Source: Parachlamydiales bacterium
GTDB lineage: Bacteria > Chlamydiota > Chlamydiia > Chlamydiales > JAJFMK01
Direction: 5' to 3'
DNA: 64,000 nt
Assembly (NCBI GenBank): GCA_963704365.1
Contig: OY969899.1
Location: forward strand, 1,969,285 to 2,033,284
Shown here: positions 1-64,000 of the stretch, piece after piece
How positions within the stretch are numbered: position 1 is the first letter of the stretch
Layout of the letters: the number at the start of each line of letters is the position of its first letter
Notes under the pieces: generated by a model
Databases searched by the model: none
Seen by the model: the letters and a program-made list of their open reading frames with translations, nothing else
Told to the model about the DNA's origin: nothing
Program-made: the position numbers and the translations under genes

Positions 1-428
1 TTGGGAAAGCAAATGGTATTTTGCCCCAATAAGAATAATTTCGACTGCCATTCCTTTTTGGGAGGGGTGAATCCAAGCTCCTGATAAGACAGAAAGAGAG
101 AGGCTAAATGGACGGCAAGGGGGACCCTTTTCTCTTCCTCTTGATTGAGGTAATCGGCGATCTCTTCAATTTCGGGTAATTGGCCATAAATTTGCACAGC
201 CAAAGCCTCCTTTTTTAAGCTCTCCTTCAGAAGCTCATCGAGAGTTACCAGAGTGATTCCAAAAAAGGACCCCCGAGAAGCTAACAGCTTCCCCTTGACC
301 CATCGTTTCATCCCCCGGCTGGCAACAACCACTGTTTTTTGGCGCAATTCTACATCGGCAAACAGCTTTTCTTTCAACTTTAGAAGGAGATTTTCGAGCC
401 GATTGCTCAAGGTGACACAGGAGTTCAT
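1..428 (-). CDS. recC: Exodeoxyribonuclease V gamma subunit, N-terminal part (runs off the window edge; not in the ORF track)
   Basis: Manual translation from ATG 428: MNSCVTLSNRLENLLLKLKEKLF...TVVVASRGMKRWVKGKL. This matches the RecC N-terminal pattern SNRLxxL...VVxSxGMxxW. The frame stays open to position 1. Confidence 0.72.
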   Translation of the reverse strand, partial: MNSCVTLSNRLENLLLKLKEKLFADVELRQKTVVVASRGMKRWVKGKLLASRGSFFGITLVTLDELLKESLKKEALAVQIYGQLPEIEEIADYLNQEEEKRVPLAVHLASLFLSYQELGFTPPKKEWQSKLFLLGQNTICFP

Positions 429-539
429 TGCATCACTATTATATAGAGAAAATTGACAAAACTAAATAGCAGGGAGCTGTCCAGCCCATCTTGTTGTTTT
501 CTTTCTGAAGGCTTCTCCAAAAATTGTACAAAGTCGAGG

Positions 540-1055
540 TCACTTCCTTAGGGTTGTTTCAAAATCTTTTTTAATCTGCTTGATGGTTTTAACAAGAATT
601 AAAGGTGAACCTGGCGAAGAGGAAAATCCATAGTACTCGTAGAAACTTTTTGCTTTTTCATTTTTTGCATCAATGATTAAAACGCTTCCTCCAATCTGTT
701 CAGACTGCATTAAGCATTTTTCTAAGCAATGGATTAATAACATCTTTCCGTATCCCTTACCTTTACAATTTTTATCTACTGCAAGACGACACAACCGAAA
801 ACCTGGGATTGGGTTTGACCTAGGCCCAGTTAGAGTTTTCTTTTCTAAAAAATTCCGCTCAATGGAAGCAGGGCAGAGGGTGTAATAACCTAATACTTGC
901 TTCTTGGGATCACTCTTTTCGGTACATATGATGGTAACTCCGAAATGACGTTGTTGAAAAAGGAGCGCAAAATTCTTTAGAAATTGATTTAATTCCTCTT
1001 CTCCACAGTCAAAATGATCAGTTAAAGAAGTTTCAGTAAGAGTAGAGAAATACAC
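540..1055 (-). CDS. GNAT acetyltransferase toxin (AtaT/TacT-like type II TA toxin)
   Basis: FDCG..ELNQFL, LGYYTL, LCRLAVD..KGKGYGKMLL, IDAKNEKAKSFYEYYGF; directly downstream of a DUF1778 gene. Confidence 0.9.
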   Translation of the reverse strand: MYFSTLTETSLTDHFDCGEEELNQFLKNFALLFQQRHFGVTIICTEKSDPKKQVLGYYTLCPASIERNFLEKKTLTGPRSNPIPGFRLCRLAVDKNCKGKGYGKMLLIHCLEKCLMQSEQIGGSVLIIDAKNEKAKSFYEYYGFSSSPGSPLILVKTIKQIKKDFETTLRK

Positions 1056-1061
1056 TCGAAC

Positions 1062-1349
1062 CTAACCTCTCATTTTTTTATAGGCTTGAATCGCTTTTTT
1101 TAGATTATGATGGGTCCTCTCGGATGGTGCATCCATGATGGCCAGAAATTGATCCCATTGCTCATTGCTTAAAACCAGCTTGTTAAGTTGACCCATTTCC
1201 GCAATGTCTTGTTCCGCGACTTCTAATAACCTCAGGCGTGCATACGTATTTGGCTTTAAACCTGTTAGAAGAGCAGCCTTCTCAATCGTCATCTTGTCAA
1301 CAGAAGACATTCTGAAATTCATATTGGAATCCATTGAGCGCGCAGGCAT
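1062..1349 (-). CDS. DUF1778 ribbon-helix-helix antitoxin (AtaR/TacA-like)
   Basis: MNFR..DK.TIEKAALLTG, LSNEQWDQFLAIMDAP..LKKA. ATG 1349 is preceded by a GGGGG RBS. Confidence 0.88.
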   Translation of the reverse strand: MPARSMDSNMNFRMSSVDKMTIEKAALLTGLKPNTYARLRLLEVAEQDIAEMGQLNKLVLSNEQWDQFLAIMDAPSERTHHNLKKAIQAYKKMRG

Positions 1350-1460
1350 TTTACCCCCTTTCTTTTTACTATATCCCAAAATGTCATACAACGCAACACA
1401 TTCACACCGTCCTTTACGAATGTTGTACGTAAAATCGATTAATACTGATAATTATATGAA

Positions 1461-3212
1461 ATGTTGAAATTTCTGATCGATAGGATCTCCTCCTTCACCT
1501 ACCTCAATCTCGCCCAATTTCTGGGTGCGATGAATGATAATATTTACAAACTCCTCATCGTCTTTTTCCTCATCGGCCTAGAAGGGATCGGAAATAGCGG
1601 AACGATTTTATCGATTACAGGGGCAGTTTTTGTTATCCCGTTTCTCTTATTTTCCGCCGTTTCGGGAACTTTAGCCGACCGATATAGCAAGAGTACCATC
1701 ATTATCCTTACTAAAATTTTGGAAGTGATCACCATGGCCATTGGCCTTTTGGGGTTCATTTTAGAATGGAAAATAGGCTCCTATCTCATCCTCTTTTTGA
1801 TGGCGACACAAAGCGCCCTATTTAGCCCCTCTAAATATGGAATACTGCCCGAAATCCTTCCGAACGATAAGATCTCCCGCGCTAATGGGATGATGAGCTT
1901 TTTTACCTACTTGGCCATCATCTTGGGCACTTTTTTTGCCTCTTTCCTCACCGATGTCACTGGCCGCAACTTCGTCATCGGAGGAATATTTTGCGTCTTA
2001 ATCGCTATTATCGGCATGGTCGCAAGCTTTTTTATCTCGTACACCCCACCTGCAGGCTCTTCTAAACGACTCACCTTTTCATTCCTCTCCGAAATTTATC
2101 AAACGCTGAAAGAGATCTGGTTTAAGGTTCCAGCGCCTGGTGTTTTGCTTTCCAGCATGGCCAGCTCCTCTTATTTCCTCTTTTTTGGGGCCTTTATCCA
2201 ACTCAATTTGATCCCTTATGCTGTTCAGGACCTGGGAATGACAGACGTGCAAGGGGGCTATCTGTTCCTTGTCACAGCATTAGGGATCGGTGTTGGTTCT
2301 TATCTGGCAGGACGCATATCTGGCACTTCAGTCGAACTTGGCTTGATCCCTTTGGCCTGTTTTGCTTTAGGAGGCGGATGTTTTCTTCTAGAAGCCTTCG
2401 CTGGGCATCCAGAAGTTATTTTCGTCTTAGTGGCCATTTTAGGCGTTGCTGGAGGGCTTTTCTTGGTGCCGCTTGACAGCTACATCCAGCTCGGCAGCCC
2501 TCCTCAACTCCGTGGTCAGGTCATTGCTGCGACCAATTTTTTTAGCTTTGTTGGGGTGTTGCTTGCCTCTTGCTTCTTGTTCCTATTCACAAATGTGCTT
2601 CAAATCAGCCCAAGCCAATCTTTTGCAATGATTGGAATGATCACACTGGCTTTTGCAACGCTGCTGCTTTACCAGTTTTTTGACTTCCTTACCCGCTTTG
2701 TCGGAATGCTTCTTTCTCGCCTTCATTTTAGGACAACCTACTCAGGACTTGAAAAAATCCCCGAATCTCCTGCCATTTATGTCTGCCAACACACAGCTTG
2801 GAATGACACCCTCCTCCTTCTAGGAGCTCAAAATCGACGGATCCGTTTTTTCATTCAGGAGGTGCAAGATCACTCCCTCTTCATGAAAAAACTCTATTAT
2901 CTTCTCCGTATTGTCCACGTTCCTGAAGTGGAACAGTTAGAAAACAACAGAAAATGCCTTGACGCTATTAAGACAACCCTTAGGCGCGGTATTTCTGTCT
3001 GTATTTTTGTGAAAAATAACGATTTGGAAGGGACAATTGAGCAGTTAAAACACTCATGGGCTTTTCAAGAAATACTGGACGAATTTAACCAATCGATTAT
3101 CCCAGTTATTATCGATAAATCGCCCAAAGAACCTGAACCAAGTAGCCTAATACGGCGTCTTTTAAAAAAGACCCATTGGCCTGCCTCAATCCACTTTGGC
3201 TACCGCCATTAA
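1461..3212 (+). CDS. LplT-like MFS lysophospholipid transporter fused to a PlsC-like acyltransferase domain (Aas-like, no acyl-CoA synthetase domain)
   Basis: QFLGAMNDNIYK, GTLADRYSK, QSALFSPSKYGILPE, ISRANG; C-terminal HTAWND (HX4D) motif. Confidence 0.85.
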   Translation: MLKFLIDRISSFTYLNLAQFLGAMNDNIYKLLIVFFLIGLEGIGNSGTILSITGAVFVIPFLLFSAVSGTLADRYSKSTIIILTKILEVITMAIGLLGFILEWKIGSYLILFLMATQSALFSPSKYGILPEILPNDKISRANGMMSFFTYLAIILGTFFASFLTDVTGRNFVIGGIFCVLIAIIGMVASFFISYTPPAGSSKRLTFSFLSEIYQTLKEIWFKVPAPGVLLSSMASSSYFLFFGAFIQLNLIPYAVQDLGMTDVQGGYLFLVTALGIGVGSYLAGRISGTSVELGLIPLACFALGGGCFLLEAFAGHPEVIFVLVAILGVAGGLFLVPLDSYIQLGSPPQLRGQVIAATNFFSFVGVLLASCFLFLFTNVLQISPSQSFAMIGMITLAFATLLLYQFFDFLTRFVGMLLSRLHFRTTYSGLEKIPESPAIYVCQHTAWNDTLLLLGAQNRRIRFFIQEVQDHSLFMKKLYYLLRIVHVPEVEQLENNRKCLDAIKTTLRRGISVCIFVKNNDLEGTIEQLKHSWAFQEILDEFNQSIIPVIIDKSPKEPEPSSLIRRLLKKTHWPASIHFGYRH

Positions 3213-3249
3213 GCAACATTCACCACGAAACCATCTCGGGAAAAGAGTT

Positions 3250-3457
3250 TTTGAAAATTCATCACGAAGAACACGAAGAGACGAAGGCAACTTCATTGGC
3301 ATCCAAAACTCTCTCTCTGTGCTCTCTGTGAGCTCTGTGGTGATATTTTTTTTATTTTTTCAACCACAGAGAGAGAAAATAGAATGATGGAAGGTTGTAG
3401 GTCGAACTCTTTCTTTTAAAAACTTTCACCTTCGTGTCTTCGTGATGAATTTTCAAA
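3250..3457. repeat. Nested palindromic intergenic repeat: outer CACGAAG-type inverted repeats around a CTCTGTG/CACAGAG palindrome
   Basis: tttgaaaattcatcacgaagaacacgaag (3250-3278) is the inverted copy of cttcgtgtcttcgtgatgaattttcaaa (3430-3457). The inner ctctctgtgctctctgtgagctctgtggt...accacagag is shared with 30353, 35266 and 58109. Confidence 0.82.
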
Positions 3458-3473
3458 GACCTTCCTTGATGAA

Positions 3474-4604
3474 TCATTTCAAGATTCTTTGACGGCTAGA
3501 GGGTATGCCAAGTAATGAACGGTATTTGGCAATGACGCGCCGGGAACAGCCCAATCTTTTGGAAATTTCCTCGTCTGAAAGGGGGGAATTAGAGTCTTCC
3601 TGCTGAACTAGCTTAATCAATTGTTCCTTCACTGCCTCGGAAGACAGCTGGCTATTTTCAATTTTTTCAGGGAAAAAGGCTTTTAATGGAAAAATGCCAC
3701 GTTCAGTTGAAAACCATTTGCCATCTACTGCTCGAGCCACAGTCGAAGGATGAAGATGTATATTTTCTGCTACCTCTTTGTAAGTGAGAGGTAGCAGAGA
3801 TTGTTGATCTGAAAAAAACGGCCGTTGCATGTGATAGACAGCCTCTCCGATTTTTTGAAGAGTTCGTGCCCGAGTCTCTAGATTTTTCATGAGCCAACGA
3901 GCTGCTTGAAGTCTCTCCCGGACGAACGCTTTATCTTGGGAATCCATTTTTTCTGTAGAAAAGGGGTGCAAGCGAAAACGGGGCAAATCTCTATCTACAA
4001 CTTCAATCGTATCGCCCTTTTGGATAATGTCTGGATGAACAGGAGGCGCTGAAGTTTTATCAAAACTTTGAGCCGAACCGGTAAACACGCCTGGAGGATC
4101 AAAACCTCTCATGATCGGAAAAACACGTATGAAAACAGACAGAGGAATGTGAGAAAAAGAAGCTATCTCATCTATGGGAGTCAATAACGTTCCATCACTT
4201 TCTAATGAACCAATCAAGTAGAGGGCGGCTAACCTCTCTTCTTCTGTGTCAAATTCTTCTTCAGCTTGCCTCAAAAGATGGCGAGACAAAGAGTCGGGTT
4301 GAGGAATACGTTCTTCCCATGAGGGCTTCTCCTCGTCTGGGTCTAAATAGGGGGAAAAAGGGGCAACAAACTGGAAATCTTCTTCAGTGAATTCCAATGG
4401 ATGCATGCCTGCATCACGATGTCCCTCTTCCCCCAAGTAATCAACTTCCTCTAAAAGAGGATTTTCATTTATGGCTTCTCGTAGATATTCCCTTAAATCG
4501 GTCACGGGCATTTTTAAAATAGCAAAAGCCTGATCCATTCTATCTCCGGCAAAAAGACTTTGCCTCATCGCAGTTGTCTGGTTGGGTCTTTGCTCTAGTC
4601 TCAT
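3474..4604 (-). CDS. rpoN: RNA polymerase sigma-54 factor (short, 376 aa)
   Basis: ENPLLE, LHPSTVARAVDGK..STERGIFPLKAFF, PLSDEEI and RpoN box SRRVIAKYRSLLGIPSSRQR. Confidence 0.92.
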   Translation of the reverse strand: MRLEQRPNQTTAMRQSLFAGDRMDQAFAILKMPVTDLREYLREAINENPLLEEVDYLGEEGHRDAGMHPLEFTEEDFQFVAPFSPYLDPDEEKPSWEERIPQPDSLSRHLLRQAEEEFDTEEERLAALYLIGSLESDGTLLTPIDEIASFSHIPLSVFIRVFPIMRGFDPPGVFTGSAQSFDKTSAPPVHPDIIQKGDTIEVVDRDLPRFRLHPFSTEKMDSQDKAFVRERLQAARWLMKNLETRARTLQKIGEAVYHMQRPFFSDQQSLLPLTYKEVAENIHLHPSTVARAVDGKWFSTERGIFPLKAFFPEKIENSQLSSEAVKEQLIKLVQQEDSNSPLSDEEISKRLGCSRRVIAKYRSLLGIPSSRQRILK

Positions 4605-4720
4605 ATCTTTAAAAGTAGCCTTGAATCATAAAGAGGAGATAAACAGATTAAACAACTGATTATAAGCATGATGAAAACTTAATAATTTCATGGCACTGTT
4701 GAAATTAAGAGGAGGAGCTC

Positions 4721-5041
4721 ATGTCGATCCAGTATGAAGTAAAATCGACCTATTTACTGATCAAGTTGAAGATGGAGTATCTCGACGCCCGTGTGGCTGA
4801 ATATGTAAAAGAAGAGATATTTTCCCTTATAGAAAAGGGAAGCTCAAATCTGATCGTGATCGATTTATCGGCTGTCGAATTCATCGATAGTTCTGGTTTC
4901 GGAGCCCTTATTCTCTTTCTAAAGAGATGCAAAGAAGTAGAGAAAAGTTTGGCTCTTTGTTCCCTTACGCCTCAAGCTAGACTCTGCTTTCGTATGTTAA
5001 ACCTCGACAAGTTGTTCGATATCCGCGACACCCTCCCCTAA
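4721..5041 (+). CDS. STAS anti-sigma factor antagonist (RsbV/SpoIIAA family)
   Basis: IDLSAVEFIDSSGFGAL; strong AGGAGG RBS. Confidence 0.9.
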   Translation: MSIQYEVKSTYLLIKLKMEYLDARVAEYVKEEIFSLIEKGSSNLIVIDLSAVEFIDSSGFGALILFLKRCKEVEKSLALCSLTPQARLCFRMLNLDKLFDIRDTLP

Positions 5042-5045
5042 AATG

Positions 5046-5324
5046 TTATTCGCCTAACAGCTTTTTAGCCTTTTCGATAGCATCTGAACGAGAAATTGTC
5101 TCTTGTTTTCCTGCTAATTTCACCTGAAAATCATCGCAGAAATTGTTTGCAGTCCGATCAGTGATATAATCAGTGTCAGGGATCATACATTCATTGCGCC
5201 TTCCAGGGGCATGGTGGCGACAATTGAGGCAACAATGTTGTCCTGAAAAACACTTCTCACAAAGGGTGCGAAAAGTGATCGAATCAACCCCAAGTGACAG
5301 GCCACATTTATAACAATTCAGCAA
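5046..5324 (-). CDS. Small Cys-rich putative metal-binding protein
   Basis: CxxC..Cxx[18 protein letters not shown]; overlaps the rfbA stop. Confidence 0.7.
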
Positions 5325-6180
5325 GAGACCTCAAGTAGCTGCCATAGCTGCTTTTCCCCATCCTATCGGCATGTGCGTGTAATTTACTTTTATCAATCCA
5401 TCCTTGCCGGTAGGCGATCTCTTCAAGTGATCCTACAAAAAGGCCCTGACGATCCTCCAGCAGCTGGATAAAATGACTGGCTTGAAGCAGGGTTTCGTGT
5501 GTTCCCATGTCAAGCCAAGTAAAACCTCTTCCCATCACTTCAACAGTTAAATTGCCCTGCTTTAAGTAGGCTGAATTGACATCGGTGATCTCCAATTCAC
5601 CCCTTGCTGATGGCTTGAGGCTTTTAGCGATTTCTACCACTTGTTGATCGTAAAAATAGAGACCGGTCACAGCAAGTCTTGAATCAGGTTTAATTGGTTT
5701 TTCAACAAGCGACAAGGGCCTTCCATATGGGTCTAAACTGACAACGCCATATCTTTCAGGATCTTTAACCTCGTAGCCAAAAATAGTCGCCCCAACTTTT
5801 TTTTGAGCTGCTTTTAACAAAAGGGGTTGCAGATGGTTTCCATAGTAAATGTTGTCGCCTAAAATGAGGGCACAGTTTTCGTCACCGATGAATTTTTCCC
5901 CTATAATAAACGCCTCTGCAATCCCATTTGGGGCCTTTTGAGGCAAGTATTCTAAAGATATCCCAAATTGCGAGCCATCTCCTAATACTTTTTGAAAAAG
6001 GGGAAGGTCATGGGGAGTTGAAATGATCAACAATTCCTTAATGCCAGCCAGCATCATCACTGACAGAGGGTAATAGACCATCGGCTTGTTATAGACAGGC
6101 AACAACTGTTTAGAAATGGCAAGTGTCAAAGGATGGAGACGAGTACCACTCCCACCTGCTAATATGAGTCCTTTCATCAA
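5308..6180 (-). CDS. rfbA: Glucose-1-phosphate thymidylyltransferase
   Basis: [54 protein letters not shown]. Confidence 0.97.
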
Positions 6181-6197
6181 TTTTACTGATTAGAATA

Positions 6198-8507
6198 ATG
6201 TTTCAAACAGTGTACATGAGATTATCAAATAAGTGGTCTTACCTACTATTTATTTTACCTTTGTTTGTAGCAGCGTCTCTTTTTATGGGGATTTCGCTGA
6301 GTAAAAACCAGCTACTCCATTTTTATCTCTACCGACTAGGATTACTCCCTACAGTCCATTCCCCTCTTCACATTCCGATGCCGGAAGTTATTCCCCGATC
6401 GGGGCCAACTGAAAAAATTCTTGGACGTCTACTCCTCCTTTTTTCCTGGAATTTAGACGGCACCCTCGAGCATCCAATGCTTGGAACTCTCCCCTTTCAC
6501 CTCTCACTTGAGCGGGACAAAGGAGATCTCTCCATTACGACCGAAACCGGCGGAATAAAAGCCAGTTGGAGAGGAAAAAAGCGATGGATCAAGTTTGACC
6601 ATACCCCCCTTTCACTGCTGGCCTCACTCCCGGAAGGAGATGTTCAAGGAGAATGGGCCGATGAGAAGGGGCATAAAGGTTCAGTCATCGTCACATTAAA
6701 GGGGGGAGAGACTATCTCTTTTCGAGGCGAAGGAAAAAAAGTTTTGATTAACTCGCTTGGATTTAAATTAGAAGGAGACTTAGACCTCGATCTTCCGATT
6801 GGAAAACCTCCAACTTTAATATTGACTCACGGTTTTGGAAAATTGGGCACTCATTGGGGTTTAAAGGACATTTGCTTTGACAGCTCTCAAGGGAGAATTG
6901 AAGGACAACTTCAACAGGATCAGCCTCTGGATATTCTTTCAGGGCTTTCATTAAGCGATGGTTTTGGCCATTTTCATTTCGATATTGATGAGAAGAAATT
7001 GCTGGGAACCGATTTTGAAGCCACCTTAACCTTTTTAAATGAGAATAAAAAAGCTCTATTTCCTTATTGGGAAGCCGATAGAGAGGGGGGAGCTTTTGAA
7101 GTTTGGATTGAAAAAGAGGGGCTAATCAAAGGGATTTACGGACATGATGAGATCCATCTCTTTGAAGGAAGTTTCCTTGGAGGCATCGAAATGGGCCCCC
7201 TAAAGCTTAGCAAAGAAAAATTAGAGGGAACCATTAAAAGCGATATAGCCCCTCTTATTGAGAAATGGAGCCGTTGGTCTATTTTCCCTTTACCCCCTTT
7301 GCCTTTATTTGAGGGCAAATTGGATGGCGAAATTCTATTAACTGCTGAGCGTGGAGAGTGTCATCTTTCAGGAGAAAATCTAAAAATAGGGGATTGGCCT
7401 ATCACCTCTGCCAGCTTTAATATTGCCGTTGAGCCCAATGCTCTGCACGTAAAAGAAGGTTCTATAGAGGATTGTATTTTCAGTTTTGACCTCATCCGGA
7501 AGGGGACTACTTGGGAGATGCCCACTTTTGCTCTGATCTGGAGAGATTTTTTACGAGGAACAGCAACGGGAGAAAGAACCGAAGAGGGTGCACACTTACA
7601 CTTTAACCACTTTTCTGCCGATCTTATGGTCCTTGAATCGATCCCTCCGTTGCAAGAGTTGTTACATCGATTCGATCTAAAAGGGCGATTGATTGGGTCT
7701 GGAGAGATTTTATATACAGATCACAAATGGAAAGGGTCATTCAGAATGAGGGGCGAAGAATGGATGTTGGGCGAAAAAGCATTTCCCTTCTTTGAAGAGA
7801 TGTTCATAGAGATCGACGATAAGGTCCGATTCTCAGGAGGGTCTTTCCAGTTAGACAAACAATATTTAACGTTAGAAGATGGGACGGTCGATCAGGATGG
7901 TGTAAGCTGCAGTGGGGTTGGGGTCTTTTCTATTCCTTGGATTGTAAATAACACCCTTTCTGGCCCTTGGAAATATCACAATGGTCTGTTTTCTGGAGTA
8001 GTCGATTTTCCAGCCCATGGGTTAGTTCTATGGGAAAAAGGGTTCTATACACCGTTAAACCTTTCCACACCTTTGCATGGGATCTCCTGTGAAATCGAGG
8101 ATAATGGCCAGGTGAAGGGAAAATGGGGCGATGGTGTCACTTTTGAAATGATGCTTGAGGGCGAAGGCAGAGGGGAAGGGAAAGCTAGGCTTTCGGGATT
8201 GCCTTTACCTAAAATACCTATCGAGAGCCCATTACCTCTGGAGATAGGTTGGATCTACCCATCAGTTGGCACACTCCCATTCAAATTATCAGAGGATGGT
8301 TTACAGATATTGCCTGGAGGGGAATTATTTTCAGAAGGCAAAGGGATTCGCTACGAAAAAGTTGAAGGTCTCATTGGTTGGAACGGTGAATTAAAGATAC
8401 GGCTTCTTCCAAAGGCTGCTAGATTGCCCCTTTATTGGCTTGAGCGTGGTGAAATTGCAATTTTAGGGACGCTTGAGGAACCCAAAGTCGAAGTTAAATG
8501 GCGCTAA
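6198..8507 (+). CDS. Large hypothetical envelope protein (N-terminal TM, Gly/beta-rich; possibly AsmA/TamB-like)
   Basis: 769-aa ORF with a single N-terminal hydrophobic anchor and alternating beta-strand patterns. It ends in IAILGTLEEPKV, similar to the AsmA-like C-terminal I.GTL..P.V. Confidence 0.65.
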   Translation: MFQTVYMRLSNKWSYLLFILPLFVAASLFMGISLSKNQLLHFYLYRLGLLPTVHSPLHIPMPEVIPRSGPTEKILGRLLLLFSWNLDGTLEHPMLGTLPFHLSLERDKGDLSITTETGGIKASWRGKKRWIKFDHTPLSLLASLPEGDVQGEWADEKGHKGSVIVTLKGGETISFRGEGKKVLINSLGFKLEGDLDLDLPIGKPPTLILTHGFGKLGTHWGLKDICFDSSQGRIEGQLQQDQPLDILSGLSLSDGFGHFHFDIDEKKLLGTDFEATLTFLNENKKALFPYWEADREGGAFEVWIEKEGLIKGIYGHDEIHLFEGSFLGGIEMGPLKLSKEKLEGTIKSDIAPLIEKWSRWSIFPLPPLPLFEGKLDGEILLTAERGECHLSGENLKIGDWPITSASFNIAVEPNALHVKEGSIEDCIFSFDLIRKGTTWEMPTFALIWRDFLRGTATGERTEEGAHLHFNHFSADLMVLESIPPLQELLHRFDLKGRLIGSGEILYTDHKWKGSFRMRGEEWMLGEKAFPFFEEMFIEIDDKVRFSGGSFQLDKQYLTLEDGTVDQDGVSCSGVGVFSIPWIVNNTLSGPWKYHNGLFSGVVDFPAHGLVLWEKGFYTPLNLSTPLHGISCEIEDNGQVKGKWGDGVTFEMMLEGEGRGEGKARLSGLPLPKIPIESPLPLEIGWIYPSVGTLPFKLSEDGLQILPGGELFSEGKGIRYEKVEGLIGWNGELKIRLLPKAARLPLYWLERGEIAILGTLEEPKVEVKWR

Positions 8508-9178
8508 AAGATATTTTAGACATTTTTTTTCCTCCACTATGCGAAGGGTGTGAGGCTTTGTTAGAAAAGGGGGAAAGACGAGTTTGTAAAACATGTCTGA
8601 TAGATCTGGAACCCATCTCAAAAACCCCCAATCTTCCCCCTTTTGATCGTTTAGGTGCTGTCTGGAATTATGGTGGGGCGGCTCAAAGGCTGATCACTCG
8701 TTATAAAGAAGGCAAGCGAGAGCTCGATGCCCCCCTCTTTGCAAACTATCTTCTATTGCAAATCGATAATCTGCAATGGCCCTCCCCAGAGGTCATTGTG
8801 ACTGTACCTCAAGACCCTTTTAAGAAGTTTTGGATGCAGTTCGACCCGATTGGACTGATAGGGGAATCTGTCGCAAAAAGCTTAAACATCCCTCTTTTTG
8901 CAGGCTTCAAGCGACAAGGGGGAAGAGGCTCTCAAGCCTCTTTAGCAAAAGAGGGACGGTTATCATTAGGGGACGAAACCTTTTTCCTCTCTCTGGGTGG
9001 CTTGCAAGGAAAAAGGGTACTATTGCTTGATGATGTGATGACAACAGGCACCACACTAAAAGCAGCCGCAAATGCCTTATGGAAAGGGATGCCACTGTCG
9101 ATCTATGGTCTAACACTGGCCAAAGTCGAAATTGAAGAAAAAAGGGAAGATTTTCAGATTGGTTCTGGCGCTCTGTAG
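8498..9178 (+). CDS. comF: ComF family protein (double zinc ribbon + phosphoribosyltransferase)
   Basis: FFPPLCEGC..CKTC and VLLLDDVMTTGTTL. Confidence 0.9.
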   Translation: MALKDILDIFFPPLCEGCEALLEKGERRVCKTCLIDLEPISKTPNLPPFDRLGAVWNYGGAAQRLITRYKEGKRELDAPLFANYLLLQIDNLQWPSPEVIVTVPQDPFKKFWMQFDPIGLIGESVAKSLNIPLFAGFKRQGGRGSQASLAKEGRLSLGDETFFLSLGGLQGKRVLLLDDVMTTGTTLKAAANALWKGMPLSIYGLTLAKVEIEEKREDFQIGSGAL

Positions 9179-9325
9179 AACAAATGAAATTTCCAACTAT
9201 TTAGATGCCGGGCCAATATCCCCCTTGCAATAAACCACTTCAACTTTAAAAGTGTCTAATTAAGGAGATAGTTGTTTGACATCATTTAATGTGTTTATAA
9301 TGTTTTTTGAATAGAGGTTTTTTTA

Positions 9326-9790
9326 ATGGCTCAACCAACACAATTAACAACTACCAAAACCTTTCCAACAGACACCAATTCCAACGTTTTTGGTAAAGAA
9401 CTTGGTGCAGTGAATACTATCAACCAGTTTTCAAAGACAATTTGCAGCAATTGCGGTAAAGAGGGAAAGCTCCGCTGCAGCCGTTGCCAGGAAATTTTCT
9501 ACTGTGGGCAAGAATGTCAAAAAACGGGGTGGAAGGTTCATAAAGCCATTTGCTTCCCTCCAAATCCTTTTGGGGGTAAGGCAAGCGATCTTCGTCGGTT
9601 GATGGCCCCCTTTCCTGCTGATTCAGAGATAGCCTGTCTATTCAAAAGTGAAGATGGCCATATCACCCCATTGACACAAGCAGAGTTTCGTCAGAAAACG
9701 GGAATAACCCTTCACTCCATACTACAAAGCACCTCAAGCCCTAATCACCAAGTGGTCAAGCATGACCCCTCGAACTGTTCCATCTATTAA
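9326..9790 (+). CDS. zf-MYND zinc-finger protein (probably the N-terminal part of a MYND-SET protein)
   Basis: CSNCGKEGKLRCSRCQEIFYCGQECQKTGWKVHKAIC is a canonical MYND finger. Confidence 0.85.
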   Translation: MAQPTQLTTTKTFPTDTNSNVFGKELGAVNTINQFSKTICSNCGKEGKLRCSRCQEIFYCGQECQKTGWKVHKAICFPPNPFGGKASDLRRLMAPFPADSEIACLFKSEDGHITPLTQAEFRQKTGITLHSILQSTSSPNHQVVKHDPSNCSIY

Positions 9791-10880
9791 TTTCTTGGCG
9801 CCAGAATTTTTTCCGACCGAACAAGCTGTGGCGGCATTTGAAAAAGACCCTCCGATACTTCATCTTATTGAAGCACCTTCATATGGTGGGTTCGGATTAG
9901 CTGCAGGGGGACCTATTAAAAAGGGACAAATTGTTTGTTATTATGCTGGTGAATGTAGGCTTTCGAATAAGCCGACATCTTTTAAATCAACTATTTACTC
10001 TTTAAAAGATGTTGACCCATCAAGGTTTGGTGGAATTGGAAGTTTTGTTAATGATGGCCCTCCTAATTGTGTTTTCACATCAATTTATAATTATAGAGGG
10101 ATACCTGAAGCCCCCATTCTCATTGCAGTTAGTGACATTCCAGAGGGAGAACAGTTGTGGACTTATTATGGAGATAATCATTCCATTTATGAAGCTGCAT
10201 ATGTAATTTCTCCTGAGAATTTTGATAGAGTAAAGAATTACTGTCTAGGCGGGCATTTTTATAATGTCTCTAACGAATTTAGTGGTTTTTCATTGAATGT
10301 TTACATCTTAAGCAGATTGAGTGTTTTTTTCAGACTCCTTCTTGAAAAAGCACTAGAGGGTAGTAAAACAAAAAATGTCCTTTGGCGCCCCCTCGCTAAC
10401 AAAGGGGATGTTGCATTTAGACTTTATACCTATCAGCTGAATTTAATTGATTTCGCAGATCACTTCCTATCCCTCAAAAATAACGCACTAATCGAAGAGA
10501 TTATCACCTCTTTATTGAACGGGTTGAGGCTACTAACCTTTCTTCAGATCCTTTCTAAAATGCAGCAAGAGGGGAGTAACCTCACTGTAGAGAGAGTAAA
10601 AGAATATAAAATTTTAGGCCTTCTAACCGACTATCTTTATTTTCTCCTTAACGGCACCTATATTGGAACTTATCATGTAGCAAATCTTGATGAACAAAAG
10701 CCTGAGATCTCACTTGATCTCCCCATGATCCGGGAACTCTATTCGCAATTATCCTCGGAACTAAAAGATCAATTCAATCAGCAGATTATAGCGGCTATTG
10801 GCTCCTGTAGTCGGCAAGGGTGGATGGAAGAGTTTCAGCTTCTTACTCAGTTGACACAAGAACTTTATTTAGGACAATAG
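9762..10880 (+). CDS. SET-domain lysine methyltransferase (frame open from 9708; probably the C-terminal part of MYND-SET)
   Basis: GFGLAAGGPIKKGQIVCYYAGE, GGIGSFVNDGPPN, IAVSDIPEGEQLWTYYG. Confidence 0.88.
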   Translation: MTPRTVPSINFLAPEFFPTEQAVAAFEKDPPILHLIEAPSYGGFGLAAGGPIKKGQIVCYYAGECRLSNKPTSFKSTIYSLKDVDPSRFGGIGSFVNDGPPNCVFTSIYNYRGIPEAPILIAVSDIPEGEQLWTYYGDNHSIYEAAYVISPENFDRVKNYCLGGHFYNVSNEFSGFSLNVYILSRLSVFFRLLLEKALEGSKTKNVLWRPLANKGDVAFRLYTYQLNLIDFADHFLSLKNNALIEEIITSLLNGLRLLTFLQILSKMQQEGSNLTVERVKEYKILGLLTDYLYFLLNGTYIGTYHVANLDEQKPEISLDLPMIRELYSQLSSELKDQFNQQIIAAIGSCSRQGWMEEFQLLTQLTQELYLGQ

Positions 10881-10952
10881 AGGGCATCGATTGCAGCCAT
10901 TTGATTTTCCCATTCTCTTCGATGACGCCAAAAAAATGTCCCCCGCGCTTTC

Positions 10953-11669
10953 TTACCTGGGATTTAACCGAAGGGCCAGTAATAAAAACAATGCTGCTAA
11001 CAAATAAAAATAGGGGCTCAGCCGACGAACAACCCTTTCGAGCGCTCCCTCAGACTTTCCTGTGACAAAATGGTCCTGTATGGTCTCTGCAAGCTCGATC
11101 AGTCCACTGTCTCCGATTCGATAGTAAAAACCGCCACCCTCGTCTGCCATCTCTGCAAGTAGTTTAAAGTTTGGAACTGACCTTTTATCAATATCAGGAA
11201 TAATCCCCCCTTCCAACGAACCAACTCCCACAGTAAAGAGGGGCATATCCATCGCCTTTAGCTCCTTCATCAAACGGTCGTGTTGGTTTTCATCCATTGG
11301 AGGGATGGGCTCACCGTCACTCACTAAAACAATCTGCTGTGGGCGATGCTCTCCTTGAAAATGTTCAAAGAGGGTTTGAAACCCCTTTAGAAAATTAGTG
11401 CCTGCTGGGGAGAAAGAAACCTCATTCATCATCAAGCGGGCAATAGGAATGTCAATTGTCAACGGGGCTAAAAGATGAAAATCGCCGTCCAGAGTCCCTA
11501 AAGCGACCCAATCGCCCTCTTGCCCCTTAAGAAGTAAATCCAAAAGTTGTTTAGCAACCTGAAATCGAGATGCCCCCTGGATAGTATCACGAACCGACAT
11601 CGAAAGAGAATTATCGAGAATAAAAAGGGTTGAAGAGGCTGTCGGATGCTTTTGACTAACCCCCTCCAC
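10953..11669 (-). CDS. VWA domain protein, BatB-like (true N-terminus likely extends to about 11830)
   Basis: MIDAS motif LDNSLSM, LAPLTID, GTNF, IVLVSDGE, TVGVGS.EGG.IP. Confidence 0.85.
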   Translation of the reverse strand: MEGVSQKHPTASSTLFILDNSLSMSVRDTIQGASRFQVAKQLLDLLLKGQEGDWVALGTLDGDFHLLAPLTIDIPIARLMMNEVSFSPAGTNFLKGFQTLFEHFQGEHRPQQIVLVSDGEPIPPMDENQHDRLMKELKAMDMPLFTVGVGSLEGGIIPDIDKRSVPNFKLLAEMADEGGGFYYRIGDSGLIELAETIQDHFVTGKSEGALERVVRRLSPYFYLLAALFLLLALRLNPR

Positions 11670-11814
11670 AATCGTTGGCTCTTGCCTTCCTATGAAAAGA
11701 AAAATAAGAAGCAGTAGGAGAAGGAGAGGGCGGTCAAACGTTGCTGTCTGTCCAAACAGTTTAAGAGCCTGCTTTCTTCTCCAAAAACCAATGAGAAGAA
11801 TAATGAGTGCTAAG

Positions 11815-12849
11815 CTAAGGAAGGGTAAGATAAAGCACCTCTCTGATTAGCAAATAAATGAACAACAGCCCAAAAGCAACCAAAGCAAGATAAGGCGCTA
11901 ATGGAAAGCCAATACTGGTTGAAGGTGGAGCTGTTTGTGACGGTCCCCCTTCTAAATCATCGATTTTCTGAAATAGCCCTTCAAGCCCTTCTGGAGTTGC
12001 CTGAAAAAAACCACCATCGGTCACCCTTGCGATCTGCTGCATCCGTCTAATTTCAGGGCCCCATCGCATATTATCTTTTTCAGGAAAAAGAGAAACGACA
12101 TAGATATGAACCCCCAGTTTTTTAGCTTTATCTAAAACTGCTTCAAGAGAAATGCCTCGAAGAGGGTCTCTTGCATCCTCTTCCGGAATAGCTTCAAACC
12201 CATCTGTCGCGAGTATCAGTACATTCCTATCGAGATGGAATGTTTTTTCTCTTTCTTTAGCCCCTTCAATCATCAGCAATGTTTTATAAATCGAATAGGT
12301 TATCGCTGTTCCGTCTTGATCTGGAGGAACCTTCTGCAAGTTATCTAAAAGCGTATCTAATTGCTTGCGGTCAGGAGTTAAAGGTAAAAGAATATCGGGT
12401 TTTCTAGCGAAGGCGACAAAAGCTACCAGGTCGTCCGTTCTTTTTCCAATTTGCTCTTTGAATAGCCCTGCAACATATTTGACCAGCGGCTCTATCTCCC
12501 CATTTGGTAGGGGCAGTGTTCGCCACATCGATCCTGAACGGTCCAATGCAAGAGTCCAACTTTTCCCCTCTCTTGGTAAAGGGATGTTTGGACGGTGTGT
12601 ATGTGATAGCCAAAGAGGGTCAAGCAACAAGAAAGCTATTGTCAAAATGGATAGGAGGAGAGGGATTTTAGTCCATTGAAAGGAACTCTTTAAAACAGAT
12701 GTCACACTACTTAAGGCTGGAATCTTAAGAAGAGGGCCTCTTTTACCTAAAAGGAAAAAAGCCAGGGCCAAAAATAGAGCGGAGTAAAAAAAACCCCATG
12801 GGGAAAGAGCTAACGGTGGAATGTGGAGATAACCTGTGGCGTCAATCAA
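11815..12849 (-). CDS. VWA domain protein, BatA-like
   Basis: N-terminal TMs, LDRSGSM, PLTPD, GTAI, ILATDG, IARVTDGGFF, C-terminal TM. Confidence 0.85.
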   Translation of the reverse strand: MIDATGYLHIPPLALSPWGFFYSALFLALAFFLLGKRGPLLKIPALSSVTSVLKSSFQWTKIPLLLSILTIAFLLLDPLWLSHTHRPNIPLPREGKSWTLALDRSGSMWRTLPLPNGEIEPLVKYVAGLFKEQIGKRTDDLVAFVAFARKPDILLPLTPDRKQLDTLLDNLQKVPPDQDGTAITYSIYKTLLMIEGAKEREKTFHLDRNVLILATDGFEAIPEEDARDPLRGISLEAVLDKAKKLGVHIYVVSLFPEKDNMRWGPEIRRMQQIARVTDGGFFQATPEGLEGLFQKIDDLEGGPSQTAPPSTSIGFPLAPYLALVAFGLLFIYLLIREVLYLTLP

Positions 12850-13577
12850 TTAGCGTGCATCCCTAAAACATTCAGAAGTTCATCAAGATGATCTAGATTG
12901 TCCCACTGAAAAGTTAATAATCCACCCGAAGCCCTTGGTATGATTTTTACCTCTCGTCCGAAGCGTTGAGAAAGTTCTTTTTCAAGAAAGACCAAATTGG
13001 GATCGGTATGCTCCGCATTTCTGACAGAAATTTTTTCACGTTCTATTTTCTCGAACAGCTCTTTTTGAGCCTCTCCTTTGGAAGCTAGCAGAGCTTTAGC
13101 ATGCCCCACAGTAATTTTACCTTCATCTAGTGCTGCTTGTATCGTTGGAGGAAGTTTCAATAGACGTAAAAAATTAGCTACAGTTGATCGGGGTTTTCCC
13201 AGTCGAGTCGCCAACTCCTCTTGAGTGAGTCCAAAAGCATCAATAAGCCCTTGGTAAGAGTGGGCGACTTCAATGGGGGAAAGCTCGGCCCTTTGCAAGT
13301 TTTCAGAGAGGGCCATTTCAGCCGTGTGACTTTCTGACTCTCCGCGCCGTATGGAAACCCAAGCCATTTTTTTCTTTAAAGAAAAAAGGGCTAAAAGGCG
13401 CCGCTCTCCACTAATTAGTTCATACCTTTCCCCTTTTGGCCGAACAACGAGTGGGTGCAAAAGGCCATACCTCTCGATAGAGGCGGCTAGTCCCGCAATC
13501 TCTTCAGGATCAAAACGGCGCCTCATCTGGTAGGGGCTTCGATCGATTAAATCTATTTCGATGTTTGTTGTTTGCAT
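12846..13577 (-). CDS. parB: ParB/Spo0J chromosome partitioning protein
   Basis: YELISGERRLLA, ENLQRAELSPIE, LTQEELATRLGKPRSTVANFLRLLKLP, ITVGHAKALL. Confidence 0.93.
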   Translation of the reverse strand: MQTTNIEIDLIDRSPYQMRRRFDPEEIAGLAASIERYGLLHPLVVRPKGERYELISGERRLLALFSLKKKMAWVSIRRGESESHTAEMALSENLQRAELSPIEVAHSYQGLIDAFGLTQEELATRLGKPRSTVANFLRLLKLPPTIQAALDEGKITVGHAKALLASKGEAQKELFEKIEREKISVRNAEHTDPNLVFLEKELSQRFGREVKIIPRASGGLLTFQWDNLDHLDELLNVLGMHAN

Positions 13578-13632
13578 AACACTTAAATTTCGATTATAGT
13601 GTCTTCTCGCTTGACGACAAGGGGTAATTTAT

Positions 13633-14427
13633 ATGGTAGAGAAACGTCTCGATATCAGAATCATCAGGGGCTTGAGTGAAAAGCAAGAAGAAATTTCGCT
13701 TTGGGTAGTAGCCAATAAAAAAGGGCTTTTCATTGGCGGTGCTTTATTGCTCCTTTCTTTCATGATTTTGACCCTTTTTCTTTTCCAAGGGAAAGAAAAT
13801 TGGAGCCAGGCAAGGAATGAAATAGAAAAAAATCTTTCAAAAATAGAGCATCTTCAGGTGGAAGGACCAGAAGAACTCCTCCAACTAGCTAAGAATGTAG
13901 AAGGGAAATTCCACGTTTCTTCCGAGTTTGCCCCTCTTTATGAGGGTAGACTTGCACGTGCTTTGATACAGAATGGTGGGATTGAAGAGGCGCGCCGGCT
14001 ATTGAAAGAACAAGAGGCTCGGCTAATCACCTCTCTTCCAACACCTTTTAAAATGTTTTCTGAAAGTTCTCTTTTGATTGCTCAGGGTGAATTTGACAAG
14101 GCATGGGAGATGGAGCTTTCGCTAAAAGAGGAGCTGAAACTAGCAATTGAGATTTACGGAGAAGAGCGTTGGATTGAGACATTGTCCGCTTTTAATCTTG
14201 TAAGACGGGCCTTGCTCGCCGATCTTCTAGAAAAAACTGAAATTGCAAAAGCCCTAAAAGGTGAGATTTTGGCCTCTTTACAACAGAAAGATATGGCTAA
14301 AAAAGAACCTTTAGAATCGATTGTGGAAGCTTATCGGATTGGACAAAAGAATGTCATCAGCTACCTAGACTCTCACGCAGTAGAAAGAGAGCAATTGGCA
14401 GGTGCTGAAAGTTCTTCTCCTCTCTAA
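13633..14427 (+). CDS. Hypothetical protein, single N-terminal TM plus helical (TPR-like) domain
   Basis: 264-aa ORF divergent from parB; hydrophobic segment around aa 32-51. Confidence 0.7.
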   Translation: MVEKRLDIRIIRGLSEKQEEISLWVVANKKGLFIGGALLLLSFMILTLFLFQGKENWSQARNEIEKNLSKIEHLQVEGPEELLQLAKNVEGKFHVSSEFAPLYEGRLARALIQNGGIEEARRLLKEQEARLITSLPTPFKMFSESSLLIAQGEFDKAWEMELSLKEELKLAIEIYGEERWIETLSAFNLVRRALLADLLEKTEIAKALKGEILASLQQKDMAKKEPLESIVEAYRIGQKNVISYLDSHAVEREQLAGAESSSPL

Positions 14428-14459
14428 TCAGGGAGTTGAGTTATAGAGATCTTTTTAGA

Positions 14460-14666
14460 GCCTATCTTCTTAAACCCAGAGAAGTAGGCCTTATCCTAGT
14501 AGGTGGACTCGGGGATTATTTGATTCCCGGAGGTTTGTGAGGGAGGTGAAGTTTGAGGCTAAAACCTAGAAACCACCAGGAAGAGTGATCTTTCACTAGG
14601 AATGACTGGGGAAATATTTTTTGGATTTTGAATTGGACTGTCTGAGAAGTTACGGCTTTTGGACAG
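14460..14666 (+). ncRNA. Candidate structured RNA or 5' leader
   Basis: Several complementary pairs in about 200 nt: GCCTA(t)CTTCT/AGAAGTAGGC, TCCTAGT/ACTAGGA, GGTGG/CCACC, CTCGGGGA/TTCCCGGAG, AGGTTT/AAACCT and CTGTC../..GACAG. No family recognised. Confidence 0.3.
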
Positions 14667-14679
14667 ATTGGAGTTTACC

Positions 14680-14850
14680 ATGAGCGCAGAGTGTATTGCC
14701 CTGCCTTTTGAGCTCCCAACACTATCTTCTAATCGGCAGCCTAAGCAGTCGACTGAAGAAAAAATCACTAAGTTAAACTTAGTGGAAAAGGTAAAAGATA
14801 TTGATCTTAAGCCTGTTACAGTGGATGGGAGACTCACCGTTTCCTTCTAA
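14680..14850 (+). CDS. Small hypothetical protein (56 aa)
   Basis: ATG 14680 with a GGAG RBS 6 nt upstream; followed by a terminator-like hairpin. Confidence 0.5.
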   Translation: MSAECIALPFELPTLSSNRQPKQSTEEKITKLNLVEKVKDIDLKPVTVDGRLTVSF

Positions 14851-14890
14851 AGCACTAGTTTTGAGGCTTTTAAAGGGAATTACTTGTTCT

Positions 14891-14923
14891 TACCCCCGCC
14901 GAATCTCGCCGGGGGTATTTTTT
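14891..14923 (+). terminator. Intrinsic terminator
   Basis: tacccccgccga-atc-tcgccgggggta (imperfect stem) followed by a T tract. Confidence 0.6.
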
Positions 14924-14959
14924 ATCAAAGATTTAAGGAAGAAACAGTAAGATAGGGTT

Positions 14960-15409
14960 ATGGTAACGATAGATAACATCGACATCGGCGTTTACATCGA
15001 CTACGCCCGTCGAACGCAATATGTCGACGAATTTACCCGTCAGATTCGGCTTCAAGAAGCCGAATCGATCCCACCTCAGCTACAGGTTATCTACCTGTTT
15101 CCCCGGATGGCTGAGATCGATCTCCTTCTTGGCGTTATACCTGTCACAACCCCTTGGGCCTTTTTCTTTCCTCCAAAGAATTTCAGATCGCAAAGACGGT
15201 CGGCCTTTACCTTTTCTCAAATCGTCCCCTTAGTCAACCCTTTTGGCGCAGCCGAATCTGAAGAAGATCGATTAGAAAAACTTGAGTGTAGCTCTGAGGA
15301 AGAAGAGGAAGAAAAAAAGGTGCTGATGGGCTGTATCAAACAGATTAAGAAACTCAACTCGTGGCTCTCTTTCATCATCGGAAGAATGGGGCAGTTTTTG
15401 CAAGGATGA
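14960..15409 (+). CDS. Conserved chlamydial protein, CT273-like (DUF5399)
   Basis: MVTIDN.DIGVY..YA.., IDLLLG..PWAFFFPP, acidic tract, C-terminal GRMGQFLQG; directly upstream of a CT274-like gene. Confidence 0.7.
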   Translation: MVTIDNIDIGVYIDYARRTQYVDEFTRQIRLQEAESIPPQLQVIYLFPRMAEIDLLLGVIPVTTPWAFFFPPKNFRSQRRSAFTFSQIVPLVNPFGAAESEEDRLEKLECSSEEEEEEKKVLMGCIKQIKKLNSWLSFIIGRMGQFLQG

Positions 15410-15412
15410 CCC

Positions 15413-15808
15413 ATGTCTAAACGAAAATGGCTAGATGAATTGAAATGGGGCGAAGAGCACCTTGAAGAGTTAAGAACCGCAGGCTATTCTTATATACGAC
15501 AGGGCAAATATGATATTGCTCTCAATATCTTTGAAGCCCTGTCCATTTTAGCCCCACAAAGTGCCTACGATGCGCAAACGTTGGGGGCCCTTTATCTAGA
15601 GCTCAATCAGCCTTCAAAAGCTTTGAAACACTTAGATAAAGCCTTGAAACTTGATAGCCATCACACTCCAACCCTCTTAAACCTCACCAAAGCTTTCTTC
15701 ATGCTGGGCAAAAAACAAGAGGGGCTAAACCTTTGCAAAATTTTGCAAAACGACCCTACTCCCGCTGTTGCTAGCATGGCCAAAGCATTGATTCTGGCCT
15801 ACTCTTAA
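15413..15808 (+). CDS. TPR protein, CT274-like type III secretion chaperone
   Basis: W.EEHLEELR..GYSYIRQGKYDIAL..FEAL, YDAQTLGALYL, H.PTLLNLTKA. Confidence 0.8.
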   Translation: MSKRKWLDELKWGEEHLEELRTAGYSYIRQGKYDIALNIFEALSILAPQSAYDAQTLGALYLELNQPSKALKHLDKALKLDSHHTPTLLNLTKAFFMLGKKQEGLNLCKILQNDPTPAVASMAKALILAYS

Positions 15809-15826
15809 CACCTTCGTGAAGCGCTT

Positions 15827-15848
15827 GTCGGGGATAAACGTCCCCGAC
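15827..15848. terminator. GC-rich hairpin between convergent genes (terminator or REP-like)
   Basis: gtcgggga-taaacg-tccccgac, a perfect 8-bp stem. Confidence 0.5.
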
Positions 15849-15920
15849 TAAAACCAGAGGGGAGATCCTCTCCGGGCCACCTAACTCCAAAGACTCCGGA
15901 GTGTTTTGCAAATTCAACCC

Positions 15921-17087
15921 TTATTTTCTTGAAAGAAGCTCTTTTAGCGAGTCGACAATGTAGGCGACGTCCTCTTCTTCTAGCTGTGTAAAGAGGGGAA
16001 GGGTCAGGGCCTGTGAGAAATACTTTTCTTCCTCCTCTAACGGCTCGATGTTCTGGAAGTCTCTGTGATGGTAAAGAGGGGGGTAATGGACCTGTGTTCC
16101 AATCCCTTTTTCTAACAACTTTTCCATTAGTTCTTTTCGGCCTATTTTGGTCGATGCAAAGTCGATTTGTATGACTGCAATGTGAGGAACAGTCGACTCT
16201 GAAGTTTTTATAGGCTTTACATGGGGAACATGGCGCAAAAGTTGGTGATAAAGTTTGAGCAGTTTGATCCTTTTTGCCGCAAATCTTGGAAGCTTTTTTA
16301 ACTGGCTTAATCCTAAGACGGCCTGCATCTCATTCATATGGAGATTCGATGTTGATATGTGAGATAAATAGTCGCCAGGATAACGGCAATTGGTCCTTTC
16401 AATCCCATTGTCTCGTACCCTTTTTAATTGATGGTAACGCTCTTCTGAGCAAGTTGTTACTATCCCCCCTTCCCCAGTTGTGATGGTTTTTGCTGGATGG
16501 AAGCTGAAAATGGTCATCTCTGAAATATGGCAACAGCCCACCTTTTTTCCATCAGGGTAATGGGAGCCAATGGCGTGAGCTGCATCTTCGATAATAAGTG
16601 AATCGAGATCGGCAAGACGATTGTCAAACGCTTTTACATCGAAGGGAAGTCCAGCAAAGTGGATAGGAAGATAGATGGAACGTCCACGGGTTCTTTCCCA
16701 TTTAGAAGTCTCAAGAAACTTTTCTAAGTCAACATTAGCAGTATCAGGGTCAATATCAACAAGCTGAAGCTTTGCCCCTTCGCGGGTAAAAGAACCTGCC
16801 GTGGCAATGAAGGTATTGGGCGTGGTGACTAACCGATCCTCTTCTGTTAGTTCAAGAGAAAGGGCCATAGCCCACAGGGCGGTCGATCCACTCGAAAAAG
16901 CAACGGCAAATGGAGCATCGACCTCTTTTGCAAAGGCCTCTTCAAAGGCAGTGACGTTTGGGCCACGTGTGATAATATCCCCTTTTAACGCCTCTTGAAC
17001 CGCCTGTCGGTCCTCATCATCAATCTCTTGAAGGGCATAAGGCAAGAATGGGTGCTTCGATCGAAAAGAGTTCATAAGCCCGATCAT
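15921..17087 (-). CDS. DegT/DnrJ/EryC1/StrS nucleotide-sugar aminotransferase, PseC-like
   Basis: LPYALQEIDDED, TRGPNV.AFE, SSGSTAL, IIEDAAHAIG, FSFHPAKTITTGEGG, GTQVHY.PLY. Confidence 0.9.
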   Translation of the reverse strand: MIGLMNSFRSKHPFLPYALQEIDDEDRQAVQEALKGDIITRGPNVTAFEEAFAKEVDAPFAVAFSSGSTALWAMALSLELTEEDRLVTTPNTFIATAGSFTREGAKLQLVDIDPDTANVDLEKFLETSKWERTRGRSIYLPIHFAGLPFDVKAFDNRLADLDSLIIEDAAHAIGSHYPDGKKVGCCHISEMTIFSFHPAKTITTGEGGIVTTCSEERYHQLKRVRDNGIERTNCRYPGDYLSHISTSNLHMNEMQAVLGLSQLKKLPRFAAKRIKLLKLYHQLLRHVPHVKPIKTSESTVPHIAVIQIDFASTKIGRKELMEKLLEKGIGTQVHYPPLYHHRDFQNIEPLEEEEKYFSQALTLPLFTQLEEEDVAYIVDSLKELLSRK

Positions 17088-17166
17088 AACGATGAGAGCC
17101 CTTTATTGCATCCAGAAGGGTGTTGATCTAAGCGCAATGTACACACAGAAAATTTTAGTGAATTTA

Positions 17167-17345
17167 GTGGGTAGAGAGAGTCGGTCACCCGCTCTCCCCC
17201 CCCCGTTTGAACCCGCCGTGCCCAATTAAGGCAACGGGCTCACGATAAATACCGTTCACCACACTATGGTGTTTAAAAAAGTTTATGTACTATCTTCATT
17301 CGGGGTAGTGGGTGCGTTTTTATGTATTTCTCGTACCCCTCCCAA
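17167..17345 (-). mobile_element. Group II intron 3' remnant (RT C-terminus, domain V, domain VI)
   Basis: Minus strand: ..WEGYEKYIKTHPLPRMKIVHKLF* (IEP C-terminus); then DV GAGCCCGTTGCCTTAATTGGGCACGGCGGGTTC (17241-17209); then DVI G-run GAGAGCGGGTGACCGACTCTCTCTACCCAC, ending in AC at 17167. Confidence 0.8.
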
Positions 17346-17436
17346 GATCGCTTCGATTCCTTTGTTGTACAAAGGAAATCAGATGTTTTGTGGACTCTAG
17401 TATATGTTTTAGACGAGTGGAATCACGATTCGGCAT
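17320..17436 (-). pseudogene. Truncated HEPN/DUF86 (HepT-like) toxin
   Basis: MPNRDSTRLKHILESTKHLISFVQQRNRSDL matches the DUF86 N-terminus and overlaps the MNT stop. Similarity ends at about 17344; no RX4HXY motif is present. Confidence 0.72.
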
Positions 17437-17727
17437 ATATCGGATAGGCCTGCTTAACGACATCATCGCGGAAAAAATGACTTAAATCACCCGGAGTGCG
17501 TAAGTCGGCAGATCGACCAATGATTTGGCTGAGCTCTTCTTCCATATCAACAATTTTAAAAAATCCAGGATGGTGTTGAGGATCAAAAACAACAAGAAAA
17601 TCGACATCGCTTGATGGCTTGAAGTTAGGGGTCAGGACTGAACCAAATAAGGACATTTTCTCGATATGGTATTTTTTACAAAACGAAGCAATTTTATCTG
17701 TCGGAATGGGTAATGGACCTTTCGCAT
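17423..17727 (-). pseudogene. MNT minimal nucleotidyltransferase antitoxin (MntA-like), start codon out of frame
   Basis: SLFGSVL..NFKPSSDVDFLV (GSx10DxD) and GR.ADLRTP.DLS.FFRD. The upstream frame reads AKGPLPIPTDKIASFCKKYHIEK, but the nearest ATG (17727) is offset by one base. Confidence 0.75.
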
Positions 17728-17923
17728 AACTTCATTTTTTCAAAAGACAGGTTTATTTTATAGTACTATTTGGTTGCCATTCTCAATCGGTGCCACCCCT
17801 CTTAAGCTCAAAAGAAAACTTACCGCTCTTGCAGCCTCACAACCTTTCAACGACTTACCTCTTTATAATGATCGCTTCGACTGACTTGATTTTTATTTCA
17901 TCTACGGAAAGGGGCAATACTTG

Positions 17924-18418
17924 TTAAACCATCAACGCCGGGTTTCCACTTTCTTTTTTTCCTTTATCCTCTTCCCAGGAAACGGAACAGAAAAGGTGAT
18001 AAGACTTGATCAGCTCCTTTTCGTTTTTTAACAATTTTTTATTGGAAAGCCCCAACCTGTATTGTTCCAAAGAGGGTAGGCGGGTTTTGATGTAGTCTTC
18101 CTTTGAATCTATTTGTTCCGACCTATTTTTTGACTCCAATTTTTTAAGTATTTTTCTTCTCTCACGCAAGAGTTTCTGCATGACTTCTTTTATTTCGAGA
18201 ATTTTATTATCAAGCTTCGCTATTTCAACGTTTTCGGGGACGCCCGGTTTTATTAAGTTAACATTTGCAGAGGAGTTGGAGATCCGCTGGTGCGTGGAAA
18301 TTGTTTTTATAAATAACGCCCCAAGCACAGGCTGCCGGGCAATAGGAACAAGATAATGATTTGCCTTCCTCGCCAACGAGAAAGCCATCGGACTAAAAAT
18401 CGAAAGGGTTAATCTCAT
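17924..18418 (-). CDS. Hypothetical basic coiled-coil protein with an acid-free N-terminus
   Basis: ATG 18418 with a GGGAGG RBS; Lys/Arg-rich. Confidence 0.6.
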   Translation of the reverse strand: MRLTLSIFSPMAFSLARKANHYLVPIARQPVLGALFIKTISTHQRISNSSANVNLIKPGVPENVEIAKLDNKILEIKEVMQKLLRERRKILKKLESKNRSEQIDSKEDYIKTRLPSLEQYRLGLSNKKLLKNEKELIKSYHLFCSVSWEEDKGKKESGNPALMV

Positions 18419-18461
18419 CGTTCCTCCCATACCTATTAAAGTATTTGGTTTGTACTAATAT

Positions 18462-18932
18462 TTAATCAATCCTTAAAGCAACAGATAATATACAAGGCGA
18501 TACTTTATGATAATTTCCAAGATTGTCGTGATGAAGATCGAGTTTTACAACCTTCTGGCCTGAGGGTGAGAACAATTCGATCCGATTGACTTCGAAAGTC
18601 CCAATCTTATGATCTTGATAGCCAAGTCCCCAATGGAACCTTTTTCTAAATTCATTTGGCTTCAATCAGTACCCTTCCTTTCATGAAAGGAGAACATCGA
18701 CTGTGAATCAACATGATGCAAATAGTGCCTCCCCCTCTTCATCTAGCTTGGATCTGGAAACGCTTTCAGCAAAATCAAGGTCCCAACTTTGTCCCCCATC
18801 TTGATTTGTAGCGCCCATTTGAAGTGGGTCATAATGGTAGACCCTACCGATAGAAAGGGGCTCAATCCCGGGAATGACCAAATCTTGAATGTTGATGGGC
18901 GGGTTATACATCGACATTCTGCCAAATGTCAT
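18462..18932 (-). pseudogene. Fragmented RHS/YD-repeat protein N-terminus (DUF6531-like)
   Basis: QDLVIPGIEPLSIGRVY...GQSWDL resembles the RHS N-terminal DL..PG..PL.L.R.Y..G.GW pattern; broken into short ORFs. Confidence 0.5.
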
Positions 18933-19116
18933 TATTTTTAGCGCTTATGGCGGAATATCCCTACATAAACCGCCAAATCTAATTTCCCCAAGAGGTTTTG
19001 GCCGGTTATCAGGCTCCCCCTTAAGGGGCATTAAAATTTTGAAATGAAAGGCATCTTCCAGCAAAATTTTGACTATTTTACGGAGATAAATTTCGGTTCT
19101 CACTGAGGGGAAGAGA

Positions 19117-19500
19117 TCACCCTTTCCTTTTGGGCAAGGCGATGGAGAATTCTCGGATCTTTCCTTTAGGCAATGTGTAGCTGAGGGTGACAACCCCTTC
19201 TTCGAGTAGCATGTGGCCATTAAATGTGGGGAGAGGGACACCCTCCTCCAATAGCTTGGCACCATATTGACCTGTGTAAAGAGCTTGAACCGTTAAAATA
19301 GCGCCATGCTTCAACTCAAGCTCTTGCCTAAACTGATTCTTTTCCTCCGCTTCCCCCCCTAGAATCGACCAATTCATGGTAAGGAGGGGGACAATAGCCA
19401 ATGCAAAAATAGCCATCGCCACGAGGATCTCTAAGAGGAAGAAGCTTTGTTTTTTTTCGGTGACTCTTTTTCTTTCTTTCCACATACGTCTCGGATCCAC
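19117..19500 (-). CDS. Type II secretion minor pseudopilin
   Basis: Prepilin motif KKQS/FFLLEILVAMAIFAL. Confidence 0.8.
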   Translation of the reverse strand: MDPRRMWKERKRVTEKKQSFFLLEILVAMAIFALAIVPLLTMNWSILGGEAEEKNQFRQELELKHGAILTVQALYTGQYGAKLLEEGVPLPTFNGHMLLEEGVVTLSYTLPKGKIREFSIALPKRKG

Positions 19501-20021
19501 TCTGGGTAGTTATTGTCATTGGCTACTATTCTGATGATGGGCGTCTTCAGCTCGATTTCCATAGTTCCCGGTTTTCCAACTAAAACAAGCTGACCTTCAG
19601 GATAAATACTCCCTTTATCCCCAAAGAAAAGGGGGCCTGCCAATTCAGTTTTATTGAAAAACACCTGCTCAATAGTGGGGAAATCAAATTCTTTCTTTTT
19701 AAAGCGGCCCATAGCCTCTTGATATACTAGGTGAAGAGCTCCCTCTTTTTTTTGAAAAGTTAGGAAGGGGTCAAAACCTACTACAACAGCCTCATTGACA
19801 CTTCTTAAAACAGATTGAAATCCCCTCACATCGCTCCTAAAGCGGGCTTGATTGATAGCAGCGCGGGAATTGAGCATGACGGCTCCACCTACTGCTAGCA
19901 GCAAGATCAGCACGATCATCATTTCCATCAGAGTGAAAAAACTTTTTCTAATTAAAATGAAACTACGCGAAGTGCTGTCTTCCTTATTTCTTAAACATCG
20001 AGCCAGGATTGTCTTGAACAT
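19431..20021 (-). CDS. Type II secretion minor pseudopilin (GspH-like)
   Basis: RKSF/FTLMEMMIVLILL prepilin motif; start position uncertain. Confidence 0.8.
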   Translation of the reverse strand: MFKTILARCLRNKEDSTSRSFILIRKSFFTLMEMMIVLILLLAVGGAVMLNSRAAINQARFRSDVRGFQSVLRSVNEAVVVGFDPFLTFQKKEGALHLVYQEAMGRFKKKEFDFPTIEQVFFNKTELAGPLFFGDKGSIYPEGQLVLVGKPGTMEIELKTPIIRIVANDNNYPEWIRDVCGKKEKESPKKNKASSS

Positions 20022-20361
20022 ATTTCTCTAAACGGTTGGATGAGACCACGATTTCCCCATCATTGCCACGTGTCACACGGAATGTTTCCCCCCAGCCATC
20101 TTTGGTTAGATCGGCCCCCTTCTGAACTAGAGGAGATTGATTCACAAGTTTTTGCCAATCGCTGTCGACACGTTCACCTTCGGCTTCTGCCAAATTCAAG
20201 ATGGTTTCAATTTTGTCGATTGCAGCTTTTGACTTGAATGCCTTCCCTTCATCCAGACTTCCCCGGTAATTAAAGGCAACAACACCGATAATCATCGCGA
20301 TCAAAAACATGACGATCATCATCTCTATCAACGTTACAGAGCGTTTTTTCTTATTTTTCAT
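19984..20361 (-). CDS. gspG: Type II secretion major pseudopilin
   Basis: KKRS/VTLIEMMIVMFLIAMI..VAFNY and the KDGWG motif. Confidence 0.85.
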   Translation of the reverse strand: MKNKKKRSVTLIEMMIVMFLIAMIIGVVAFNYRGSLDEGKAFKSKAAIDKIETILNLAEAEGERVDSDWQKLVNQSPLVQKGADLTKDGWGETFRVTRGNDGEIVVSSNRLEKYVQDNPGSMFKK

Positions 20362-20370
20362 AGGTTTACT

Positions 20371-21531
20371 TTAAGGTTGAAATTGGGTCATTTCACTCAT
20401 TGGAAGGAGGATCGAGACCATCACAAGGCCGATCACTCCACCAAGAAGAATCAGTATAACAGGTTGCAACATCGATAGGAGTTGTTGAGATCTTTTTTCC
20501 ACTTCTGTGTCCAAAAGGTCGGCCCCCTTCAAAAAAGCGCCGCCCAAATTGCCAGTTTCTTCCCCCATCGCCACCAATTGTAAAATCAAAGGGGGAAAAA
20601 ATCCTGAACGGCGCCATTCATGGGATAGCCGGCGTCCTTCTAAAATCTTTTCTCTAGATTTTCCTATCACCTCTTCGAGCCTTGGATGATTTAAAACGGC
20701 TTTAGAGAGATCTAGAGCTTCAGTCAAAGGCAATCCGCCCTCTAAAAGGGTTCCTAATGTCCGGCAGAAACGGCCGAGAGCCCCTCTTGTCAGAAGGGTT
20801 CCTACGACTGGCGATGCAAAAAAGTAGGGCTTTAAATTTTTTCTCCAGATCCAAGCAGCACTTACGACACTTGAAAGTGAAAATAAAATAGTAAAAGGAT
20901 AATCCCTGACCAGGTGGCTTGTCCCAAATACTACAGCGGTCAAACCTTTGGGCTCTTTACCTTGGAACATATCTTCTACAGAAGGGACAACGAAAAGAAG
21001 CAAAACCGAAACGACGATCAACGAGAAAAAGGTCAGAATCATCGGATAGGTGAGGGCAGAAACCAGCTCTTGTCTCATCTTGAGCTCTTTTTCAAGCAGC
21101 GAGCGTATCCTAGCAAAAACTTTATCCAATGAACCGACAGCTTCACCAGAGGCCACAAGAGAGCGATAACGGCCATCAAAAGTATCAGGAAATTTACTCA
21201 ACGCCTGAGAAAGGGAATTCCCTCTTTTGATCTCATCGAGCAACGTTTCAATGATAGGAAGACTTTTACTAGAACCTCTCTCCTGCTTCATCGATTGAAG
21301 TGCTTCGTAAAGGGGAAGACCTGCTGCAATCAACTCTCCCATTTGCAGAGTAAAAGGGAGAAGCTCTTCTTTTGAAAGTCGCTTCCCTTTGAAACCTTTT
21401 AAAGAGATATCCAGTAGCGTCCAGCCTTGAGACCGGATCCTCTCTTTTGCCTCCAATAGATTATTTGCTTCTAGAGCCCCTTTTCTTTTTGCACCAAGTT
21501 TATCGACGGCAACATACAGGAACTGGCTCAT
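20371..21531 (-). CDS. gspF: Type II secretion inner membrane platform protein
   Basis: AGLPLYEAL, GNSLSQAL, SGEAVGSL, ALTYP, MGEETGNL. Confidence 0.93.
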   Translation of the reverse strand: MSQFLYVAVDKLGAKRKGALEANNLLEAKERIRSQGWTLLDISLKGFKGKRLSKEELLPFTLQMGELIAAGLPLYEALQSMKQERGSSKSLPIIETLLDEIKRGNSLSQALSKFPDTFDGRYRSLVASGEAVGSLDKVFARIRSLLEKELKMRQELVSALTYPMILTFFSLIVVSVLLLFVVPSVEDMFQGKEPKGLTAVVFGTSHLVRDYPFTILFSLSSVVSAAWIWRKNLKPYFFASPVVGTLLTRGALGRFCRTLGTLLEGGLPLTEALDLSKAVLNHPRLEEVIGKSREKILEGRRLSHEWRRSGFFPPLILQLVAMGEETGNLGGAFLKGADLLDTEVEKRSQQLLSMLQPVILILLGGVIGLVMVSILLPMSEMTQFQP

Positions 21532-23207
21532 GTAACAACTCCACGGGTGGCTCGGAGAACCTCTTCAATGGTTGTCTGCCCATCTATTACGAGTTGCCGG
21601 CCGGAATCTAAAAGGGTTTTCATCCCCCTTTCGAGAGCAATTTTTTTCAGTTCGATCCCATCAGGGCTTTTGACAATCTGCTTTTGTATCGGGTAGTCAA
21701 TCTCTAATAGCTCAAAAATGGCATGACGCCCTTTGTAGCCAGAATCGAAGCAATGGGAGCACCCTTTTCCACGATAAAGCGGCAAGGGCTTAGATAAACC
21801 TATCGATTCACACTCTTTGTCGGATGGGAGAAACTCCTCTTTACATTGAGGGCAGATTTTTCTGACTAATCGCTGTGCCAAAATCCCTACGATCGATGAG
21901 GACAGGAGGTAAGGTTCAATCCCCATATCGACAAGGCGGGTGATAGCCGAAGGGGCATCATTGGTGTGAAGTGTGCTTAATACTAAGTGGCCTGTGAGTG
22001 CGGCCTGAATCGCTATTTCTGCCGTCTCTAGATCTCGGATCTCACCCACCATGATCACGTCAGGGTCTTGCCGAAGGATATGTCTTAGCCCTGTTGCAAA
22101 ATCGAGGTTGATTTTGTGGTGAACCGAAATCTGCGCAATACTTGGTAACTGGTATTCAACAGGATCTTCGATCGTCATGATATTGGTCGCTTCATCACAC
22201 CGTTCTTGCAAAGCGCTGTAAAGGGTTGTCGTTTTACCCGACCCTGTAGGCCCTGTAACAAGTAAAATACCTTCAGGGAGCGCTAAAAGGGAGCGGAAAA
22301 TGGCAAGTAACTCGCGGCCCATTCCCATTTGTTCAAGACCATAAGAAACATTTCCCCGATCCAAAATCCTCAATACAACCCTTTCACCACCTGAAACAGG
22401 TAAAGTGCTGACCCTGAAGTCGACTTCACGACGACCCATCCGTAGCTTGATCCGACCATCCAATGGGAGGCGATGTTCCGCGATATCAAGCTTTGCCATC
22501 ACTTTGATACGGGTGATCAATTGGCTCTGGTAATCGATAGAGGGAGTATGACGATTGTGAAGCACACCATCAATTCTATAGCGAACACGGAGACCTTCCT
22601 CATTAGGCTCAAAGTGGATATCCGAGGCCCCTTGGCTAATAGCTTCCATCAAAATGAGGTTTAGAAGTTTGATGATCGGCGCCCCCTCTCTTTCTCCATC
22701 GAGTAGGTCAAAGACTTCGATCGTCTCTTCTTCTTTATTCGCCCCTTCTATGCCCAACTTAGCTAAAAGTTCTGAGGCAGCTCTGTCTCCACGCTCATAG
22801 GTCGTATGGATTGCTTGTAAAATTTCTTCCTTGGAACACAAGTAAGGAGCAATTTTTGCTTTTAGCATCCACTCCAGCTCGTCAAGCGGCTCCCTTAAAT
22901 AGGGGTCATGCACTGCAACAGAAACTGTCCCTTCTTCTTCTTGAAAAGGGAAAATCTCATGCCTTTTAACAAAAGAGTAGGGGACCTCTTTCACCCTCTC
23001 TTTAGGCAAAAGACCAAGGGGTAAGGCGTCTAAATAAGGAATCTCAAATTCATAACTTAATGCCTTCAGATCTGAACTGATGGGTTGAGGGACAAGATAT
23101 TCCGATGAACCTTCGCCAAGAGGCTTTGGACGACGTGGTAGCCATTTTTTAGCTTGAGCGAGTGCACCTTCTATAAGCCCTTTAACACTTTCAATCGCCA
23201 TTGCCAT
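21528..23207 (-). CDS. gspE: Type II secretion ATPase
   Basis: ASDIHFEP, GPTGSGKTTTLY, TIEDPVE, LRQDPDVIMVGEIRD, TGHLVLSTLHTN, CxxC..CxxC. Confidence 0.95.
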   Translation of the reverse strand: MAMAIESVKGLIEGALAQAKKWLPRRPKPLGEGSSEYLVPQPISSDLKALSYEFEIPYLDALPLGLLPKERVKEVPYSFVKRHEIFPFQEEEGTVSVAVHDPYLREPLDELEWMLKAKIAPYLCSKEEILQAIHTTYERGDRAASELLAKLGIEGANKEEETIEVFDLLDGEREGAPIIKLLNLILMEAISQGASDIHFEPNEEGLRVRYRIDGVLHNRHTPSIDYQSQLITRIKVMAKLDIAEHRLPLDGRIKLRMGRREVDFRVSTLPVSGGERVVLRILDRGNVSYGLEQMGMGRELLAIFRSLLALPEGILLVTGPTGSGKTTTLYSALQERCDEATNIMTIEDPVEYQLPSIAQISVHHKINLDFATGLRHILRQDPDVIMVGEIRDLETAEIAIQAALTGHLVLSTLHTNDAPSAITRLVDMGIEPYLLSSSIVGILAQRLVRKICPQCKEEFLPSDKECESIGLSKPLPLYRGKGCSHCFDSGYKGRHAIFELLEIDYPIQKQIVKSPDGIELKKIALERGMKTLLDSGRQLVIDGQTTIEEVLRATRGVVT

Positions 23208-25569
23208 CACGCTGCCATCCTGGTGCATAGCACCTTGAAGGGGGGAAACCAGCAATCATGTCGATCGTCCCCTTGAAAAGAGAATGCCGTTCACGGCAAC
23301 GGGCTTCGTTAAGCCTGCAGAGATAGTCGGGGAGATCCCCTGGACGGCGACACATCTCCTCATGCTTGATCCACTCCAATTCATAAAGGGGATCACGGAC
23401 AATTTTCGGAGTGATCACGATGAACATCTCGGTGGTCGCCTCTTCCTGGGAAGTGAAGCTGAAGAATTTCCCGATATAGGGGATTTCACCCAAAAAAGGA
23501 ATTTTTTCGACTTGTGTTGTGTCTTGTTTTTTTCTCAACCCGCCTAAGATCACACTTTCCCCATCTGCGACAACCGCTTGACTTTCGATCTTCCTACGGG
23601 TGATATCAGGACGGTTATGGCCCATCTCATGCAAAATAGGATGGATGGTGTCGAAGCTGACCGATGTCTCCAAAGTGATCATTGCGCTGTCATCATCTTC
23701 CCCTGTCCCTGGGTTGATTGTCGGAGTGATATCGAGAACAACCCCATACTGCTCACGGGTGAAGGAATCTTTTAAAGCAACACCACCACCAGCCTGAGGC
23801 ACTTCAAAAATACCGGTGCTGATAGAGATCTCATCAACAACCGCTAAAGAAACAGGCGTTTGGTTTAATGTCAGGGCAGTTGTTGAGGTGTTGATCTCGA
23901 TATCTTTTTGAGAGATCAAGAAGGTGTAGAGCAAGTCAATGGAAGGAGAATGGGCGTTACCAACCTGTTTAAAGATGAAATCAAGAATGCCCGGACAAGC
24001 ATTCCACGCCAATTGCGCGATGTTTTGGGTGACACGAGGGTTGCCAATATCGAGTTTATTCAGCCCAAATTTATCTCGGTCGTTGGTCCTTTTTTCAAAG
24101 AGCAATACCTCAATTTCGACCATTTTTTTCGGAACATCAAGACGTCGGAGTGTCTCTTTTACCTGGGCCAGAAGCTCCGCCTCGACAACCATCACAATCG
24201 CCCCTGTTTTAGGATCGACTAAAAAGTTATTTCGATTTCCATTTGGAGAGGGTCTTGGACGGGAAGGGCCTAATTCAATGGGGGCAGGATCAACAACAAC
24301 AGAACCTGCTTGGTAAAAACTGTCGGCATAGAATTGATCGGGTGTAGGAAAAGGGGAATCATTCAATGTCACGTTGACATCGGTGTTGCTTCCACCATTT
24401 TCGCAGCAAGGATCAATCGGCATTCTATTCAGAAGCAATTCGTAAATACGGGCCGTGATATCGGCCAATTCTTCTGGATCTGCATAACGGGCGCAATACC
24501 AATGGAGAACCTTCTCTCGGAAATCACCCATCTGCCCTTCAACTTTTCGGATAATATCCTCTGCCCGCTTGACCTCTTCACGAGATCCTACTAGAAAAAG
24601 ATTCCGTGGATTTGCTTTTGAGACCAAAATCCGTAGGGCATTGACTCGAGAAAAACTCCCCTCACCTTTTTCATCTCCCCCTTCATCAAAGAGGACCGAT
24701 AACATCTTAGCCATCTCTTCGCCAGAAACCCGCTGTAAGGTGACAAGCGAAAATTCTTTCGATCCACTCTCTTTTTGCAAAAAGTCATAAAGGCGAAGAA
24801 GTTCATCCACCTCACCTCTTGTTGCAACGATGGCAATTTGTCGACCGAGGGGAACCACCTGTTGAGTGGCTTTATTGGAAAATTTGTCTAAGAAAAGCTC
24901 AGCTCTTTTCAATTCTAAAGGATCTGGAGAGATCAAAAAGAGGATACGATCTTCTCTTGGGACAAAAGAGAGCATGTTCCGATCTGTCACAATTCGTCTG
25001 ATGCGGGAAAAATCGTCTTTAGCTAAAGAAAGCTTCCGGAGATAGGGATTGAGCGAGGTGACAACAACGCCGCTTTGGTTCAAAATAAGCTCTACCATCT
25101 CATTCCAGCCACTTCTTGGAACTGGAAGCCTGGAAGAAAGAGAGATTGGGATCGATCCTACCTCTTTGGGAATGAGATAGACAAAATCTTGGGACCCATA
25201 ATCGATAACAAGCTGTTCAATCGTAGTTTCTGGCTGGTGAAAAAGACCATAAGGTTCTGGATCTAAAACTTTTGAGGCTTTTTGCTGCCACCCCATCTCG
25301 ATATCATCCAATTCCCGCTTAGATTTACGGATATCGGCTAAAATAATCTCGTAGGCCTCTTTTGGCGCCCCATTTTCATATAGCTCGCCCCCTCTCTGAT
25401 AGAGACGACGAATCTCATCTTCTTTGGCCCCTTTAGCAGCATTGAGCTGATCTAATTTAACATCCAGCTCGTAAGGTAGATCGCTCTTCCCTTTGTTGAT
25501 ATTGGCCTTTTTTTCAGCAATCGTCTGACCAAGAAGAAAAGGAACGACAAGTAGTATAATCCATTTCAT
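23191..25569 (-). CDS. gspD: Type II secretion secretin
   Basis: LDVPKKMVEIEV, YGVVLDITP, VADGESVILGGL, KIPFLGEIPYIGKFF, EMFIVITPKIV. Confidence 0.92.
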   Translation of the reverse strand: MKWIILLVVPFLLGQTIAEKKANINKGKSDLPYELDVKLDQLNAAKGAKEDEIRRLYQRGGELYENGAPKEAYEIILADIRKSKRELDDIEMGWQQKASKVLDPEPYGLFHQPETTIEQLVIDYGSQDFVYLIPKEVGSIPISLSSRLPVPRSGWNEMVELILNQSGVVVTSLNPYLRKLSLAKDDFSRIRRIVTDRNMLSFVPREDRILFLISPDPLELKRAELFLDKFSNKATQQVVPLGRQIAIVATRGEVDELLRLYDFLQKESGSKEFSLVTLQRVSGEEMAKMLSVLFDEGGDEKGEGSFSRVNALRILVSKANPRNLFLVGSREEVKRAEDIIRKVEGQMGDFREKVLHWYCARYADPEELADITARIYELLLNRMPIDPCCENGGSNTDVNVTLNDSPFPTPDQFYADSFYQAGSVVVDPAPIELGPSRPRPSPNGNRNNFLVDPKTGAIVMVVEAELLAQVKETLRRLDVPKKMVEIEVLLFEKRTNDRDKFGLNKLDIGNPRVTQNIAQLAWNACPGILDFIFKQVGNAHSPSIDLLYTFLISQKDIEINTSTTALTLNQTPVSLAVVDEISISTGIFEVPQAGGGVALKDSFTREQYGVVLDITPTINPGTGEDDDSAMITLETSVSFDTIHPILHEMGHNRPDITRRKIESQAVVADGESVILGGLRKKQDTTQVEKIPFLGEIPYIGKFFSFTSQEEATTEMFIVITPKIVRDPLYELEWIKHEEMCRRPGDLPDYLCRLNEARCRERHSLFKGTIDMIAGFPPSRCYAPGWQRDGNGD

Positions 25570-26906
25570 CTTGAACCTCCTGAGACTGCTATCTCGATAA
25601 AGGGCTCATCGGACGCGTCTACCACAACATCTTCCGCTGGAATAATGGTCACATTGCCCCTCTGGACAGCCAATTCCACAGGACAAGAATCGGTTCTAGA
25701 GGCATTGAAGAGGGTGCCCATTAAAACTTGATGATCATCTTGTTTGACATACCCATCAAAAACAAAAAGGGGGCCAGCTACTTGCCTATTTACGTAAGCG
25801 TCGATCTCCTCAGGTGTATCCAGCTTGACCCAAGCTCCTTCTTCATCCTGTACAAGCCAATCATCTGGTTTAAGCAAATGACGCTCTCTCCCAATTTCAA
25901 AAACACATTGTGTTCTGGTTTTTGCGCCGACAAAACGGAACTCTTTTTGTAAGGCCTCTTTTGCCCAATTTTCTTGCGCTTTGATGAGTGTGAGAGGCAC
26001 TTTTTTCTGGCCAGTAGGATCCCACAAATCAAGGGCCATAATCCGCTCATCCACCCTCTTAATTTGCAGCAGGGGCAATCCTTTTGTCTCTTCGCCTGGC
26101 GTCTTCACCTGCCAACGACCATCTGCGAAAATGAGACAATCCCCGAGAGCAATAAAAACCGAATAAAGGTCCTCTTTCTCTCCAAAATCTACACGGTGTT
26201 TTCCCAGCAAATGGGAAAATTCTTCTCCACCATGGCGCATCAGAAAACAGTCGGGACCGACCCATTTAGCCATTTGACGGGCTAAGAGAGTGCCGTCCGC
26301 ACGGAGTTTACCAATTTCCCACCCCTGATTACCGAAAGGGAGTCTTGCAACTTCTTTGGTAGGGAGTTTGAAAGTTTGGGGCTCAAGAGGTGGATATCCC
26401 TCGAGAGTCAAGCCCACTTTAATAGAGGCTTCTTGGTCTTGCGGCTCAACCTCAAACCAAAGGGGTCTTTCTTCCCTTGTGATTGCAAAAGTCTCTCCTC
26501 CGCCCACTTGACGGGAGTAATCGAGATAGACTTTTTCCCCCCCAGAGACAAAGGAGAGGTCTTTACTTCCTTGCAACCCAAAATGGAGTAGAGGATGCTC
26601 TTGTGGAGAATCAGGCCTTCCATTCATCCCATGGTAGGTCAAAATATTTTTCAGATCGGGGAGGAGAAGTGGAGGAGGCGTCTCTTTGAGAGCCAGCCAT
26701 GGAGGGCCAATTTGGGAATAAGCTTCTTTTTTTTGAGCAAAACTATTCCGTAGCTCGCGCACCCCTTTTTGAGGGGGCAAAACAACCATGATTTCGCCAG
26801 GGCGAAGAAAACTCCACAATGCACCTAAGCCAAAGCAAAGGAAGGAGATCCCTAAAAAAATCGTTGTCAGTGAACGGAGTAGTTTTTCATTAAAAAGAGC
26901 GCGCAT
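25566..26906 (-). CDS. Conserved chlamydial protein upstream of gspD (CT573-like)
   Basis: N-terminal TM, LPDL..LTYHG.NGRPD, DGTLLARQ..W.GPD.FL..HGG; ATGA overlap with gspD. Confidence 0.7.
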   Translation of the reverse strand: MRALFNEKLLRSLTTIFLGISFLCFGLGALWSFLRPGEIMVVLPPQKGVRELRNSFAQKKEAYSQIGPPWLALKETPPPLLLPDLKNILTYHGMNGRPDSPQEHPLLHFGLQGSKDLSFVSGGEKVYLDYSRQVGGGETFAITREERPLWFEVEPQDQEASIKVGLTLEGYPPLEPQTFKLPTKEVARLPFGNQGWEIGKLRADGTLLARQMAKWVGPDCFLMRHGGEEFSHLLGKHRVDFGEKEDLYSVFIALGDCLIFADGRWQVKTPGEETKGLPLLQIKRVDERIMALDLWDPTGQKKVPLTLIKAQENWAKEALQKEFRFVGAKTRTQCVFEIGRERHLLKPDDWLVQDEEGAWVKLDTPEEIDAYVNRQVAGPLFVFDGYVKQDDHQVLMGTLFNASRTDSCPVELAVQRGNVTIIPAEDVVVDASDEPFIEIAVSGGSR

Positions 26907-26951
26907 TATTAAATGTTATACAGTAGTTCGTTGAATATAACCTTAAAAGTT

Positions 26952-29099
26952 CTATTTTTCAATCGCCTCTAAAATATTGGAGGTGGTTAGCACCTGTGGT
27001 AAAATTTTTGGAACCGCCTCTTTCCCTTTAGGATAATAGACATAGAGGGGAACACTGTTTCTTCCAAAAGAAGCCAAAGCTTGCGTAATCTCTGGGTCGC
27101 TACGAGTCCAATCAGCTTCCATTTTGACAACACCTTCTCGATCAAAAGCCTCAAGCACATCTTTTGTCTCTAAAACCAAAAAATTAGCTTGGCAAAGGAG
27201 ACACCATTTTGCAGTAAAATCGATGAAAATGGGAACACCCTCAGCACGCAGCTCTTCCACCCTTTTAGAGGTGAAGGTTTCCCATCCCCCTTCAATGATA
27301 GTGCAAATCTTTTCTTCCGGACGGAAAATAGCTGTCTGGAAGCCGGCGTCGATTAGCATGAAACTAGCTAAGCCAAAGAGGAGGATTGCGGCAATACGGC
27401 CCACAATTCTTGTGGCAAAAGCCCGCATCAGGCTTCCGTATTTCCCCAAAATCCAAGCGCCGATCGCAATGACAAAAAGGGCAAGAAGAAACTCTAGAAT
27501 TTCACGACTATCGGCTTGAATCAAAAAGACCCAGGCAAGCCAAACGACTGTGAGCAACAATAAGAAGCCCATCACCTGCTTAAACGTCTCCATCCAAGGG
27601 CCAGGTTTGGGGACATATTTAAGCCACCTTGGCTCCAAAGAGAGCAAAAGATAGGGCAATGCCATACCAACGCCCATCGCCAAGAAAATGAGCATTCCTA
27701 AATGAGGCGGCAATGTCAGACTTAATCCCAGAGCAGTACCTAGAAAAGGGCCTGAACAAGGTGTTGAAAGGGCGGTTGCAAGCACACCACTTGCAAAAGA
27801 ACCAATCAAGGAAGGGTTCCTTTTTTTAACACTTTGCTCTATCTCACCAGCTTTTGAAACAAAAGACATCCCAATTTCAAAGACCCCGAAGAATAGGAGT
27901 GACATCAGGAATATCAGAGCTGCAAGAAGCGCAATAAAAGTAGGGTCTTGGAGTTGGAAGCCCCATCCAATTTCCATCCCTGTTGCGCGCAAGACAAAGA
28001 GGAGAGCCCCCAAAAATAAGAAGCTAATGATCACACCGAGCGCAAAAGCCAAGCCATGAGCAAACACAAGCCGACGACTTTCTTGAGCAAGTTTGACAAA
28101 GCTCATGATTTTTAAAGAAATAATCGGCAATACACATGGCATCACGTTCAACAGGATGCCGCCTAAAACCGAAAAGAGAATCATGAGGGCCAACGACTCA
28201 TGCTCTTCAAAAGGGACTAGCGGAACGTTAGAAAGGTTTTCGACCTCGTACGGCACAGAGACCAAAAAACTTTTTTTAACATCTGGAACTCTTGATATAA
28301 GGGTCACTATCCCTTCGACATCTGGCAAAAAGGGCTCTTTTCCTGGCTTGATAAATAGGTAATAATTCCCTTCAGATACAGTCAAAGATTCTTCTTCATG
28401 TAGATCAACAGTCTCTTTTGTAAATGGGAAAAAATGGACCGCATCTACTTTATAGGGGAAAACTGATTGCGGGAAAACGAGCATAAAACCTTCGTCTTCT
28501 GGCTCTAAAGTGACCTGTTCTAGCCTGGCAGGAAGGGCATCTTTTGCATGATCCAATACCGATCCGTCTCGTCCTGTAGCCTTACCGACAGTGAAATTTT
28601 TAGATAAAGTTGTTTCCCCGGGAACGCATTGCTCTTTTGAGCAAACAACCCAACTGACAGTGACTTCTATTGGAATTTCTCCAGATGGTAAGTTGGCAGG
28701 CGCTTCGATTTCGGTGATCAAGAGATAGGGTTTTTTATAGCCAAAGGAAATAATACCCTGGTAACTATCTCTTTCAGGAACTGGCCATTCTAAATCGTAG
28801 GATTGAAACCCTTCAGGCAGTTTCCATGTTAATTTCATAGGAGCACCGGCCTCTCCTGGATTTTTCCAGTAAGATTTCCACCCATCTTCCAAACTGACCG
28901 ATACTGCCACCATGAATTTAGAGGAGGGGGAAATTCGATCAACATCTGAAATCAGCTCTAAGTGGACTGGATCACCCGATGTTACGACCTCCTTTTTAAC
29001 GCTTTCAACAGCACTTACGAACCATTGTTCATCGAACGCCTCTACAGAAGTAGAAAAAGCAAGCGCTAGTAAAAAAGAAAAAAAGTATTTCATCGTCAT
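26952..29099 (-). CDS. dsbD: Thiol:disulfide interchange protein DsbD
   Basis: YWKNPG.AG, CSKEQC, LNVMPCVLPI, TPCSGPFLG, FTAKWCLLC, VPLYVYYP. Confidence 0.93.
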   Translation of the reverse strand: MTMKYFFSFLLALAFSTSVEAFDEQWFVSAVESVKKEVVTSGDPVHLELISDVDRISPSSKFMVAVSVSLEDGWKSYWKNPGEAGAPMKLTWKLPEGFQSYDLEWPVPERDSYQGIISFGYKKPYLLITEIEAPANLPSGEIPIEVTVSWVVCSKEQCVPGETTLSKNFTVGKATGRDGSVLDHAKDALPARLEQVTLEPEDEGFMLVFPQSVFPYKVDAVHFFPFTKETVDLHEEESLTVSEGNYYLFIKPGKEPFLPDVEGIVTLISRVPDVKKSFLVSVPYEVENLSNVPLVPFEEHESLALMILFSVLGGILLNVMPCVLPIISLKIMSFVKLAQESRRLVFAHGLAFALGVIISFLFLGALLFVLRATGMEIGWGFQLQDPTFIALLAALIFLMSLLFFGVFEIGMSFVSKAGEIEQSVKKRNPSLIGSFASGVLATALSTPCSGPFLGTALGLSLTLPPHLGMLIFLAMGVGMALPYLLLSLEPRWLKYVPKPGPWMETFKQVMGFLLLLTVVWLAWVFLIQADSREILEFLLALFVIAIGAWILGKYGSLMRAFATRIVGRIAAILLFGLASFMLIDAGFQTAIFRPEEKICTIIEGGWETFTSKRVEELRAEGVPIFIDFTAKWCLLCQANFLVLETKDVLEAFDREGVVKMEADWTRSDPEITQALASFGRNSVPLYVYYPKGKEAVPKILPQVLTTSNILEAIEK

Positions 29100-29192
29100 G
29101 ATAAATCCTTGAACGTCCTAGTCATTTCACTGTACAGTACAAGGAACTGTTTGCAAGTTCCAAGAAAATCTTAAGTATAAAGTAGGAGTACG

Positions 29193-29912
29193 ATGATGGG
29201 CAACCCTTTCATTGATGCATTTGTCCAATCCGATCTGATGGGAAAGGCGATCTTTTTGCTGCTATTTACCCTATCTGTCTTAACATTCGCAGTTTTTTTC
29301 GAGACTTGGAATGCTTTAAAAAAAGCTAGGACAGGCTCTACGCTTTTCAAAAAGGTATTTGATCGACATCGAGAAATGCCGCTTCACATTGACCCGGAAT
29401 CTTTAGAGGAATTTGAAGATAAGAACCCTTTATTAGCTCTTTACGCCTCTTTACGTAATTCAGCACTTAATTTAATTAAGCGGAATCGTCAAGAAAACAC
29501 CCCTCCATTCCTCCTTGAAAAGGATATCGAGCGGGTAGATATCGAGACCGAAGCGGAGAAAAGGGGGCAGGTGGCAAAATTAGAAAAAAATCTCTACCTT
29601 CTTTCAATGATCGTTACTCTTGCTCCATTCCTGGGTCTTTTGGGGACTGTTTGGGGGATTTTGACCTCTTTCTCAAACCTTCAAGTCGCAGGATCGTCAA
29701 ACCAAGCAGTCCTTAGTGGGCTGTCTCTTGCATTGGCAACAACTGTCGTCGGATTGATCGATGCAATCCCTGCCCTTGTTGCCTATAATTTTTTGAAAAA
29801 CGAGGTCAAAAAATTTGATCTGGAACTGGAAGGGTTCTCCTCCGAAATGATCGCCACTTTAGAAACGGAGTATGTCCGCTATGCGCCACAGAAAATCTTC
29901 CCCACCGATTGA
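29193..29912 (+). CDS. tolQ: TolQ/ExbB proton channel protein
   Basis: LAPFLGLLGTVWGI, LSLALATTVVGL..AIPALVAYN. Confidence 0.88.
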   Translation: MMGNPFIDAFVQSDLMGKAIFLLLFTLSVLTFAVFFETWNALKKARTGSTLFKKVFDRHREMPLHIDPESLEEFEDKNPLLALYASLRNSALNLIKRNRQENTPPFLLEKDIERVDIETEAEKRGQVAKLEKNLYLLSMIVTLAPFLGLLGTVWGILTSFSNLQVAGSSNQAVLSGLSLALATTVVGLIDAIPALVAYNFLKNEVKKFDLELEGFSSEMIATLETEYVRYAPQKIFPTD

Positions 29913-30303
29913 GGAACCTGTTATCAACATCACACCACTGATCGACGTGGTTTTTGTTGTTTTAATTATGTTTATTTTAATCGCCCCCCTTGTTGACAAA
30001 GAGGGGGTCGAGCTAGCCCGAGGTGGAGAAGGGGAAGCCCGCGAAGTCAAAGAGACAAGTCCCATTGCTGTCGTAGTCAAAAAAAACAGTGATATTTTTT
30101 TAAACCGAGTCCCTTTGACGCTTGAAGAACTTCCCCTTCGTCTCATCCAGGCTAAGCAATCATTCCCTCAAGCTGTCCCACAGCTCTTTCATGATAAAAT
30201 GGCCCCCTTTGGTACCTACCAAGAGGTGAAATTGGCGATGGAAGCGGCAGGCTTTAATGAAATGGAACTGGTTCTAGAACCCCCTGGACAGCCACCACAG
30301 TGA
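29872..30303 (+). CDS. tolR: TolR/ExbD protein
   Basis: INITPLIDVVFVVLIMFILIAP, LFHDK.APFG. Confidence 0.88.
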   Translation: MSAMRHRKSSPPIEEPVINITPLIDVVFVVLIMFILIAPLVDKEGVELARGGEGEAREVKETSPIAVVVKKNSDIFLNRVPLTLEELPLRLIQAKQSFPQAVPQLFHDKMAPFGTYQEVKLAMEAAGFNEMELVLEPPGQPPQ

Positions 30304-30352
30304 TGTACCAGGAAGAAAAAAATACTATTTATCGCATTTTCGCTTTGTGTAG

Positions 30353-30445
30353 GCGAAGCTTCTTCGTGCTCTCTGTGAGCTCTGTGGTGATATTTTTTTA
30401 TTTTATTTTACCACAGAGTTCACAGAGAGCACGGAGAAGCTTCGC
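30353..30445. repeat. REP-like palindrome (CTCTGTG/CACAGAG family) between tolR and tolA
   Basis: gcgaagcttcttcgtgctctctgtgagctctgtggt / T-rich loop / accacagagttcacagagagcacggagaagcttcgc, with arms of about 36 bp. Confidence 0.88.
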
Positions 30446-30486
30446 TACTTCAAGACCTCTAATTTTTTTGGTGTGTGTCGACTAGA

Positions 30487-31242
30487 ATGAGTTATTTTAA
30501 TCGCTCTCTTCTTCTTCACTTGGCTGTTCTTGCGTTGCTAGCTCTTTTTTACACTGCAACCCCTCCTTTTGAAAAAAGACGTGTGATCCATACCTCAACC
30601 GTGAAATTATCCTCTGCTGTAACTACAGCTTCCCAAGTGCAAGCGGCACCTCCTGCACCTGAAGCTGTTCAACCAACGAAAAAGAAAGAAGAAGCGCCAG
30701 CAAAGCCGGAAAAAATTGCTAAAAAAGAACCAGTCAAAAAAGAAATTGTTAAAACTGAACCCAAAAAAGAAATTGCTAAAACCGAACCCAAGAAAGAGGA
30801 AAAGAAGAAGGAAGTTGTAAAAACTGACCCAAAGAAGGATGCCTTGCTAAAAGAAGCAAGAGATAATCTTGCTAAAATGGGGAAAGTCGAGGCAACATCT
30901 ACATCTGTCGATAAGTCAAATCGATCTGTCCTTTCTTCCCTTAAGGCTGAAGGGATGACCTTCTTTGTCAAAGGTGCCGATAACGACCTTTACACCTCAG
31001 AATTAATTGCGAGGTTAAAGTTAGCCCTGCGCCTTCCTGAAAGTGGAGAAGTGATTGTCGATTTGACGTTACTGAGGAACGGACGAGTCGCAGGAATAAA
31101 AATTCGAGATGCAAAAAGTTCGATCAATAAACACTATGTGGAGGCCCACCTCCCCTCACTCAGCTTCCCCGAATTTGGGGAATCGTATCCAAACAAGGAT
31201 GAGAAGCTATTTACCCTATCCCTACAAAATGCGATTTTTTAG
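30487..31242 (+). CDS. tolA: TolA/TonB-like protein
   Basis: N-terminal SLLLH TM motif, Lys/Glu/Pro-rich linker, C-terminal domain; lies between tolR and tolB. Confidence 0.75.
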   Translation: MSYFNRSLLLHLAVLALLALFYTATPPFEKRRVIHTSTVKLSSAVTTASQVQAAPPAPEAVQPTKKKEEAPAKPEKIAKKEPVKKEIVKTEPKKEIAKTEPKKEEKKKEVVKTDPKKDALLKEARDNLAKMGKVEATSTSVDKSNRSVLSSLKAEGMTFFVKGADNDLYTSELIARLKLALRLPESGEVIVDLTLLRNGRVAGIKIRDAKSSINKHYVEAHLPSLSFPEFGESYPNKDEKLFTLSLQNAIF

Positions 31243-32572
31243 TCTATTTCTCCTACTTCCCCTGCTGCTAGTGAGCAGCGACATGATCACTGTGGCCCTT
31301 CCACTCGACCATCCTCTCATTCCCCTTTACCTTGCCTCTTTTAGCTCGAAAGGAACCGATCTGCCTGCCGACTATATTCAGAAGCTGGACCAAGTTCTCC
31401 GTTTCGACTTAGCACACAACGGAACGACAGACCCTTTTATCACAAATGGCAAACTTGAAAAGCTAGCGTCTCCCTCTCAGTGGACCACAACTTCTGCACT
31501 GCTTGAATGGAAAGCAAACGGCATTCTCTATGTCATCTCCCCAAAAATCGAAGGAAATAAAGCCAGCTTTACCCTGCTTTCTACAAGCAATCTAGGGGCA
31601 AAATCGCTTGACGATGTGACCCTGACTGGGAACATCAACCAAGACCGTCAAACCTTACACAAAGTGGCCGATACCATCCACTTGAACCTTTTTGGATCAG
31701 AAGGAGTTGCCTCAAGACGTTTCATTTTCACCCGAAAAACAAAGGATGCAAAAGGTCAAACCCGCTCTTACCTTGTCGAATCTGATTGGGACGGGGAGAA
31801 TCAAAAAGTGTTGCAGAATTCCCACCATCTTTTAGTAACACCCTTCTTAGTTCCCGCCTCGCCTGGCCATCTTCCAAAAAGTTACCTCTATGTTTCTTAC
31901 GAGCTAGGACAGCCTAAAATCTTTCTGGCTACCTTAGATGGGAAAGGAAACAACCGCTTGACTTACGTTAAAGGAAACCAATTGACACCCTCCATATCCT
32001 TTCAGAGGGATAAAATCGCATTTATCAACGACTCGCTTGGTAATCCAGATCTATTCTTAATGGATTTAAAAGAGGGTAAAGAAACCCAAGAAGCACCTAG
32101 AAGGATTTTTCAATTCACTGGTGCCACCAACGCCTCACCTGCCTTTAGCCCAGATGGAACGACGATTGCATTTGTCTCAAGTAAAGACGGGGCAACACGG
32201 ATTTATACTTTGAAAATCCCCGAAAAAGGGACTAGCTTAAAATCTGTCAAAGCCCAGCTGCTGACAACACAGCAAAGAGAAGCTTCGGCCCCTGCCTGGT
32301 CTCCGGATGGAACTAAAATTGCCTTTTGCGCCAAAGGGGGCGAGGGCAATCGGCAAATATGGGTCTATGACCTTCAAAAGAAAGAAGAAAAGCAACTCAC
32401 GTTTGGCCCTGGCGATAAAGAGAATCCCTCTTGGGCAGCTAATAGCCTCCATTTGATCTTCAACGTTCGCCAAAACGATGAAACAAGCGACCTATATCTC
32501 ATGAATCTGCACCAAAGTCAGGCGATTCCAATCGTAGTGGGAAATGGTCAAAACCGCTTCCCCTCCTGGTAG
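31229..32572 (+). CDS. tolB: Tol-Pal system beta-propeller protein TolB
   Basis: Signal peptide from ATG 31229; PD40 repeats SPAFSPDG, APAWSPDG, ENPSWA; ends in FPSW. Confidence 0.92.
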   Translation: MRFFSLFLLLPLLLVSSDMITVALPLDHPLIPLYLASFSSKGTDLPADYIQKLDQVLRFDLAHNGTTDPFITNGKLEKLASPSQWTTTSALLEWKANGILYVISPKIEGNKASFTLLSTSNLGAKSLDDVTLTGNINQDRQTLHKVADTIHLNLFGSEGVASRRFIFTRKTKDAKGQTRSYLVESDWDGENQKVLQNSHHLLVTPFLVPASPGHLPKSYLYVSYELGQPKIFLATLDGKGNNRLTYVKGNQLTPSISFQRDKIAFINDSLGNPDLFLMDLKEGKETQEAPRRIFQFTGATNASPAFSPDGTTIAFVSSKDGATRIYTLKIPEKGTSLKSVKAQLLTTQQREASAPAWSPDGTKIAFCAKGGEGNRQIWVYDLQKKEEKQLTFGPGDKENPSWAANSLHLIFNVRQNDETSDLYLMNLHQSQAIPIVVGNGQNRFPSW

Positions 32573-32587
32573 ATAAATAAGAATAGA

Positions 32588-32624
32588 ATTATCAGAACGC
32601 CGCTCCAGGCGGCGTTCTGATAAT
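32588..32624. terminator. Perfect 16-bp hairpin after tolB
   Basis: attatcagaacgccgc-tccag-gcggcgttctgataat. Confidence 0.7.
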
Positions 32625-32705
32625 AAGAAAAAGGGAACCTCCATCTCGTAATTAAGTACAAAATAATATCGTATGGTAAACTTCTAGATTCAAAAGGATA
32701 ATGGT

Positions 32706-33326
32706 ATGAGCATAGTTGCATTAGAAGTTGATGATGCTTCCCCAAGTTATTTCTCTGATTACAGAAATTTGGTGGAAGAGGTTGAGACAACGTTGGGAAA
32801 GGTTTCCCTTCTGACCGATTTGATCCATGAGGAAAAGCAACAAATTGAAGCAAAGCTACAGGTAAAAAATAACAAAGAGCTCTCTAAAAAAGAAAATTAC
32901 GATAAAATGGTGAATGTAGCCCTTTTTGCACTCGAACTCTACCTCCTCTACGTCTTGCCAATTGGTCTAGTTTCTCGCGGCCTTGAAAAATTTAGTTGGA
33001 TTGGTTTTGCAGACAGCGTGGATGGGAAGTTGACCTCCCTCCTCTTAGGCCTTAGTATTGGCCGTTGCCTTCAGATTTTCCTCAGAACCTTTTACACCCT
33101 AAAGCCTCTCTACGACTGCAATTGCGAATCAAACCATTACGAAAGCCTTCGGTATGACGCCATTGCTCTAATAAGAACGACTGAAGAAAAAGTCGATCTA
33201 TTTAGCAAATTAGAGGAAAACGCCGATCTGACCTCTTTGATCCAACCTCTAAAAGAACAACTAAACAACACCGCCTTCAATCTTTTACACCAATTTCCCC
33301 ACCCCTCTTTGATCCTTGGAAAATAA
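32706..33326 (+). CDS. Hypothetical membrane protein (coiled coil plus two hydrophobic segments, Inc-like topology)
   Basis: 206-aa ORF; hydrophobic stretches at about aa 68-88 and 108-128; overlaps the tatD start. Confidence 0.6.
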   Translation: MSIVALEVDDASPSYFSDYRNLVEEVETTLGKVSLLTDLIHEEKQQIEAKLQVKNNKELSKKENYDKMVNVALFALELYLLYVLPIGLVSRGLEKFSWIGFADSVDGKLTSLLLGLSIGRCLQIFLRTFYTLKPLYDCNCESNHYESLRYDAIALIRTTEEKVDLFSKLEENADLTSLIQPLKEQLNNTAFNLLHQFPHPSLILGK

Positions 33327-34095
33327 ACTTTTCGATTCCCATCTCCATTTGGCCGATGAACGTCTTTTCCCAGAATGGGAAGCCATTTTTCACCGTGCTC
33401 TCGAAGTTGGAGTCGAGAAATTTCTGGTGATTGCTACCAATCCGGACGAAATGGAAAAAGCTTTGGAGATGAGGGAAAAGTATAAACAGAACATCTTTGT
33501 GGCAGCCTCAATCACTCCACATGAAGCACACACAGCTTCAAAAGAAGATGTAGAAGCCATTTTCTCCGCTGCTAAAGAGGGGCTGTTGGACGCTTTAGGG
33601 GAAACAGGCCTTGAATATCACTATCTCAAAGAGACAGCCGCCCAACAACTTGATCTGCTTGAACGCTCTTTAGAACTGGCCCGAGCGCTTGACCTGCCGG
33701 TTGTTTTCCATTGCAGGGAAGCATTCTCAGACCTTTATCCCTTACTAGACAAATACCAACCTAGAGGGATTCTCCATTGTTTTACAGGAACCACTGAAGA
33801 GGCCCAACAGATCCTGAAGAGGGATCTTTACATCTCTTTCAGCGGGATAGCCACCCACAGCAAAAGTGATGCTCTCCGTGAGACTGCACGACATGTCCCG
33901 CTAGAAAAACTCCTGATCGAAACCGACGCCCCCTATCTAGCCCCACAGGCTTATCGCGGTAAAACGAATGAACCTGCCTTTATCTTAAATACACTAGATA
34001 TCTTGGCATCGGCACTAGGTGTTTCTTCTGAATCGCTGGCTCAACAGACTTACCAAAACGGGCTTAAACTCCTCTTAGGAAAAAAGAGTCATTAA
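33316..34095 (+). CDS. tatD: TatD family DNase
   Basis: FDSHLHL, LGETGLEY, FHCREA, ILHCF, IETDAPYLAP. Confidence 0.93.
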   Translation: MENKLFDSHLHLADERLFPEWEAIFHRALEVGVEKFLVIATNPDEMEKALEMREKYKQNIFVAASITPHEAHTASKEDVEAIFSAAKEGLLDALGETGLEYHYLKETAAQQLDLLERSLELARALDLPVVFHCREAFSDLYPLLDKYQPRGILHCFTGTTEEAQQILKRDLYISFSGIATHSKSDALRETARHVPLEKLLIETDAPYLAPQAYRGKTNEPAFILNTLDILASALGVSSESLAQQTYQNGLKLLLGKKSH

Positions 34096-34120
34096 TCGTC
34101 TCTTTTGCTCTAGCAAAACC

Positions 34121-35011
34121 TCATTTAACTAGTTGTTTTGGGCAAGTGGCCTGCTTTCCATCGTGGATACCAGGATTGACCAGAACCACAGGGAGAGTCG
34201 GATTAAACCAGGTCGAAGCTAAACTCAGGTTAGAGCTTGTTCGGATGAGGAAATTGGTTTTGGATAGAAGTAGGCAATCTAAAAGCGCCTCTTCACCCTG
34301 TTTATCAGGAGAACTAGAGCCTGTATGAATCGGTTGATCGGTTTCAGACCGCTCCGCATCTAGGAAAAACACCTTATCGGGAAATACTTTTAACATCTCG
34401 TCAATGAAAAAAGCATCGTCGGTCGCAACAAAGAAATAAGGGTCTTTGAATGTTTCAGTCTCTTCGATGATCCGCTTGATGAAATCTTGCCGCGACATTT
34501 CTGGCGCCTCGCCAAGAAATTTATCTGTAGCTCTGTAGTGTATGCCTACGACAAAACGGCCTTTAAAACGAGCCTTTTGAAACGATTCAACCTTCTTAAG
34601 GATGTTTTTTTTGATTTTGATATATTTTTGGATCAGCTCAAAATTCCTTTCAGGTCCCGATTCAAGAGAGACATCGAACAGGCGACGACGGATGAGTTGA
34701 TCAATCGGAAGGGTGATCAGGACGGTACTTTTTACCGGCAAATTGAAAGGCTCAAAGTAGTAGGTCCACCAGTTGTCTCCCCTTTCTGGGTTATAGTAAA
34801 AGCCCCGTTTACCAAAGTCGAGAGACAGGGATGCAATGTTTCCTTGGTCATAGAGTTCTAACGCTCCGACCACAACTCCAAACATGGAGAAAAAACCACT
34901 CAAGAACCTGTCTTCAGGTATTTTAACTGACCAAGATTTCCCCTTTTCAAAATCGCATGCGGCAGAGAGAGAAGAGGAAAAAAGTAAAAGAATGACTAAT
35001 AGAAATCTCAT
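34121..35011 (-). CDS. NodZ-family (GT23-like) fucosyltransferase with signal peptide
   Basis: GFFSMF, NWW.YYFEP, VGIHYRATDK, FVATDD, ALLDCLLLSK..FLIRTSSNLS. Confidence 0.82.
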   Translation of the reverse strand: MRFLLVILLLFSSSLSAACDFEKGKSWSVKIPEDRFLSGFFSMFGVVVGALELYDQGNIASLSLDFGKRGFYYNPERGDNWWTYYFEPFNLPVKSTVLITLPIDQLIRRRLFDVSLESGPERNFELIQKYIKIKKNILKKVESFQKARFKGRFVVGIHYRATDKFLGEAPEMSRQDFIKRIIEETETFKDPYFFVATDDAFFIDEMLKVFPDKVFFLDAERSETDQPIHTGSSSPDKQGEEALLDCLLLSKTNFLIRTSSNLSLASTWFNPTLPVVLVNPGIHDGKQATCPKQLVK

Positions 35012-35139
35012 AAGACGATCATTTTAGGACAAACACCCATTTTATGTGCATATCAGATCAAAAAAATAACAAGATGAATGGTCGTACTCATCGACCTAAG
35101 ACATGTCGTTTTGCACATAACAGGAACAGGATAAGCAGG

Positions 35140-35461
35140 CATACGCATCAACTTAAGGAACATCAATTTCTCAACAATCTGTTAAAAGCAAATTACTTAC
35201 AAAGAAACATTTAGAAATCAATTTAGTCAAAAACGGCTTAAATCTTCGAAGAAAGGCCCAAGATTACTCTCTGTGCTCTCCGTGAGCTCTGTGGTGATCT
35301 TCTTTTTATTTTTTACCACAGAGCTCACAGAGAGCACAGAGAGAGGATTTTGAATTGCCCCTTCTAGAATAATCGACTCTGATATTCTACTCTTTTTTTA
35401 TTCCATCTATTTGTGGTTAATTAGCTTAGCATCTACCTCTAGGCTTAGGTTGATGCTTATG
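35140..35461 (+). mobile_element. 322-bp MITE with IS231-type (IS4 family) terminal inverted repeats, copy 1
   Basis: Ends CATACGCATCAACTTAAG / CTTAGGTTGATGCTTATG; no transposase; near-identical inverted copy at 57993-58314; central CTCTGTG/CACAGAG palindrome. Confidence 0.88.
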
Positions 35462-35502
35462 CCTACTCATCCTGTCCTTTTCTTTTTGAGGGATATGTTG
35501 TG

Positions 35503-36951
35503 TTATTGGATCTGTTTGAAAGCTTGAGGGACTTGATCGGCAATGTCTTGCACGTTCATGGAATAGGATGTCACTTTTTCAGCCGCTAATTCCCCGGCTA
35601 TTCCATGTAGTGAAGCCCCCAGTAACGCTGCACTGTGGGGACTTAGATCTTGAGCTAGAAACGCACCTACAATTCCGCTTAGGAGATCTCCACACCCTGC
35701 CGTCGCCATGCCTGGATCGCCAAAAGGGATCACACGAGGTTCTTCCCCAAATAAAAAGGTTGGTCCACCCTTAGCCAGAAGGGTGATCTTTCTTTTGGCG
35801 GCATATTGAGAACTGACCTCAAGCCATTCCTGCGATCGTTTTGAATATTGTCCACCCAAAAGCCGATTGAGCTCTCCTTGGTGGGGAGTCAAAACGGCCC
35901 CTTGAGGTAGAAGTAGGCGCCTTTCAGCGACATGGTAAAGGGCATCTCCATCTACGACAACTTTTTTAGCTTGTGAGAGAACCTCTTCGACCAGATCTCC
36001 CATTGTATCTTCTCTTCCTAATCCAGGACCGATCACCACAGCATCGTACTTTTCAAGACTGGCTAGATCATCGATCGATTTCACAATCAATTCTGGAAGA
36101 TGGGTAAAATACCCCGCAAGGTCGCTTTGAGTGTACAAGTGGACAATCCCTGCCCCTCCACGAAATGCCCCTAAAGAAGCCAAGTAGGCAGCCCCTGTCA
36201 TGCCTGGGCTGCCAGCGATCACCGCAACAAATCCTCTTTCATACTTGTGACGGCTTCTTTTGACCTGGGGTAGCAGAAGAGGGAGTTCAGATTTTTCTAC
36301 TACCGAAAAAAGGGGGCGGGCTGACTGCTCTACCTCCTCTGAGAAAATCGGCAATGTCTGGATAATGCCAGAATAATCCCAACCTTCCCCAAGATAGGAG
36401 GCTGATTTCGGAAAGCCAATGGCAAGAGTGACAGAGGCCGCAATGGGTCTTCCTTCTCCCCCCGTCCCAGAGGCAATATCGATGCTTAAAATGGGCAATC
36501 CCGAATGGTTGGCATAATCAATCATCTCTTGATACACCCCGCGGATCTCTCCATGGAAACCAGTTCCGAAAATTCCATCAAGGATCACACCCTCATCTGG
36601 GATGTGAGAACGGATCAAAGGCAACGGATAAACTTTTCCACCCATTTGCAAAAAACGGGTTTTGGCCTCTGAGGCTAAAGGCGAATGGGATTCATTCACA
36701 TCGGTCACAATAGCTACAACTTCAATTCCTTTAGAAAAAAGTTCTATTCCTGCAACTAGAGCATCACCACCATTATTTCCCTTACCAACAAGGAGGTACA
36801 CTCTCTTTTTAAAGTCATTTGCCTTGATGAAATTTGCAGTGAAGGATGCTATTTGCTTTCCTGCTTTTTGCATCAACTCAGCTGTTGTGACCCCATTTTT
36901 TTCAGAAAGGGTCTCCAGCCTGCTCATCTCTTCAGAGGAGACAACTTTCAT
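35503..36951 (-). CDS. nnr: Bifunctional NAD(P)HX epimerase/dehydratase
   Basis: GKGNNGGDAL, DGIFGTG, DIASG, HKY.RG, IGPGLG, TPHQGE, MATAGCGDLLSG. Confidence 0.93.
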   Translation of the reverse strand: MKVVSSEEMSRLETLSEKNGVTTAELMQKAGKQIASFTANFIKANDFKKRVYLLVGKGNNGGDALVAGIELFSKGIEVVAIVTDVNESHSPLASEAKTRFLQMGGKVYPLPLIRSHIPDEGVILDGIFGTGFHGEIRGVYQEMIDYANHSGLPILSIDIASGTGGEGRPIAASVTLAIGFPKSASYLGEGWDYSGIIQTLPIFSEEVEQSARPLFSVVEKSELPLLLPQVKRSRHKYERGFVAVIAGSPGMTGAAYLASLGAFRGGAGIVHLYTQSDLAGYFTHLPELIVKSIDDLASLEKYDAVVIGPGLGREDTMGDLVEEVLSQAKKVVVDGDALYHVAERRLLLPQGAVLTPHQGELNRLLGGQYSKRSQEWLEVSSQYAAKRKITLLAKGGPTFLFGEEPRVIPFGDPGMATAGCGDLLSGIVGAFLAQDLSPHSAALLGASLHGIAGELAAEKVTSYSMNVQDIADQVPQAFKQIQ

Positions 36952-37943
36952 AAATGCTCTTCCTTTACTTCACGCTGCATCAAAGACTGTAACGCCATCA
37001 TAGGAGAGAGGTGTTCGTAAATCAGACCAAAAACAGCCGATGTGATGGGAAGGGGAACCTCTTTGACTCGGGCCAACATCTCGACCGAGTGTGCCGTATA
37101 GGCCCCTTCTACCACCATTCCTATCTGCGACAGAGCCTCCTCTGCAGTTTTCCCTTCAGCCAACAACTTTCCAAAAGAATAGTTACGACTCAACGGAGAA
37201 GAACAGGTGGCAATCAGATCACCCATACCAGACAGACCGCTCAAGGTTTCGGCTCTTCCCCCCGCTGAAAGGGCCAATTTTCTCATTTCATGCAAACCGC
37301 GTGTCATCAAAGCAGCCCTTGCTGATGCCCCCAATTTCAAACCGTCTGATATTCCACAGGCAACTGCAATGATATTTTTGACTGAGCCTCCGAAGGCCAC
37401 ACCAATCACATCAGAATTTGGGTAGACACGAAAAGTTGGGGTATTGAAACAGCGGGCAATAAAACGCATCACCTCTTCATTGTCAGAAGCAGCTACGACA
37501 GAAGTCGGTTTTCCTCGGATCACCTCTTGGGCGAAACTTGGACCAGAAAGGAGCCCTATTTTACCTTTTGCAAACCCGCCTAATACATCGTTTAGCACCT
37601 CTGGCAAAGTCAGCAACGACTCCTTTTCAATCCCTTTTGAGGAGATGACCACTGGGCAAGTAATATTGGCTTTTGGCACTTCTGTAAAAACAGGTCGCAA
37701 ACCTTCTGATGTTACAGCCTCGACAATCATATCTCTTTTAAAAGTGGCCTCATCAAGATTTGTTGTCCATTTAAGCCCTTCAGGAATAGGGATATCCTTA
37801 AAAAGGGGGTGTGGTTTTTTCTCAGTAAGGCTTTTTGCAAGCTCTTTGTCACGTGTCCACAACAACACTTCATACCCTTTGGAAACCAATAAAAGGGCTA
37901 TTGCAAATCCCCAAGATCCACTTCCAAGCACTGTGATTTTCAC
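36948..37943 (-). CDS. gpsA: NAD(P)H-dependent glycerol-3-phosphate dehydrogenase
   Basis: VLGSGSWG, SKGIE, LSGPSFA, KNIIAVACG, GLSGMGDLIATC..SRN. Confidence 0.95.
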   Translation of the reverse strand: MKITVLGSGSWGFAIALLLVSKGYEVLLWTRDKELAKSLTEKKPHPLFKDIPIPEGLKWTTNLDEATFKRDMIVEAVTSEGLRPVFTEVPKANITCPVVISSKGIEKESLLTLPEVLNDVLGGFAKGKIGLLSGPSFAQEVIRGKPTSVVAASDNEEVMRFIARCFNTPTFRVYPNSDVIGVAFGGSVKNIIAVACGISDGLKLGASARAALMTRGLHEMRKLALSAGGRAETLSGLSGMGDLIATCSSPLSRNYSFGKLLAEGKTAEEALSQIGMVVEGAYTAHSVEMLARVKEVPLPITSAVFGLIYEHLSPMMALQSLMQREVKEEHL

Positions 37944-39016
37944 TTTTCATCTCCGTCGATATAAGGGGTTTTTCCTACACTTTTTCCAAGCCAATGGGTT
38001 TTTAAATCAGGTGTAGGGTAATAAAAGCGGGGGTCGATCTCCAGCACATCAGTATCTATAGGAACCCCTGTTATTTCTTGTAAAATTCCACGTTCTCTTT
38101 CGGAAAGGGCCCTTTTTACCCTTTCTAGATCATCTCTCTCTTTTAGGGGAACGAACGTTTTCTCTCGGGGATAGACGATCGGCCCGATTTTTTTGGCCAA
38201 TGGGAAATGGTCGAAGATATATCGCTCTTGCTTCCAGCCCCATTGCCCCTCTTTGATCTTCTTCCATTGTAAGTGCAAAGGGAGTTGAAATGTATTTTGT
38301 GCTGCAAGGCGAGCAAAGGAAAGATTCATAAGAAGAAGGGAAATATTGGCAAAATCAAAACCCTCTTTTTCTTCCATTTCGTTGTATTCCACTACCCTTA
38401 GTTCCCCTTCCTTCTCAACAAGGAGCCCTACTTTTTCCACAGGCGAATTTTTTCTGATCACCTTCAGCGTCAGTTCGTATCCTCCCCTCAAGTGAAAATC
38501 AATCCACCTTGGGTCGACAGGGTCTGCTAAGGGATTTTCAACTAGCACGGTTGTCAAAAGTTTTACCCCACTCTCTTCCCACTTTTTCAACGCACCATTT
38601 TCTTCGAGTACTTTAAAAACTCCTCCATTTCCATCGGGTCCAGAAAATGGAAGAGGGTCTTTATTTTCATCTAGATAGGGAAGCTCTCCTTGCTCGCAAA
38701 TGATAAAGTCTTTTCCTTTGAAGAACTCTTTTGTTGCTTGTGTGTTCCCCTTTGAGGTCAAAATAGCGACAGGTATTGCTTTTCCATAGCACAAACTAGC
38801 TGCCTTGATTTTATCGGCAAACAATTGGAAGAGAGAATGTTGGCGGACAGGTGTTACAGGAAAAGTCCCTTTGGGGCCATCCCACCCAAGGCGGCTTCCG
38901 ACGCCTCCGGCAAGGAGAACGACGGCAACTTTTCCTTCTTTCAAAGCCTCGATCCCGAGTTGATCTGGTAAGGCTGGGCCCCACGAAAGAGGTTCAGGAG
39001 GCGGGGTGTATTTCAT
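37940..39016 (-). CDS. UTP-sugar-1-phosphate uridylyltransferase (eukaryote-type UDPGP/UAP family)
   Basis: LLAGG.GSRLG..GPKG, PDGNGG, ENPL..DP, EKVG, VEY.E, E.YIFD, FVPLK. Confidence 0.88.
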   Translation of the reverse strand: MKYTPPPEPLSWGPALPDQLGIEALKEGKVAVVLLAGGVGSRLGWDGPKGTFPVTPVRQHSLFQLFADKIKAASLCYGKAIPVAILTSKGNTQATKEFFKGKDFIICEQGELPYLDENKDPLPFSGPDGNGGVFKVLEENGALKKWEESGVKLLTTVLVENPLADPVDPRWIDFHLRGGYELTLKVIRKNSPVEKVGLLVEKEGELRVVEYNEMEEKEGFDFANISLLLMNLSFARLAAQNTFQLPLHLQWKKIKEGQWGWKQERYIFDHFPLAKKIGPIVYPREKTFVPLKERDDLERVKRALSERERGILQEITGVPIDTDVLEIDPRFYYPTPDLKTHWLGKSVGKTPYIDGDEK

Positions 39017-40050
39017 ACCAATGCAGTGAGACGTTCAAAAACCTCGTCTGCCGAGATTTTTTCCATGCACCGAAAATCGATCGGGCAAACGCGTCGGTAA
39101 CAGGGAGAACAAAAAACTTTTTTGTAAATGACCTCTCCAAATTTGTAGGGACCTGTTTTTGTCGGATTGGTGGAACCAAAAAGGGCGATTAAGGGGACCT
39201 GCAATGCCGCAGCGATGTGCATCGGTCCACTATCGTTTGAAAGAAATGCATCGCAAGCCTCAATAAGGGCTAACAATTCTCTCAGTGTTGTCTTACCTGC
39301 TAAGTTAACAACTCGCTCCCCCATCCCTTGGGTGATTTCGTCCACTAGAGCAGATCCTGCCATATCTCCAAAAACCACCATGAGATGGGGAGTTTCAACC
39401 ACTAACCGTTCCAACAACTTTTCAAAGGAAGTTTTTGGCCAACATTTAGCAGAGCCAAAAGCAGCTCCTGGGTTGATACCGATCACTTTTTGCCCAGGAA
39501 AAAGCTTCAGCCCATCTAGCCTATCTTTAGCGACTTTTTTTTCTTCAGGAGAAACATAAAGCCTTGGCAATGTATCTGATGGAGAAATTCCAAGGGGTAT
39601 TAACAAATCTTTGTAAATTTCAACTAGGTGGCGCTCTTCGATGTCCTTGGGCACTTGCACTGGATGGTTGAGCAAAAGAGAACGGCAATGGGTGGCAAAA
39701 CCGTAACGCTCTTTCACCCCCGCTCTCCAGAACCAGTAGGCAGATGAAAAAGAGTTGGTGAGGAGAACGCCTAAATCAAATTCTTCTTTTTTCAGTGGTA
39801 GGAGTAGGTTGGGATGAAGAGCTGTGTGGACCCATCCGCTGATTTTTTTGAAACGGAGGATCTGGTCGACATAGGGATTCCCTTGGATAAGATCTCCAAC
39901 GGCTCCCTGACACATAGCCGTGACACTGGCATCGGGGAAAGCTTGTTTGATATCTTGCAGGCAGGGTGTTGCCATGACAACATCACCCAGCCAGTTCGGC
40001 ATTCTTACAACAATCCGCTTCGGTTTCTTCACAGTTACAAGTCTACGCAT
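39013..40050 (-). CDS. waaF: LPS heptosyltransferase II (GT9)
   Basis: PNWLGDVVMATP, NPGAAFGSAKCWP, LAGKTTL, SNDSGPMHIAAAL, LFGST. Confidence 0.88.
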   Translation of the reverse strand: MRRLVTVKKPKRIVVRMPNWLGDVVMATPCLQDIKQAFPDASVTAMCQGAVGDLIQGNPYVDQILRFKKISGWVHTALHPNLLLPLKKEEFDLGVLLTNSFSSAYWFWRAGVKERYGFATHCRSLLLNHPVQVPKDIEERHLVEIYKDLLIPLGISPSDTLPRLYVSPEEKKVAKDRLDGLKLFPGQKVIGINPGAAFGSAKCWPKTSFEKLLERLVVETPHLMVVFGDMAGSALVDEITQGMGERVVNLAGKTTLRELLALIEACDAFLSNDSGPMHIAAALQVPLIALFGSTNPTKTGPYKFGEVIYKKVFCSPCYRRVCPIDFRCMEKISADEVFERLTALV

Positions 40051-40144
40051 GACTCCATTTATCCGAAAGCCTTGCGATATTTCTGATAAGCTAATTCATC
40101 ACGAAGCAAGAAAAGTTCTTAACTCCTTAGCAAGAAATAACAAT

Positions 40145-40425
40145 GGTTACGACTTCCAGATTCAATACGAAGAAGCTTCGCCAAAAAAGACTAATTTTAG
40201 GTAGACATTTTTTATTTTTTTGGTAACTTCGTCTACAAAATATATTTTTTGGATGCGAAGCACCTAAATAAAAAGAACTCTATCAAAATATCTTCTAGAA
40301 TAACGAAGCTTCTTTCGAGTCTCTCTAGTGAATTAAATTAGCAAAATTTTACAAACGAATAGCTTTTGCTTGGGATTTACCTTCGCGTCCTTCGTCTCTT
40401 CGTGTTGAATCTGGAAGTCGTAACC
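40145..40425. repeat. MITE-like element bounded by 29-bp inverted repeats, with degenerate palindrome-family pieces inside
   Basis: ggttacgacttccagattcaatacgaaga (40145-40173) vs tcttcgtgttgaatctggaagtcgtaacc (40397-40425): 28/29 complementary. Confidence 0.7.
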
Positions 40426-40436
40426 CACCTAAATTT

Positions 40437-41381
40437 TTATGTATAATGGTCTATGAGCTCGATGGCCCGCTCCTGATCCAACTTCCGCAGCTGGTCAAAC
40501 ACCTCCAACCCCTCAAGGGCCTTCCCTGACTGAAAGTAAAGTGTCCCTAACTTTTGCAACGCATCTAGGTCGTGGGGCCGCAGACGAGAAGCCTCCTCAA
40601 AAGCCTGCAACTCTTCGTCTTTTCTTCCTAGGTCACCTAAGGTGTAAGCCAATTGAAACAAAATCCAAGGATCATTGGGGTCGTATTGTCGTAAAATTTT
40701 AAATTCCAATAAGGCACGATTTGAGGCCTCTTGAAATTTGGTTAGTAATAGATTTTGGAAAACTTTATTGCCCCGCTTTTCTCCTTTATAAAGCTCTCCC
40801 AACAGGACATAGCTGTTGGCTAATGAGACGTGCAAATCGGGATTTAGAGGAGAAAGCTTGATCCGCTCAATCTCTTCACCAATGGCAAATTTTAACAACG
40901 ATTCTCGAATAAAAAAAAGATCATGCCAAAAAAGAAAAGCAAAGTGCTGGTTAAATTTTTTTAGGGGTCCGATTTGAAACTCAACCCCTTCCAGGGTTTT
41001 AGAACTTCTGATTAACGCCTCAACAACAAAGCGCCTCTCTTCAACTGTTGTCCCATCCCCATCAAAAATTCCACGTAAAGCTTCAACAAGTTCTCTTTGA
41101 ATCTCTTGGAATTTTTCGTACTTGATGCTTGCAAAGTAGACCCGTAACGAAAGGTAGGAAAAAAGGGTGAAAAGAAAAAGGGCCCCTGTAATAGCTGTTC
41201 CCCAGGAGATCGGAGAAATGGAAAGAAAGGACAAAAGGACTATCCCTTCCAGTCCCAAGATCAAAAAAAGGACAAGCTGATAGGTGAAATCTTTTTTTAT
41301 AGCTGACAACCAGCTCGCTTTTGCTTTTTCTGTTTCCTGACTTAAGAACCCTTGCAGCGGGTCGCTTTCTTCTGCGATCAT
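40437..41381 (-). CDS. Membrane-anchored TPR protein
   Basis: Two N-terminal TMs; C-terminal TPRs (HVSLANSYV, PNDPW..QLAY, LGTLYFQ.G). Confidence 0.75.
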   Translation of the reverse strand: MIAEESDPLQGFLSQETEKAKASWLSAIKKDFTYQLVLFLILGLEGIVLLSFLSISPISWGTAITGALFLFTLFSYLSLRVYFASIKYEKFQEIQRELVEALRGIFDGDGTTVEERRFVVEALIRSSKTLEGVEFQIGPLKKFNQHFAFLFWHDLFFIRESLLKFAIGEEIERIKLSPLNPDLHVSLANSYVLLGELYKGEKRGNKVFQNLLLTKFQEASNRALLEFKILRQYDPNDPWILFQLAYTLGDLGRKDEELQAFEEASRLRPHDLDALQKLGTLYFQSGKALEGLEVFDQLRKLDQERAIELIDHYT

Positions 41382-41395
41382 GTATACGAGAGTAG

Positions 41396-42682
41396 GTGAA
41401 ATTCTCTTCAGTGTTCAAGTCTTTATCGATCTTTTGTTTTTTATTCCTGGTTTCGACCGCCGCTTTGTTCCCATCAGAAGGGACGCGCGGCCTTCTTAAC
41501 CCCAAGGCGATTGCCCTCGTCCTCTTTGTCTTATCGTTTACCGCCTATTTTTTGACGGAACGAAAAGTTGAGGAAAAAGAGCTGTTCACGATCGGCGGTT
41601 TTTTTCTGCTATTAGGAGGAATGGTCACCTGGATCGTGATTGCCCTTTTAAATGGACGGATCGAACCGATTGCCATCATTGACGAATCGAAACTTTTTCT
41701 TATTACTTTCCTTCCGTTTTTTGGAGCCAAGATCTTGCATCAACGTGGTGCGCTCAAATTTTCGACATTTCTTAAAACTCTTCTTTATGCAAACAGCCTC
41801 TACACCCTTGCAAAGATAGGCTTTTTGATGCTTGTTTTTTTAAAAATCATCTCCTTTTCGACCTTTTTGGATGTGACCGGAATCCGGGTGATGAGTCTTG
41901 ACGTGGCTGGCAGTTTCAACCGCTTTTTGACTTCGTGTGATCTGTTCACCCCTTTTTTATTGTTTTTTGTAGCTGCAAGAAAGAGCTTTGGCCTCAAACT
42001 CAACCGGGTTTTTGTCTATTTGTACATTCCACTTTCGCTTTTGTCGATTGCGATCGCGTTCTCTAGGGTATTTCTCTTTATAGGGGTCTTTTCTCTCCTC
42101 CTTGCCCTCTTATTGCAATTCCAGAAAAAAGCTATTTTTGCTTTTTATGTCACCCTGTTCCTCTGTTTGGGAATCACAGCGTTACTAGGGCCTGAAAAAG
42201 TGGTTTCGATGGTCGAATTGCGCCTCTTTAGCCGCGAAAACACAGCATCAGATGTTGTCCGAGAAGGACAAATAAAGGCTTTAATCGATGAAGCGTCAGA
42301 GCATCCTCTTCTAGGATTAGGAATGGGTGGCTATTCGCACGAGGTGATCCGAGATACCGATGTTTTACATCTCTACGAGGTGCAATGGTTAGCACTCCTT
42401 GCCCAATTTGGATTTATTGGATTACCCCTTCTGCTTGCACCGGTCTTTGTCCTCTTTTTCTCTTTTTTAAAAGGGGTGCTTACCTTTGAAAGGCTCTTTT
42501 TATTCACCCTCTTTCTCGGTTGGATCGCTTCTGGCGCCACTAACCCCTTCGTCCTTTCGCTTGCAAGCGGCGTGATGTATACTTTGTTCTTCTTAGGACT
42601 TAAAGAACTTGAAACCGGTTACCTACATCACACCCACCAAATCGTTCGTTCAACTCCTACAGGAGTGCCGATCGTCTCTTGA
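41396..42682 (+). CDS. O-antigen ligase/polymerase family (Wzy_C/WaaL-like) membrane protein
   Basis: About 11 TMs; FSR motif; loop S..VR..Q...HPLLGLGMG; QFGFIG. Confidence 0.75.
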   Translation: MKFSSVFKSLSIFCFLFLVSTAALFPSEGTRGLLNPKAIALVLFVLSFTAYFLTERKVEEKELFTIGGFFLLLGGMVTWIVIALLNGRIEPIAIIDESKLFLITFLPFFGAKILHQRGALKFSTFLKTLLYANSLYTLAKIGFLMLVFLKIISFSTFLDVTGIRVMSLDVAGSFNRFLTSCDLFTPFLLFFVAARKSFGLKLNRVFVYLYIPLSLLSIAIAFSRVFLFIGVFSLLLALLLQFQKKAIFAFYVTLFLCLGITALLGPEKVVSMVELRLFSRENTASDVVREGQIKALIDEASEHPLLGLGMGGYSHEVIRDTDVLHLYEVQWLALLAQFGFIGLPLLLAPVFVLFFSFLKGVLTFERLFLFTLFLGWIASGATNPFVLSLASGVMYTLFFLGLKELETGYLHHTHQIVRSTPTGVPIVS

Positions 42683-43427
42683 ACTATTAAAATGTCTAGT
42701 TTGGCGAGACATTTTAGTCCGATACAAAGAGGCCTCTTTAGGCATTTTGTGGGCCCTTTTTCGCCCAGCTTTAAGCGTTGTTCTGTTGACCTATCTATTT
42801 GGTGTTGTGGCTAAACTCCCCTCTGCCAATGCTCCCTATTCCCTTTTTGTTTTAGCCGGCATTATCCCCTGGCAGCTGGTTGTTAGCGTCCTGCAAACCT
42901 CAAGCACTAGCTTTATCCTCAACCATGAATTGATCTCGAAAATTTATTTCCCACGTATTCATCTGGTTTTAAGCAATCTGCTGGTCAACTCGGTTGACCT
43001 TGTGGTGTCCCTGGTTGTGTTTCTCCCGTTCCTTTTTTTCCAAGTAGGCTTCCGTTGGGAAAATCTATTGTTACTTTTGCTGTTACCGCTTTTACTGCTT
43101 CTTGCCTTTTCGGTTGCACTGCTGGTTTCCTCCCTTTCGATCCGGATCAGAGATCTTGTCATCGCAGTTCCTTACCTGTCTCAAATCTCCCTTTTTTTAA
43201 CGCCAGTTGGATACAGCTCAAACCTCATCGAGGGGTGGGGCGCTTTTCTTCTCTATCTGAACCCTCTGACCGGCATTATAGAGGGGTTTAGATACGCTTT
43301 GTTGGGAATAGTCCATCCCCATTTAGAATGGACCCTAACATTGTCGATTGTCACTACACTTTCTTTTTTACTAGCAGCTCTATTTTTCTTTAAAAGGACC
43401 GATCAGATCTTATCGGATGTGCTATGA
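42609..43427 (+). CDS. wzm: O-antigen ABC exporter permease
   Basis: RDILVRYK..LGILWA..P, LISKIYFPR, FLTPVGY, LNPLTGIIEGFR. Confidence 0.9.
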   Translation: MKPVTYITPTKSFVQLLQECRSSLELLKCLVWRDILVRYKEASLGILWALFRPALSVVLLTYLFGVVAKLPSANAPYSLFVLAGIIPWQLVVSVLQTSSTSFILNHELISKIYFPRIHLVLSNLLVNSVDLVVSLVVFLPFLFFQVGFRWENLLLLLLLPLLLLLAFSVALLVSSLSIRIRDLVIAVPYLSQISLFLTPVGYSSNLIEGWGAFLLYLNPLTGIIEGFRYALLGIVHPHLEWTLTLSIVTTLSFLLAALFFFKRTDQILSDVL

Positions 43428-44254
43428 GTCTGATCGTCAAAAATTTGGGAAAAGTATACGAGATTGACTCCTTAAGCCAAAAAGTAGGGGGAGGGGCAAA
43501 AGAGCTCTTTAAAAAACTGCTTCATAAACTTAGGTCTCCTTTCTCCTCATCGACTTCGAAAAAGATCTTTGTCGCCCTAGATGATGTTTCATTTAGCATA
43601 CAGCCCGGTGAACGGGTCGCCCTTCTGGGCGAAAATGGGGCAGGAAAATCAACTTTGCTAAAGATATTATCGGGTGTGACTCTTCCAACGAGTGGCGAGG
43701 CCCAGATCATTGGCAAAATTGCCTCTCTATTAGAAATAGGGGCAGGTTTTCATCCCGACTTAACAGGTAAAGAAAACATCTTTTTAAATGGGGCTATCTT
43801 AGGCCTTTCAAGAGGCGAGATTGAGAAGCTCTATACCCAAATCGTCACATTTGCCGAGGTGGAGGAATTCCTTGAAACACCAGTCAAACATTTTTCCTCT
43901 GGAATGCGGGCAAGGCTTGCTTTCTCTATTGCGATCCACACCGAACCAGATCTTTTGATTTTGGACGAAGCGTTATCTGTTGGAGACCAGTCGTTTCAAG
44001 AGCGATGTCAGGAAAAAGTTGAGATGCTAGCAGCGAGGGGAACGACTCTCTTATTTGTAGCCCACCAGATCGAACCTTTGTTGAAACTATGCCAAAGGGG
44101 ACTTTATCTGGAGCATGGAAAACTTGTCTTGGATGGAGGCATCCAAGAAGTAGTGACCCACTATTTAATCACATCTTCTAAAAAACAGATTTCACCCAAG
44201 GCTTTTTTTGTAAAACAGGGCGAAACATCCAGTAAGAAAGTCGTCAGATTTTAG
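43424..44254 (+). CDS. wzt: O-antigen ABC exporter ATPase (no C-terminal carbohydrate-binding domain)
   Basis: GENGAGKSTLL, LLEIGAGFHPDLTG.EN, SSGM.ARLAF, LDE.LSVGD. Confidence 0.92.
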   Translation: MSLIVKNLGKVYEIDSLSQKVGGGAKELFKKLLHKLRSPFSSSTSKKIFVALDDVSFSIQPGERVALLGENGAGKSTLLKILSGVTLPTSGEAQIIGKIASLLEIGAGFHPDLTGKENIFLNGAILGLSRGEIEKLYTQIVTFAEVEEFLETPVKHFSSGMRARLAFSIAIHTEPDLLILDEALSVGDQSFQERCQEKVEMLAARGTTLLFVAHQIEPLLKLCQRGLYLEHGKLVLDGGIQEVVTHYLITSSKKQISPKAFFVKQGETSSKKVVRF

Positions 44255-44454
44255 TCTTAAAGCTTGTCAAAAATGCCCTTCTAACAAAGCTAACCAGGCT
44301 CGAAGGTACTTCATAGCCCATTTCTTTCCCTTACTACGGAGCGCTTGGAGTGCCAAGCTCCTCTTTAGCTTTCGGATTTAAAAATAGGAAAGCAAAGGAG
44401 GAACTCTCAGTACAAATGCTAAAGGATCGCTATGAGCAAGTTTCTTCGTCTTTT

Positions 44455-47400
44455 TCATATCATTTGGCTTTTGATCTTCCTCACCATATCCTCAATAGCT
44501 TTACACTCTTTCGATTCCTCGGGGAAAAGGGTTCGTGCCGCTTCAAGCCCTGTCAGTGCGACATTATTATCTTTTGTTTTATCACAGGCTTCAATCAGTA
44601 GATTTAAGATCCGTATGGACCCAGGATGATCTGCTCCATTATGCTTCGTCCTAAGCTTCAAGGCAGCTACGTATAGGTCAATAATTTCCTTGTTGGCGTC
44701 TCCGTTTATTTTTAGTGACGTATCAGCCAGATTGCTTTGGATGATTGCAAAATGTTCGCTATCTTCATTGCCAGCTCCCCTCATTTGTTGTAAAGCAGCA
44801 TTGAAGTTATTCTTAGCGTCATTCAGCAATTTATTGTACTCAGCCTCGCCTTTCTGGTAATCTGCTGCATTCTCAAAGCAGACATCTCCAAGGTTATTAT
44901 AATTTTTACCCGCCATTATATGGTAAAAATTCTTCCATGAATTATTTCTATTAATGAGTGCTAATATTTGCTGAATAGCAATGTTGTAGTTTCTTCTTGC
45001 AGCACCATAGTGTTCCTTCCTGTTATCTCCAGCCTCAAAGTAAGCGAGGACGGCATAAGCGTTGGCTAGGGTCAGTTGATCATCAAGTACCTCAGGGCTC
45101 ACCGTATCTACCGTCGGCTGCAATCTAATTTGCTCTTGAAGTCTTTGATCAAATTGCGTAATCCGTTGACTAAGATCGGTTTTTATTTTCGTTAATTCTT
45201 GTTCATTTCCAGGTTGTTTTAAATCTTCTTTATTTTCATCCCATTTCTTAAAAACAGCTTTATCCAACAGTTGATCAACTACTATTTCCCTTGATCTATT
45301 TTTAATTTCAGGGTTTTTTAAAATGGCTTTAGCTTCATCCAAAGTGGCATTAATGGAATCAAACTTTTCTTTAACTAACAGTCCGCGACCCAAGCAAAGT
45401 AATGACTCAAAATGAACCAAGGAGTTAGGAAAATATCGCTTTGCAAGTTCTACAGCAGTGTTTGCATGTTCTAAGGCCCAATCAGTTTGCCCACGAGCAG
45501 AAGCGTAGTAAGACGAGAGGCCACAAAGAAGCTTAACATGGGCTTCAGCTTCAAAAACGGCAGTAAAACAATCAGTACCTGACGCATATTTCAAAAATGA
45601 TCGGAGGTGAGGAGCAAATTGATCCGCTTTATCCCAAGTCTCAGGATTATGGCTATCATACTTCCATAAATTGGAGAATGTCTTCAAAAGTTCTCCGAGG
45701 ATCTCTTTTTTTCCATCGGATCCCATTTCTTTCTCAATATATTTTTGAAAAAGTCGCTCTACTGAATAGGTATAAGGGTTTCTAACGCTGAACAAAAAAT
45801 CGTCGCTTAAATGGAGTAATTCGCCATTAAGATGGTCTTCTTTCAAATCCTTTGGCAGGAGCAACTCACGCGGAATATTTTCTGCAAAAAGTAGGGAGGC
45901 CCTTTTTAATATCTCGAAAGACCACTTCGACTCCTTATTCAATTCTTCCAAACGATAGTTCCAGATCCCCTTTAATGACCACATATAGTCTTCTGGGGTA
46001 GATTCATCAGTCATCAACTTCATATCAAGATTTGCCTTAACCAAATTAGCAAAAGCACTTAGTGTTCTTTGGGCGGGAGGAAGGTTTCGGAATGTGATAC
46101 CTAACATCGCCAATATTAGCGGGAACCTGCCTGAACTACTGACTATTTTTTCTAGAGCTTCTTTATTACTTTCTTTGTAACTATTTCTACTTTCCTTATC
46201 TTTCATCAAGAGGTTAGCTAGGAGGTCGACCCCTTGACGAACGTCCTCAAAAGAGCCGATGTCTAGCTGACAAGGATGAGGCTCCTGTTCGGTCCCATTC
46301 CAACTGGTATTAGTAGTTACAATTGCTTTCACATGGCCACTATCACAGTCTTTCTCCCCTGGGAAAAAGACGTTTAGAACTTGGTCAACAGCACCCCTGT
46401 CTTTCACATTATCAATGATAAAAATACAGCTTGCTCCTTCATCTCTCAATTTATTTTTCACTTTTTTAAGTACCGAATCATCACTTTCATTTTGGTTCAC
46501 AATCCCTGAAGCAATTCTACGGAGGCTGGAGATAGGATCGGCACCAGATAACTGCCAACAATAATCGTAATGCAATCCTATAGCATAGCTTGCGGCAAGT
46601 AACGATTTACCAGCTCCATGAGGCCCTTTAAGAACAACGTAAGGATTGGAATATAAAATTCCTCTCATTTTTTCTATCTCGGACGTACGTTCTACAAAGT
46701 GGTCAAGAAGTTTATTGTCTATCCCCCATTGGGGAAGTAACCTTCGACTACTCCTTGCCGTACTAAGATCAATTAAAATCTTCTTGATGTCTCTTATGCA
46801 TTGGCTGTTCAAGTCACCCATGCCAAATTGGATCCCATCACGTTCCTCTATTTTGTCACATTCGCTTTGAACTTTTTCCAAATAGTGCAGCAAGTCGGTA
46901 AAGTTTTTTACCCAATCACGTTCAATCTTAGTTAGAGTTTTCTGGCTTTCCTTTAGCTGCTTTAATCTCTCAGTTTCTTCTTCTGTTAGACTTGCACCTA
47001 TTTTTTGCGTTAATTTATTAATCTTACTATTAACCCAAGCCTTTTCATCCCCTAGCCCCCGCGTTGCTATGACAGCCCTTATTCCCCCCATCTTCCCATC
47101 ATCACGATCAATGCTATCCAGGAATTGGATGATAAGAGGTTTTCCCATCTCATCTAAAACACACGCCTGCTGGTAAAAGGATGGATGCAAGTTTAAACTC
47201 TTAATAATTTCCTTTGCACAAGCGCGTATTTTTGCGCTGTTACGGTAGTACAACCAATAATCGTTGAAAGTTAAATGCAGAAATAAAAATCTTAACCCCC
47301 CCTCCAGGATTATACGATCGCTGTTACCCACTTCAGAAAGAATTGAACTCAGAAGTTGAAGTGCACCATAGGTAATTTCCCAACCGATGCTGAACTGAAA

Positions 47401-48462
47401 ACCTGTAGTTCTCACTGCCTCTTTTAAAAAAAGAGAAAAGACTTCTGTATTTGGCTTTCTTTTATCACTTATGACTTGAAAGCGCAGTCCCTTTAGGGCT
47501 AGCAAGTGGCCATATTCTTTAGCCTTCAAGTGATCTCTAATCCTCAAATAAATCATTTTGACAACATCAAAAATCTCTTTTCCAACAGTTGTAAACTGTG
47601 ACGCTGCTGTACCGTGGTCATTCAAACTCAAGGCTGCAGCACCTACCCCTGCATCAATCAGCAGTGTCGCTGCTTGCACACTGAGGCCTTCCAAAAATTT
47701 TCTTACAACACCTTGGTTAGTCTCAAAAACTTCCATAGCCGCACTGGAAATTTTTAAATAAAAATGGACATTGCGCTGAAGAGGGTCAGCTTTCGTGATT
47801 CCCCCGTTGATTAATCCTTCAATATCTCCCTTCATTTTAGCGTGCCAATCTGCTTCAACAGGAGTACCAGAGTGATGAAGATAAAGAAACATATATAAAT
47901 CTAAGTGCAACCACAATAAAAGCCCTAAAAGCTCTTTTACTTCCAATGACACGCCTGCGTTCTGCTGAGTTGCTTTAAGAAAATCAACAATTTTAACAGC
48001 CATAGCTCTTGGTTGAATATTTCCGATCGTCAGAGGTGTCGTTTGAACTTGTCGCTGCACCGATTCCTCTACATCGCGACATACTTTGCAGAACAGCTTG
48101 TCTACCGCAACCAAAACCTCCCAGGAGGTTGCTCCTTTATCATTAACAAGGTTAGTTAGGTCACCTACCATTTCGGTCGAAGTTTGATCGCCCGTCAATG
48201 TATGAGTGACGCTAAAAGAGGTGTTTTTTACTTCTACAACACTGTTTGAAGGAGTTAGGTTAATTGCACTCTTAACTTTTTCAAAGAGAGCCGCAGTCTT
48301 TTTAAATAAATGACTGGAAGTTAAAGAGGGTCGGCCTGGGAGAAGAACGGTGCACCTAGTGCCATTTACCATGGTGTACAGACCTTGTTGATCAAGATAA
48401 ACGTTTCCTTGTGGATGTCTTAAGAATAATTGTGGTTGCACCGTCATGGTCATCTGCTTCAA
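44455..48462 (-). CDS. Large STAND NTPase (NB-ARC-like) with C-terminal TPRs and an unknown N-terminal helical domain (NLR-like)
   Basis: FVER, Walker A GPHGAGKS, Walker B FIIDNV, IVTT, GRFPLIL (GxPL), kinesin-light-chain-type TPRs (YNNLG, SNLA, GADHP). Confidence 0.85.
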   Translation of the reverse strand: MKQMTMTVQPQLFLRHPQGNVYLDQQGLYTMVNGTRCTVLLPGRPSLTSSHLFKKTAALFEKVKSAINLTPSNSVVEVKNTSFSVTHTLTGDQTSTEMVGDLTNLVNDKGATSWEVLVAVDKLFCKVCRDVEESVQRQVQTTPLTIGNIQPRAMAVKIVDFLKATQQNAGVSLEVKELLGLLLWLHLDLYMFLYLHHSGTPVEADWHAKMKGDIEGLINGGITKADPLQRNVHFYLKISSAAMEVFETNQGVVRKFLEGLSVQAATLLIDAGVGAAALSLNDHGTAASQFTTVGKEIFDVVKMIYLRIRDHLKAKEYGHLLALKGLRFQVISDKRKPNTEVFSLFLKEAVRTTGFQFSIGWEITYGALQLLSSILSEVGNSDRIILEGGLRFLFLHLTFNDYWLYYRNSAKIRACAKEIIKSLNLHPSFYQQACVLDEMGKPLIIQFLDSIDRDDGKMGGIRAVIATRGLGDEKAWVNSKINKLTQKIGASLTEEETERLKQLKESQKTLTKIERDWVKNFTDLLHYLEKVQSECDKIEERDGIQFGMGDLNSQCIRDIKKILIDLSTARSSRRLLPQWGIDNKLLDHFVERTSEIEKMRGILYSNPYVVLKGPHGAGKSLLAASYAIGLHYDYCWQLSGADPISSLRRIASGIVNQNESDDSVLKKVKNKLRDEGASCIFIIDNVKDRGAVDQVLNVFFPGEKDCDSGHVKAIVTTNTSWNGTEQEPHPCQLDIGSFEDVRQGVDLLANLLMKDKESRNSYKESNKEALEKIVSSSGRFPLILAMLGITFRNLPPAQRTLSAFANLVKANLDMKLMTDESTPEDYMWSLKGIWNYRLEELNKESKWSFEILKRASLLFAENIPRELLLPKDLKEDHLNGELLHLSDDFLFSVRNPYTYSVERLFQKYIEKEMGSDGKKEILGELLKTFSNLWKYDSHNPETWDKADQFAPHLRSFLKYASGTDCFTAVFEAEAHVKLLCGLSSYYASARGQTDWALEHANTAVELAKRYFPNSLVHFESLLCLGRGLLVKEKFDSINATLDEAKAILKNPEIKNRSREIVVDQLLDKAVFKKWDENKEDLKQPGNEQELTKIKTDLSQRITQFDQRLQEQIRLQPTVDTVSPEVLDDQLTLANAYAVLAYFEAGDNRKEHYGAARRNYNIAIQQILALINRNNSWKNFYHIMAGKNYNNLGDVCFENAADYQKGEAEYNKLLNDAKNNFNAALQQMRGAGNEDSEHFAIIQSNLADTSLKINGDANKEIIDLYVAALKLRTKHNGADHPGSIRILNLLIEACDKTKDNNVALTGLEAARTLFPEESKECKAIEDMVRKIKSQMI

Positions 48463-48573
48463 TCTCTTTTTTAAATAAAAATCGAAAAATTCATGAGTCG
48501 TCTTTTTTTTTCAAGAAGAAAATCATGACAAGTCAGAGCTCGTATTAGAAAGTAATCGGCTCACGCGAAGAGA

Positions 48574-49482
48574 CTATTGGGTTAATCCCATTTTTTGGCG
48601 GAGTGGAGCGATGTAAGGGACAATGGCATCGTCAGGCTCTTGATTGAATAGCTCTAACCTTTTCTGTAGATAGGGACTCATCCCACCCATTTTTTTCGTC
48701 CGAGTCAGCTTAACGTTTTGGTAAAATTCCTCATCCCGTGACCAATAGTGGTTGATTTGAGCCCTATCAATCTCCACTTCCTGGGTAAGATTTTGATGGG
48801 GAGTCACAGGGTGTCCTGCCATATCAACAATTCTGTCATTGCCATTAAAGACACACTGGTGAGGGCCAATAAAATAATTTATCCTATTCGGCCGAACAAT
48901 CATTTTGAAAAGCCGGTTTTCTGTTAAGTCTCTTGGCCCTCGCAACATGAGGGTCTCGATCATCAATTTTCCATCAGGAATGCGAGCCACATGAGATGAA
49001 CCAAACATTTGCCAGTTGATCGCAATGGCAGCCTCATTTTGAAACCCATCTAAAATCCCTGCCAGTGTTTCACCATTCTTTGGCACGACAAACTCGTCTG
49101 TATCGATCACTATCAACCATTTTGTTTCATTCTTAGCCTTCTGAAGGGCCCAGTGATAGGCTGACATTTGCAATCTGTTCCACGCCAAGACAACATTCTT
49201 GTTTTGATGGCGATAGAGCTTATTTTCATTTGTATCTTGTGTTTCATGCCTAAGCTCCACAATGCCCGATGCAATATAGGGCGCTAAGACTGTTTCATAG
49301 TCATCAGTGCTTTTGTGGTTGGTTAAGTAAAAATGTTCTACTCCAATGAGGCGGTGGTATTCAATCCACTCTTTTAAAAAACGGGCCTCATCACGAAAAA
49401 TCGCTGTGATGGCCATGTCGTAGGCTTCCAAGGAAAAAGTTAAAAGAAAGCAGAGGCTAAACAGGCGTAAAAACATGATCAA
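48574..49482 (-). CDS. Glycosyltransferase family 92/GT2-like, with signal peptide
   Basis: AIFRDEARFLKEWIEYH.LIGVEHFY, W..VIDTDEF, INWQMFG, INHYW.RD. Confidence 0.85.
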   Translation of the reverse strand: MIMFLRLFSLCFLLTFSLEAYDMAITAIFRDEARFLKEWIEYHRLIGVEHFYLTNHKSTDDYETVLAPYIASGIVELRHETQDTNENKLYRHQNKNVVLAWNRLQMSAYHWALQKAKNETKWLIVIDTDEFVVPKNGETLAGILDGFQNEAAIAINWQMFGSSHVARIPDGKLMIETLMLRGPRDLTENRLFKMIVRPNRINYFIGPHQCVFNGNDRIVDMAGHPVTPHQNLTQEVEIDRAQINHYWSRDEEFYQNVKLTRTKKMGGMSPYLQKRLELFNQEPDDAIVPYIAPLRQKMGLTQ

Positions 49483-50452
49483 GATACCATTTGACCGTCC
49501 TTTCTAAACCATCAAGAAATGTAGTGCAAGGGGCCCAATTCAATTCCTGCTTCATTTTGGTTGCGTCGATCGCATAGCGAGCATCATGCCCTGGCCTATC
49601 ATCAACAAAGGAGATGAGCCTGCGGGAAGATCCGGGATAACGTCCAATTTTCTGGTCCACAATCGAGATCAAAAGCTCTACCAATCGGATATTTTCCCAT
49701 TCATTGTCTCCACCCACATTGTAGCTTTCACCCAAACGGCCAAAATGGAATATTTTGTCGATTGCCTCAGCATGGTCGCCAACGTAGAGCCAGTCACGGA
49801 TATTCTTTCCGTTTCCGTAGATCGGGATCGGCTTTTCTTCAATGATCTTTTGAATCACTACCGGTATAAGCTTTTCAGGGTATTGATTAGGGCCATAGTT
49901 ATTGGAACAATTAGAAATAACAACTGGCAAACCATAGGTATGAAAGTAGGCGTTCACAAAATGGTCTGAAGCAGCTTTTGAGGCAGAATAGGGGCTTCGA
50001 GGAGAATAGCGACTCTCTTCCGTAAAAGAACCTTGTGGGCCAAGCGAACCGTACACCTCGTCGGTCGACACATGATGAAATCTGTGTTCTTCACTCAAAT
50101 CCCAAAACAGGCGGCAACAATTCAATAAATGGAGGGTGCCTAAAACATTGGTCTGCAAGAACTCGACTGGACCTTCTATCGAGCGGTCAACATGGGATTC
50201 AGCTGCAAGATGGATTACATCGGTAAAGCGATGCAAATCAAAAAGATCTTCCAACAGATCGACATCGCAAATATCGCCCTCCAAAAAGGTGTAGTTATCT
50301 CTGGAAGCCACCTCTTCCACATTTTCTAAATTGCCTGCGTAGGTTAGCTTATCTAGGTTGAAGATATGATAAGAGGGATATTTTTTAGCAAAAAGGCGGA
50401 CAACATGCGAGCCGATGAAGCCGGCACCCCCGGTAATTAAAATCCTTTTCAT
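49457..50452 (-). CDS. rfbB: dTDP-glucose 4,6-dehydratase
   Basis: ITGGAGFIGS, LDKLTYAGN, AAESHVDRSI, STDEVYG, YSASKA, RDWLYV.DH. Confidence 0.97.
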   Translation of the reverse strand: MKRILITGGAGFIGSHVVRLFAKKYPSYHIFNLDKLTYAGNLENVEEVASRDNYTFLEGDICDVDLLEDLFDLHRFTDVIHLAAESHVDRSIEGPVEFLQTNVLGTLHLLNCCRLFWDLSEEHRFHHVSTDEVYGSLGPQGSFTEESRYSPRSPYSASKAASDHFVNAYFHTYGLPVVISNCSNNYGPNQYPEKLIPVVIQKIIEEKPIPIYGNGKNIRDWLYVGDHAEAIDKIFHFGRLGESYNVGGDNEWENIRLVELLISIVDQKIGRYPGSSRRLISFVDDRPGHDARYAIDATKMKQELNWAPCTTFLDGLERTVKWYLDHVFTPV

Positions 50453-51297
50453 TTCAAATACTCCTCTAGGGCTTCCTCCCAAGAAGAAAGGGGCAGCGTG
50501 TTTTTGATTTTTTCGTTTGAAAGAACCGAATAGGAAGGTCTTCGTATCTTAGATGGAAAAACTTCTTGTGAAACTGGCTCAATCCTATCTGCAAAACCAA
50601 GCCTTTCCCCAATCGCGCGGGCAAAGGCATACCAACTGGCTTCCCCCCCATTCACAGCATGGTAGAGGCCAGGTTCTGGCCGCTCTCTTAACAGGCTTAA
50701 CATCAAACGAGCTAAGGAAACCGTGGAGGTGGGGCTCATCCAAATGTCCGAAATGACCTTGATTGGTTCACTTCCCATCCCTTTTTTTATCATCGCCTCG
50801 ACAAAATTACCCCTTTTTTCTCTAGATCCATTTTTTCCATAGAGGGAAGCCGTACGGAGCACATAGGCACCAGGACATTGTGAGAGAGCATAGGCCTCTC
50901 CAAGTGCTTTGGAGGCCCCATATACGGAAAGGGGAGCAGGAAGATCGGTCTCAAGGTAGGGGGTTCTCTTTTTTCCATCGAAGACAAAGTCTGTGCTCAC
51001 ATGGACAAAGGGCACTTTTTTTCGATCAGCGCTTTTGGCCATGACCCCCACTGCATGCCCATTCACTGTGTAGGCAATCGAGGGTTCTTCCTCGGCTTTT
51101 TCAGTTTTATTGTAAGCTGCCACATTGACAATAGCTTCAAAAGGGGTTTCTTCCAGTTTTCTTTCAAGCTCTTTCAAATCGAGGAGGTTGATCTCTTCAC
51201 TTGTCCATGGGAGAAACATCTCCTTGCCTAAAGACATTAAGTCGGACCCTAATTGTCCACGTGCTCCAATTAACAGGATCGGCATGTTTGACTCCAT
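50449..51297 (-). CDS. rfbD: dTDP-4-dehydrorhamnose reductase
   Basis: GARGQLG, STDFVFDG, YGASKALGE, RP.YSVL. Confidence 0.93.
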   Translation of the reverse strand: MESNMPILLIGARGQLGSDLMSLGKEMFLPWTSEEINLLDLKELERKLEETPFEAIVNVAAYNKTEKAEEEPSIAYTVNGHAVGVMAKSADRKKVPFVHVSTDFVFDGKKRTPYLETDLPAPLSVYGASKALGEAYALSQCPGAYVLRTASLYGKNGSREKRGNFVEAMIKKGMGSEPIKVISDIWMSPTSTVSLARLMLSLLRERPEPGLYHAVNGGEASWYAFARAIGERLGFADRIEPVSQEVFPSKIRRPSYSVLSNEKIKNTLPLSSWEEALEEYLK

Positions 51298-51818
51298 AAG
51301 GGGAGAACTTTATCTTTTTCAGAAAGAAGCGGAGAAAATGGGGGCCAATCGATAGCAAGCGTAGGATCGTCCCATCTCACCCCATCCTCGTGAGCTTTAG
51401 AATAAGGCTTTGAAACCTTGTACAGCACTTCAGTTTCATCCTCTAGTGTCATAAATCCATGCAAAAATCCGGCTGGAACAAAAAGCTGAAGATCGCAATC
51501 GAGCGTAAAAGACTCCCACCGTCCAAAGGTCGCCGAATCTTTTCTAACGTCGACGACTACATCGAAAATCTTCCCTTTTAACACTCGAACAAGCTTAGCC
51601 TGTTCAAAAGGAGGCACTTGCAAATGTAACCCTCTGACTGTCCCTCGAAATTTTGAGTGGCTGTGGTTATCTTGGACAAAAGAGGGAGTTATACCTGCAT
51701 TTTTCCAACGTTCTTCTTGATAAGTCTCTGAAAAGAAACCTCTTTCATCAAAAAACTTTTTCGGTCTAAGAAGAAGGGGACCGACTAACCCTTTTCTTTC
51801 GGTAGTTAACATAAGCAA
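51270..51818 (-). CDS. rfbC: dTDP-4-dehydrorhamnose 3,5-epimerase
   Basis: DERGFF.E, FVQDNHS, RGLH.Q, QAKLVRV..G.IFDV.VD.R, GF.HGF. Confidence 0.95.
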   Translation of the reverse strand: MLMLTTERKGLVGPLLLRPKKFFDERGFFSETYQEERWKNAGITPSFVQDNHSHSKFRGTVRGLHLQVPPFEQAKLVRVLKGKIFDVVVDVRKDSATFGRWESFTLDCDLQLFVPAGFLHGFMTLEDETEVLYKVSKPYSKAHEDGVRWDDPTLAIDWPPFSPLLSEKDKVLPLWSQTCRSC

Positions 51819-51841
51819 AAGGATGGTATCACAAAAAACAT

Positions 51842-53089
51842 ATGGTGAAGAGAGAGATCAAGGTTGATACTCTAACTATTTTGCAGGAGACTCCTCGCGA
51901 GAAAGACGAGGATAGGAAGCGGCTGCTCCAATTTCAGGAAAAATGTCTCCTAGCAAAGTTCCCGACCCAATTCCCCACCCTTTACTTTGCTAAAATATTT
52001 TATCCTTCCGAAAAGATTGATGGCGATTTCTTTGATTTGGTTGTCCATGACCCTGAAAGAGTCGACATCATCATGGGAGATGCAAGCGGCAAGGGGCAAG
52101 AAGGGATCATCCTGTCACTTCACATCAGAGAGGCCATCCCCAGGGAAAACCTCTACACCGATACAGACCGTCTGCTAAAGAAGGAACTTCCCTCGCCAAT
52201 TGAGATTGTCGAATTGATCGAAGAAAAAAGTTCTAGGGAATTATCTGAACAGGACAGTCTCGCCTTCCTGACCTATCTCCGGATTGACCTGTCAAAGAAA
52301 AAATTTCTTCTTTTAACAAGGGGGTCGCCTCCCATTATCCACCAACGTAAATCTGGCGAACTCTTTCTTCTTCAGACAGAACACCCTCCTCTTCCTTCCC
52401 CTGTCAGGGTGAAAGAAAAAGAGGAAGAGGGAGAACTAGCGGCCGGAGACCGAATCTTCATTTTTTCTGACGGGGTCCTTTCGTTGGTCAATGAAAGAGG
52501 GGAACCTTTTGATATTGATAGGATCGCTAAGATTGCTGAAGAAAAAAGACACGAATCTTTTGATCAACTTATCCTGGAAATTGATAACAGAATCAAGCAG
52601 TTCATCCGGTCAGATATTAAAAATGACCTTCTTTTTATAGGGATTGAAGTCCTTGGTGAGGGCGAGGCCATTGAACGGATAGGGAAGATAGAGGAAGGGA
52701 TTGTTTCTTTCGATGAGATTTATAAAATAGAGCAAGAGATTCAAACCTGGTTAGCCGCTGAAAAAAGGTTTAACTGGTCTGCCAAAGATCTATTTCAGCT
52801 AAAATTGGCAACACATGAGCTAACCTTAGAATTATTAACGATGCTGAAGGAAAAAGGGTTAGAAACAAAATTAAAGGTTGAGAAGGGGGAAATTGAAGGT
52901 GGGATTGTTCTCACCTTTGTCTACCAGGGGCCCCCTTTTCACCCACAAGAGATCAAAAAACAGACAGACTTTGGATTTGCCCTCTCGGTCATTCAAAAAA
53001 ACGTCCAATCGATCAAATATGGGGAGCGGGAAGGGGGCATGTCTTTCGTTGAACTGACTAAGCTTCAGAAAGCACCTGAAAACTATTAA
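51842..53089 (+). CDS. PP2C/SpoIIE-family (RsbU-like) phosphatase with a degenerate C-terminal anti-sigma (HATPase_c-like) domain
   Basis: GDFFD, MGDASGKG, FSDGV, NDL; C-terminal LKLATHEL..YQGPPF..FGFAL..I....I.Y. Confidence 0.8.
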   Translation: MVKREIKVDTLTILQETPREKDEDRKRLLQFQEKCLLAKFPTQFPTLYFAKIFYPSEKIDGDFFDLVVHDPERVDIIMGDASGKGQEGIILSLHIREAIPRENLYTDTDRLLKKELPSPIEIVELIEEKSSRELSEQDSLAFLTYLRIDLSKKKFLLLTRGSPPIIHQRKSGELFLLQTEHPPLPSPVRVKEKEEEGELAAGDRIFIFSDGVLSLVNERGEPFDIDRIAKIAEEKRHESFDQLILEIDNRIKQFIRSDIKNDLLFIGIEVLGEGEAIERIGKIEEGIVSFDEIYKIEQEIQTWLAAEKRFNWSAKDLFQLKLATHELTLELLTMLKEKGLETKLKVEKGEIEGGIVLTFVYQGPPFHPQEIKKQTDFGFALSVIQKNVQSIKYGEREGGMSFVELTKLQKAPENY

Positions 53090-53121
53090 ACAATTTTGAA
53101 ACATGATATGGCTAGGATCAT

Positions 53122-53460
53122 ATGGCCATCACCTCAGAAGAGCTAGGACCTGCACTAGTGGTTCACCTACATGAAAAGTATATCGACGCATTGAACGCTC
53201 CTACCGTAAAAGGGGAAATTGTATCTCTGATCAAGCCTGGCGCTAAAGTCATACTAGATCTAGGCGAAGTGGAATTCCTAGACAGTTCAGGGATGGGTGT
53301 TATCTTAAGCATTGTTCGGGAACTTGCTGCCTCAGGGGGCACATTAAAGCTGGCAAATGTCAAAAAACCGGTCAGAACGTTGTTTGAGTTGGTCCGATTT
53401 CACAGAATACTGGAGATTTTCGATACGCTAGATACAGCTGTCAAATCCTATGCAACCTAA
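53122..53460 (+). CDS. STAS anti-sigma factor antagonist
   Basis: LDLGEVEFLDSSGMG, VRTLFEL. Confidence 0.9.
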   Translation: MAITSEELGPALVVHLHEKYIDALNAPTVKGEIVSLIKPGAKVILDLGEVEFLDSSGMGVILSIVRELAASGGTLKLANVKKPVRTLFELVRFHRILEIFDTLDTAVKSYAT

Positions 53461-53480
53461 CAAGATTTTAAAAGAACTGG

Positions 53481-55034
53481 TTATTTGGGAGAGTCTTGTA
53501 TTGTGTAGAGAGGGATGCCGAGCTTGTTAAACAGGGGACGGTGCTCTTGGCCAATGTTGTGGATCTCCACATCAATGCCGTCAGATTCCCACCGCTCTTG
53601 GCACTCTTTGATGGCTAATGCGCCACTTGAGTCGTAAAGTGTAACCCTCTCACAGTTGATGTGCAGCTTCTGACACTCTTTAGGCAACCTAACCCGTTTT
53701 AAATCTTCCCCGACAGAAAAAAAGAGAGGTCCATGGATTGTAAGCGCATGGTGGTCACTTTCTTCGGTTAGATGGATTTTCGATACTTTGCCCAACTTTC
53801 TCACCAGCATCAGCGCTGATAATACAATGCCTACTTCAACAGCTAAAACAAGGTCGACCAATACTGTGAGCCCCATGGTGATAAATAAAATGGCACCATC
53901 TGTTTTGTGGGCCCGCGCAATTTTCACAAGATGGGGGAATTCCCCCATATTCCATGCAACAAACACCAGAATGCCTGCCAGGACGGCTAGTGGTATTTTC
54001 CCTGCAAGCGGAGCTAGGAAAAGGACCGCAAGAAAAAGTGTCAGTGCATGGATCATCCCGGCCAATGGAGTTTTTGCACCCAGACGAATATTGGCTGAAG
54101 TTCTCGCGATCGCCCCTGTTGCTGGAATCCCCCCAAAAAATGAGGAGAAGATGTTCGCTACCCCTTGTCCAAACAGCTCAGCATTCGAACGGTGGTGAAA
54201 ACGGGTCATCCGATCGGCAATAGCAGCTGAAAGAAGAGATTCGATCCCTCCCAGAAGGGCCAATGCCACCCCATCAGGAAAAAGCTCTACAATTTTCGCC
54301 CAGCTGATAGGAGGAATAGTCAAAGGGGGAATCGGCGAAGGGATCACCCCATACCTCCCCTCTATTGTCTCGAGCGGAAGCGAGAAAAGATAGGCCACAA
54401 GGGTTGCTATCACCAGGGCAACAATCGCCCCTGGAAGCTTAGGAAATCGTTTCTTCAAGAAAAACAGAAAGCCGGTTGTTGAAAGGCCAAAAAAGGCCGC
54501 CCAGGGGCTCATCCCATGGACCTCCTGGCAAAAGACGGTGCATTTGTCTAAAAACTCTGGAGGTAAACCAACCTGAAGTCCGAAAAAATCTCGGAGCTGA
54601 GAGCCCAAGATGACGATGGCGATCCCAGCGGTAAACCCTGCAATGACCGGTTGAGGGATGTACTTCATCACCTTGCCGAACTTGCACACCCCCATCAAGC
54701 AGAGGATAACCCCCGAAATAAGTGTCGCAATTTGCAGCCCTTCTATCCCATGTTTTGTGACAGTCGCAAGAACAAGAAGAACATAGGCGCCAGTCGGCCC
54801 CCCGATCTGGAAGCGGCTACCCCCTAAAAGGGAGATCAGAAACCCAGCAACAAGAACTGTGTAAAGACCCTTCTCGGGAGAAACCCCGGAGGCAATGGCA
54901 AAAGCTAAGGCAAGAGGGAGCGCAATGATACCGACGCTGACGCCAGCAAGAAGATCGGAAAAAAAACTTTTCCTCATCTCCCCTCGAGTCAACCAACTGA
55001 CTGGTGTTAAATCGCTAAAGAGTCTCTTCCACAC
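53481..55034 (-). CDS. SulP family anion permease with STAS domain
   Basis: DLLAG.SVGIIALPLALAFAIASG, QIGGPTGA, IESLLSA, GIPATGAIART, GPLFF. Confidence 0.93.
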   Translation of the reverse strand: MWKRLFSDLTPVSWLTRGEMRKSFFSDLLAGVSVGIIALPLALAFAIASGVSPEKGLYTVLVAGFLISLLGGSRFQIGGPTGAYVLLVLATVTKHGIEGLQIATLISGVILCLMGVCKFGKVMKYIPQPVIAGFTAGIAIVILGSQLRDFFGLQVGLPPEFLDKCTVFCQEVHGMSPWAAFFGLSTTGFLFFLKKRFPKLPGAIVALVIATLVAYLFSLPLETIEGRYGVIPSPIPPLTIPPISWAKIVELFPDGVALALLGGIESLLSAAIADRMTRFHHRSNAELFGQGVANIFSSFFGGIPATGAIARTSANIRLGAKTPLAGMIHALTLFLAVLFLAPLAGKIPLAVLAGILVFVAWNMGEFPHLVKIARAHKTDGAILFITMGLTVLVDLVLAVEVGIVLSALMLVRKLGKVSKIHLTEESDHHALTIHGPLFFSVGEDLKRVRLPKECQKLHINCERVTLYDSSGALAIKECQERWESDGIDVEIHNIGQEHRPLFNKLGIPLYTIQDSPK

Positions 55035-55150
55035 AGCTTTCCCATGAAAAACTTTAGTATACTCCGACTGGGAAAAATTTGGAAGGAACAGGCATTAAGT
55101 TAGTTGTAAGTGATTGTGATGAACTGATCACATTGATTTCTGAGAGAACG

Positions 55151-55879
55151 CTAAATTCTAAGCGGGGAAAAATACCTTAGCTCATCTTTAACCTTCGCCA
55201 AAAGTGCAGCATCCGGAGTTCCATCCACCGGACGGCCCAAGCTTTCCTTCAACTCATTAAGCTGCTCCTTGCAGAATAAGACATCAGTTGTAGGGATCTG
55301 TGCCGGTAAGCCTCCTGGGAGCAGAGCGCCAATGACGCTCTCTTTATAACTACTAAAATATTTATTACCAATAATCTGATTAAAAGTACTCTCCCTCGCA
55401 TTTGTTGCCACATGTGCTATTTCACTACTTGCCACATGATCAACTTTTGTAATAAAAACGGCTAAAGCTCCAGGATTGCTTTTAAAAGTAGGGGAAGGAG
55501 TGCCGGCTGTAGCAAAATCGACAAGTTTTGCAAGAACCTTAGATCTTCCTCTTAACCGCTCAAGGAAATCTGGGGTACTTTCTTGCCTAAAGCCTTCCAT
55601 GCGAGGAGTTTTTGGGAAAAAAAGTCGAAACATAAAGGATCCAGAATTAATTTTTTCTGAAACAGGCGCCTTATTATCAGAATCAGTTTCTGATTTAACT
55701 GTGTGCCCTGGGCTTGTAGCATCACCATGTGGCGCTTGTAAATTATGAGAAGGTGCAGCATATGAAGGCGCACTATAAGGAGGTGAAGGTTCTCCAGTAG
55801 CAGGTTTATAAGGAGCTGGCTCATGACCGCCCGTTACATAGGAACGCTCTCCTCCTGAAGGCACTTGTAATGAACACAT
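55151..55879 (-). CDS. Hypothetical protein with a Pro/Ser-rich N-terminus (effector-like)
   Basis: ATG 55879 with a GGAGG RBS; low-complexity N-terminus including SPPYSAPSY. Confidence 0.65.
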   Translation of the reverse strand: MCSLQVPSGGERSYVTGGHEPAPYKPATGEPSPPYSAPSYAAPSHNLQAPHGDATSPGHTVKSETDSDNKAPVSEKINSGSFMFRLFFPKTPRMEGFRQESTPDFLERLRGRSKVLAKLVDFATAGTPSPTFKSNPGALAVFITKVDHVASSEIAHVATNARESTFNQIIGNKYFSSYKESVIGALLPGGLPAQIPTTDVLFCKEQLNELKESLGRPVDGTPDAALLAKVKDELRYFSPLRI

Positions 55880-55969
55880 AAACCCTCCTCTTCGCTTTTG
55901 ATTTAAAATTAGCACCGGCTTGTTTTTCTTTTATTAAGAATAGGCTAGAAGAAAGGATGAGGGGACTTC

Positions 55970-57217
55970 ATGGCCAAATCTAATAAAGCCGAGAAAGCCA
56001 AAGAGTTGTGGGAAGGCCTTCCATTAATAGAAGCTAACAATTGGCTAACTCGTTCATTTTTTGGCACTTTTTGTTCCAAATTGGAGGATGGGATCTATGT
56101 TCAACGTTGGAATAGAGATATCATTGAAATTGTCGAAAAGTATGAACAAAGTGGTCTCAATCTAAAAGAATTTCAGAAAAAGCTTCTCAGAAGAAGAGGG
56201 GAAAAACTCCCTTTGGGAATAAAAATATCAGCCCTTAAAACCTTAAGCGAAGGGGAAGGGGTGGTCGATGAGTGGATCGTAGCTAAAAAGATCTATCCCA
56301 CCCGTTCAGTCCTGGTATTCAAAAAAAGCAAACGGCTGTTGCTTCTACAAGACGGAAAATACGAGGAGGGACCAGCTAAAATAGAAGAAAAGGGGAAATT
56401 TGTCCTTTGGAAACAGGCAAACAATAGTTTGAGGGCCATTTTTAGCAAAGAAACTCCTCTAGGCCTCTTGCCCCCCACCACAGAGGTGTCTGATCACGAG
56501 GCTCTTGTGATAGAACCCTCATTAAAAGTCCGAAGGGAGGCTTACAAGGGTCGAGGCCCCTTAAAAATAGTTCAAGGATTTATCCCTTTATTTAAAGGGG
56601 TAGAAACATTGCAAAAATGGGGCTCAACTCACCTATCCATTGATATCGACCGGATGGTGGTCGTAGAAGGAAACCCTCTTATTTTTCAGCTAATGCCGCA
56701 AGATGGGATGTTCAATTTACCCTCTAAACTTGATGTCAACGACCCCCGTTTCGAAAAAATCCGCCCTATTCTGGTAACGAAATTAGAAACTTCTTACCTC
56801 ATTGAGCCTAGAACCACCCCTCTTGGGGAAAGAGAAACTCTCGAAAAACAATGGATCGAGCTTATCGAAGCTATCAAATCGCCCCCTTATCCAGATATGG
56901 GGATAAAATTAGAGCAGTTAAAGGGGACAATCAAACGGATTCAGAATTTTCAGATCGCCATTGCCTTCTTTGAAGCGCTCACAGGAGTGCCCTTTGAAGA
57001 ATGTTTAAGCATCATCTCTCCTGAAGGGATCCTACGTAGGCATATCAAATGGGAAAACATGCAGAGAGCAGTTTATAGCCTTTCCACCCTATCAACCGAC
57101 TCGTCCGCTTCAATTGTTGAGTGGTTAGGAAAACTCATGATGCGAGATAGCAGGTTTACCCTAACCCTTCCTGAAGCTAGGGCTTTTCTCGAAAAGATCC
57201 GCGGCGACAAGGCTTAA
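55970..57217 (+). CDS. Probable Ser/Thr protein-kinase-fold pseudokinase
   Basis: GVETLQKWGSTHLSIDIDRMVV resembles subdomain VIa/b, IAFFEALTGVPF resembles IX, and WLGKLMMRDSRFTLTLPEA resembles XI. Confidence 0.55.
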   Translation: MAKSNKAEKAKELWEGLPLIEANNWLTRSFFGTFCSKLEDGIYVQRWNRDIIEIVEKYEQSGLNLKEFQKKLLRRRGEKLPLGIKISALKTLSEGEGVVDEWIVAKKIYPTRSVLVFKKSKRLLLLQDGKYEEGPAKIEEKGKFVLWKQANNSLRAIFSKETPLGLLPPTTEVSDHEALVIEPSLKVRREAYKGRGPLKIVQGFIPLFKGVETLQKWGSTHLSIDIDRMVVVEGNPLIFQLMPQDGMFNLPSKLDVNDPRFEKIRPILVTKLETSYLIEPRTTPLGERETLEKQWIELIEAIKSPPYPDMGIKLEQLKGTIKRIQNFQIAIAFFEALTGVPFEECLSIISPEGILRRHIKWENMQRAVYSLSTLSTDSSASIVEWLGKLMMRDSRFTLTLPEARAFLEKIRGDKA

Positions 57218-57233
57218 TACCAATCGTAATAAA

Positions 57234-57407
57234 CTATTTATCACACTGGCAATCGGGATCTTGATCTTTTGAACAGGGGCAACCTTTGTCAGGTCCATAA
57301 GCTCCCCCACGCCCCCAATCAAGCCCAAAATAGTTTCGATCGTATAAAGAGGGACCTGCCTCTATAAAACTGGCAGCAAGTAAAAGCAGAAACAGTATCT
57401 TTTTCAT
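57234..57407 (-). CDS. Small secreted Cys-containing peptide (57 aa)
   Basis: Signal peptide MKKILFLLLLAASFIEA; C-terminal CPC..CQC; GAAGGTG RBS-like sequence upstream. Confidence 0.65.
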   Translation of the reverse strand: MKKILFLLLLAASFIEAGPSLYDRNYFGLDWGRGGAYGPDKGCPCSKDQDPDCQCDK

Positions 57408-57554
57408 AGGATCACCTTCTGTTTTGAACAAAAACAGAAGGTAAACATAAATTCAATACTTCATTTCTAAAGTCAAGAAGCTTTACATCTCATGCCTAAG
57501 AGCCATGAAATAGAGAGCTACCACTATCCGCAGGTGTTAGTTGGCTAATTGTAG

Positions 57555-57839
57555 TCATAGTGCTCTCTTTTGCTGTGCTTGTAACTGTGATCGAAGTTCT
57601 ACGACGATTTGGCGCAATTCAGAAACTACTGTCTCTAAATTGGATACTCTTTCGGTTAGCTTCTGGATAGTTTCATCGATCGGGGTGATCCTTCCAGTGA
57701 GATCGTGTTGTGAAGAGGTTGGTTGGACTTGGGGCGGAGAGAACAGATCTTGAATCGATTCTTGGCTAGAACTTGTTTGAAAAACTTGTGTAGTAGGTGG
57801 AATACCTTGTTGTGGACCATTGCCTACAGATGTTGCCAT
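57555..57839 (-). CDS. Small Gln/Ser/Thr-rich protein with a C-terminal coiled coil (effector-like)
   Basis: 94-aa ORF; AGGA RBS; leucine heptads. Confidence 0.6.
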   Translation of the reverse strand: MATSVGNGPQQGIPPTTQVFQTSSSQESIQDLFSPPQVQPTSSQHDLTGRITPIDETIQKLTERVSNLETVVSELRQIVVELRSQLQAQQKRAL

Positions 57840-57992
57840 AATTTTTCCTGATTTTTTTTAGAAACATTTTATCTTCTTGATTTTACGACAGCAACACAAG
57901 AATAGGGGGGAAATTTCATCCAGAAACAATAGTCTTGCATATTAAGTTTACAGATGTGTTTAGCTAATAAAAAAAATAACAGGGTAGATAGG

Positions 57993-58314
57993 CATACGCA
58001 TCAACCTAAGCCTAGAGGTAGATGCTAAGCTAATTAACCACAAATAGATGGAATAAAAAAAGAGTAGAATATCAGAGTCGATTATTCTAGAAGGGGCAAT
58101 TCAAAATCCTCTCTCTGTGCTCTCTGTGAGCTCTGTGGTAAAAAATATAAAGAAGATCACCACAGAGCTCACGGAGAGCACAGAGAGTAATCTTGGGCCT
58201 TTCTTCGAAGATTTAAGCCGTTTTTGACTAAATTGATTTCTAAACGTTTCTTTGTAAGTAATTTGCTTTTAACAGATTGTTGAGAAATTGGTGTTCCTTA
58301 AGTTGATGCGTATG
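57993..58314 (-). mobile_element. 322-bp IS231-type MITE, copy 2, with an 11-bp target-site duplication
   Basis: Ends CATACGCATCAACCTAAG / CTTAAGTTGATGCGTATG; direct repeat GGGTAGATAGG at 57982-57992 and 58315-58325; about 4 differences from copy 1. Confidence 0.92.
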
Positions 58315-58452
58315 GGGTAGATAGGATTGAAAAGGATAGCCTTCGGGAATACAACAGAATCGTGCTGCCTGGTCCACGTCTACTGATACTATGGTATTGC
58401 CCTGAAACAGGCCCGAAGGGCGAAGCCCCGGTTCAAGATTGTAAAATACATT

Positions 58453-58474
58453 TGGCAGCCTGTACTGGCTGCCA
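58453..58474. terminator. Hairpin terminator downstream of the 58519-58992 gene
   Basis: tggcagcc-tgtact-ggctgcca flanked by A/T-rich sequence. Confidence 0.55.
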
Positions 58475-58518
58475 TTTATTGTTTGCAGTTTTAACTAAGT
58501 GCTTCACTTACTTTCCTG

Positions 58519-58992
58519 CTAAGGATCCTCAATCTTTATTTGTGATTTAACTAACACTTGCCTTAGAGAGCGGACCCTAGCTGTAGTTTGTCTGAGATTT
58601 TTAGATAATGATTCATTTGCTTCTTTGAGCTCGGCTTCCGTTTCATACCGAGCTCTTAAAGCTGCAATTGTGGCTTCTGCCTCTCCTTTAATTCTACAAT
58701 TTTCTAATTCGAGCTTCCTTTTTCCCCTTTGGGTCTCTATCAATTGCTTATTTAGTTCGCTTACTGATAGTTCTTCGATTTGTTGTTCGGCAGATATTAC
58801 TTTTGCCTTAAGTTGAGCTAGTGAAAGCTGGGCGTTTCTGGCTTTCAGAAAGAAAAAAATGGCGAAAGCCACTCCAGCAACCCCAAAGACAGTTCCAACT
58901 GTTCCAGGCTTAGAAACAAATGGTTGAAGGCGTGTTAGTATGTTGGTTAAAACGGGGCCCAACATAGAGCGTAAAGTAGAATGTACTGACAT
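58519..58992 (-). CDS. Hypothetical protein, one TM plus a long coiled coil (Inc/effector-like)
   Basis: TVFGVAGVAFAIFFFL TM followed by heptad repeats. Confidence 0.65.
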   Translation of the reverse strand: MSVHSTLRSMLGPVLTNILTRLQPFVSKPGTVGTVFGVAGVAFAIFFFLKARNAQLSLAQLKAKVISAEQQIEELSVSELNKQLIETQRGKRKLELENCRIKGEAEATIAALRARYETEAELKEANESLSKNLRQTTARVRSLRQVLVKSQIKIEDP

Positions 58993-59056
58993 AATAGAAC
59001 CCTATATAAATAATTAAGGGATGATTATAAGGGAGGAGTTTAACTTATGTCAATTA

Positions 59057-59839
59057 TTATTTTGCAATATTAGACAAATATTGGAGTAGTTTGCCTCTTG
59101 GAAGTTTAGTGTTAAAAGTTGGAAGCCCCTTCTCTAGGATCTCTTCGTCGGAGAGGGCCAATAGAAAAAGACCGCGGTGATTTTCGGGTAAGGCTTCTGT
59201 GATCTCTCTCTTCTTTCTATCAAAGGCGCGGCGGTGGATAAAAAGGCGCACAACAAAAAATAGGAGGACGAGACAGGGGATCGTCCAGAGGTAAGGGATA
59301 AAAGTGCCAAAAAGGGGCAAAACGAGGGTGATCAGAAAAAAGTTGACCTCTTTGGGCTGTCTGAAAAGAGGGCCATAAGCTTTTCGGAAAGGAGAGCTGG
59401 AAGTTTCATAGGCAAGCATCTCTTCGAAAAGGGGCTCTGAATAGGCCATACGGGAGACATGGACCAGCTCGTGTCCGACTAACTCATCGACTGGGTAGTA
59501 ACCTAACAGATATTTTTTCCCCCTAAGGCTTTTCCTTAATTGAAGAAACGCCTCTTCAGGAGAGGTCTTTGCTTCTTGAAAAATCCAAGCAGCTGCCCCT
59601 TCAAAAAAAGAGAGCTTCCTATTGCTAAAGACAACTGACACCCAGTCGATGGAAAAACCGAACAATTTTTGGGTGATGCAAGACCCCTCTTTTAAAAGGT
59701 GTTCTTGCTCACTTTCTTTTTCAAAATGGACAGGCGTTTTCTTCCCTTGCTCGATTCTGGCTAAAAATTGTTCATCTGTCTCACGAGGTGCAGGAAGCCA
59801 TCCTTGCTTTGCTAAGACAAAAACCTCTTCAGGGCTCAC
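59057..59839 (-). CDS. Conserved membrane protein with an HExxH metallopeptidase-like motif
   Basis: GHELVHVSR..EPLFEE.LAY.TS; two C-terminal TMs. GTG 59839 overlaps the upstream gene's stop. Confidence 0.65.
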   Translation of the reverse strand: MSPEEVFVLAKQGWLPAPRETDEQFLARIEQGKKTPVHFEKESEQEHLLKEGSCITQKLFGFSIDWVSVVFSNRKLSFFEGAAAWIFQEAKTSPEEAFLQLRKSLRGKKYLLGYYPVDELVGHELVHVSRMAYSEPLFEEMLAYETSSSPFRKAYGPLFRQPKEVNFFLITLVLPLFGTFIPYLWTIPCLVLLFFVVRLFIHRRAFDRKKREITEALPENHRGLFLLALSDEEILEKGLPTFNTKLPRGKLLQYLSNIAK

Positions 59840-60032
59840 TGTAGGGTCCTGTTGTTTTTGCCGCTTGTTGTAATGCTTTCCAGTGGCCGCGATCGAGCCA
59901 TCCAGTGCTGCCATCCCAATAATGGATCCAGACAAAAAGACCTATGAAAGGGAGGATGATATAGGTCCAGATCAACCAGCGAGGAATTTTTGTTTCGTAC
60001 GATTGGGGTACATCTTTTATTTCGTCACTCAT
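59829..60032 (-). CDS. Small membrane protein resembling the CcoP N-terminal helix
   Basis: I..Y..KIPRWLIWTYIIL resembles the CcoP/FixP N-terminal I.EYDNPLPRWW motif; lies in the cbb3 operon. Confidence 0.6.
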   Translation of the reverse strand: MSDEIKDVPQSYETKIPRWLIWTYIILPFIGLFVWIHYWDGSTGWLDRGHWKALQQAAKTTGPYSEP

Positions 60033-60181
60033 ATTTTCTCTTCGGGGTCGTCCATAAAAAGGGTTTTACTTGCTTCTTCAGACCAGTCAAACTTTTTTCC
60101 CCACCATGAAAAGATAAAGGCGATCAGTGCACCTACAGAAAAAAGGATGATCAGACTGTAGTGTATCCATTGGCCCATCAT
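60029..60181 (-). CDS. ccoS: cbb3-type oxidase maturation protein CcoS-like (50 aa; below the ORF track cutoff)
   Basis: Manual translation MMGQWIHYSLIILFSVGALIAFIFSWWGKKFDWSEEASKTLFMDDPEEKI; ATGA overlaps on both sides. Confidence 0.6.
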   Translation of the reverse strand: MMGQWIHYSLIILFSVGALIAFIFSWWGKKFDWSEEASKTLFMDDPEEKI

Positions 60182-61407
60182 TTTTTTACGTGCCCATCGA
60201 TGATCTCTTTTGTATTAACAGGGTCTTTTCCTAACCACCAAGCTTTAGAGGGGGAGGTCAACCGTGTCCCCTTTGTCATCATATATTGATAGATCGCCTC
60301 AAACTGCAAATTAGGGACACCCATTTTTGCACCAGGAGTACCTCTTGGATCATCATCAAAGAAATGTTGGAAGGAAGGCATGATGCTGCCTGGACTTGCT
60401 GTTTTAGGTGCCCAAAAATGGGACTTATGCCAATCGCGGCTAGGCCTTTTCACCCCTGTACGGGAGATATCGGGCCCAATGCGCCTTGTACCGGGGAAGG
60501 TAACATCTTGGTAAATGTATTCACTTGCTGTCGATGGAGGGGCAGGGTAGGCATCAGAACCATTGAGAACCACATCCTGAACCAAGGTCCGAGTCTGGTC
60601 GGTATGGCAATACCAACACCCTTCAATGGCGTAGATCCTCTCCCCTTTTTTGATAAGGTCTTGTCTCGACCAAAAGCCCATTTTTTTGAGCTCCTCCAAA
60701 GAGGCAATCGCCTTTCCATTTTGTGAATAGAGGTACCCTTTTCCTGTCGGGACTTCAATCTCCCTTACACGATATTCAACAGGGTTTTTGATGTACAAAT
60801 GGCCCTTTTCCTTGCTCTCTCCATCAAGGAGGACAAAATGTTCCTCTGTATAATCTTCAAGAGCCCCCTCACTTGCAGACGAAGCAAAGGCCACTTTTAA
60901 ACCAGGATCGTAAAGTTCCATCACCTGAAAGAGGGGAAGTGTCATCCCCTTTTCTTTCCACTTAGGGGTCTCATCGGTAAAGACTTTTTTCAGCTCCTGT
61001 TGAAGCCGTTCAACTTCTACCTTAAAAGGTGGGGTTGGGTTTCTTAGGAAGAGAATTTTATGAGTCAGTTTGATGGGCCCATCTTCTTTACTGATATATT
61101 TTTTTAAATAGTCTGGGGCAACAATACGGGAACGTTCCCCTTCAACGAAGGCCGAAAGGGTTTTCCCCTCTTCCATCGAAGCGACAAACTGTAAGTCGTA
61201 ATTACCTGTCACGCTGTTTGAAATAAAGACTCTCGGATCGCCCACTTCATAGAGTTGTTTTTGGTAATGAGAAGTATTTTCCGACCAGGTGGGATCGACT
61301 AAAGGGGGAATAATAAGGGTGATACCGATCGCGCAGCAAAAAAACAGGAAGACACCGATGACAGTCCACCAAAACGACCCTTCGACTTTATGACCAAGTC
61401 CACTCAT
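60178..61407 (-). CDS. ccoO: cbb3-type cytochrome c oxidase subunit II with a large insertion
   Basis: G.RIY..EGCWYCH, GTRRIGPDISR.G, WHKSH..P...PGSIMPSF. Confidence 0.88.
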   Translation of the reverse strand: MSGLGHKVEGSFWWTVIGVFLFFCCAIGITLIIPPLVDPTWSENTSHYQKQLYEVGDPRVFISNSVTGNYDLQFVASMEEGKTLSAFVEGERSRIVAPDYLKKYISKEDGPIKLTHKILFLRNPTPPFKVEVERLQQELKKVFTDETPKWKEKGMTLPLFQVMELYDPGLKVAFASSASEGALEDYTEEHFVLLDGESKEKGHLYIKNPVEYRVREIEVPTGKGYLYSQNGKAIASLEELKKMGFWSRQDLIKKGERIYAIEGCWYCHTDQTRTLVQDVVLNGSDAYPAPPSTASEYIYQDVTFPGTRRIGPDISRTGVKRPSRDWHKSHFWAPKTASPGSIMPSFQHFFDDDPRGTPGAKMGVPNLQFEAIYQYMMTKGTRLTSPSKAWWLGKDPVNTKEIIDGHVKK

Positions 61408-62837
61408 ACAGCTTCCTTCGAAACAACTTCTTCTCTAGGTTGCAGAACAATCGTATTAAAAATGTTCAACACAAAGATGAAATTAGCGAAAACCAAAATG
61501 GCTCCGCCAATCATTCGCATCAACCACCAAGGCTGCATCTGGACTATCGTCTCGATAAAGGGGACAACGCTGATGTTTTGCAAATATTCGGCATAGGTCT
61601 TTCCATTGGCCCAATTGGCCCACTCCAAACCTTGCAGAAAACCTCCTACCCATAAGGGAAGGATAAAAAAGAGGGAGCCCAGCATACTCAAAGAAAAGTG
61701 CCAATCGGCTAGCTCTACAGACCAAAGGGGCTTTCTCTCCATCCTAGGGACGCAATAGTAGACCCCGGCACTAGCAAAAAAGGTGAATGTCGCAAACAAA
61801 CTGATATGAGAATGTCCGATGACCCAGTCAGTTTTTGAGGTGATCTCATTGATGTTCCGCAAAGCCATTAAAGGGCCTTGGATACACGTCAAAAGGTAGA
61901 AAACGTTCCCCATCATGATGAAACGGATCCCTGGACTTTCTAGATATTTCTTCCAATTTCCCCTCAATGTGCCGAAAATATTGGTCACGACACTCCAAAC
62001 AGGGATGAAAAGCCAAAGAGAAAAGACGATAGAGGTGGTCTGAAGCCACTGAGAAACGGGTCCGTGGATGATGTGGTGAGCTCCAATCCAGGCATAGGTA
62101 AAAGCAATCGTCCAAAAACCAACCATCGATAATCTGTGGCTATAAATAGGGACGTTGGCGAATTTGGGTAAAAAATAGTAGGCCGATGCAAGCCCCATCG
62201 GTGTGAAAATGAGCCCTACAAGATTATGCACATAAAAGAAGCTGGCATTGACTCTAGAAATGCCCCCAGGAAGATCGTTTATATAGAACCAGCCTACGTA
62301 GACTGTGATGGTCGTCCAGATGATTGTTCCGAGGGTATACCAGAGAGAGACATACATCTTTTCGTATTTCCGCTTCGCAATAGTCGCCAATAGATTGAAG
62401 GCGAGCATGGCCCAGGCGACCACGAACAATACCTTGATCGGGATGTAGGAGACATACATGGGCAGTTCGGCATACTCCCAGCCCCAGTTTGTTCCAAAAG
62501 GGAAAGAGAGGTTCCCTAAAACGAGACTAAACCACCAGATGACAATAGCCACTTTCGCAAGTTTTACGCTCCAAATAGGTGTACCGCAAAGACGAGGGAC
62601 AAAGTAAAAGATCAGTCCCACATCGACAGAAAGCAACCAAAGAAGAGTGACAGTGCCCACATGGACAGGTCGAACCCGTCCGAAGTGGATATATTCACCC
62701 GAAAAATAGTCGGGTATTAAGAAGCCGTTGATCGAGATAAAAAGGCCAACCAACATTCCAAAAAGAAGAAAGATGAGGGATGGGTAGACAAGCCATTTGA
62801 CTGGGGTATCATCGTACACGACTTTAGTTGCTTCCAC
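61404..62837 (-). CDS. ccoN: cbb3-type cytochrome c oxidase subunit I
   Basis: FGRVRPVH, EYAELP, YVSLWY, YVHN.VG, YS..LS...FW...Y.W.G.HH, TDW.IGHSH. Confidence 0.92.
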   Translation of the reverse strand: MEATKVVYDDTPVKWLVYPSLIFLLFGMLVGLFISINGFLIPDYFSGEYIHFGRVRPVHVGTVTLLWLLSVDVGLIFYFVPRLCGTPIWSVKLAKVAIVIWWFSLVLGNLSFPFGTNWGWEYAELPMYVSYIPIKVLFVVAWAMLAFNLLATIAKRKYEKMYVSLWYTLGTIIWTTITVYVGWFYINDLPGGISRVNASFFYVHNLVGLIFTPMGLASAYYFLPKFANVPIYSHRLSMVGFWTIAFTYAWIGAHHIIHGPVSQWLQTTSIVFSLWLFIPVWSVVTNIFGTLRGNWKKYLESPGIRFIMMGNVFYLLTCIQGPLMALRNINEITSKTDWVIGHSHISLFATFTFFASAGVYYCVPRMERKPLWSVELADWHFSLSMLGSLFFILPLWVGGFLQGLEWANWANGKTYAEYLQNISVVPFIETIVQMQPWWLMRMIGGAILVFANFIFVLNIFNTIVLQPREEVVSKEAV

Positions 62838-64000
62838 TTCTTTCCTCTTCGATTTCTTCTAACTGATCCTTCCACAAGCGCCGATTTTCTGCGAAGGTTT
62901 CTCTCATCCCTCGCAAAAGGGCCTTCCATTCTTTCAGGTCTTTATCCTTCTCGGTTAGGTTAGAAGGGAATAGGCTTTTTTCCCGCTCTTCTTCCCTACC
63001 TAGCTGATCGATCTTGAACTGAACAAACTGCTCCATCTCAAGCTCAAGCGTCTTCTGCTCTTCAGGGGGTTTGACCCCAATTTTTGAATAGACCGGCAGA
63101 GCTCCTGATGACCACTGAGTATAAAGAGGAGCTAACAGCTCGGCCCCCTCTTTTGAAGTAATCGACACTCCAAGCGTCTCAACCCCTTTTCTTTGCTCAT
63201 CAAAAAGCTTTCGAAGAGAGGGAGATGTAATGGCATTATCAGAAGCAATGGTGCTTGAATAGAGTTGTTCACGTACTTTTTTATAAGCTAAATTTTTTTC
63301 AGACAGGCTACGGATGTAAATAACGAGCTGCACCCTTTGCCAGGCGGTCGTGATATCGGCAAAAGATGTCATGGCGGTGCCAGGAACGCCGTAGGTGATC
63401 GATTGCAATAATCGCATATCATCCCTTGAATCGATCCAGTCGAGGTTGGTTAACATCCTCGGTTTAGCATCTTGCATCACCTCTGCACGATTACTCGATC
63501 CATCTGCATCGGATCCATGGCACATGGCACATTGCAAAGTAAATAGTTTTTTCCCCGATTCGATATTTTCCGGAGTGTAATATTCCTTTTTAATGTAGTA
63601 ACGGTCGTCTGTGACACCATAGGGATCTCCTGGAAAAACAGTGAAAAGCTTTTCTTCTGTCCACTTGGTCTGAATAACACTTTGAATATCAAGAAAAAAA
63701 CCACCTCTCAATGGTTTTGGAGCAGGTTCAGTATTGAGCTCCTGGATGAGCTCTTCTGGTCCGTATTGCCATTTTGGCGGTTGGCCGACAACCCCTGAAG
63801 GGAGTTGATCGAAGATCCAATGGGCCATCTGCTCAACCTCTTGTTGCTTATAAACAGGAGTGGCAAACCCTTCTCCTTTATCAGGCCAAGATTCGCCCCA
63901 AGGAGCCATAGGAGTCCCTTTTACGCCATGGATAATAGAAGCTCTTACCCGATCTCTTCCAAGACCACTTAAGAACGAGGCGTTTCTCAGGTTTTTTGGA
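62824..64000 (-). CDS. Multi-domain c-type cytochrome (5' end outside the window)
   Basis: CAMCH with KPRMLTN..SI.YGVPGTAM. The upstream frame is open to 64000 and carries a second PKNL..SIIHGVKGTPM.PWG cytochrome c tail. Confidence 0.85.
   Translation of the reverse strand, partial: PKNLRNASFLSGLGRDRVRASIIHGVKGTPMAPWGESWPDKGEGFATPVYKQQEVEQMAHWIFDQLPSGVVGQPPKWQYGPEELIQELNTEPAPKPLRGGFFLDIQSVIQTKWTEEKLFTVFPGDPYGVTDDRYYIKKEYYTPENIESGKKLFTLQCAMCHGSDADGSSNRAEVMQDAKPRMLTNLDWIDSRDDMRLLQSITYGVPGTAMTSFADITTAWQRVQLVIYIRSLSEKNLAYKKVREQLYSSTIASDNAITSPSLRKLFDEQRKGVETLGVSITSKEGAELLAPLYTQWSSGALPVYSKIGVKPPEEQKTLELEMEQFVQFKIDQLGREEEREKSLFPSNLTEKDKDLKEWKALLRGMRETFAENRRLWKDQLEEIEEERSGSN

Follow-up and report, generated by a model that had tools for sequence, protein, structure and literature searches.

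A 322-bp miniature element with IS231-type ends in the arms of an intergenic palindrome of an environmental chlamydial genome

The window, a stretch of 64,000 nucleotides from a Parachlamydiales bacterium (GenBank assembly GCA_963704365.1, contig OY969899.1, positions 1,969,285 to 2,033,284), carries two copies of a 322-bp element that belongs to a larger family in the same genome. We hold with considerable confidence that this element is an orphan IS231-type MITE that was mobilised in trans and recently amplified into the arms of a separate palindromic repeat, here called X, and that its transposase is gone from the assembled chromosome. The two window copies lie in inverted orientation and differ from each other at four positions, in line with a preliminary description that had correctly taken the setting to be a chlamydial genome. 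The copies, their parts and their flanks are listed below.

35084..35128, + strand: degenerate end from an older family of MITEs whose terminus is similar (GTACTCATCGACCTAAGACATGTCGTTTTGCA...), X arm next
35129..35139, + strand: 11-mer adjoining copy 1 on the left, GGATAAGCAGG, from the outer left arm of the X palindrome
35140..35461, + strand: MITE copy 1, 322 bp, four differences from the family consensus
35140..35157, + strand: left TIR of copy 1, CATACGCATCAACTTAAG, in agreement with the terminal consensus that PMC2266710 (Table 1) gives for the IS231 subgroup
35267..35344: CTCTGTG/CACAGAG hairpin at the centre of copy 1, spanning positions 128–205 of the element
35444..35461, − strand: right TIR of copy 1, reading CATAAGCATCAACCTAAG, with one substitution
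35462..35472, + strand: 11-mer adjoining copy 1 on the right, CCTACTCATCC, from the right arm of X and in inverted orientation with respect to the one on the left
57982..57992: TSD of copy 2, GGGTAGATAGG on the + strand and CCTATCTACCC in element orientation
57993..58314, − strand: MITE copy 2, 322 bp, two differences from the family consensus
58110..58187: hairpin at the centre of copy 2
58315..58325: second 11-bp copy of the TSD of MITE copy 2

As had been reported, the 11 bp on either side of copy 2 are identical and in direct orientation (GGGTAGATAGG). No direct repeat is present at copy 1, where the flanks GGATAAGCAGG and CCTACTCATCC are inverted 11-mers two mismatches away from perfect complementarity. 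The reverse complement of the right end is CATACGCATCAACCTAAG for copy 2; that of copy 1 is CATAAGCATCAACCTAAG. The folding energy of the whole 322-bp element is −49 kcal/mol (z = −5.8 relative to 100 shuffles). An Rfam scan of the element and of its hairpin returned only sub-threshold matches to generic miRNA hairpins, and a promoter and terminator pattern scan of positions 35000–35600 detected none within the element and gave the same counts as shuffled sequence.

The ends indicate an affinity with the IS231 subgroup of the IS4 family, for which Table 1 of PMC2266710 gives the end consensus CAT-------AA--TAA--- and direct repeats of 10–12 bp. The terminal sequence CATACGCATCAACTTAAGGA matches all eight conserved positions of this consensus (C1, A2, T3, A11, A12, T15, A16 and A17) and the 11-bp duplications fall within the range in that table, in agreement with the ends having been called IS231-type in the preliminary description. 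Compared with the inverted repeats of IS231C, 17 of 20 positions of the left end and 18 of 20 of the right end are identical. The copy of IS231C examined, which is in a Bacillus thuringiensis plasmid, has an 11-bp duplication of its own (TGGCGGTACCC) and is adjoined by a Tn3-family transposase gene, and its inverted repeat matches the sequence that had earlier been quoted for IS231A. The single ORF encoding a DDE transposase with a Y-2-R-3-E-6-K signature that marks members of the subgroup is absent from the MITE. Because neither the MITE nor the genome includes such a transposase gene, the element is described here as derived from IS231 and not as an IS231; judged from its sequence, it is a non-autonomous derivative of the IS4 family, IS231 subgroup.

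A BLASTN count of copies and TSDs in the whole 2.64-Mb genome, which the preliminary description had proposed, returned 35 matches longer than 100 bp with 92.9–100% identity. The repeat had been recognised as recently mobile, but the family comprises about 35 copies and not just two. Both ends are retained in 30 of the 35. An 11-bp direct repeat was found at 21 of these two-ended copies, perfect in 17 and with one or two mismatches in four, and perfect repeats in the other registers from 8 to 13 bp were found at none of the 30. The remaining nine have no direct duplication, five having inverted flanks and four neither. The copies differ from the consensus at 1–20 positions in a star-like pattern, singletons make up 74 of the 100 variable columns, and the median pairwise identity is 96.9%. 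Because the divergence among the copies is low, activity of the MITE appears to have been recent. The small size (bacterial MITEs are below about 500 bp), TIRs, TSDs, multiple similar copies and lack of a transposase that characterise bacterial MITEs are all found in this element. The many copies, the TSDs and the low divergence are consistent with the mobile, non-autonomous element proposed earlier, although window copy 1 has no TSD.

Insertion favours CCT-N5-TCC, which reads GGA-N5-AGG on the complementary strand and is bordered by AT and, at the opposite side, by TGTTATTTT. The target forms the terminal arm of X, a palindromic intergenic repeat of about 100 bp, and 19 of the 21 duplicated sites conform to AT/CCTRYNNAYCC/TGY. 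At up to five mismatches there are 107 X arms in the genome, compared with two in a shuffle; a MITE end adjoins 28 of the 107, and 24 of the 30 two-ended copies are in an X arm. As the target is the arm of an intergenic repeat, most of the copies are between genes. The other two duplicated sites are an identical 11-mer of a second repeat family, into which the MITE is inserted in opposite orientations, and the unoccupied paralogues of this repeat represent empty sites because the 11-mer is present there once. The five copies with inverted flanks, which include window copy 1, run from X arm to X arm. Inversion between copies was considered as their origin and rejected, as no reciprocal 'inner-inner' copy was found among the 30.

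Of 41 relatives searched, none but the genome studied here had the full element. Among the 400 genomes of the order for which scores were obtained, at two candidates per genome, the left 123 bp were also confined to this genome, with weak matches of 26–42 bp elsewhere. The intergenic region that includes copy 1 is 481 bp here and 106 bp in the ortholog in G002, a genome of the same genus, from which the element is absent. However, the G002 ortholog retains a degenerate solo end and so is not a clean empty site. For copy 2, only one flank was matched at the orthologous site in same-genus genomes. Thirteen public runs each included at most 30% of the sampled words, and the low-depth contigs from four public runs contained no joints and none that bridged copy 2; neither reads nor contigs revealed a site that was empty or polymorphic. 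Public-run contigs do carry near-identical pieces of the element; one joins the flank of another copy from the genome studied here, and others lead from the element into flanks that differ from those of copy 2.

No cognate IS231-like transposase was found in this genome using PF01609 profile matches and tblastn. The 11 PF01609 matches were to ISAs1 elements, IS1634 elements and one unrelated IS4 element, and IS231-like transposases used as tblastn queries, two of them from other phyla and six from within the order, gave a single match, which was marginal (E = 0.007) and to an IS1634 element. With no such transposase found in the genome, the element is an orphan MITE, and since the cognate enzyme is missing its mobility is read from sequence footprints alone. 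The assembly is a single contig with an estimated completeness of 94%, so the transposase may be plasmid-borne.

The search for an IS4 transposase between the same ends, unsuccessful in this genome, did identify candidates in other phyla. The exact 18-nt terminus was found in at least 111 stretches of a species-genome collection, in many phyla, and the transposases of the elements that carry it are only about 33% identical. Two full elements with the exact terminus, L094 (1465 bp) and L057 (1476 bp), both encode IS4-family transposases (NF033592 scores of 160.8 and 209.1 bits, respectively, with a cut-off of 115, plus PF01609), and the L057 transposase matches those of IS231S, IS231E, IS231C and ISBce2 in plasmids with 24–28% identity over 79–95% of the length. 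Of 251 genomes belonging to the same order, 11 contain homologues. Like those of other phyla, the full-length IS of the order have identical or near-identical ends and encode IS4-family transposases for which the closest named relatives are of IS231 type, so that the DDE transposase ORF missing from the MITE is present in them. L138 is a 1559-bp IS with the ends CATACGCATCAGGCTAAG and a perfect duplication, CCTGCATATCC, within an X palindrome. Its transposase is 25% identical to that of IS231C over 367 residues (E = 1e-35), and Y-2-R-3-E-6-K is visible in the alignment of the two. The duplication of L137 is CCTGTTAATCC. A parent IS with the same subterminal sequence as the MITE was sought in metagenome contigs by two exact-pattern scans, with the sequences just inside the left and right ends, and neither scan gave a match.

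The MITE might instead have been moved by the lone IS4-family element of the genome, a 1440-bp IS at 1614238–1615677 (L005 1095–2534), but we consider this improbable. No other IS4-family match was found in the genome. The core CATCAACTTAA is common to the ends of this IS and of the MITE, and the inverted repeat of the IS, CAATGTCATCAACTTAAAAATA, agrees with the end of the MITE at 14 positions out of 22, 11 of them contiguous. However, its duplication is 9 bp (AACGACACT) and not 11 bp, and four of the six outermost bases differ from those of the MITE. In addition, the transposase frame is split by a TAA into pieces of 279 and 135 residues, and no BLASTP similarity (E = 0.74) was seen to a transposase from an element with the exact ends of the MITE.

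Less probable still is that the 322-bp unit does not transpose and has spread among X copies by homologous recombination or gene conversion via the homology of the arms. The concentration of 24 of the 30 copies in X arms would fit such a process, as would the five copies with arm-to-arm inverted flanks and no duplication and the similar geometry of a different MITE in G002 and of a complete IS in G025. But conversion would not make 17 perfect 11-bp direct repeats with a sequence that varies from site to site, and the two insertions at one 11-mer of an unrelated repeat, in opposite orientations and with single-copy paralogous empty sites, also stand against it, as do ends that are bona fide IS231-type. 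An assembly artefact as the source of the duplication within the window has next to no probability, since the 35 copies have distinct flanks and site-specific duplications and near-identical pieces of the element are in contigs from independent public runs.

If the element is a trans-mobilised orphan, as we favour, an IS231-like DDE transposase supplied in trans would bind the terminal repeats of about 18–20 bp, excise the element and insert it, by cut-and-paste chemistry, at a target whose strands are cut 11 bp apart; repair of this stagger would produce the 11-bp duplication. Amplification of the family would have been recent and restricted to this species, and the transposase that moved it would have been lost or be on a replicon outside the assembly. 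The central hairpin, a copy of an older order-wide repeat, would have been multiplied passively because of its position between the ends. For the inverted-flank copies we infer a double hit, in which both arms of one X would have been targeted in direct orientation and recombination would then have deleted the interior of X.

With the IS231A- and IS231C-like members of the IS4 family in the Bacillus cereus group, the MITE shares the CAT start, AA at positions 11–12, TAA at 15–17 and the 11-bp duplication. They also seem alike in being selective about their targets, in that the duplicated 11-mer begins and ends with a conserved triplet, and in favouring terminal repeats of other elements. IS231A prefers the ends of Tn4430 and its target consensus is GGG-N5-CCC; the specificity of the MITE is strong, but its motif is CCT-N5-TCC. 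An IS231 is about 1650 bp with a transposase whereas the MITE is 322 bp with no gene, its host is an environmental chlamydia, and the transposases of its nearest autonomous relatives share only about 25% identity with that of IS231C. Other IS are known to target palindromes, IS1397 and ISKpn1 the BIMEs of enterobacteria and ISPpu9 and ISPpu10 the REPs of Pseudomonas. They too use a short motif in an intergenic palindrome near-exclusively, which is a safe place between genes, but they are autonomous, mostly from other families and produce short duplications, and the MITE uses an 11-bp site in the arm of the palindrome, not the loop. Target-site specificity is noted for IS231 in PMC2266710, as is strong specificity for some IS4-subgroup elements and for ISRm22.

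MIC231 cassettes, as outlined in PMC6199540, have IS231-type inverted repeats without a transposase and are moved in trans by the IS231 transposase; they are 0.7–3 kb and include one or more coding sequences and a conserved 'CA region' by the left repeat. The MITE is alike in having IS231-type repeats without a transposase, and to this extent its designation as a non-autonomous IS231 element was sound. An identity as a MIC231 cassette is ruled out, as 322 bp is too short for a passenger gene and none is carried, and no clear CA region (Cs then As) could be seen by eye next to the left repeat. The absence of a gene is the reason for calling the element a MITE rather than a MIC231-type cassette.

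Correia elements, Nezha and Chunjie are bacterial MITEs, and with these and others, including MITEAba12, the element has in common its small size, TIRs and TSDs, and many near-identical, non-coding, intergenic copies. It differs in its parent family (IS231), in a host without the transposase and in the unrelated hairpin at its centre, and is a new example of an already known type of element. The hupL MITE of Thiomargarita (PMC4853749), which has a 19-bp repeat, is regarded as 'parentless'. No description of MITEs in environmental chlamydiae was found in the literature searched, and the family provides a clean, quantified MITE burst in such a host. The IS231 subgroup, with its almost invariant 18-nt terminus, reaches far past the Bacillus cereus group, and a non-autonomous element can remain harmless through insertion into another repeat. 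With about 35 near-identical copies of 322 bp, the family also provides substrates for rearrangement and complicates assembly, and the orphan state offers a natural test of how long a MITE survives after transposase loss.

The central hairpin (35267–35344 and 58110–58187) forms two 14-pair helices. As had been observed, it is also found free, and there are two such copies in the window.

3313..3371 (genome 1972597–1972655): free CTCTGTG/CACAGAG hairpin, outside any MITE
30366..30437 (genome 1999650–1999721): free hairpin, outside any MITE

In 14 of the 40 related genomes searched the hairpin is present and the MITE is not, and TIR-like ends were present on both sides at none of the 12 loci checked in related genomes. 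It is an older repeat spread across the order, which the MITE has multiplied in this genome; the earlier suggestion that the MITE is the vehicle of the palindrome thus applies within this genome but not generally. The possibility that the hairpin is a REP served by a RAYT was also considered and rejected. Two PF01797 matches were found, neither with CTCTGTG/CACAGAG motifs within 700 bp, and the stronger is flanked by a different inverted repeat.

A further interpretation, offered tentatively and more likely wrong than right, is a three-layer nesting with the MITE on top. X and the hairpin would be the inverted-repeat arms of small GxxExxY (PDDEXK_3) nuclease cassettes, the free copies would be gene-less derivatives of these, and an order-wide IS231-like lineage would have specialised in the arms, in the way that IS231 uses the ends of Tn4430. 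If so, a mobile or self-propagating nuclease cassette of an undescribed kind would be seeding chlamydial genomes with palindromes.

The hairpin and X were both observed to flank GxxExxY (PDDEXK_3) genes. In G014, another genome of the order, 64 matches to PF13366 were counted. L181 is X-flanked by its arms, and a MITE is found within the downstream 250 bp.

Both copies of the 322-bp MITE were found at the positions and with the size claimed in the preliminary description of the window (positions 1969285–2033284 of contig C1 of G000, a single-contig genome of 2,635,134 bp), and the two differ at four positions, in agreement with its estimate.

Copies of the MITE in the window
35140–35461, plus strand: copy 1, 322 bp, flanked by two minus-strand ORFs, one of 482 codons (3' end towards the MITE) and one of 296 codons (5' end towards the MITE)
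57993–58314, minus strand: copy 2, 322 bp, also at an inter-ORF position

The left end is CATACGCATCAACTTAAG and the right end, read inwards, is CATACGCATCAACCTAAG in copy 2, with one substitution there in copy 1. The centre (element positions 128–205) is a long hairpin, and the whole MITE folds at -49 kcal/mol (z = -5.8 versus 100 shuffles). The perfect 11-bp direct repeat described for copy 2 is present at both junctions; copy 1 has no direct repeat and its flanking 11-mers are mutually inverted. The BLASTN count proposed earlier, performed in G000 with copy 1, gave 84 alignments, 35 of them longer than 100 bp with 92.9–100% identity. Both ends were retained in 30 of the 35, and five were truncated. 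An 11-bp direct repeat surrounded 21 of the 30 two-ended copies (perfect in 17, one mismatch in three, two mismatches in one), inverted flanks were found in five and neither type in four. Chance and assembly error are ruled out because 21/30 copies have 11-bp repeats and no perfect repeat was found in any other register from 8 to 13 bp in the 30. The family is real and well defined; it is a MITE family that descends from IS231, is orphaned and young, and inserts with strong preference into a palindromic repeat.

The proposed IS231-type ends were borne out by comparison with Table 1 of De Palmenaer et al. 2008 (PMC2266710), where the IS231 subgroup is listed with ends CAT-------AA--TAA--- and direct repeats of 10–12 bp; the MITE agrees at all eight conserved consensus positions and in repeat length. 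Using the IS231C sequence from a B. thuringiensis plasmid record, the end of the MITE was found to be identical at 17/20 and 18/20 positions to the IS231C repeats, CATGCCCATCAACTTAAGAA and CATGCCCATCAACTTAAGGA; this plasmid copy is surrounded by an 11-bp duplication, TGGCGGTACCC. MIC231 cassettes, as outlined in a review (PMC6199540), consist of IS231 repeats around at least one gene, measure 0.7–3 kb, include a CA region and are mobilised in trans by the IS231 transposase. The MITE is not such a cassette because it carries no gene, though it may work in a similar way, through mobilisation in trans.

In 19 of the 21 duplicated sites the target conformed to AT-CCTRYNNAYCC-TGY (the hyphens bounding the central 11 bases) followed by a T-rich run. 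A palindromic intergenic repeat of about 100 bp, here called X, has this motif as its terminal arm. A typical X reads AAAATAACAGGATGAGCAGGAT...ATCCTGCTCATCCTGTTATTTT, with arm starts 20–206 bp apart; most arms are paired, with runs of A and T beside them. A search with a 22-nt arm consensus, allowing up to 5 mismatches, detected 107 X arms in G000 versus 2 in a shuffled genome, and a MITE end adjoins 28 of the 107. With respect to the arm, the MITE faced either way with about equal frequency (11 versus 10 among the 21 duplicated sites). The remaining two duplicated sites share one 11-mer, CCTTGGAGAGG, of another short repeat, and are occupied in opposite orientations. Several copies of this repeat remain unoccupied, and two of them provide the empty sites that had been sought, here as paralogues within G000, with the 11-mer present once (492580–492590 and 760637–760647).

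Members of the CCTTGGAGAGG repeat family (genome coordinates)
299913–300394: repeat
492537–492622: repeat
760610–760688: repeat
1540459–1540837: repeat

When the element and one 11-mer were removed from each of the 30 sites, no open frame of at least 120 codons ran across 25 of them, and most insertions are therefore intergenic. Within the window, an arm-like match to X lies at about 479–500 and fragments of the CCTTGGAGAGG repeat at about 516–538. In other families of the order, too, IS231-like elements (loci L137 and L138) have the X arm motif at their flanks.

The five copies with inverted flanks, copy 1 among them, have the structure outer arm-GGATGAGCAGG[MITE]CCTGCTCATCC-outer arm, such that the MITE replaces the whole interior of X. 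Inversion between copies was rejected as the origin, as none of the 30 was a reciprocal copy carrying inner flanks on both sides. With 28/107 arms occupied, both arms of one X would be expected to be hit now and then, and recombination between two such copies, lying in direct orientation within 200 bp of each other, would generate exactly this structure. We infer that a double hit followed by recombination accounts for these copies, in part. The inverted flanks may instead arise from a mechanism tied to palindromic targets. The same geometry was seen in another MITE of G002, a genome of the same genus, and in a full IS in G025. In G025 (L141, 1300–3000), a full IS231-like element lies exactly at the centre of a GGGCAACGCCC-type palindrome, without a direct duplication; this palindrome resembles the repeats GCAACAGCCCATGGCAACGCCATGGG... 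around a Y1 gene of G000.

The central hairpin was included in 34 MITE matches in G000 and, as had been claimed, also occurs free, in about nine copies, two of them within the window. The suggestion that the MITE is the vehicle of this hairpin holds in part. The MITE has multiplied it within G000, but the hairpin can spread without the MITE, because in 14 of 40 related genomes from many families nearly all matches were confined to the hairpin, and 0/12 loci checked had TIR-like ends on both sides. The exception to the hairpin-only matches was a weak match to positions 28–67 in genome G033; one of the 12 loci had a single weak TIR match about 400 bp away. No Rfam family was found for the hairpin, and it flanks neither of the two Y1-transposase matches in G000. 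The Y1 (RAYT-like) gene at 107022–107357 (region 106700–107800) has inverted repeats of its own on either side (GCAACAGCCCATGGCAACGCCATGGG...).

Both palindromes, the hairpin carried by the MITE and the X that it targets, also enclose or follow GxxExxY (PDDEXK_3) genes. One of the two such genes in G000 (TIGR04256) has a free hairpin directly after it, and the other is inside an X palindrome with a MITE copy in the right arm. Genome G014 has tandem units in which truncated PDDEXK_3 ORFs stand between hairpin arms, and many of its 64 PF13366 matches are truncated copies between hairpin arms.

GxxExxY loci
G000 genome 814248–814754 (L159): GxxExxY gene
G000 genome 756939–757725 (L160): GxxExxY gene
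G014, L019 880–1620: GxxExxY locus
L161–L190: further GxxExxY loci

Flanking repeats were surveyed, and a tree built, for 21 GxxExxY genes of the order. CTCTGTG-type flanks were found in 12/21, all 12 within one clade of 17, and two X-flanked genes (G000 and G016) fell in the other clade, of four, with support of 100/100 for the split. One label was assigned by hand, L181 being classed as X-flanked from its arms, with a MITE in the downstream 250 bp. The correspondence between flank type and protein clade is a lead rather than a result, given the small sample of kin genomes. Judging by titles and the openings of abstracts, the papers found to mention GxxExxY are not about cassettes of this kind.

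Copies of the MITE diverge from their consensus at 1–20 positions, singletons make up 74 of the 100 variable alignment columns, and median pairwise identity is 96.9% counting gaps or 97.8% for substitutions only. As judged from the alignment, few differences that are mostly singletons are the pattern of a recent burst. The full MITE was found only in G000 among 41 related genomes, as was its left 123 bp among 400 scored genomes of the order (two candidates scored per genome). The intergenic region holding copy 1 is 481 bp in G000 versus 106 bp in its G002 ortholog, which has a degenerate solo end and no element. Separate MITEs occur in the other genomes of the genus; they share the ends and the type of central hairpin, but their spacers cannot be aligned. 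G000 also contains an older, degenerate family with similar ends (CATACGCATCAACCTAAGACATGTCG...), in which an X palindrome forms the interior. One member of this family is better preserved, a 264-bp element in G002 (L154, 233–496).

Other MITEs of the genus
G001: 280 bp, duplication CCTGCCCATCC
G002: 247 bp
G000, window 35084–35128: older family, end just upstream of copy 1
G000, genome 218257: older family
G000, genome 746800: older family
G000, genome 1111960–1112167: older family
G000, genome 1332057: older family

The lineage has therefore long cohabited with IS231-like elements. Nothing relevant was found in the literature on MITEs in Parachlamydia, Protochlamydia or Chlamydiae.

The cognate IS4 transposase that the preliminary description had called for was not found in the G000 assembly. 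The 11 PF01609 matches were assigned by NCBIfam to ISAs1, IS1634 and one IS4-family element.

Only IS4-family IS in G000
genome 1614238–1615677 (L005, 1095–2534): 1440 bp

This IS was set apart from the MITE, as its ends (CAATGTCATCAACTTAAAAATA) match at only 14/22 positions, its duplication is 9 bp (AACGACACT), its transposase frame is broken by one TAA stop and its protein has no similarity to the L057 transposase described below. In tblastn searches of G000 with two IS231-like transposases from other phyla and six from the order, the sole match was a marginal one (E = 0.007) to an IS1634 element. The cognate transposase may be on a plasmid missing from the assembly.

Autonomous relatives were found elsewhere. 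The exact terminus CATACGCATCAACYTAAG was present in at least 111 stretches in a scan of a species-genome collection, and hosts among the matches listed include Methylococcales, large sulfur bacteria, Planctomycetes, Chloroflexi, Verrucomicrobia, Fibrobacteria, Bacteroidales, Poribacteria and several chlamydial MAGs. In 80 extracted loci (L022–L101), about 21 had a partner end within 125–534 bp and are MITE-like members of the same lineage, and a few were full length.

Full-length elements
L094: IS, 1465 bp, 445-residue ORF
L057: IS, 1476 bp, 465-residue ORF

Each ORF encodes an IS4-family transposase (NF033592, 160.8 and 209.1 bits for L094 and L057, cut-off 115; also PF01609). The two proteins are about 33% identical, and the outer 18 bases of the two elements are the same. 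Among the matches listed, these 18 bases are identical in elements of many phyla. Against a plasmid collection, the L057 protein matched IS231S, IS231E, IS231C and ISBce2 with 24–28% identity over 79–95% of its length. In L094 (2100–3700, a Pirellulaceae MAG) the IS has a 21-bp direct repeat on its two sides instead of an 11-bp duplication, and this repeat is one arm of a nearby hairpin.

Transposase homologues were found in 11/251 genomes of the order, and several are complete IS with related ends; G000, the two relatives from its genus and the one from its family had none. The 1559-bp IS in L138, with ends CATACGCATCAGGCTAAG, lies inside an X palindrome with a perfect duplication, CCTGCATATCC; the duplication in L137 is CCTGTTAATCC, and in L136 a single GGATATGCAGG has an IS on one side and a 345-bp MITE on the other. 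The L138 transposase and that of IS231C share 25% identity across 367 aligned residues (E = 1e-35), with a recognisable Y-2-R-3-E-6-K signature in the alignment, and both match the same NCBIfam model. PMC4853749 reports a MITE in hupL of Thiomargarita that has no known parent, with an inverted repeat of 19 bp and a direct repeat of 10 bp. The exact terminus of the present MITE is found in Thiomargarita contigs (L043, L047, L048 and L071), so the hupL element may be a member of this IS231-like lineage.
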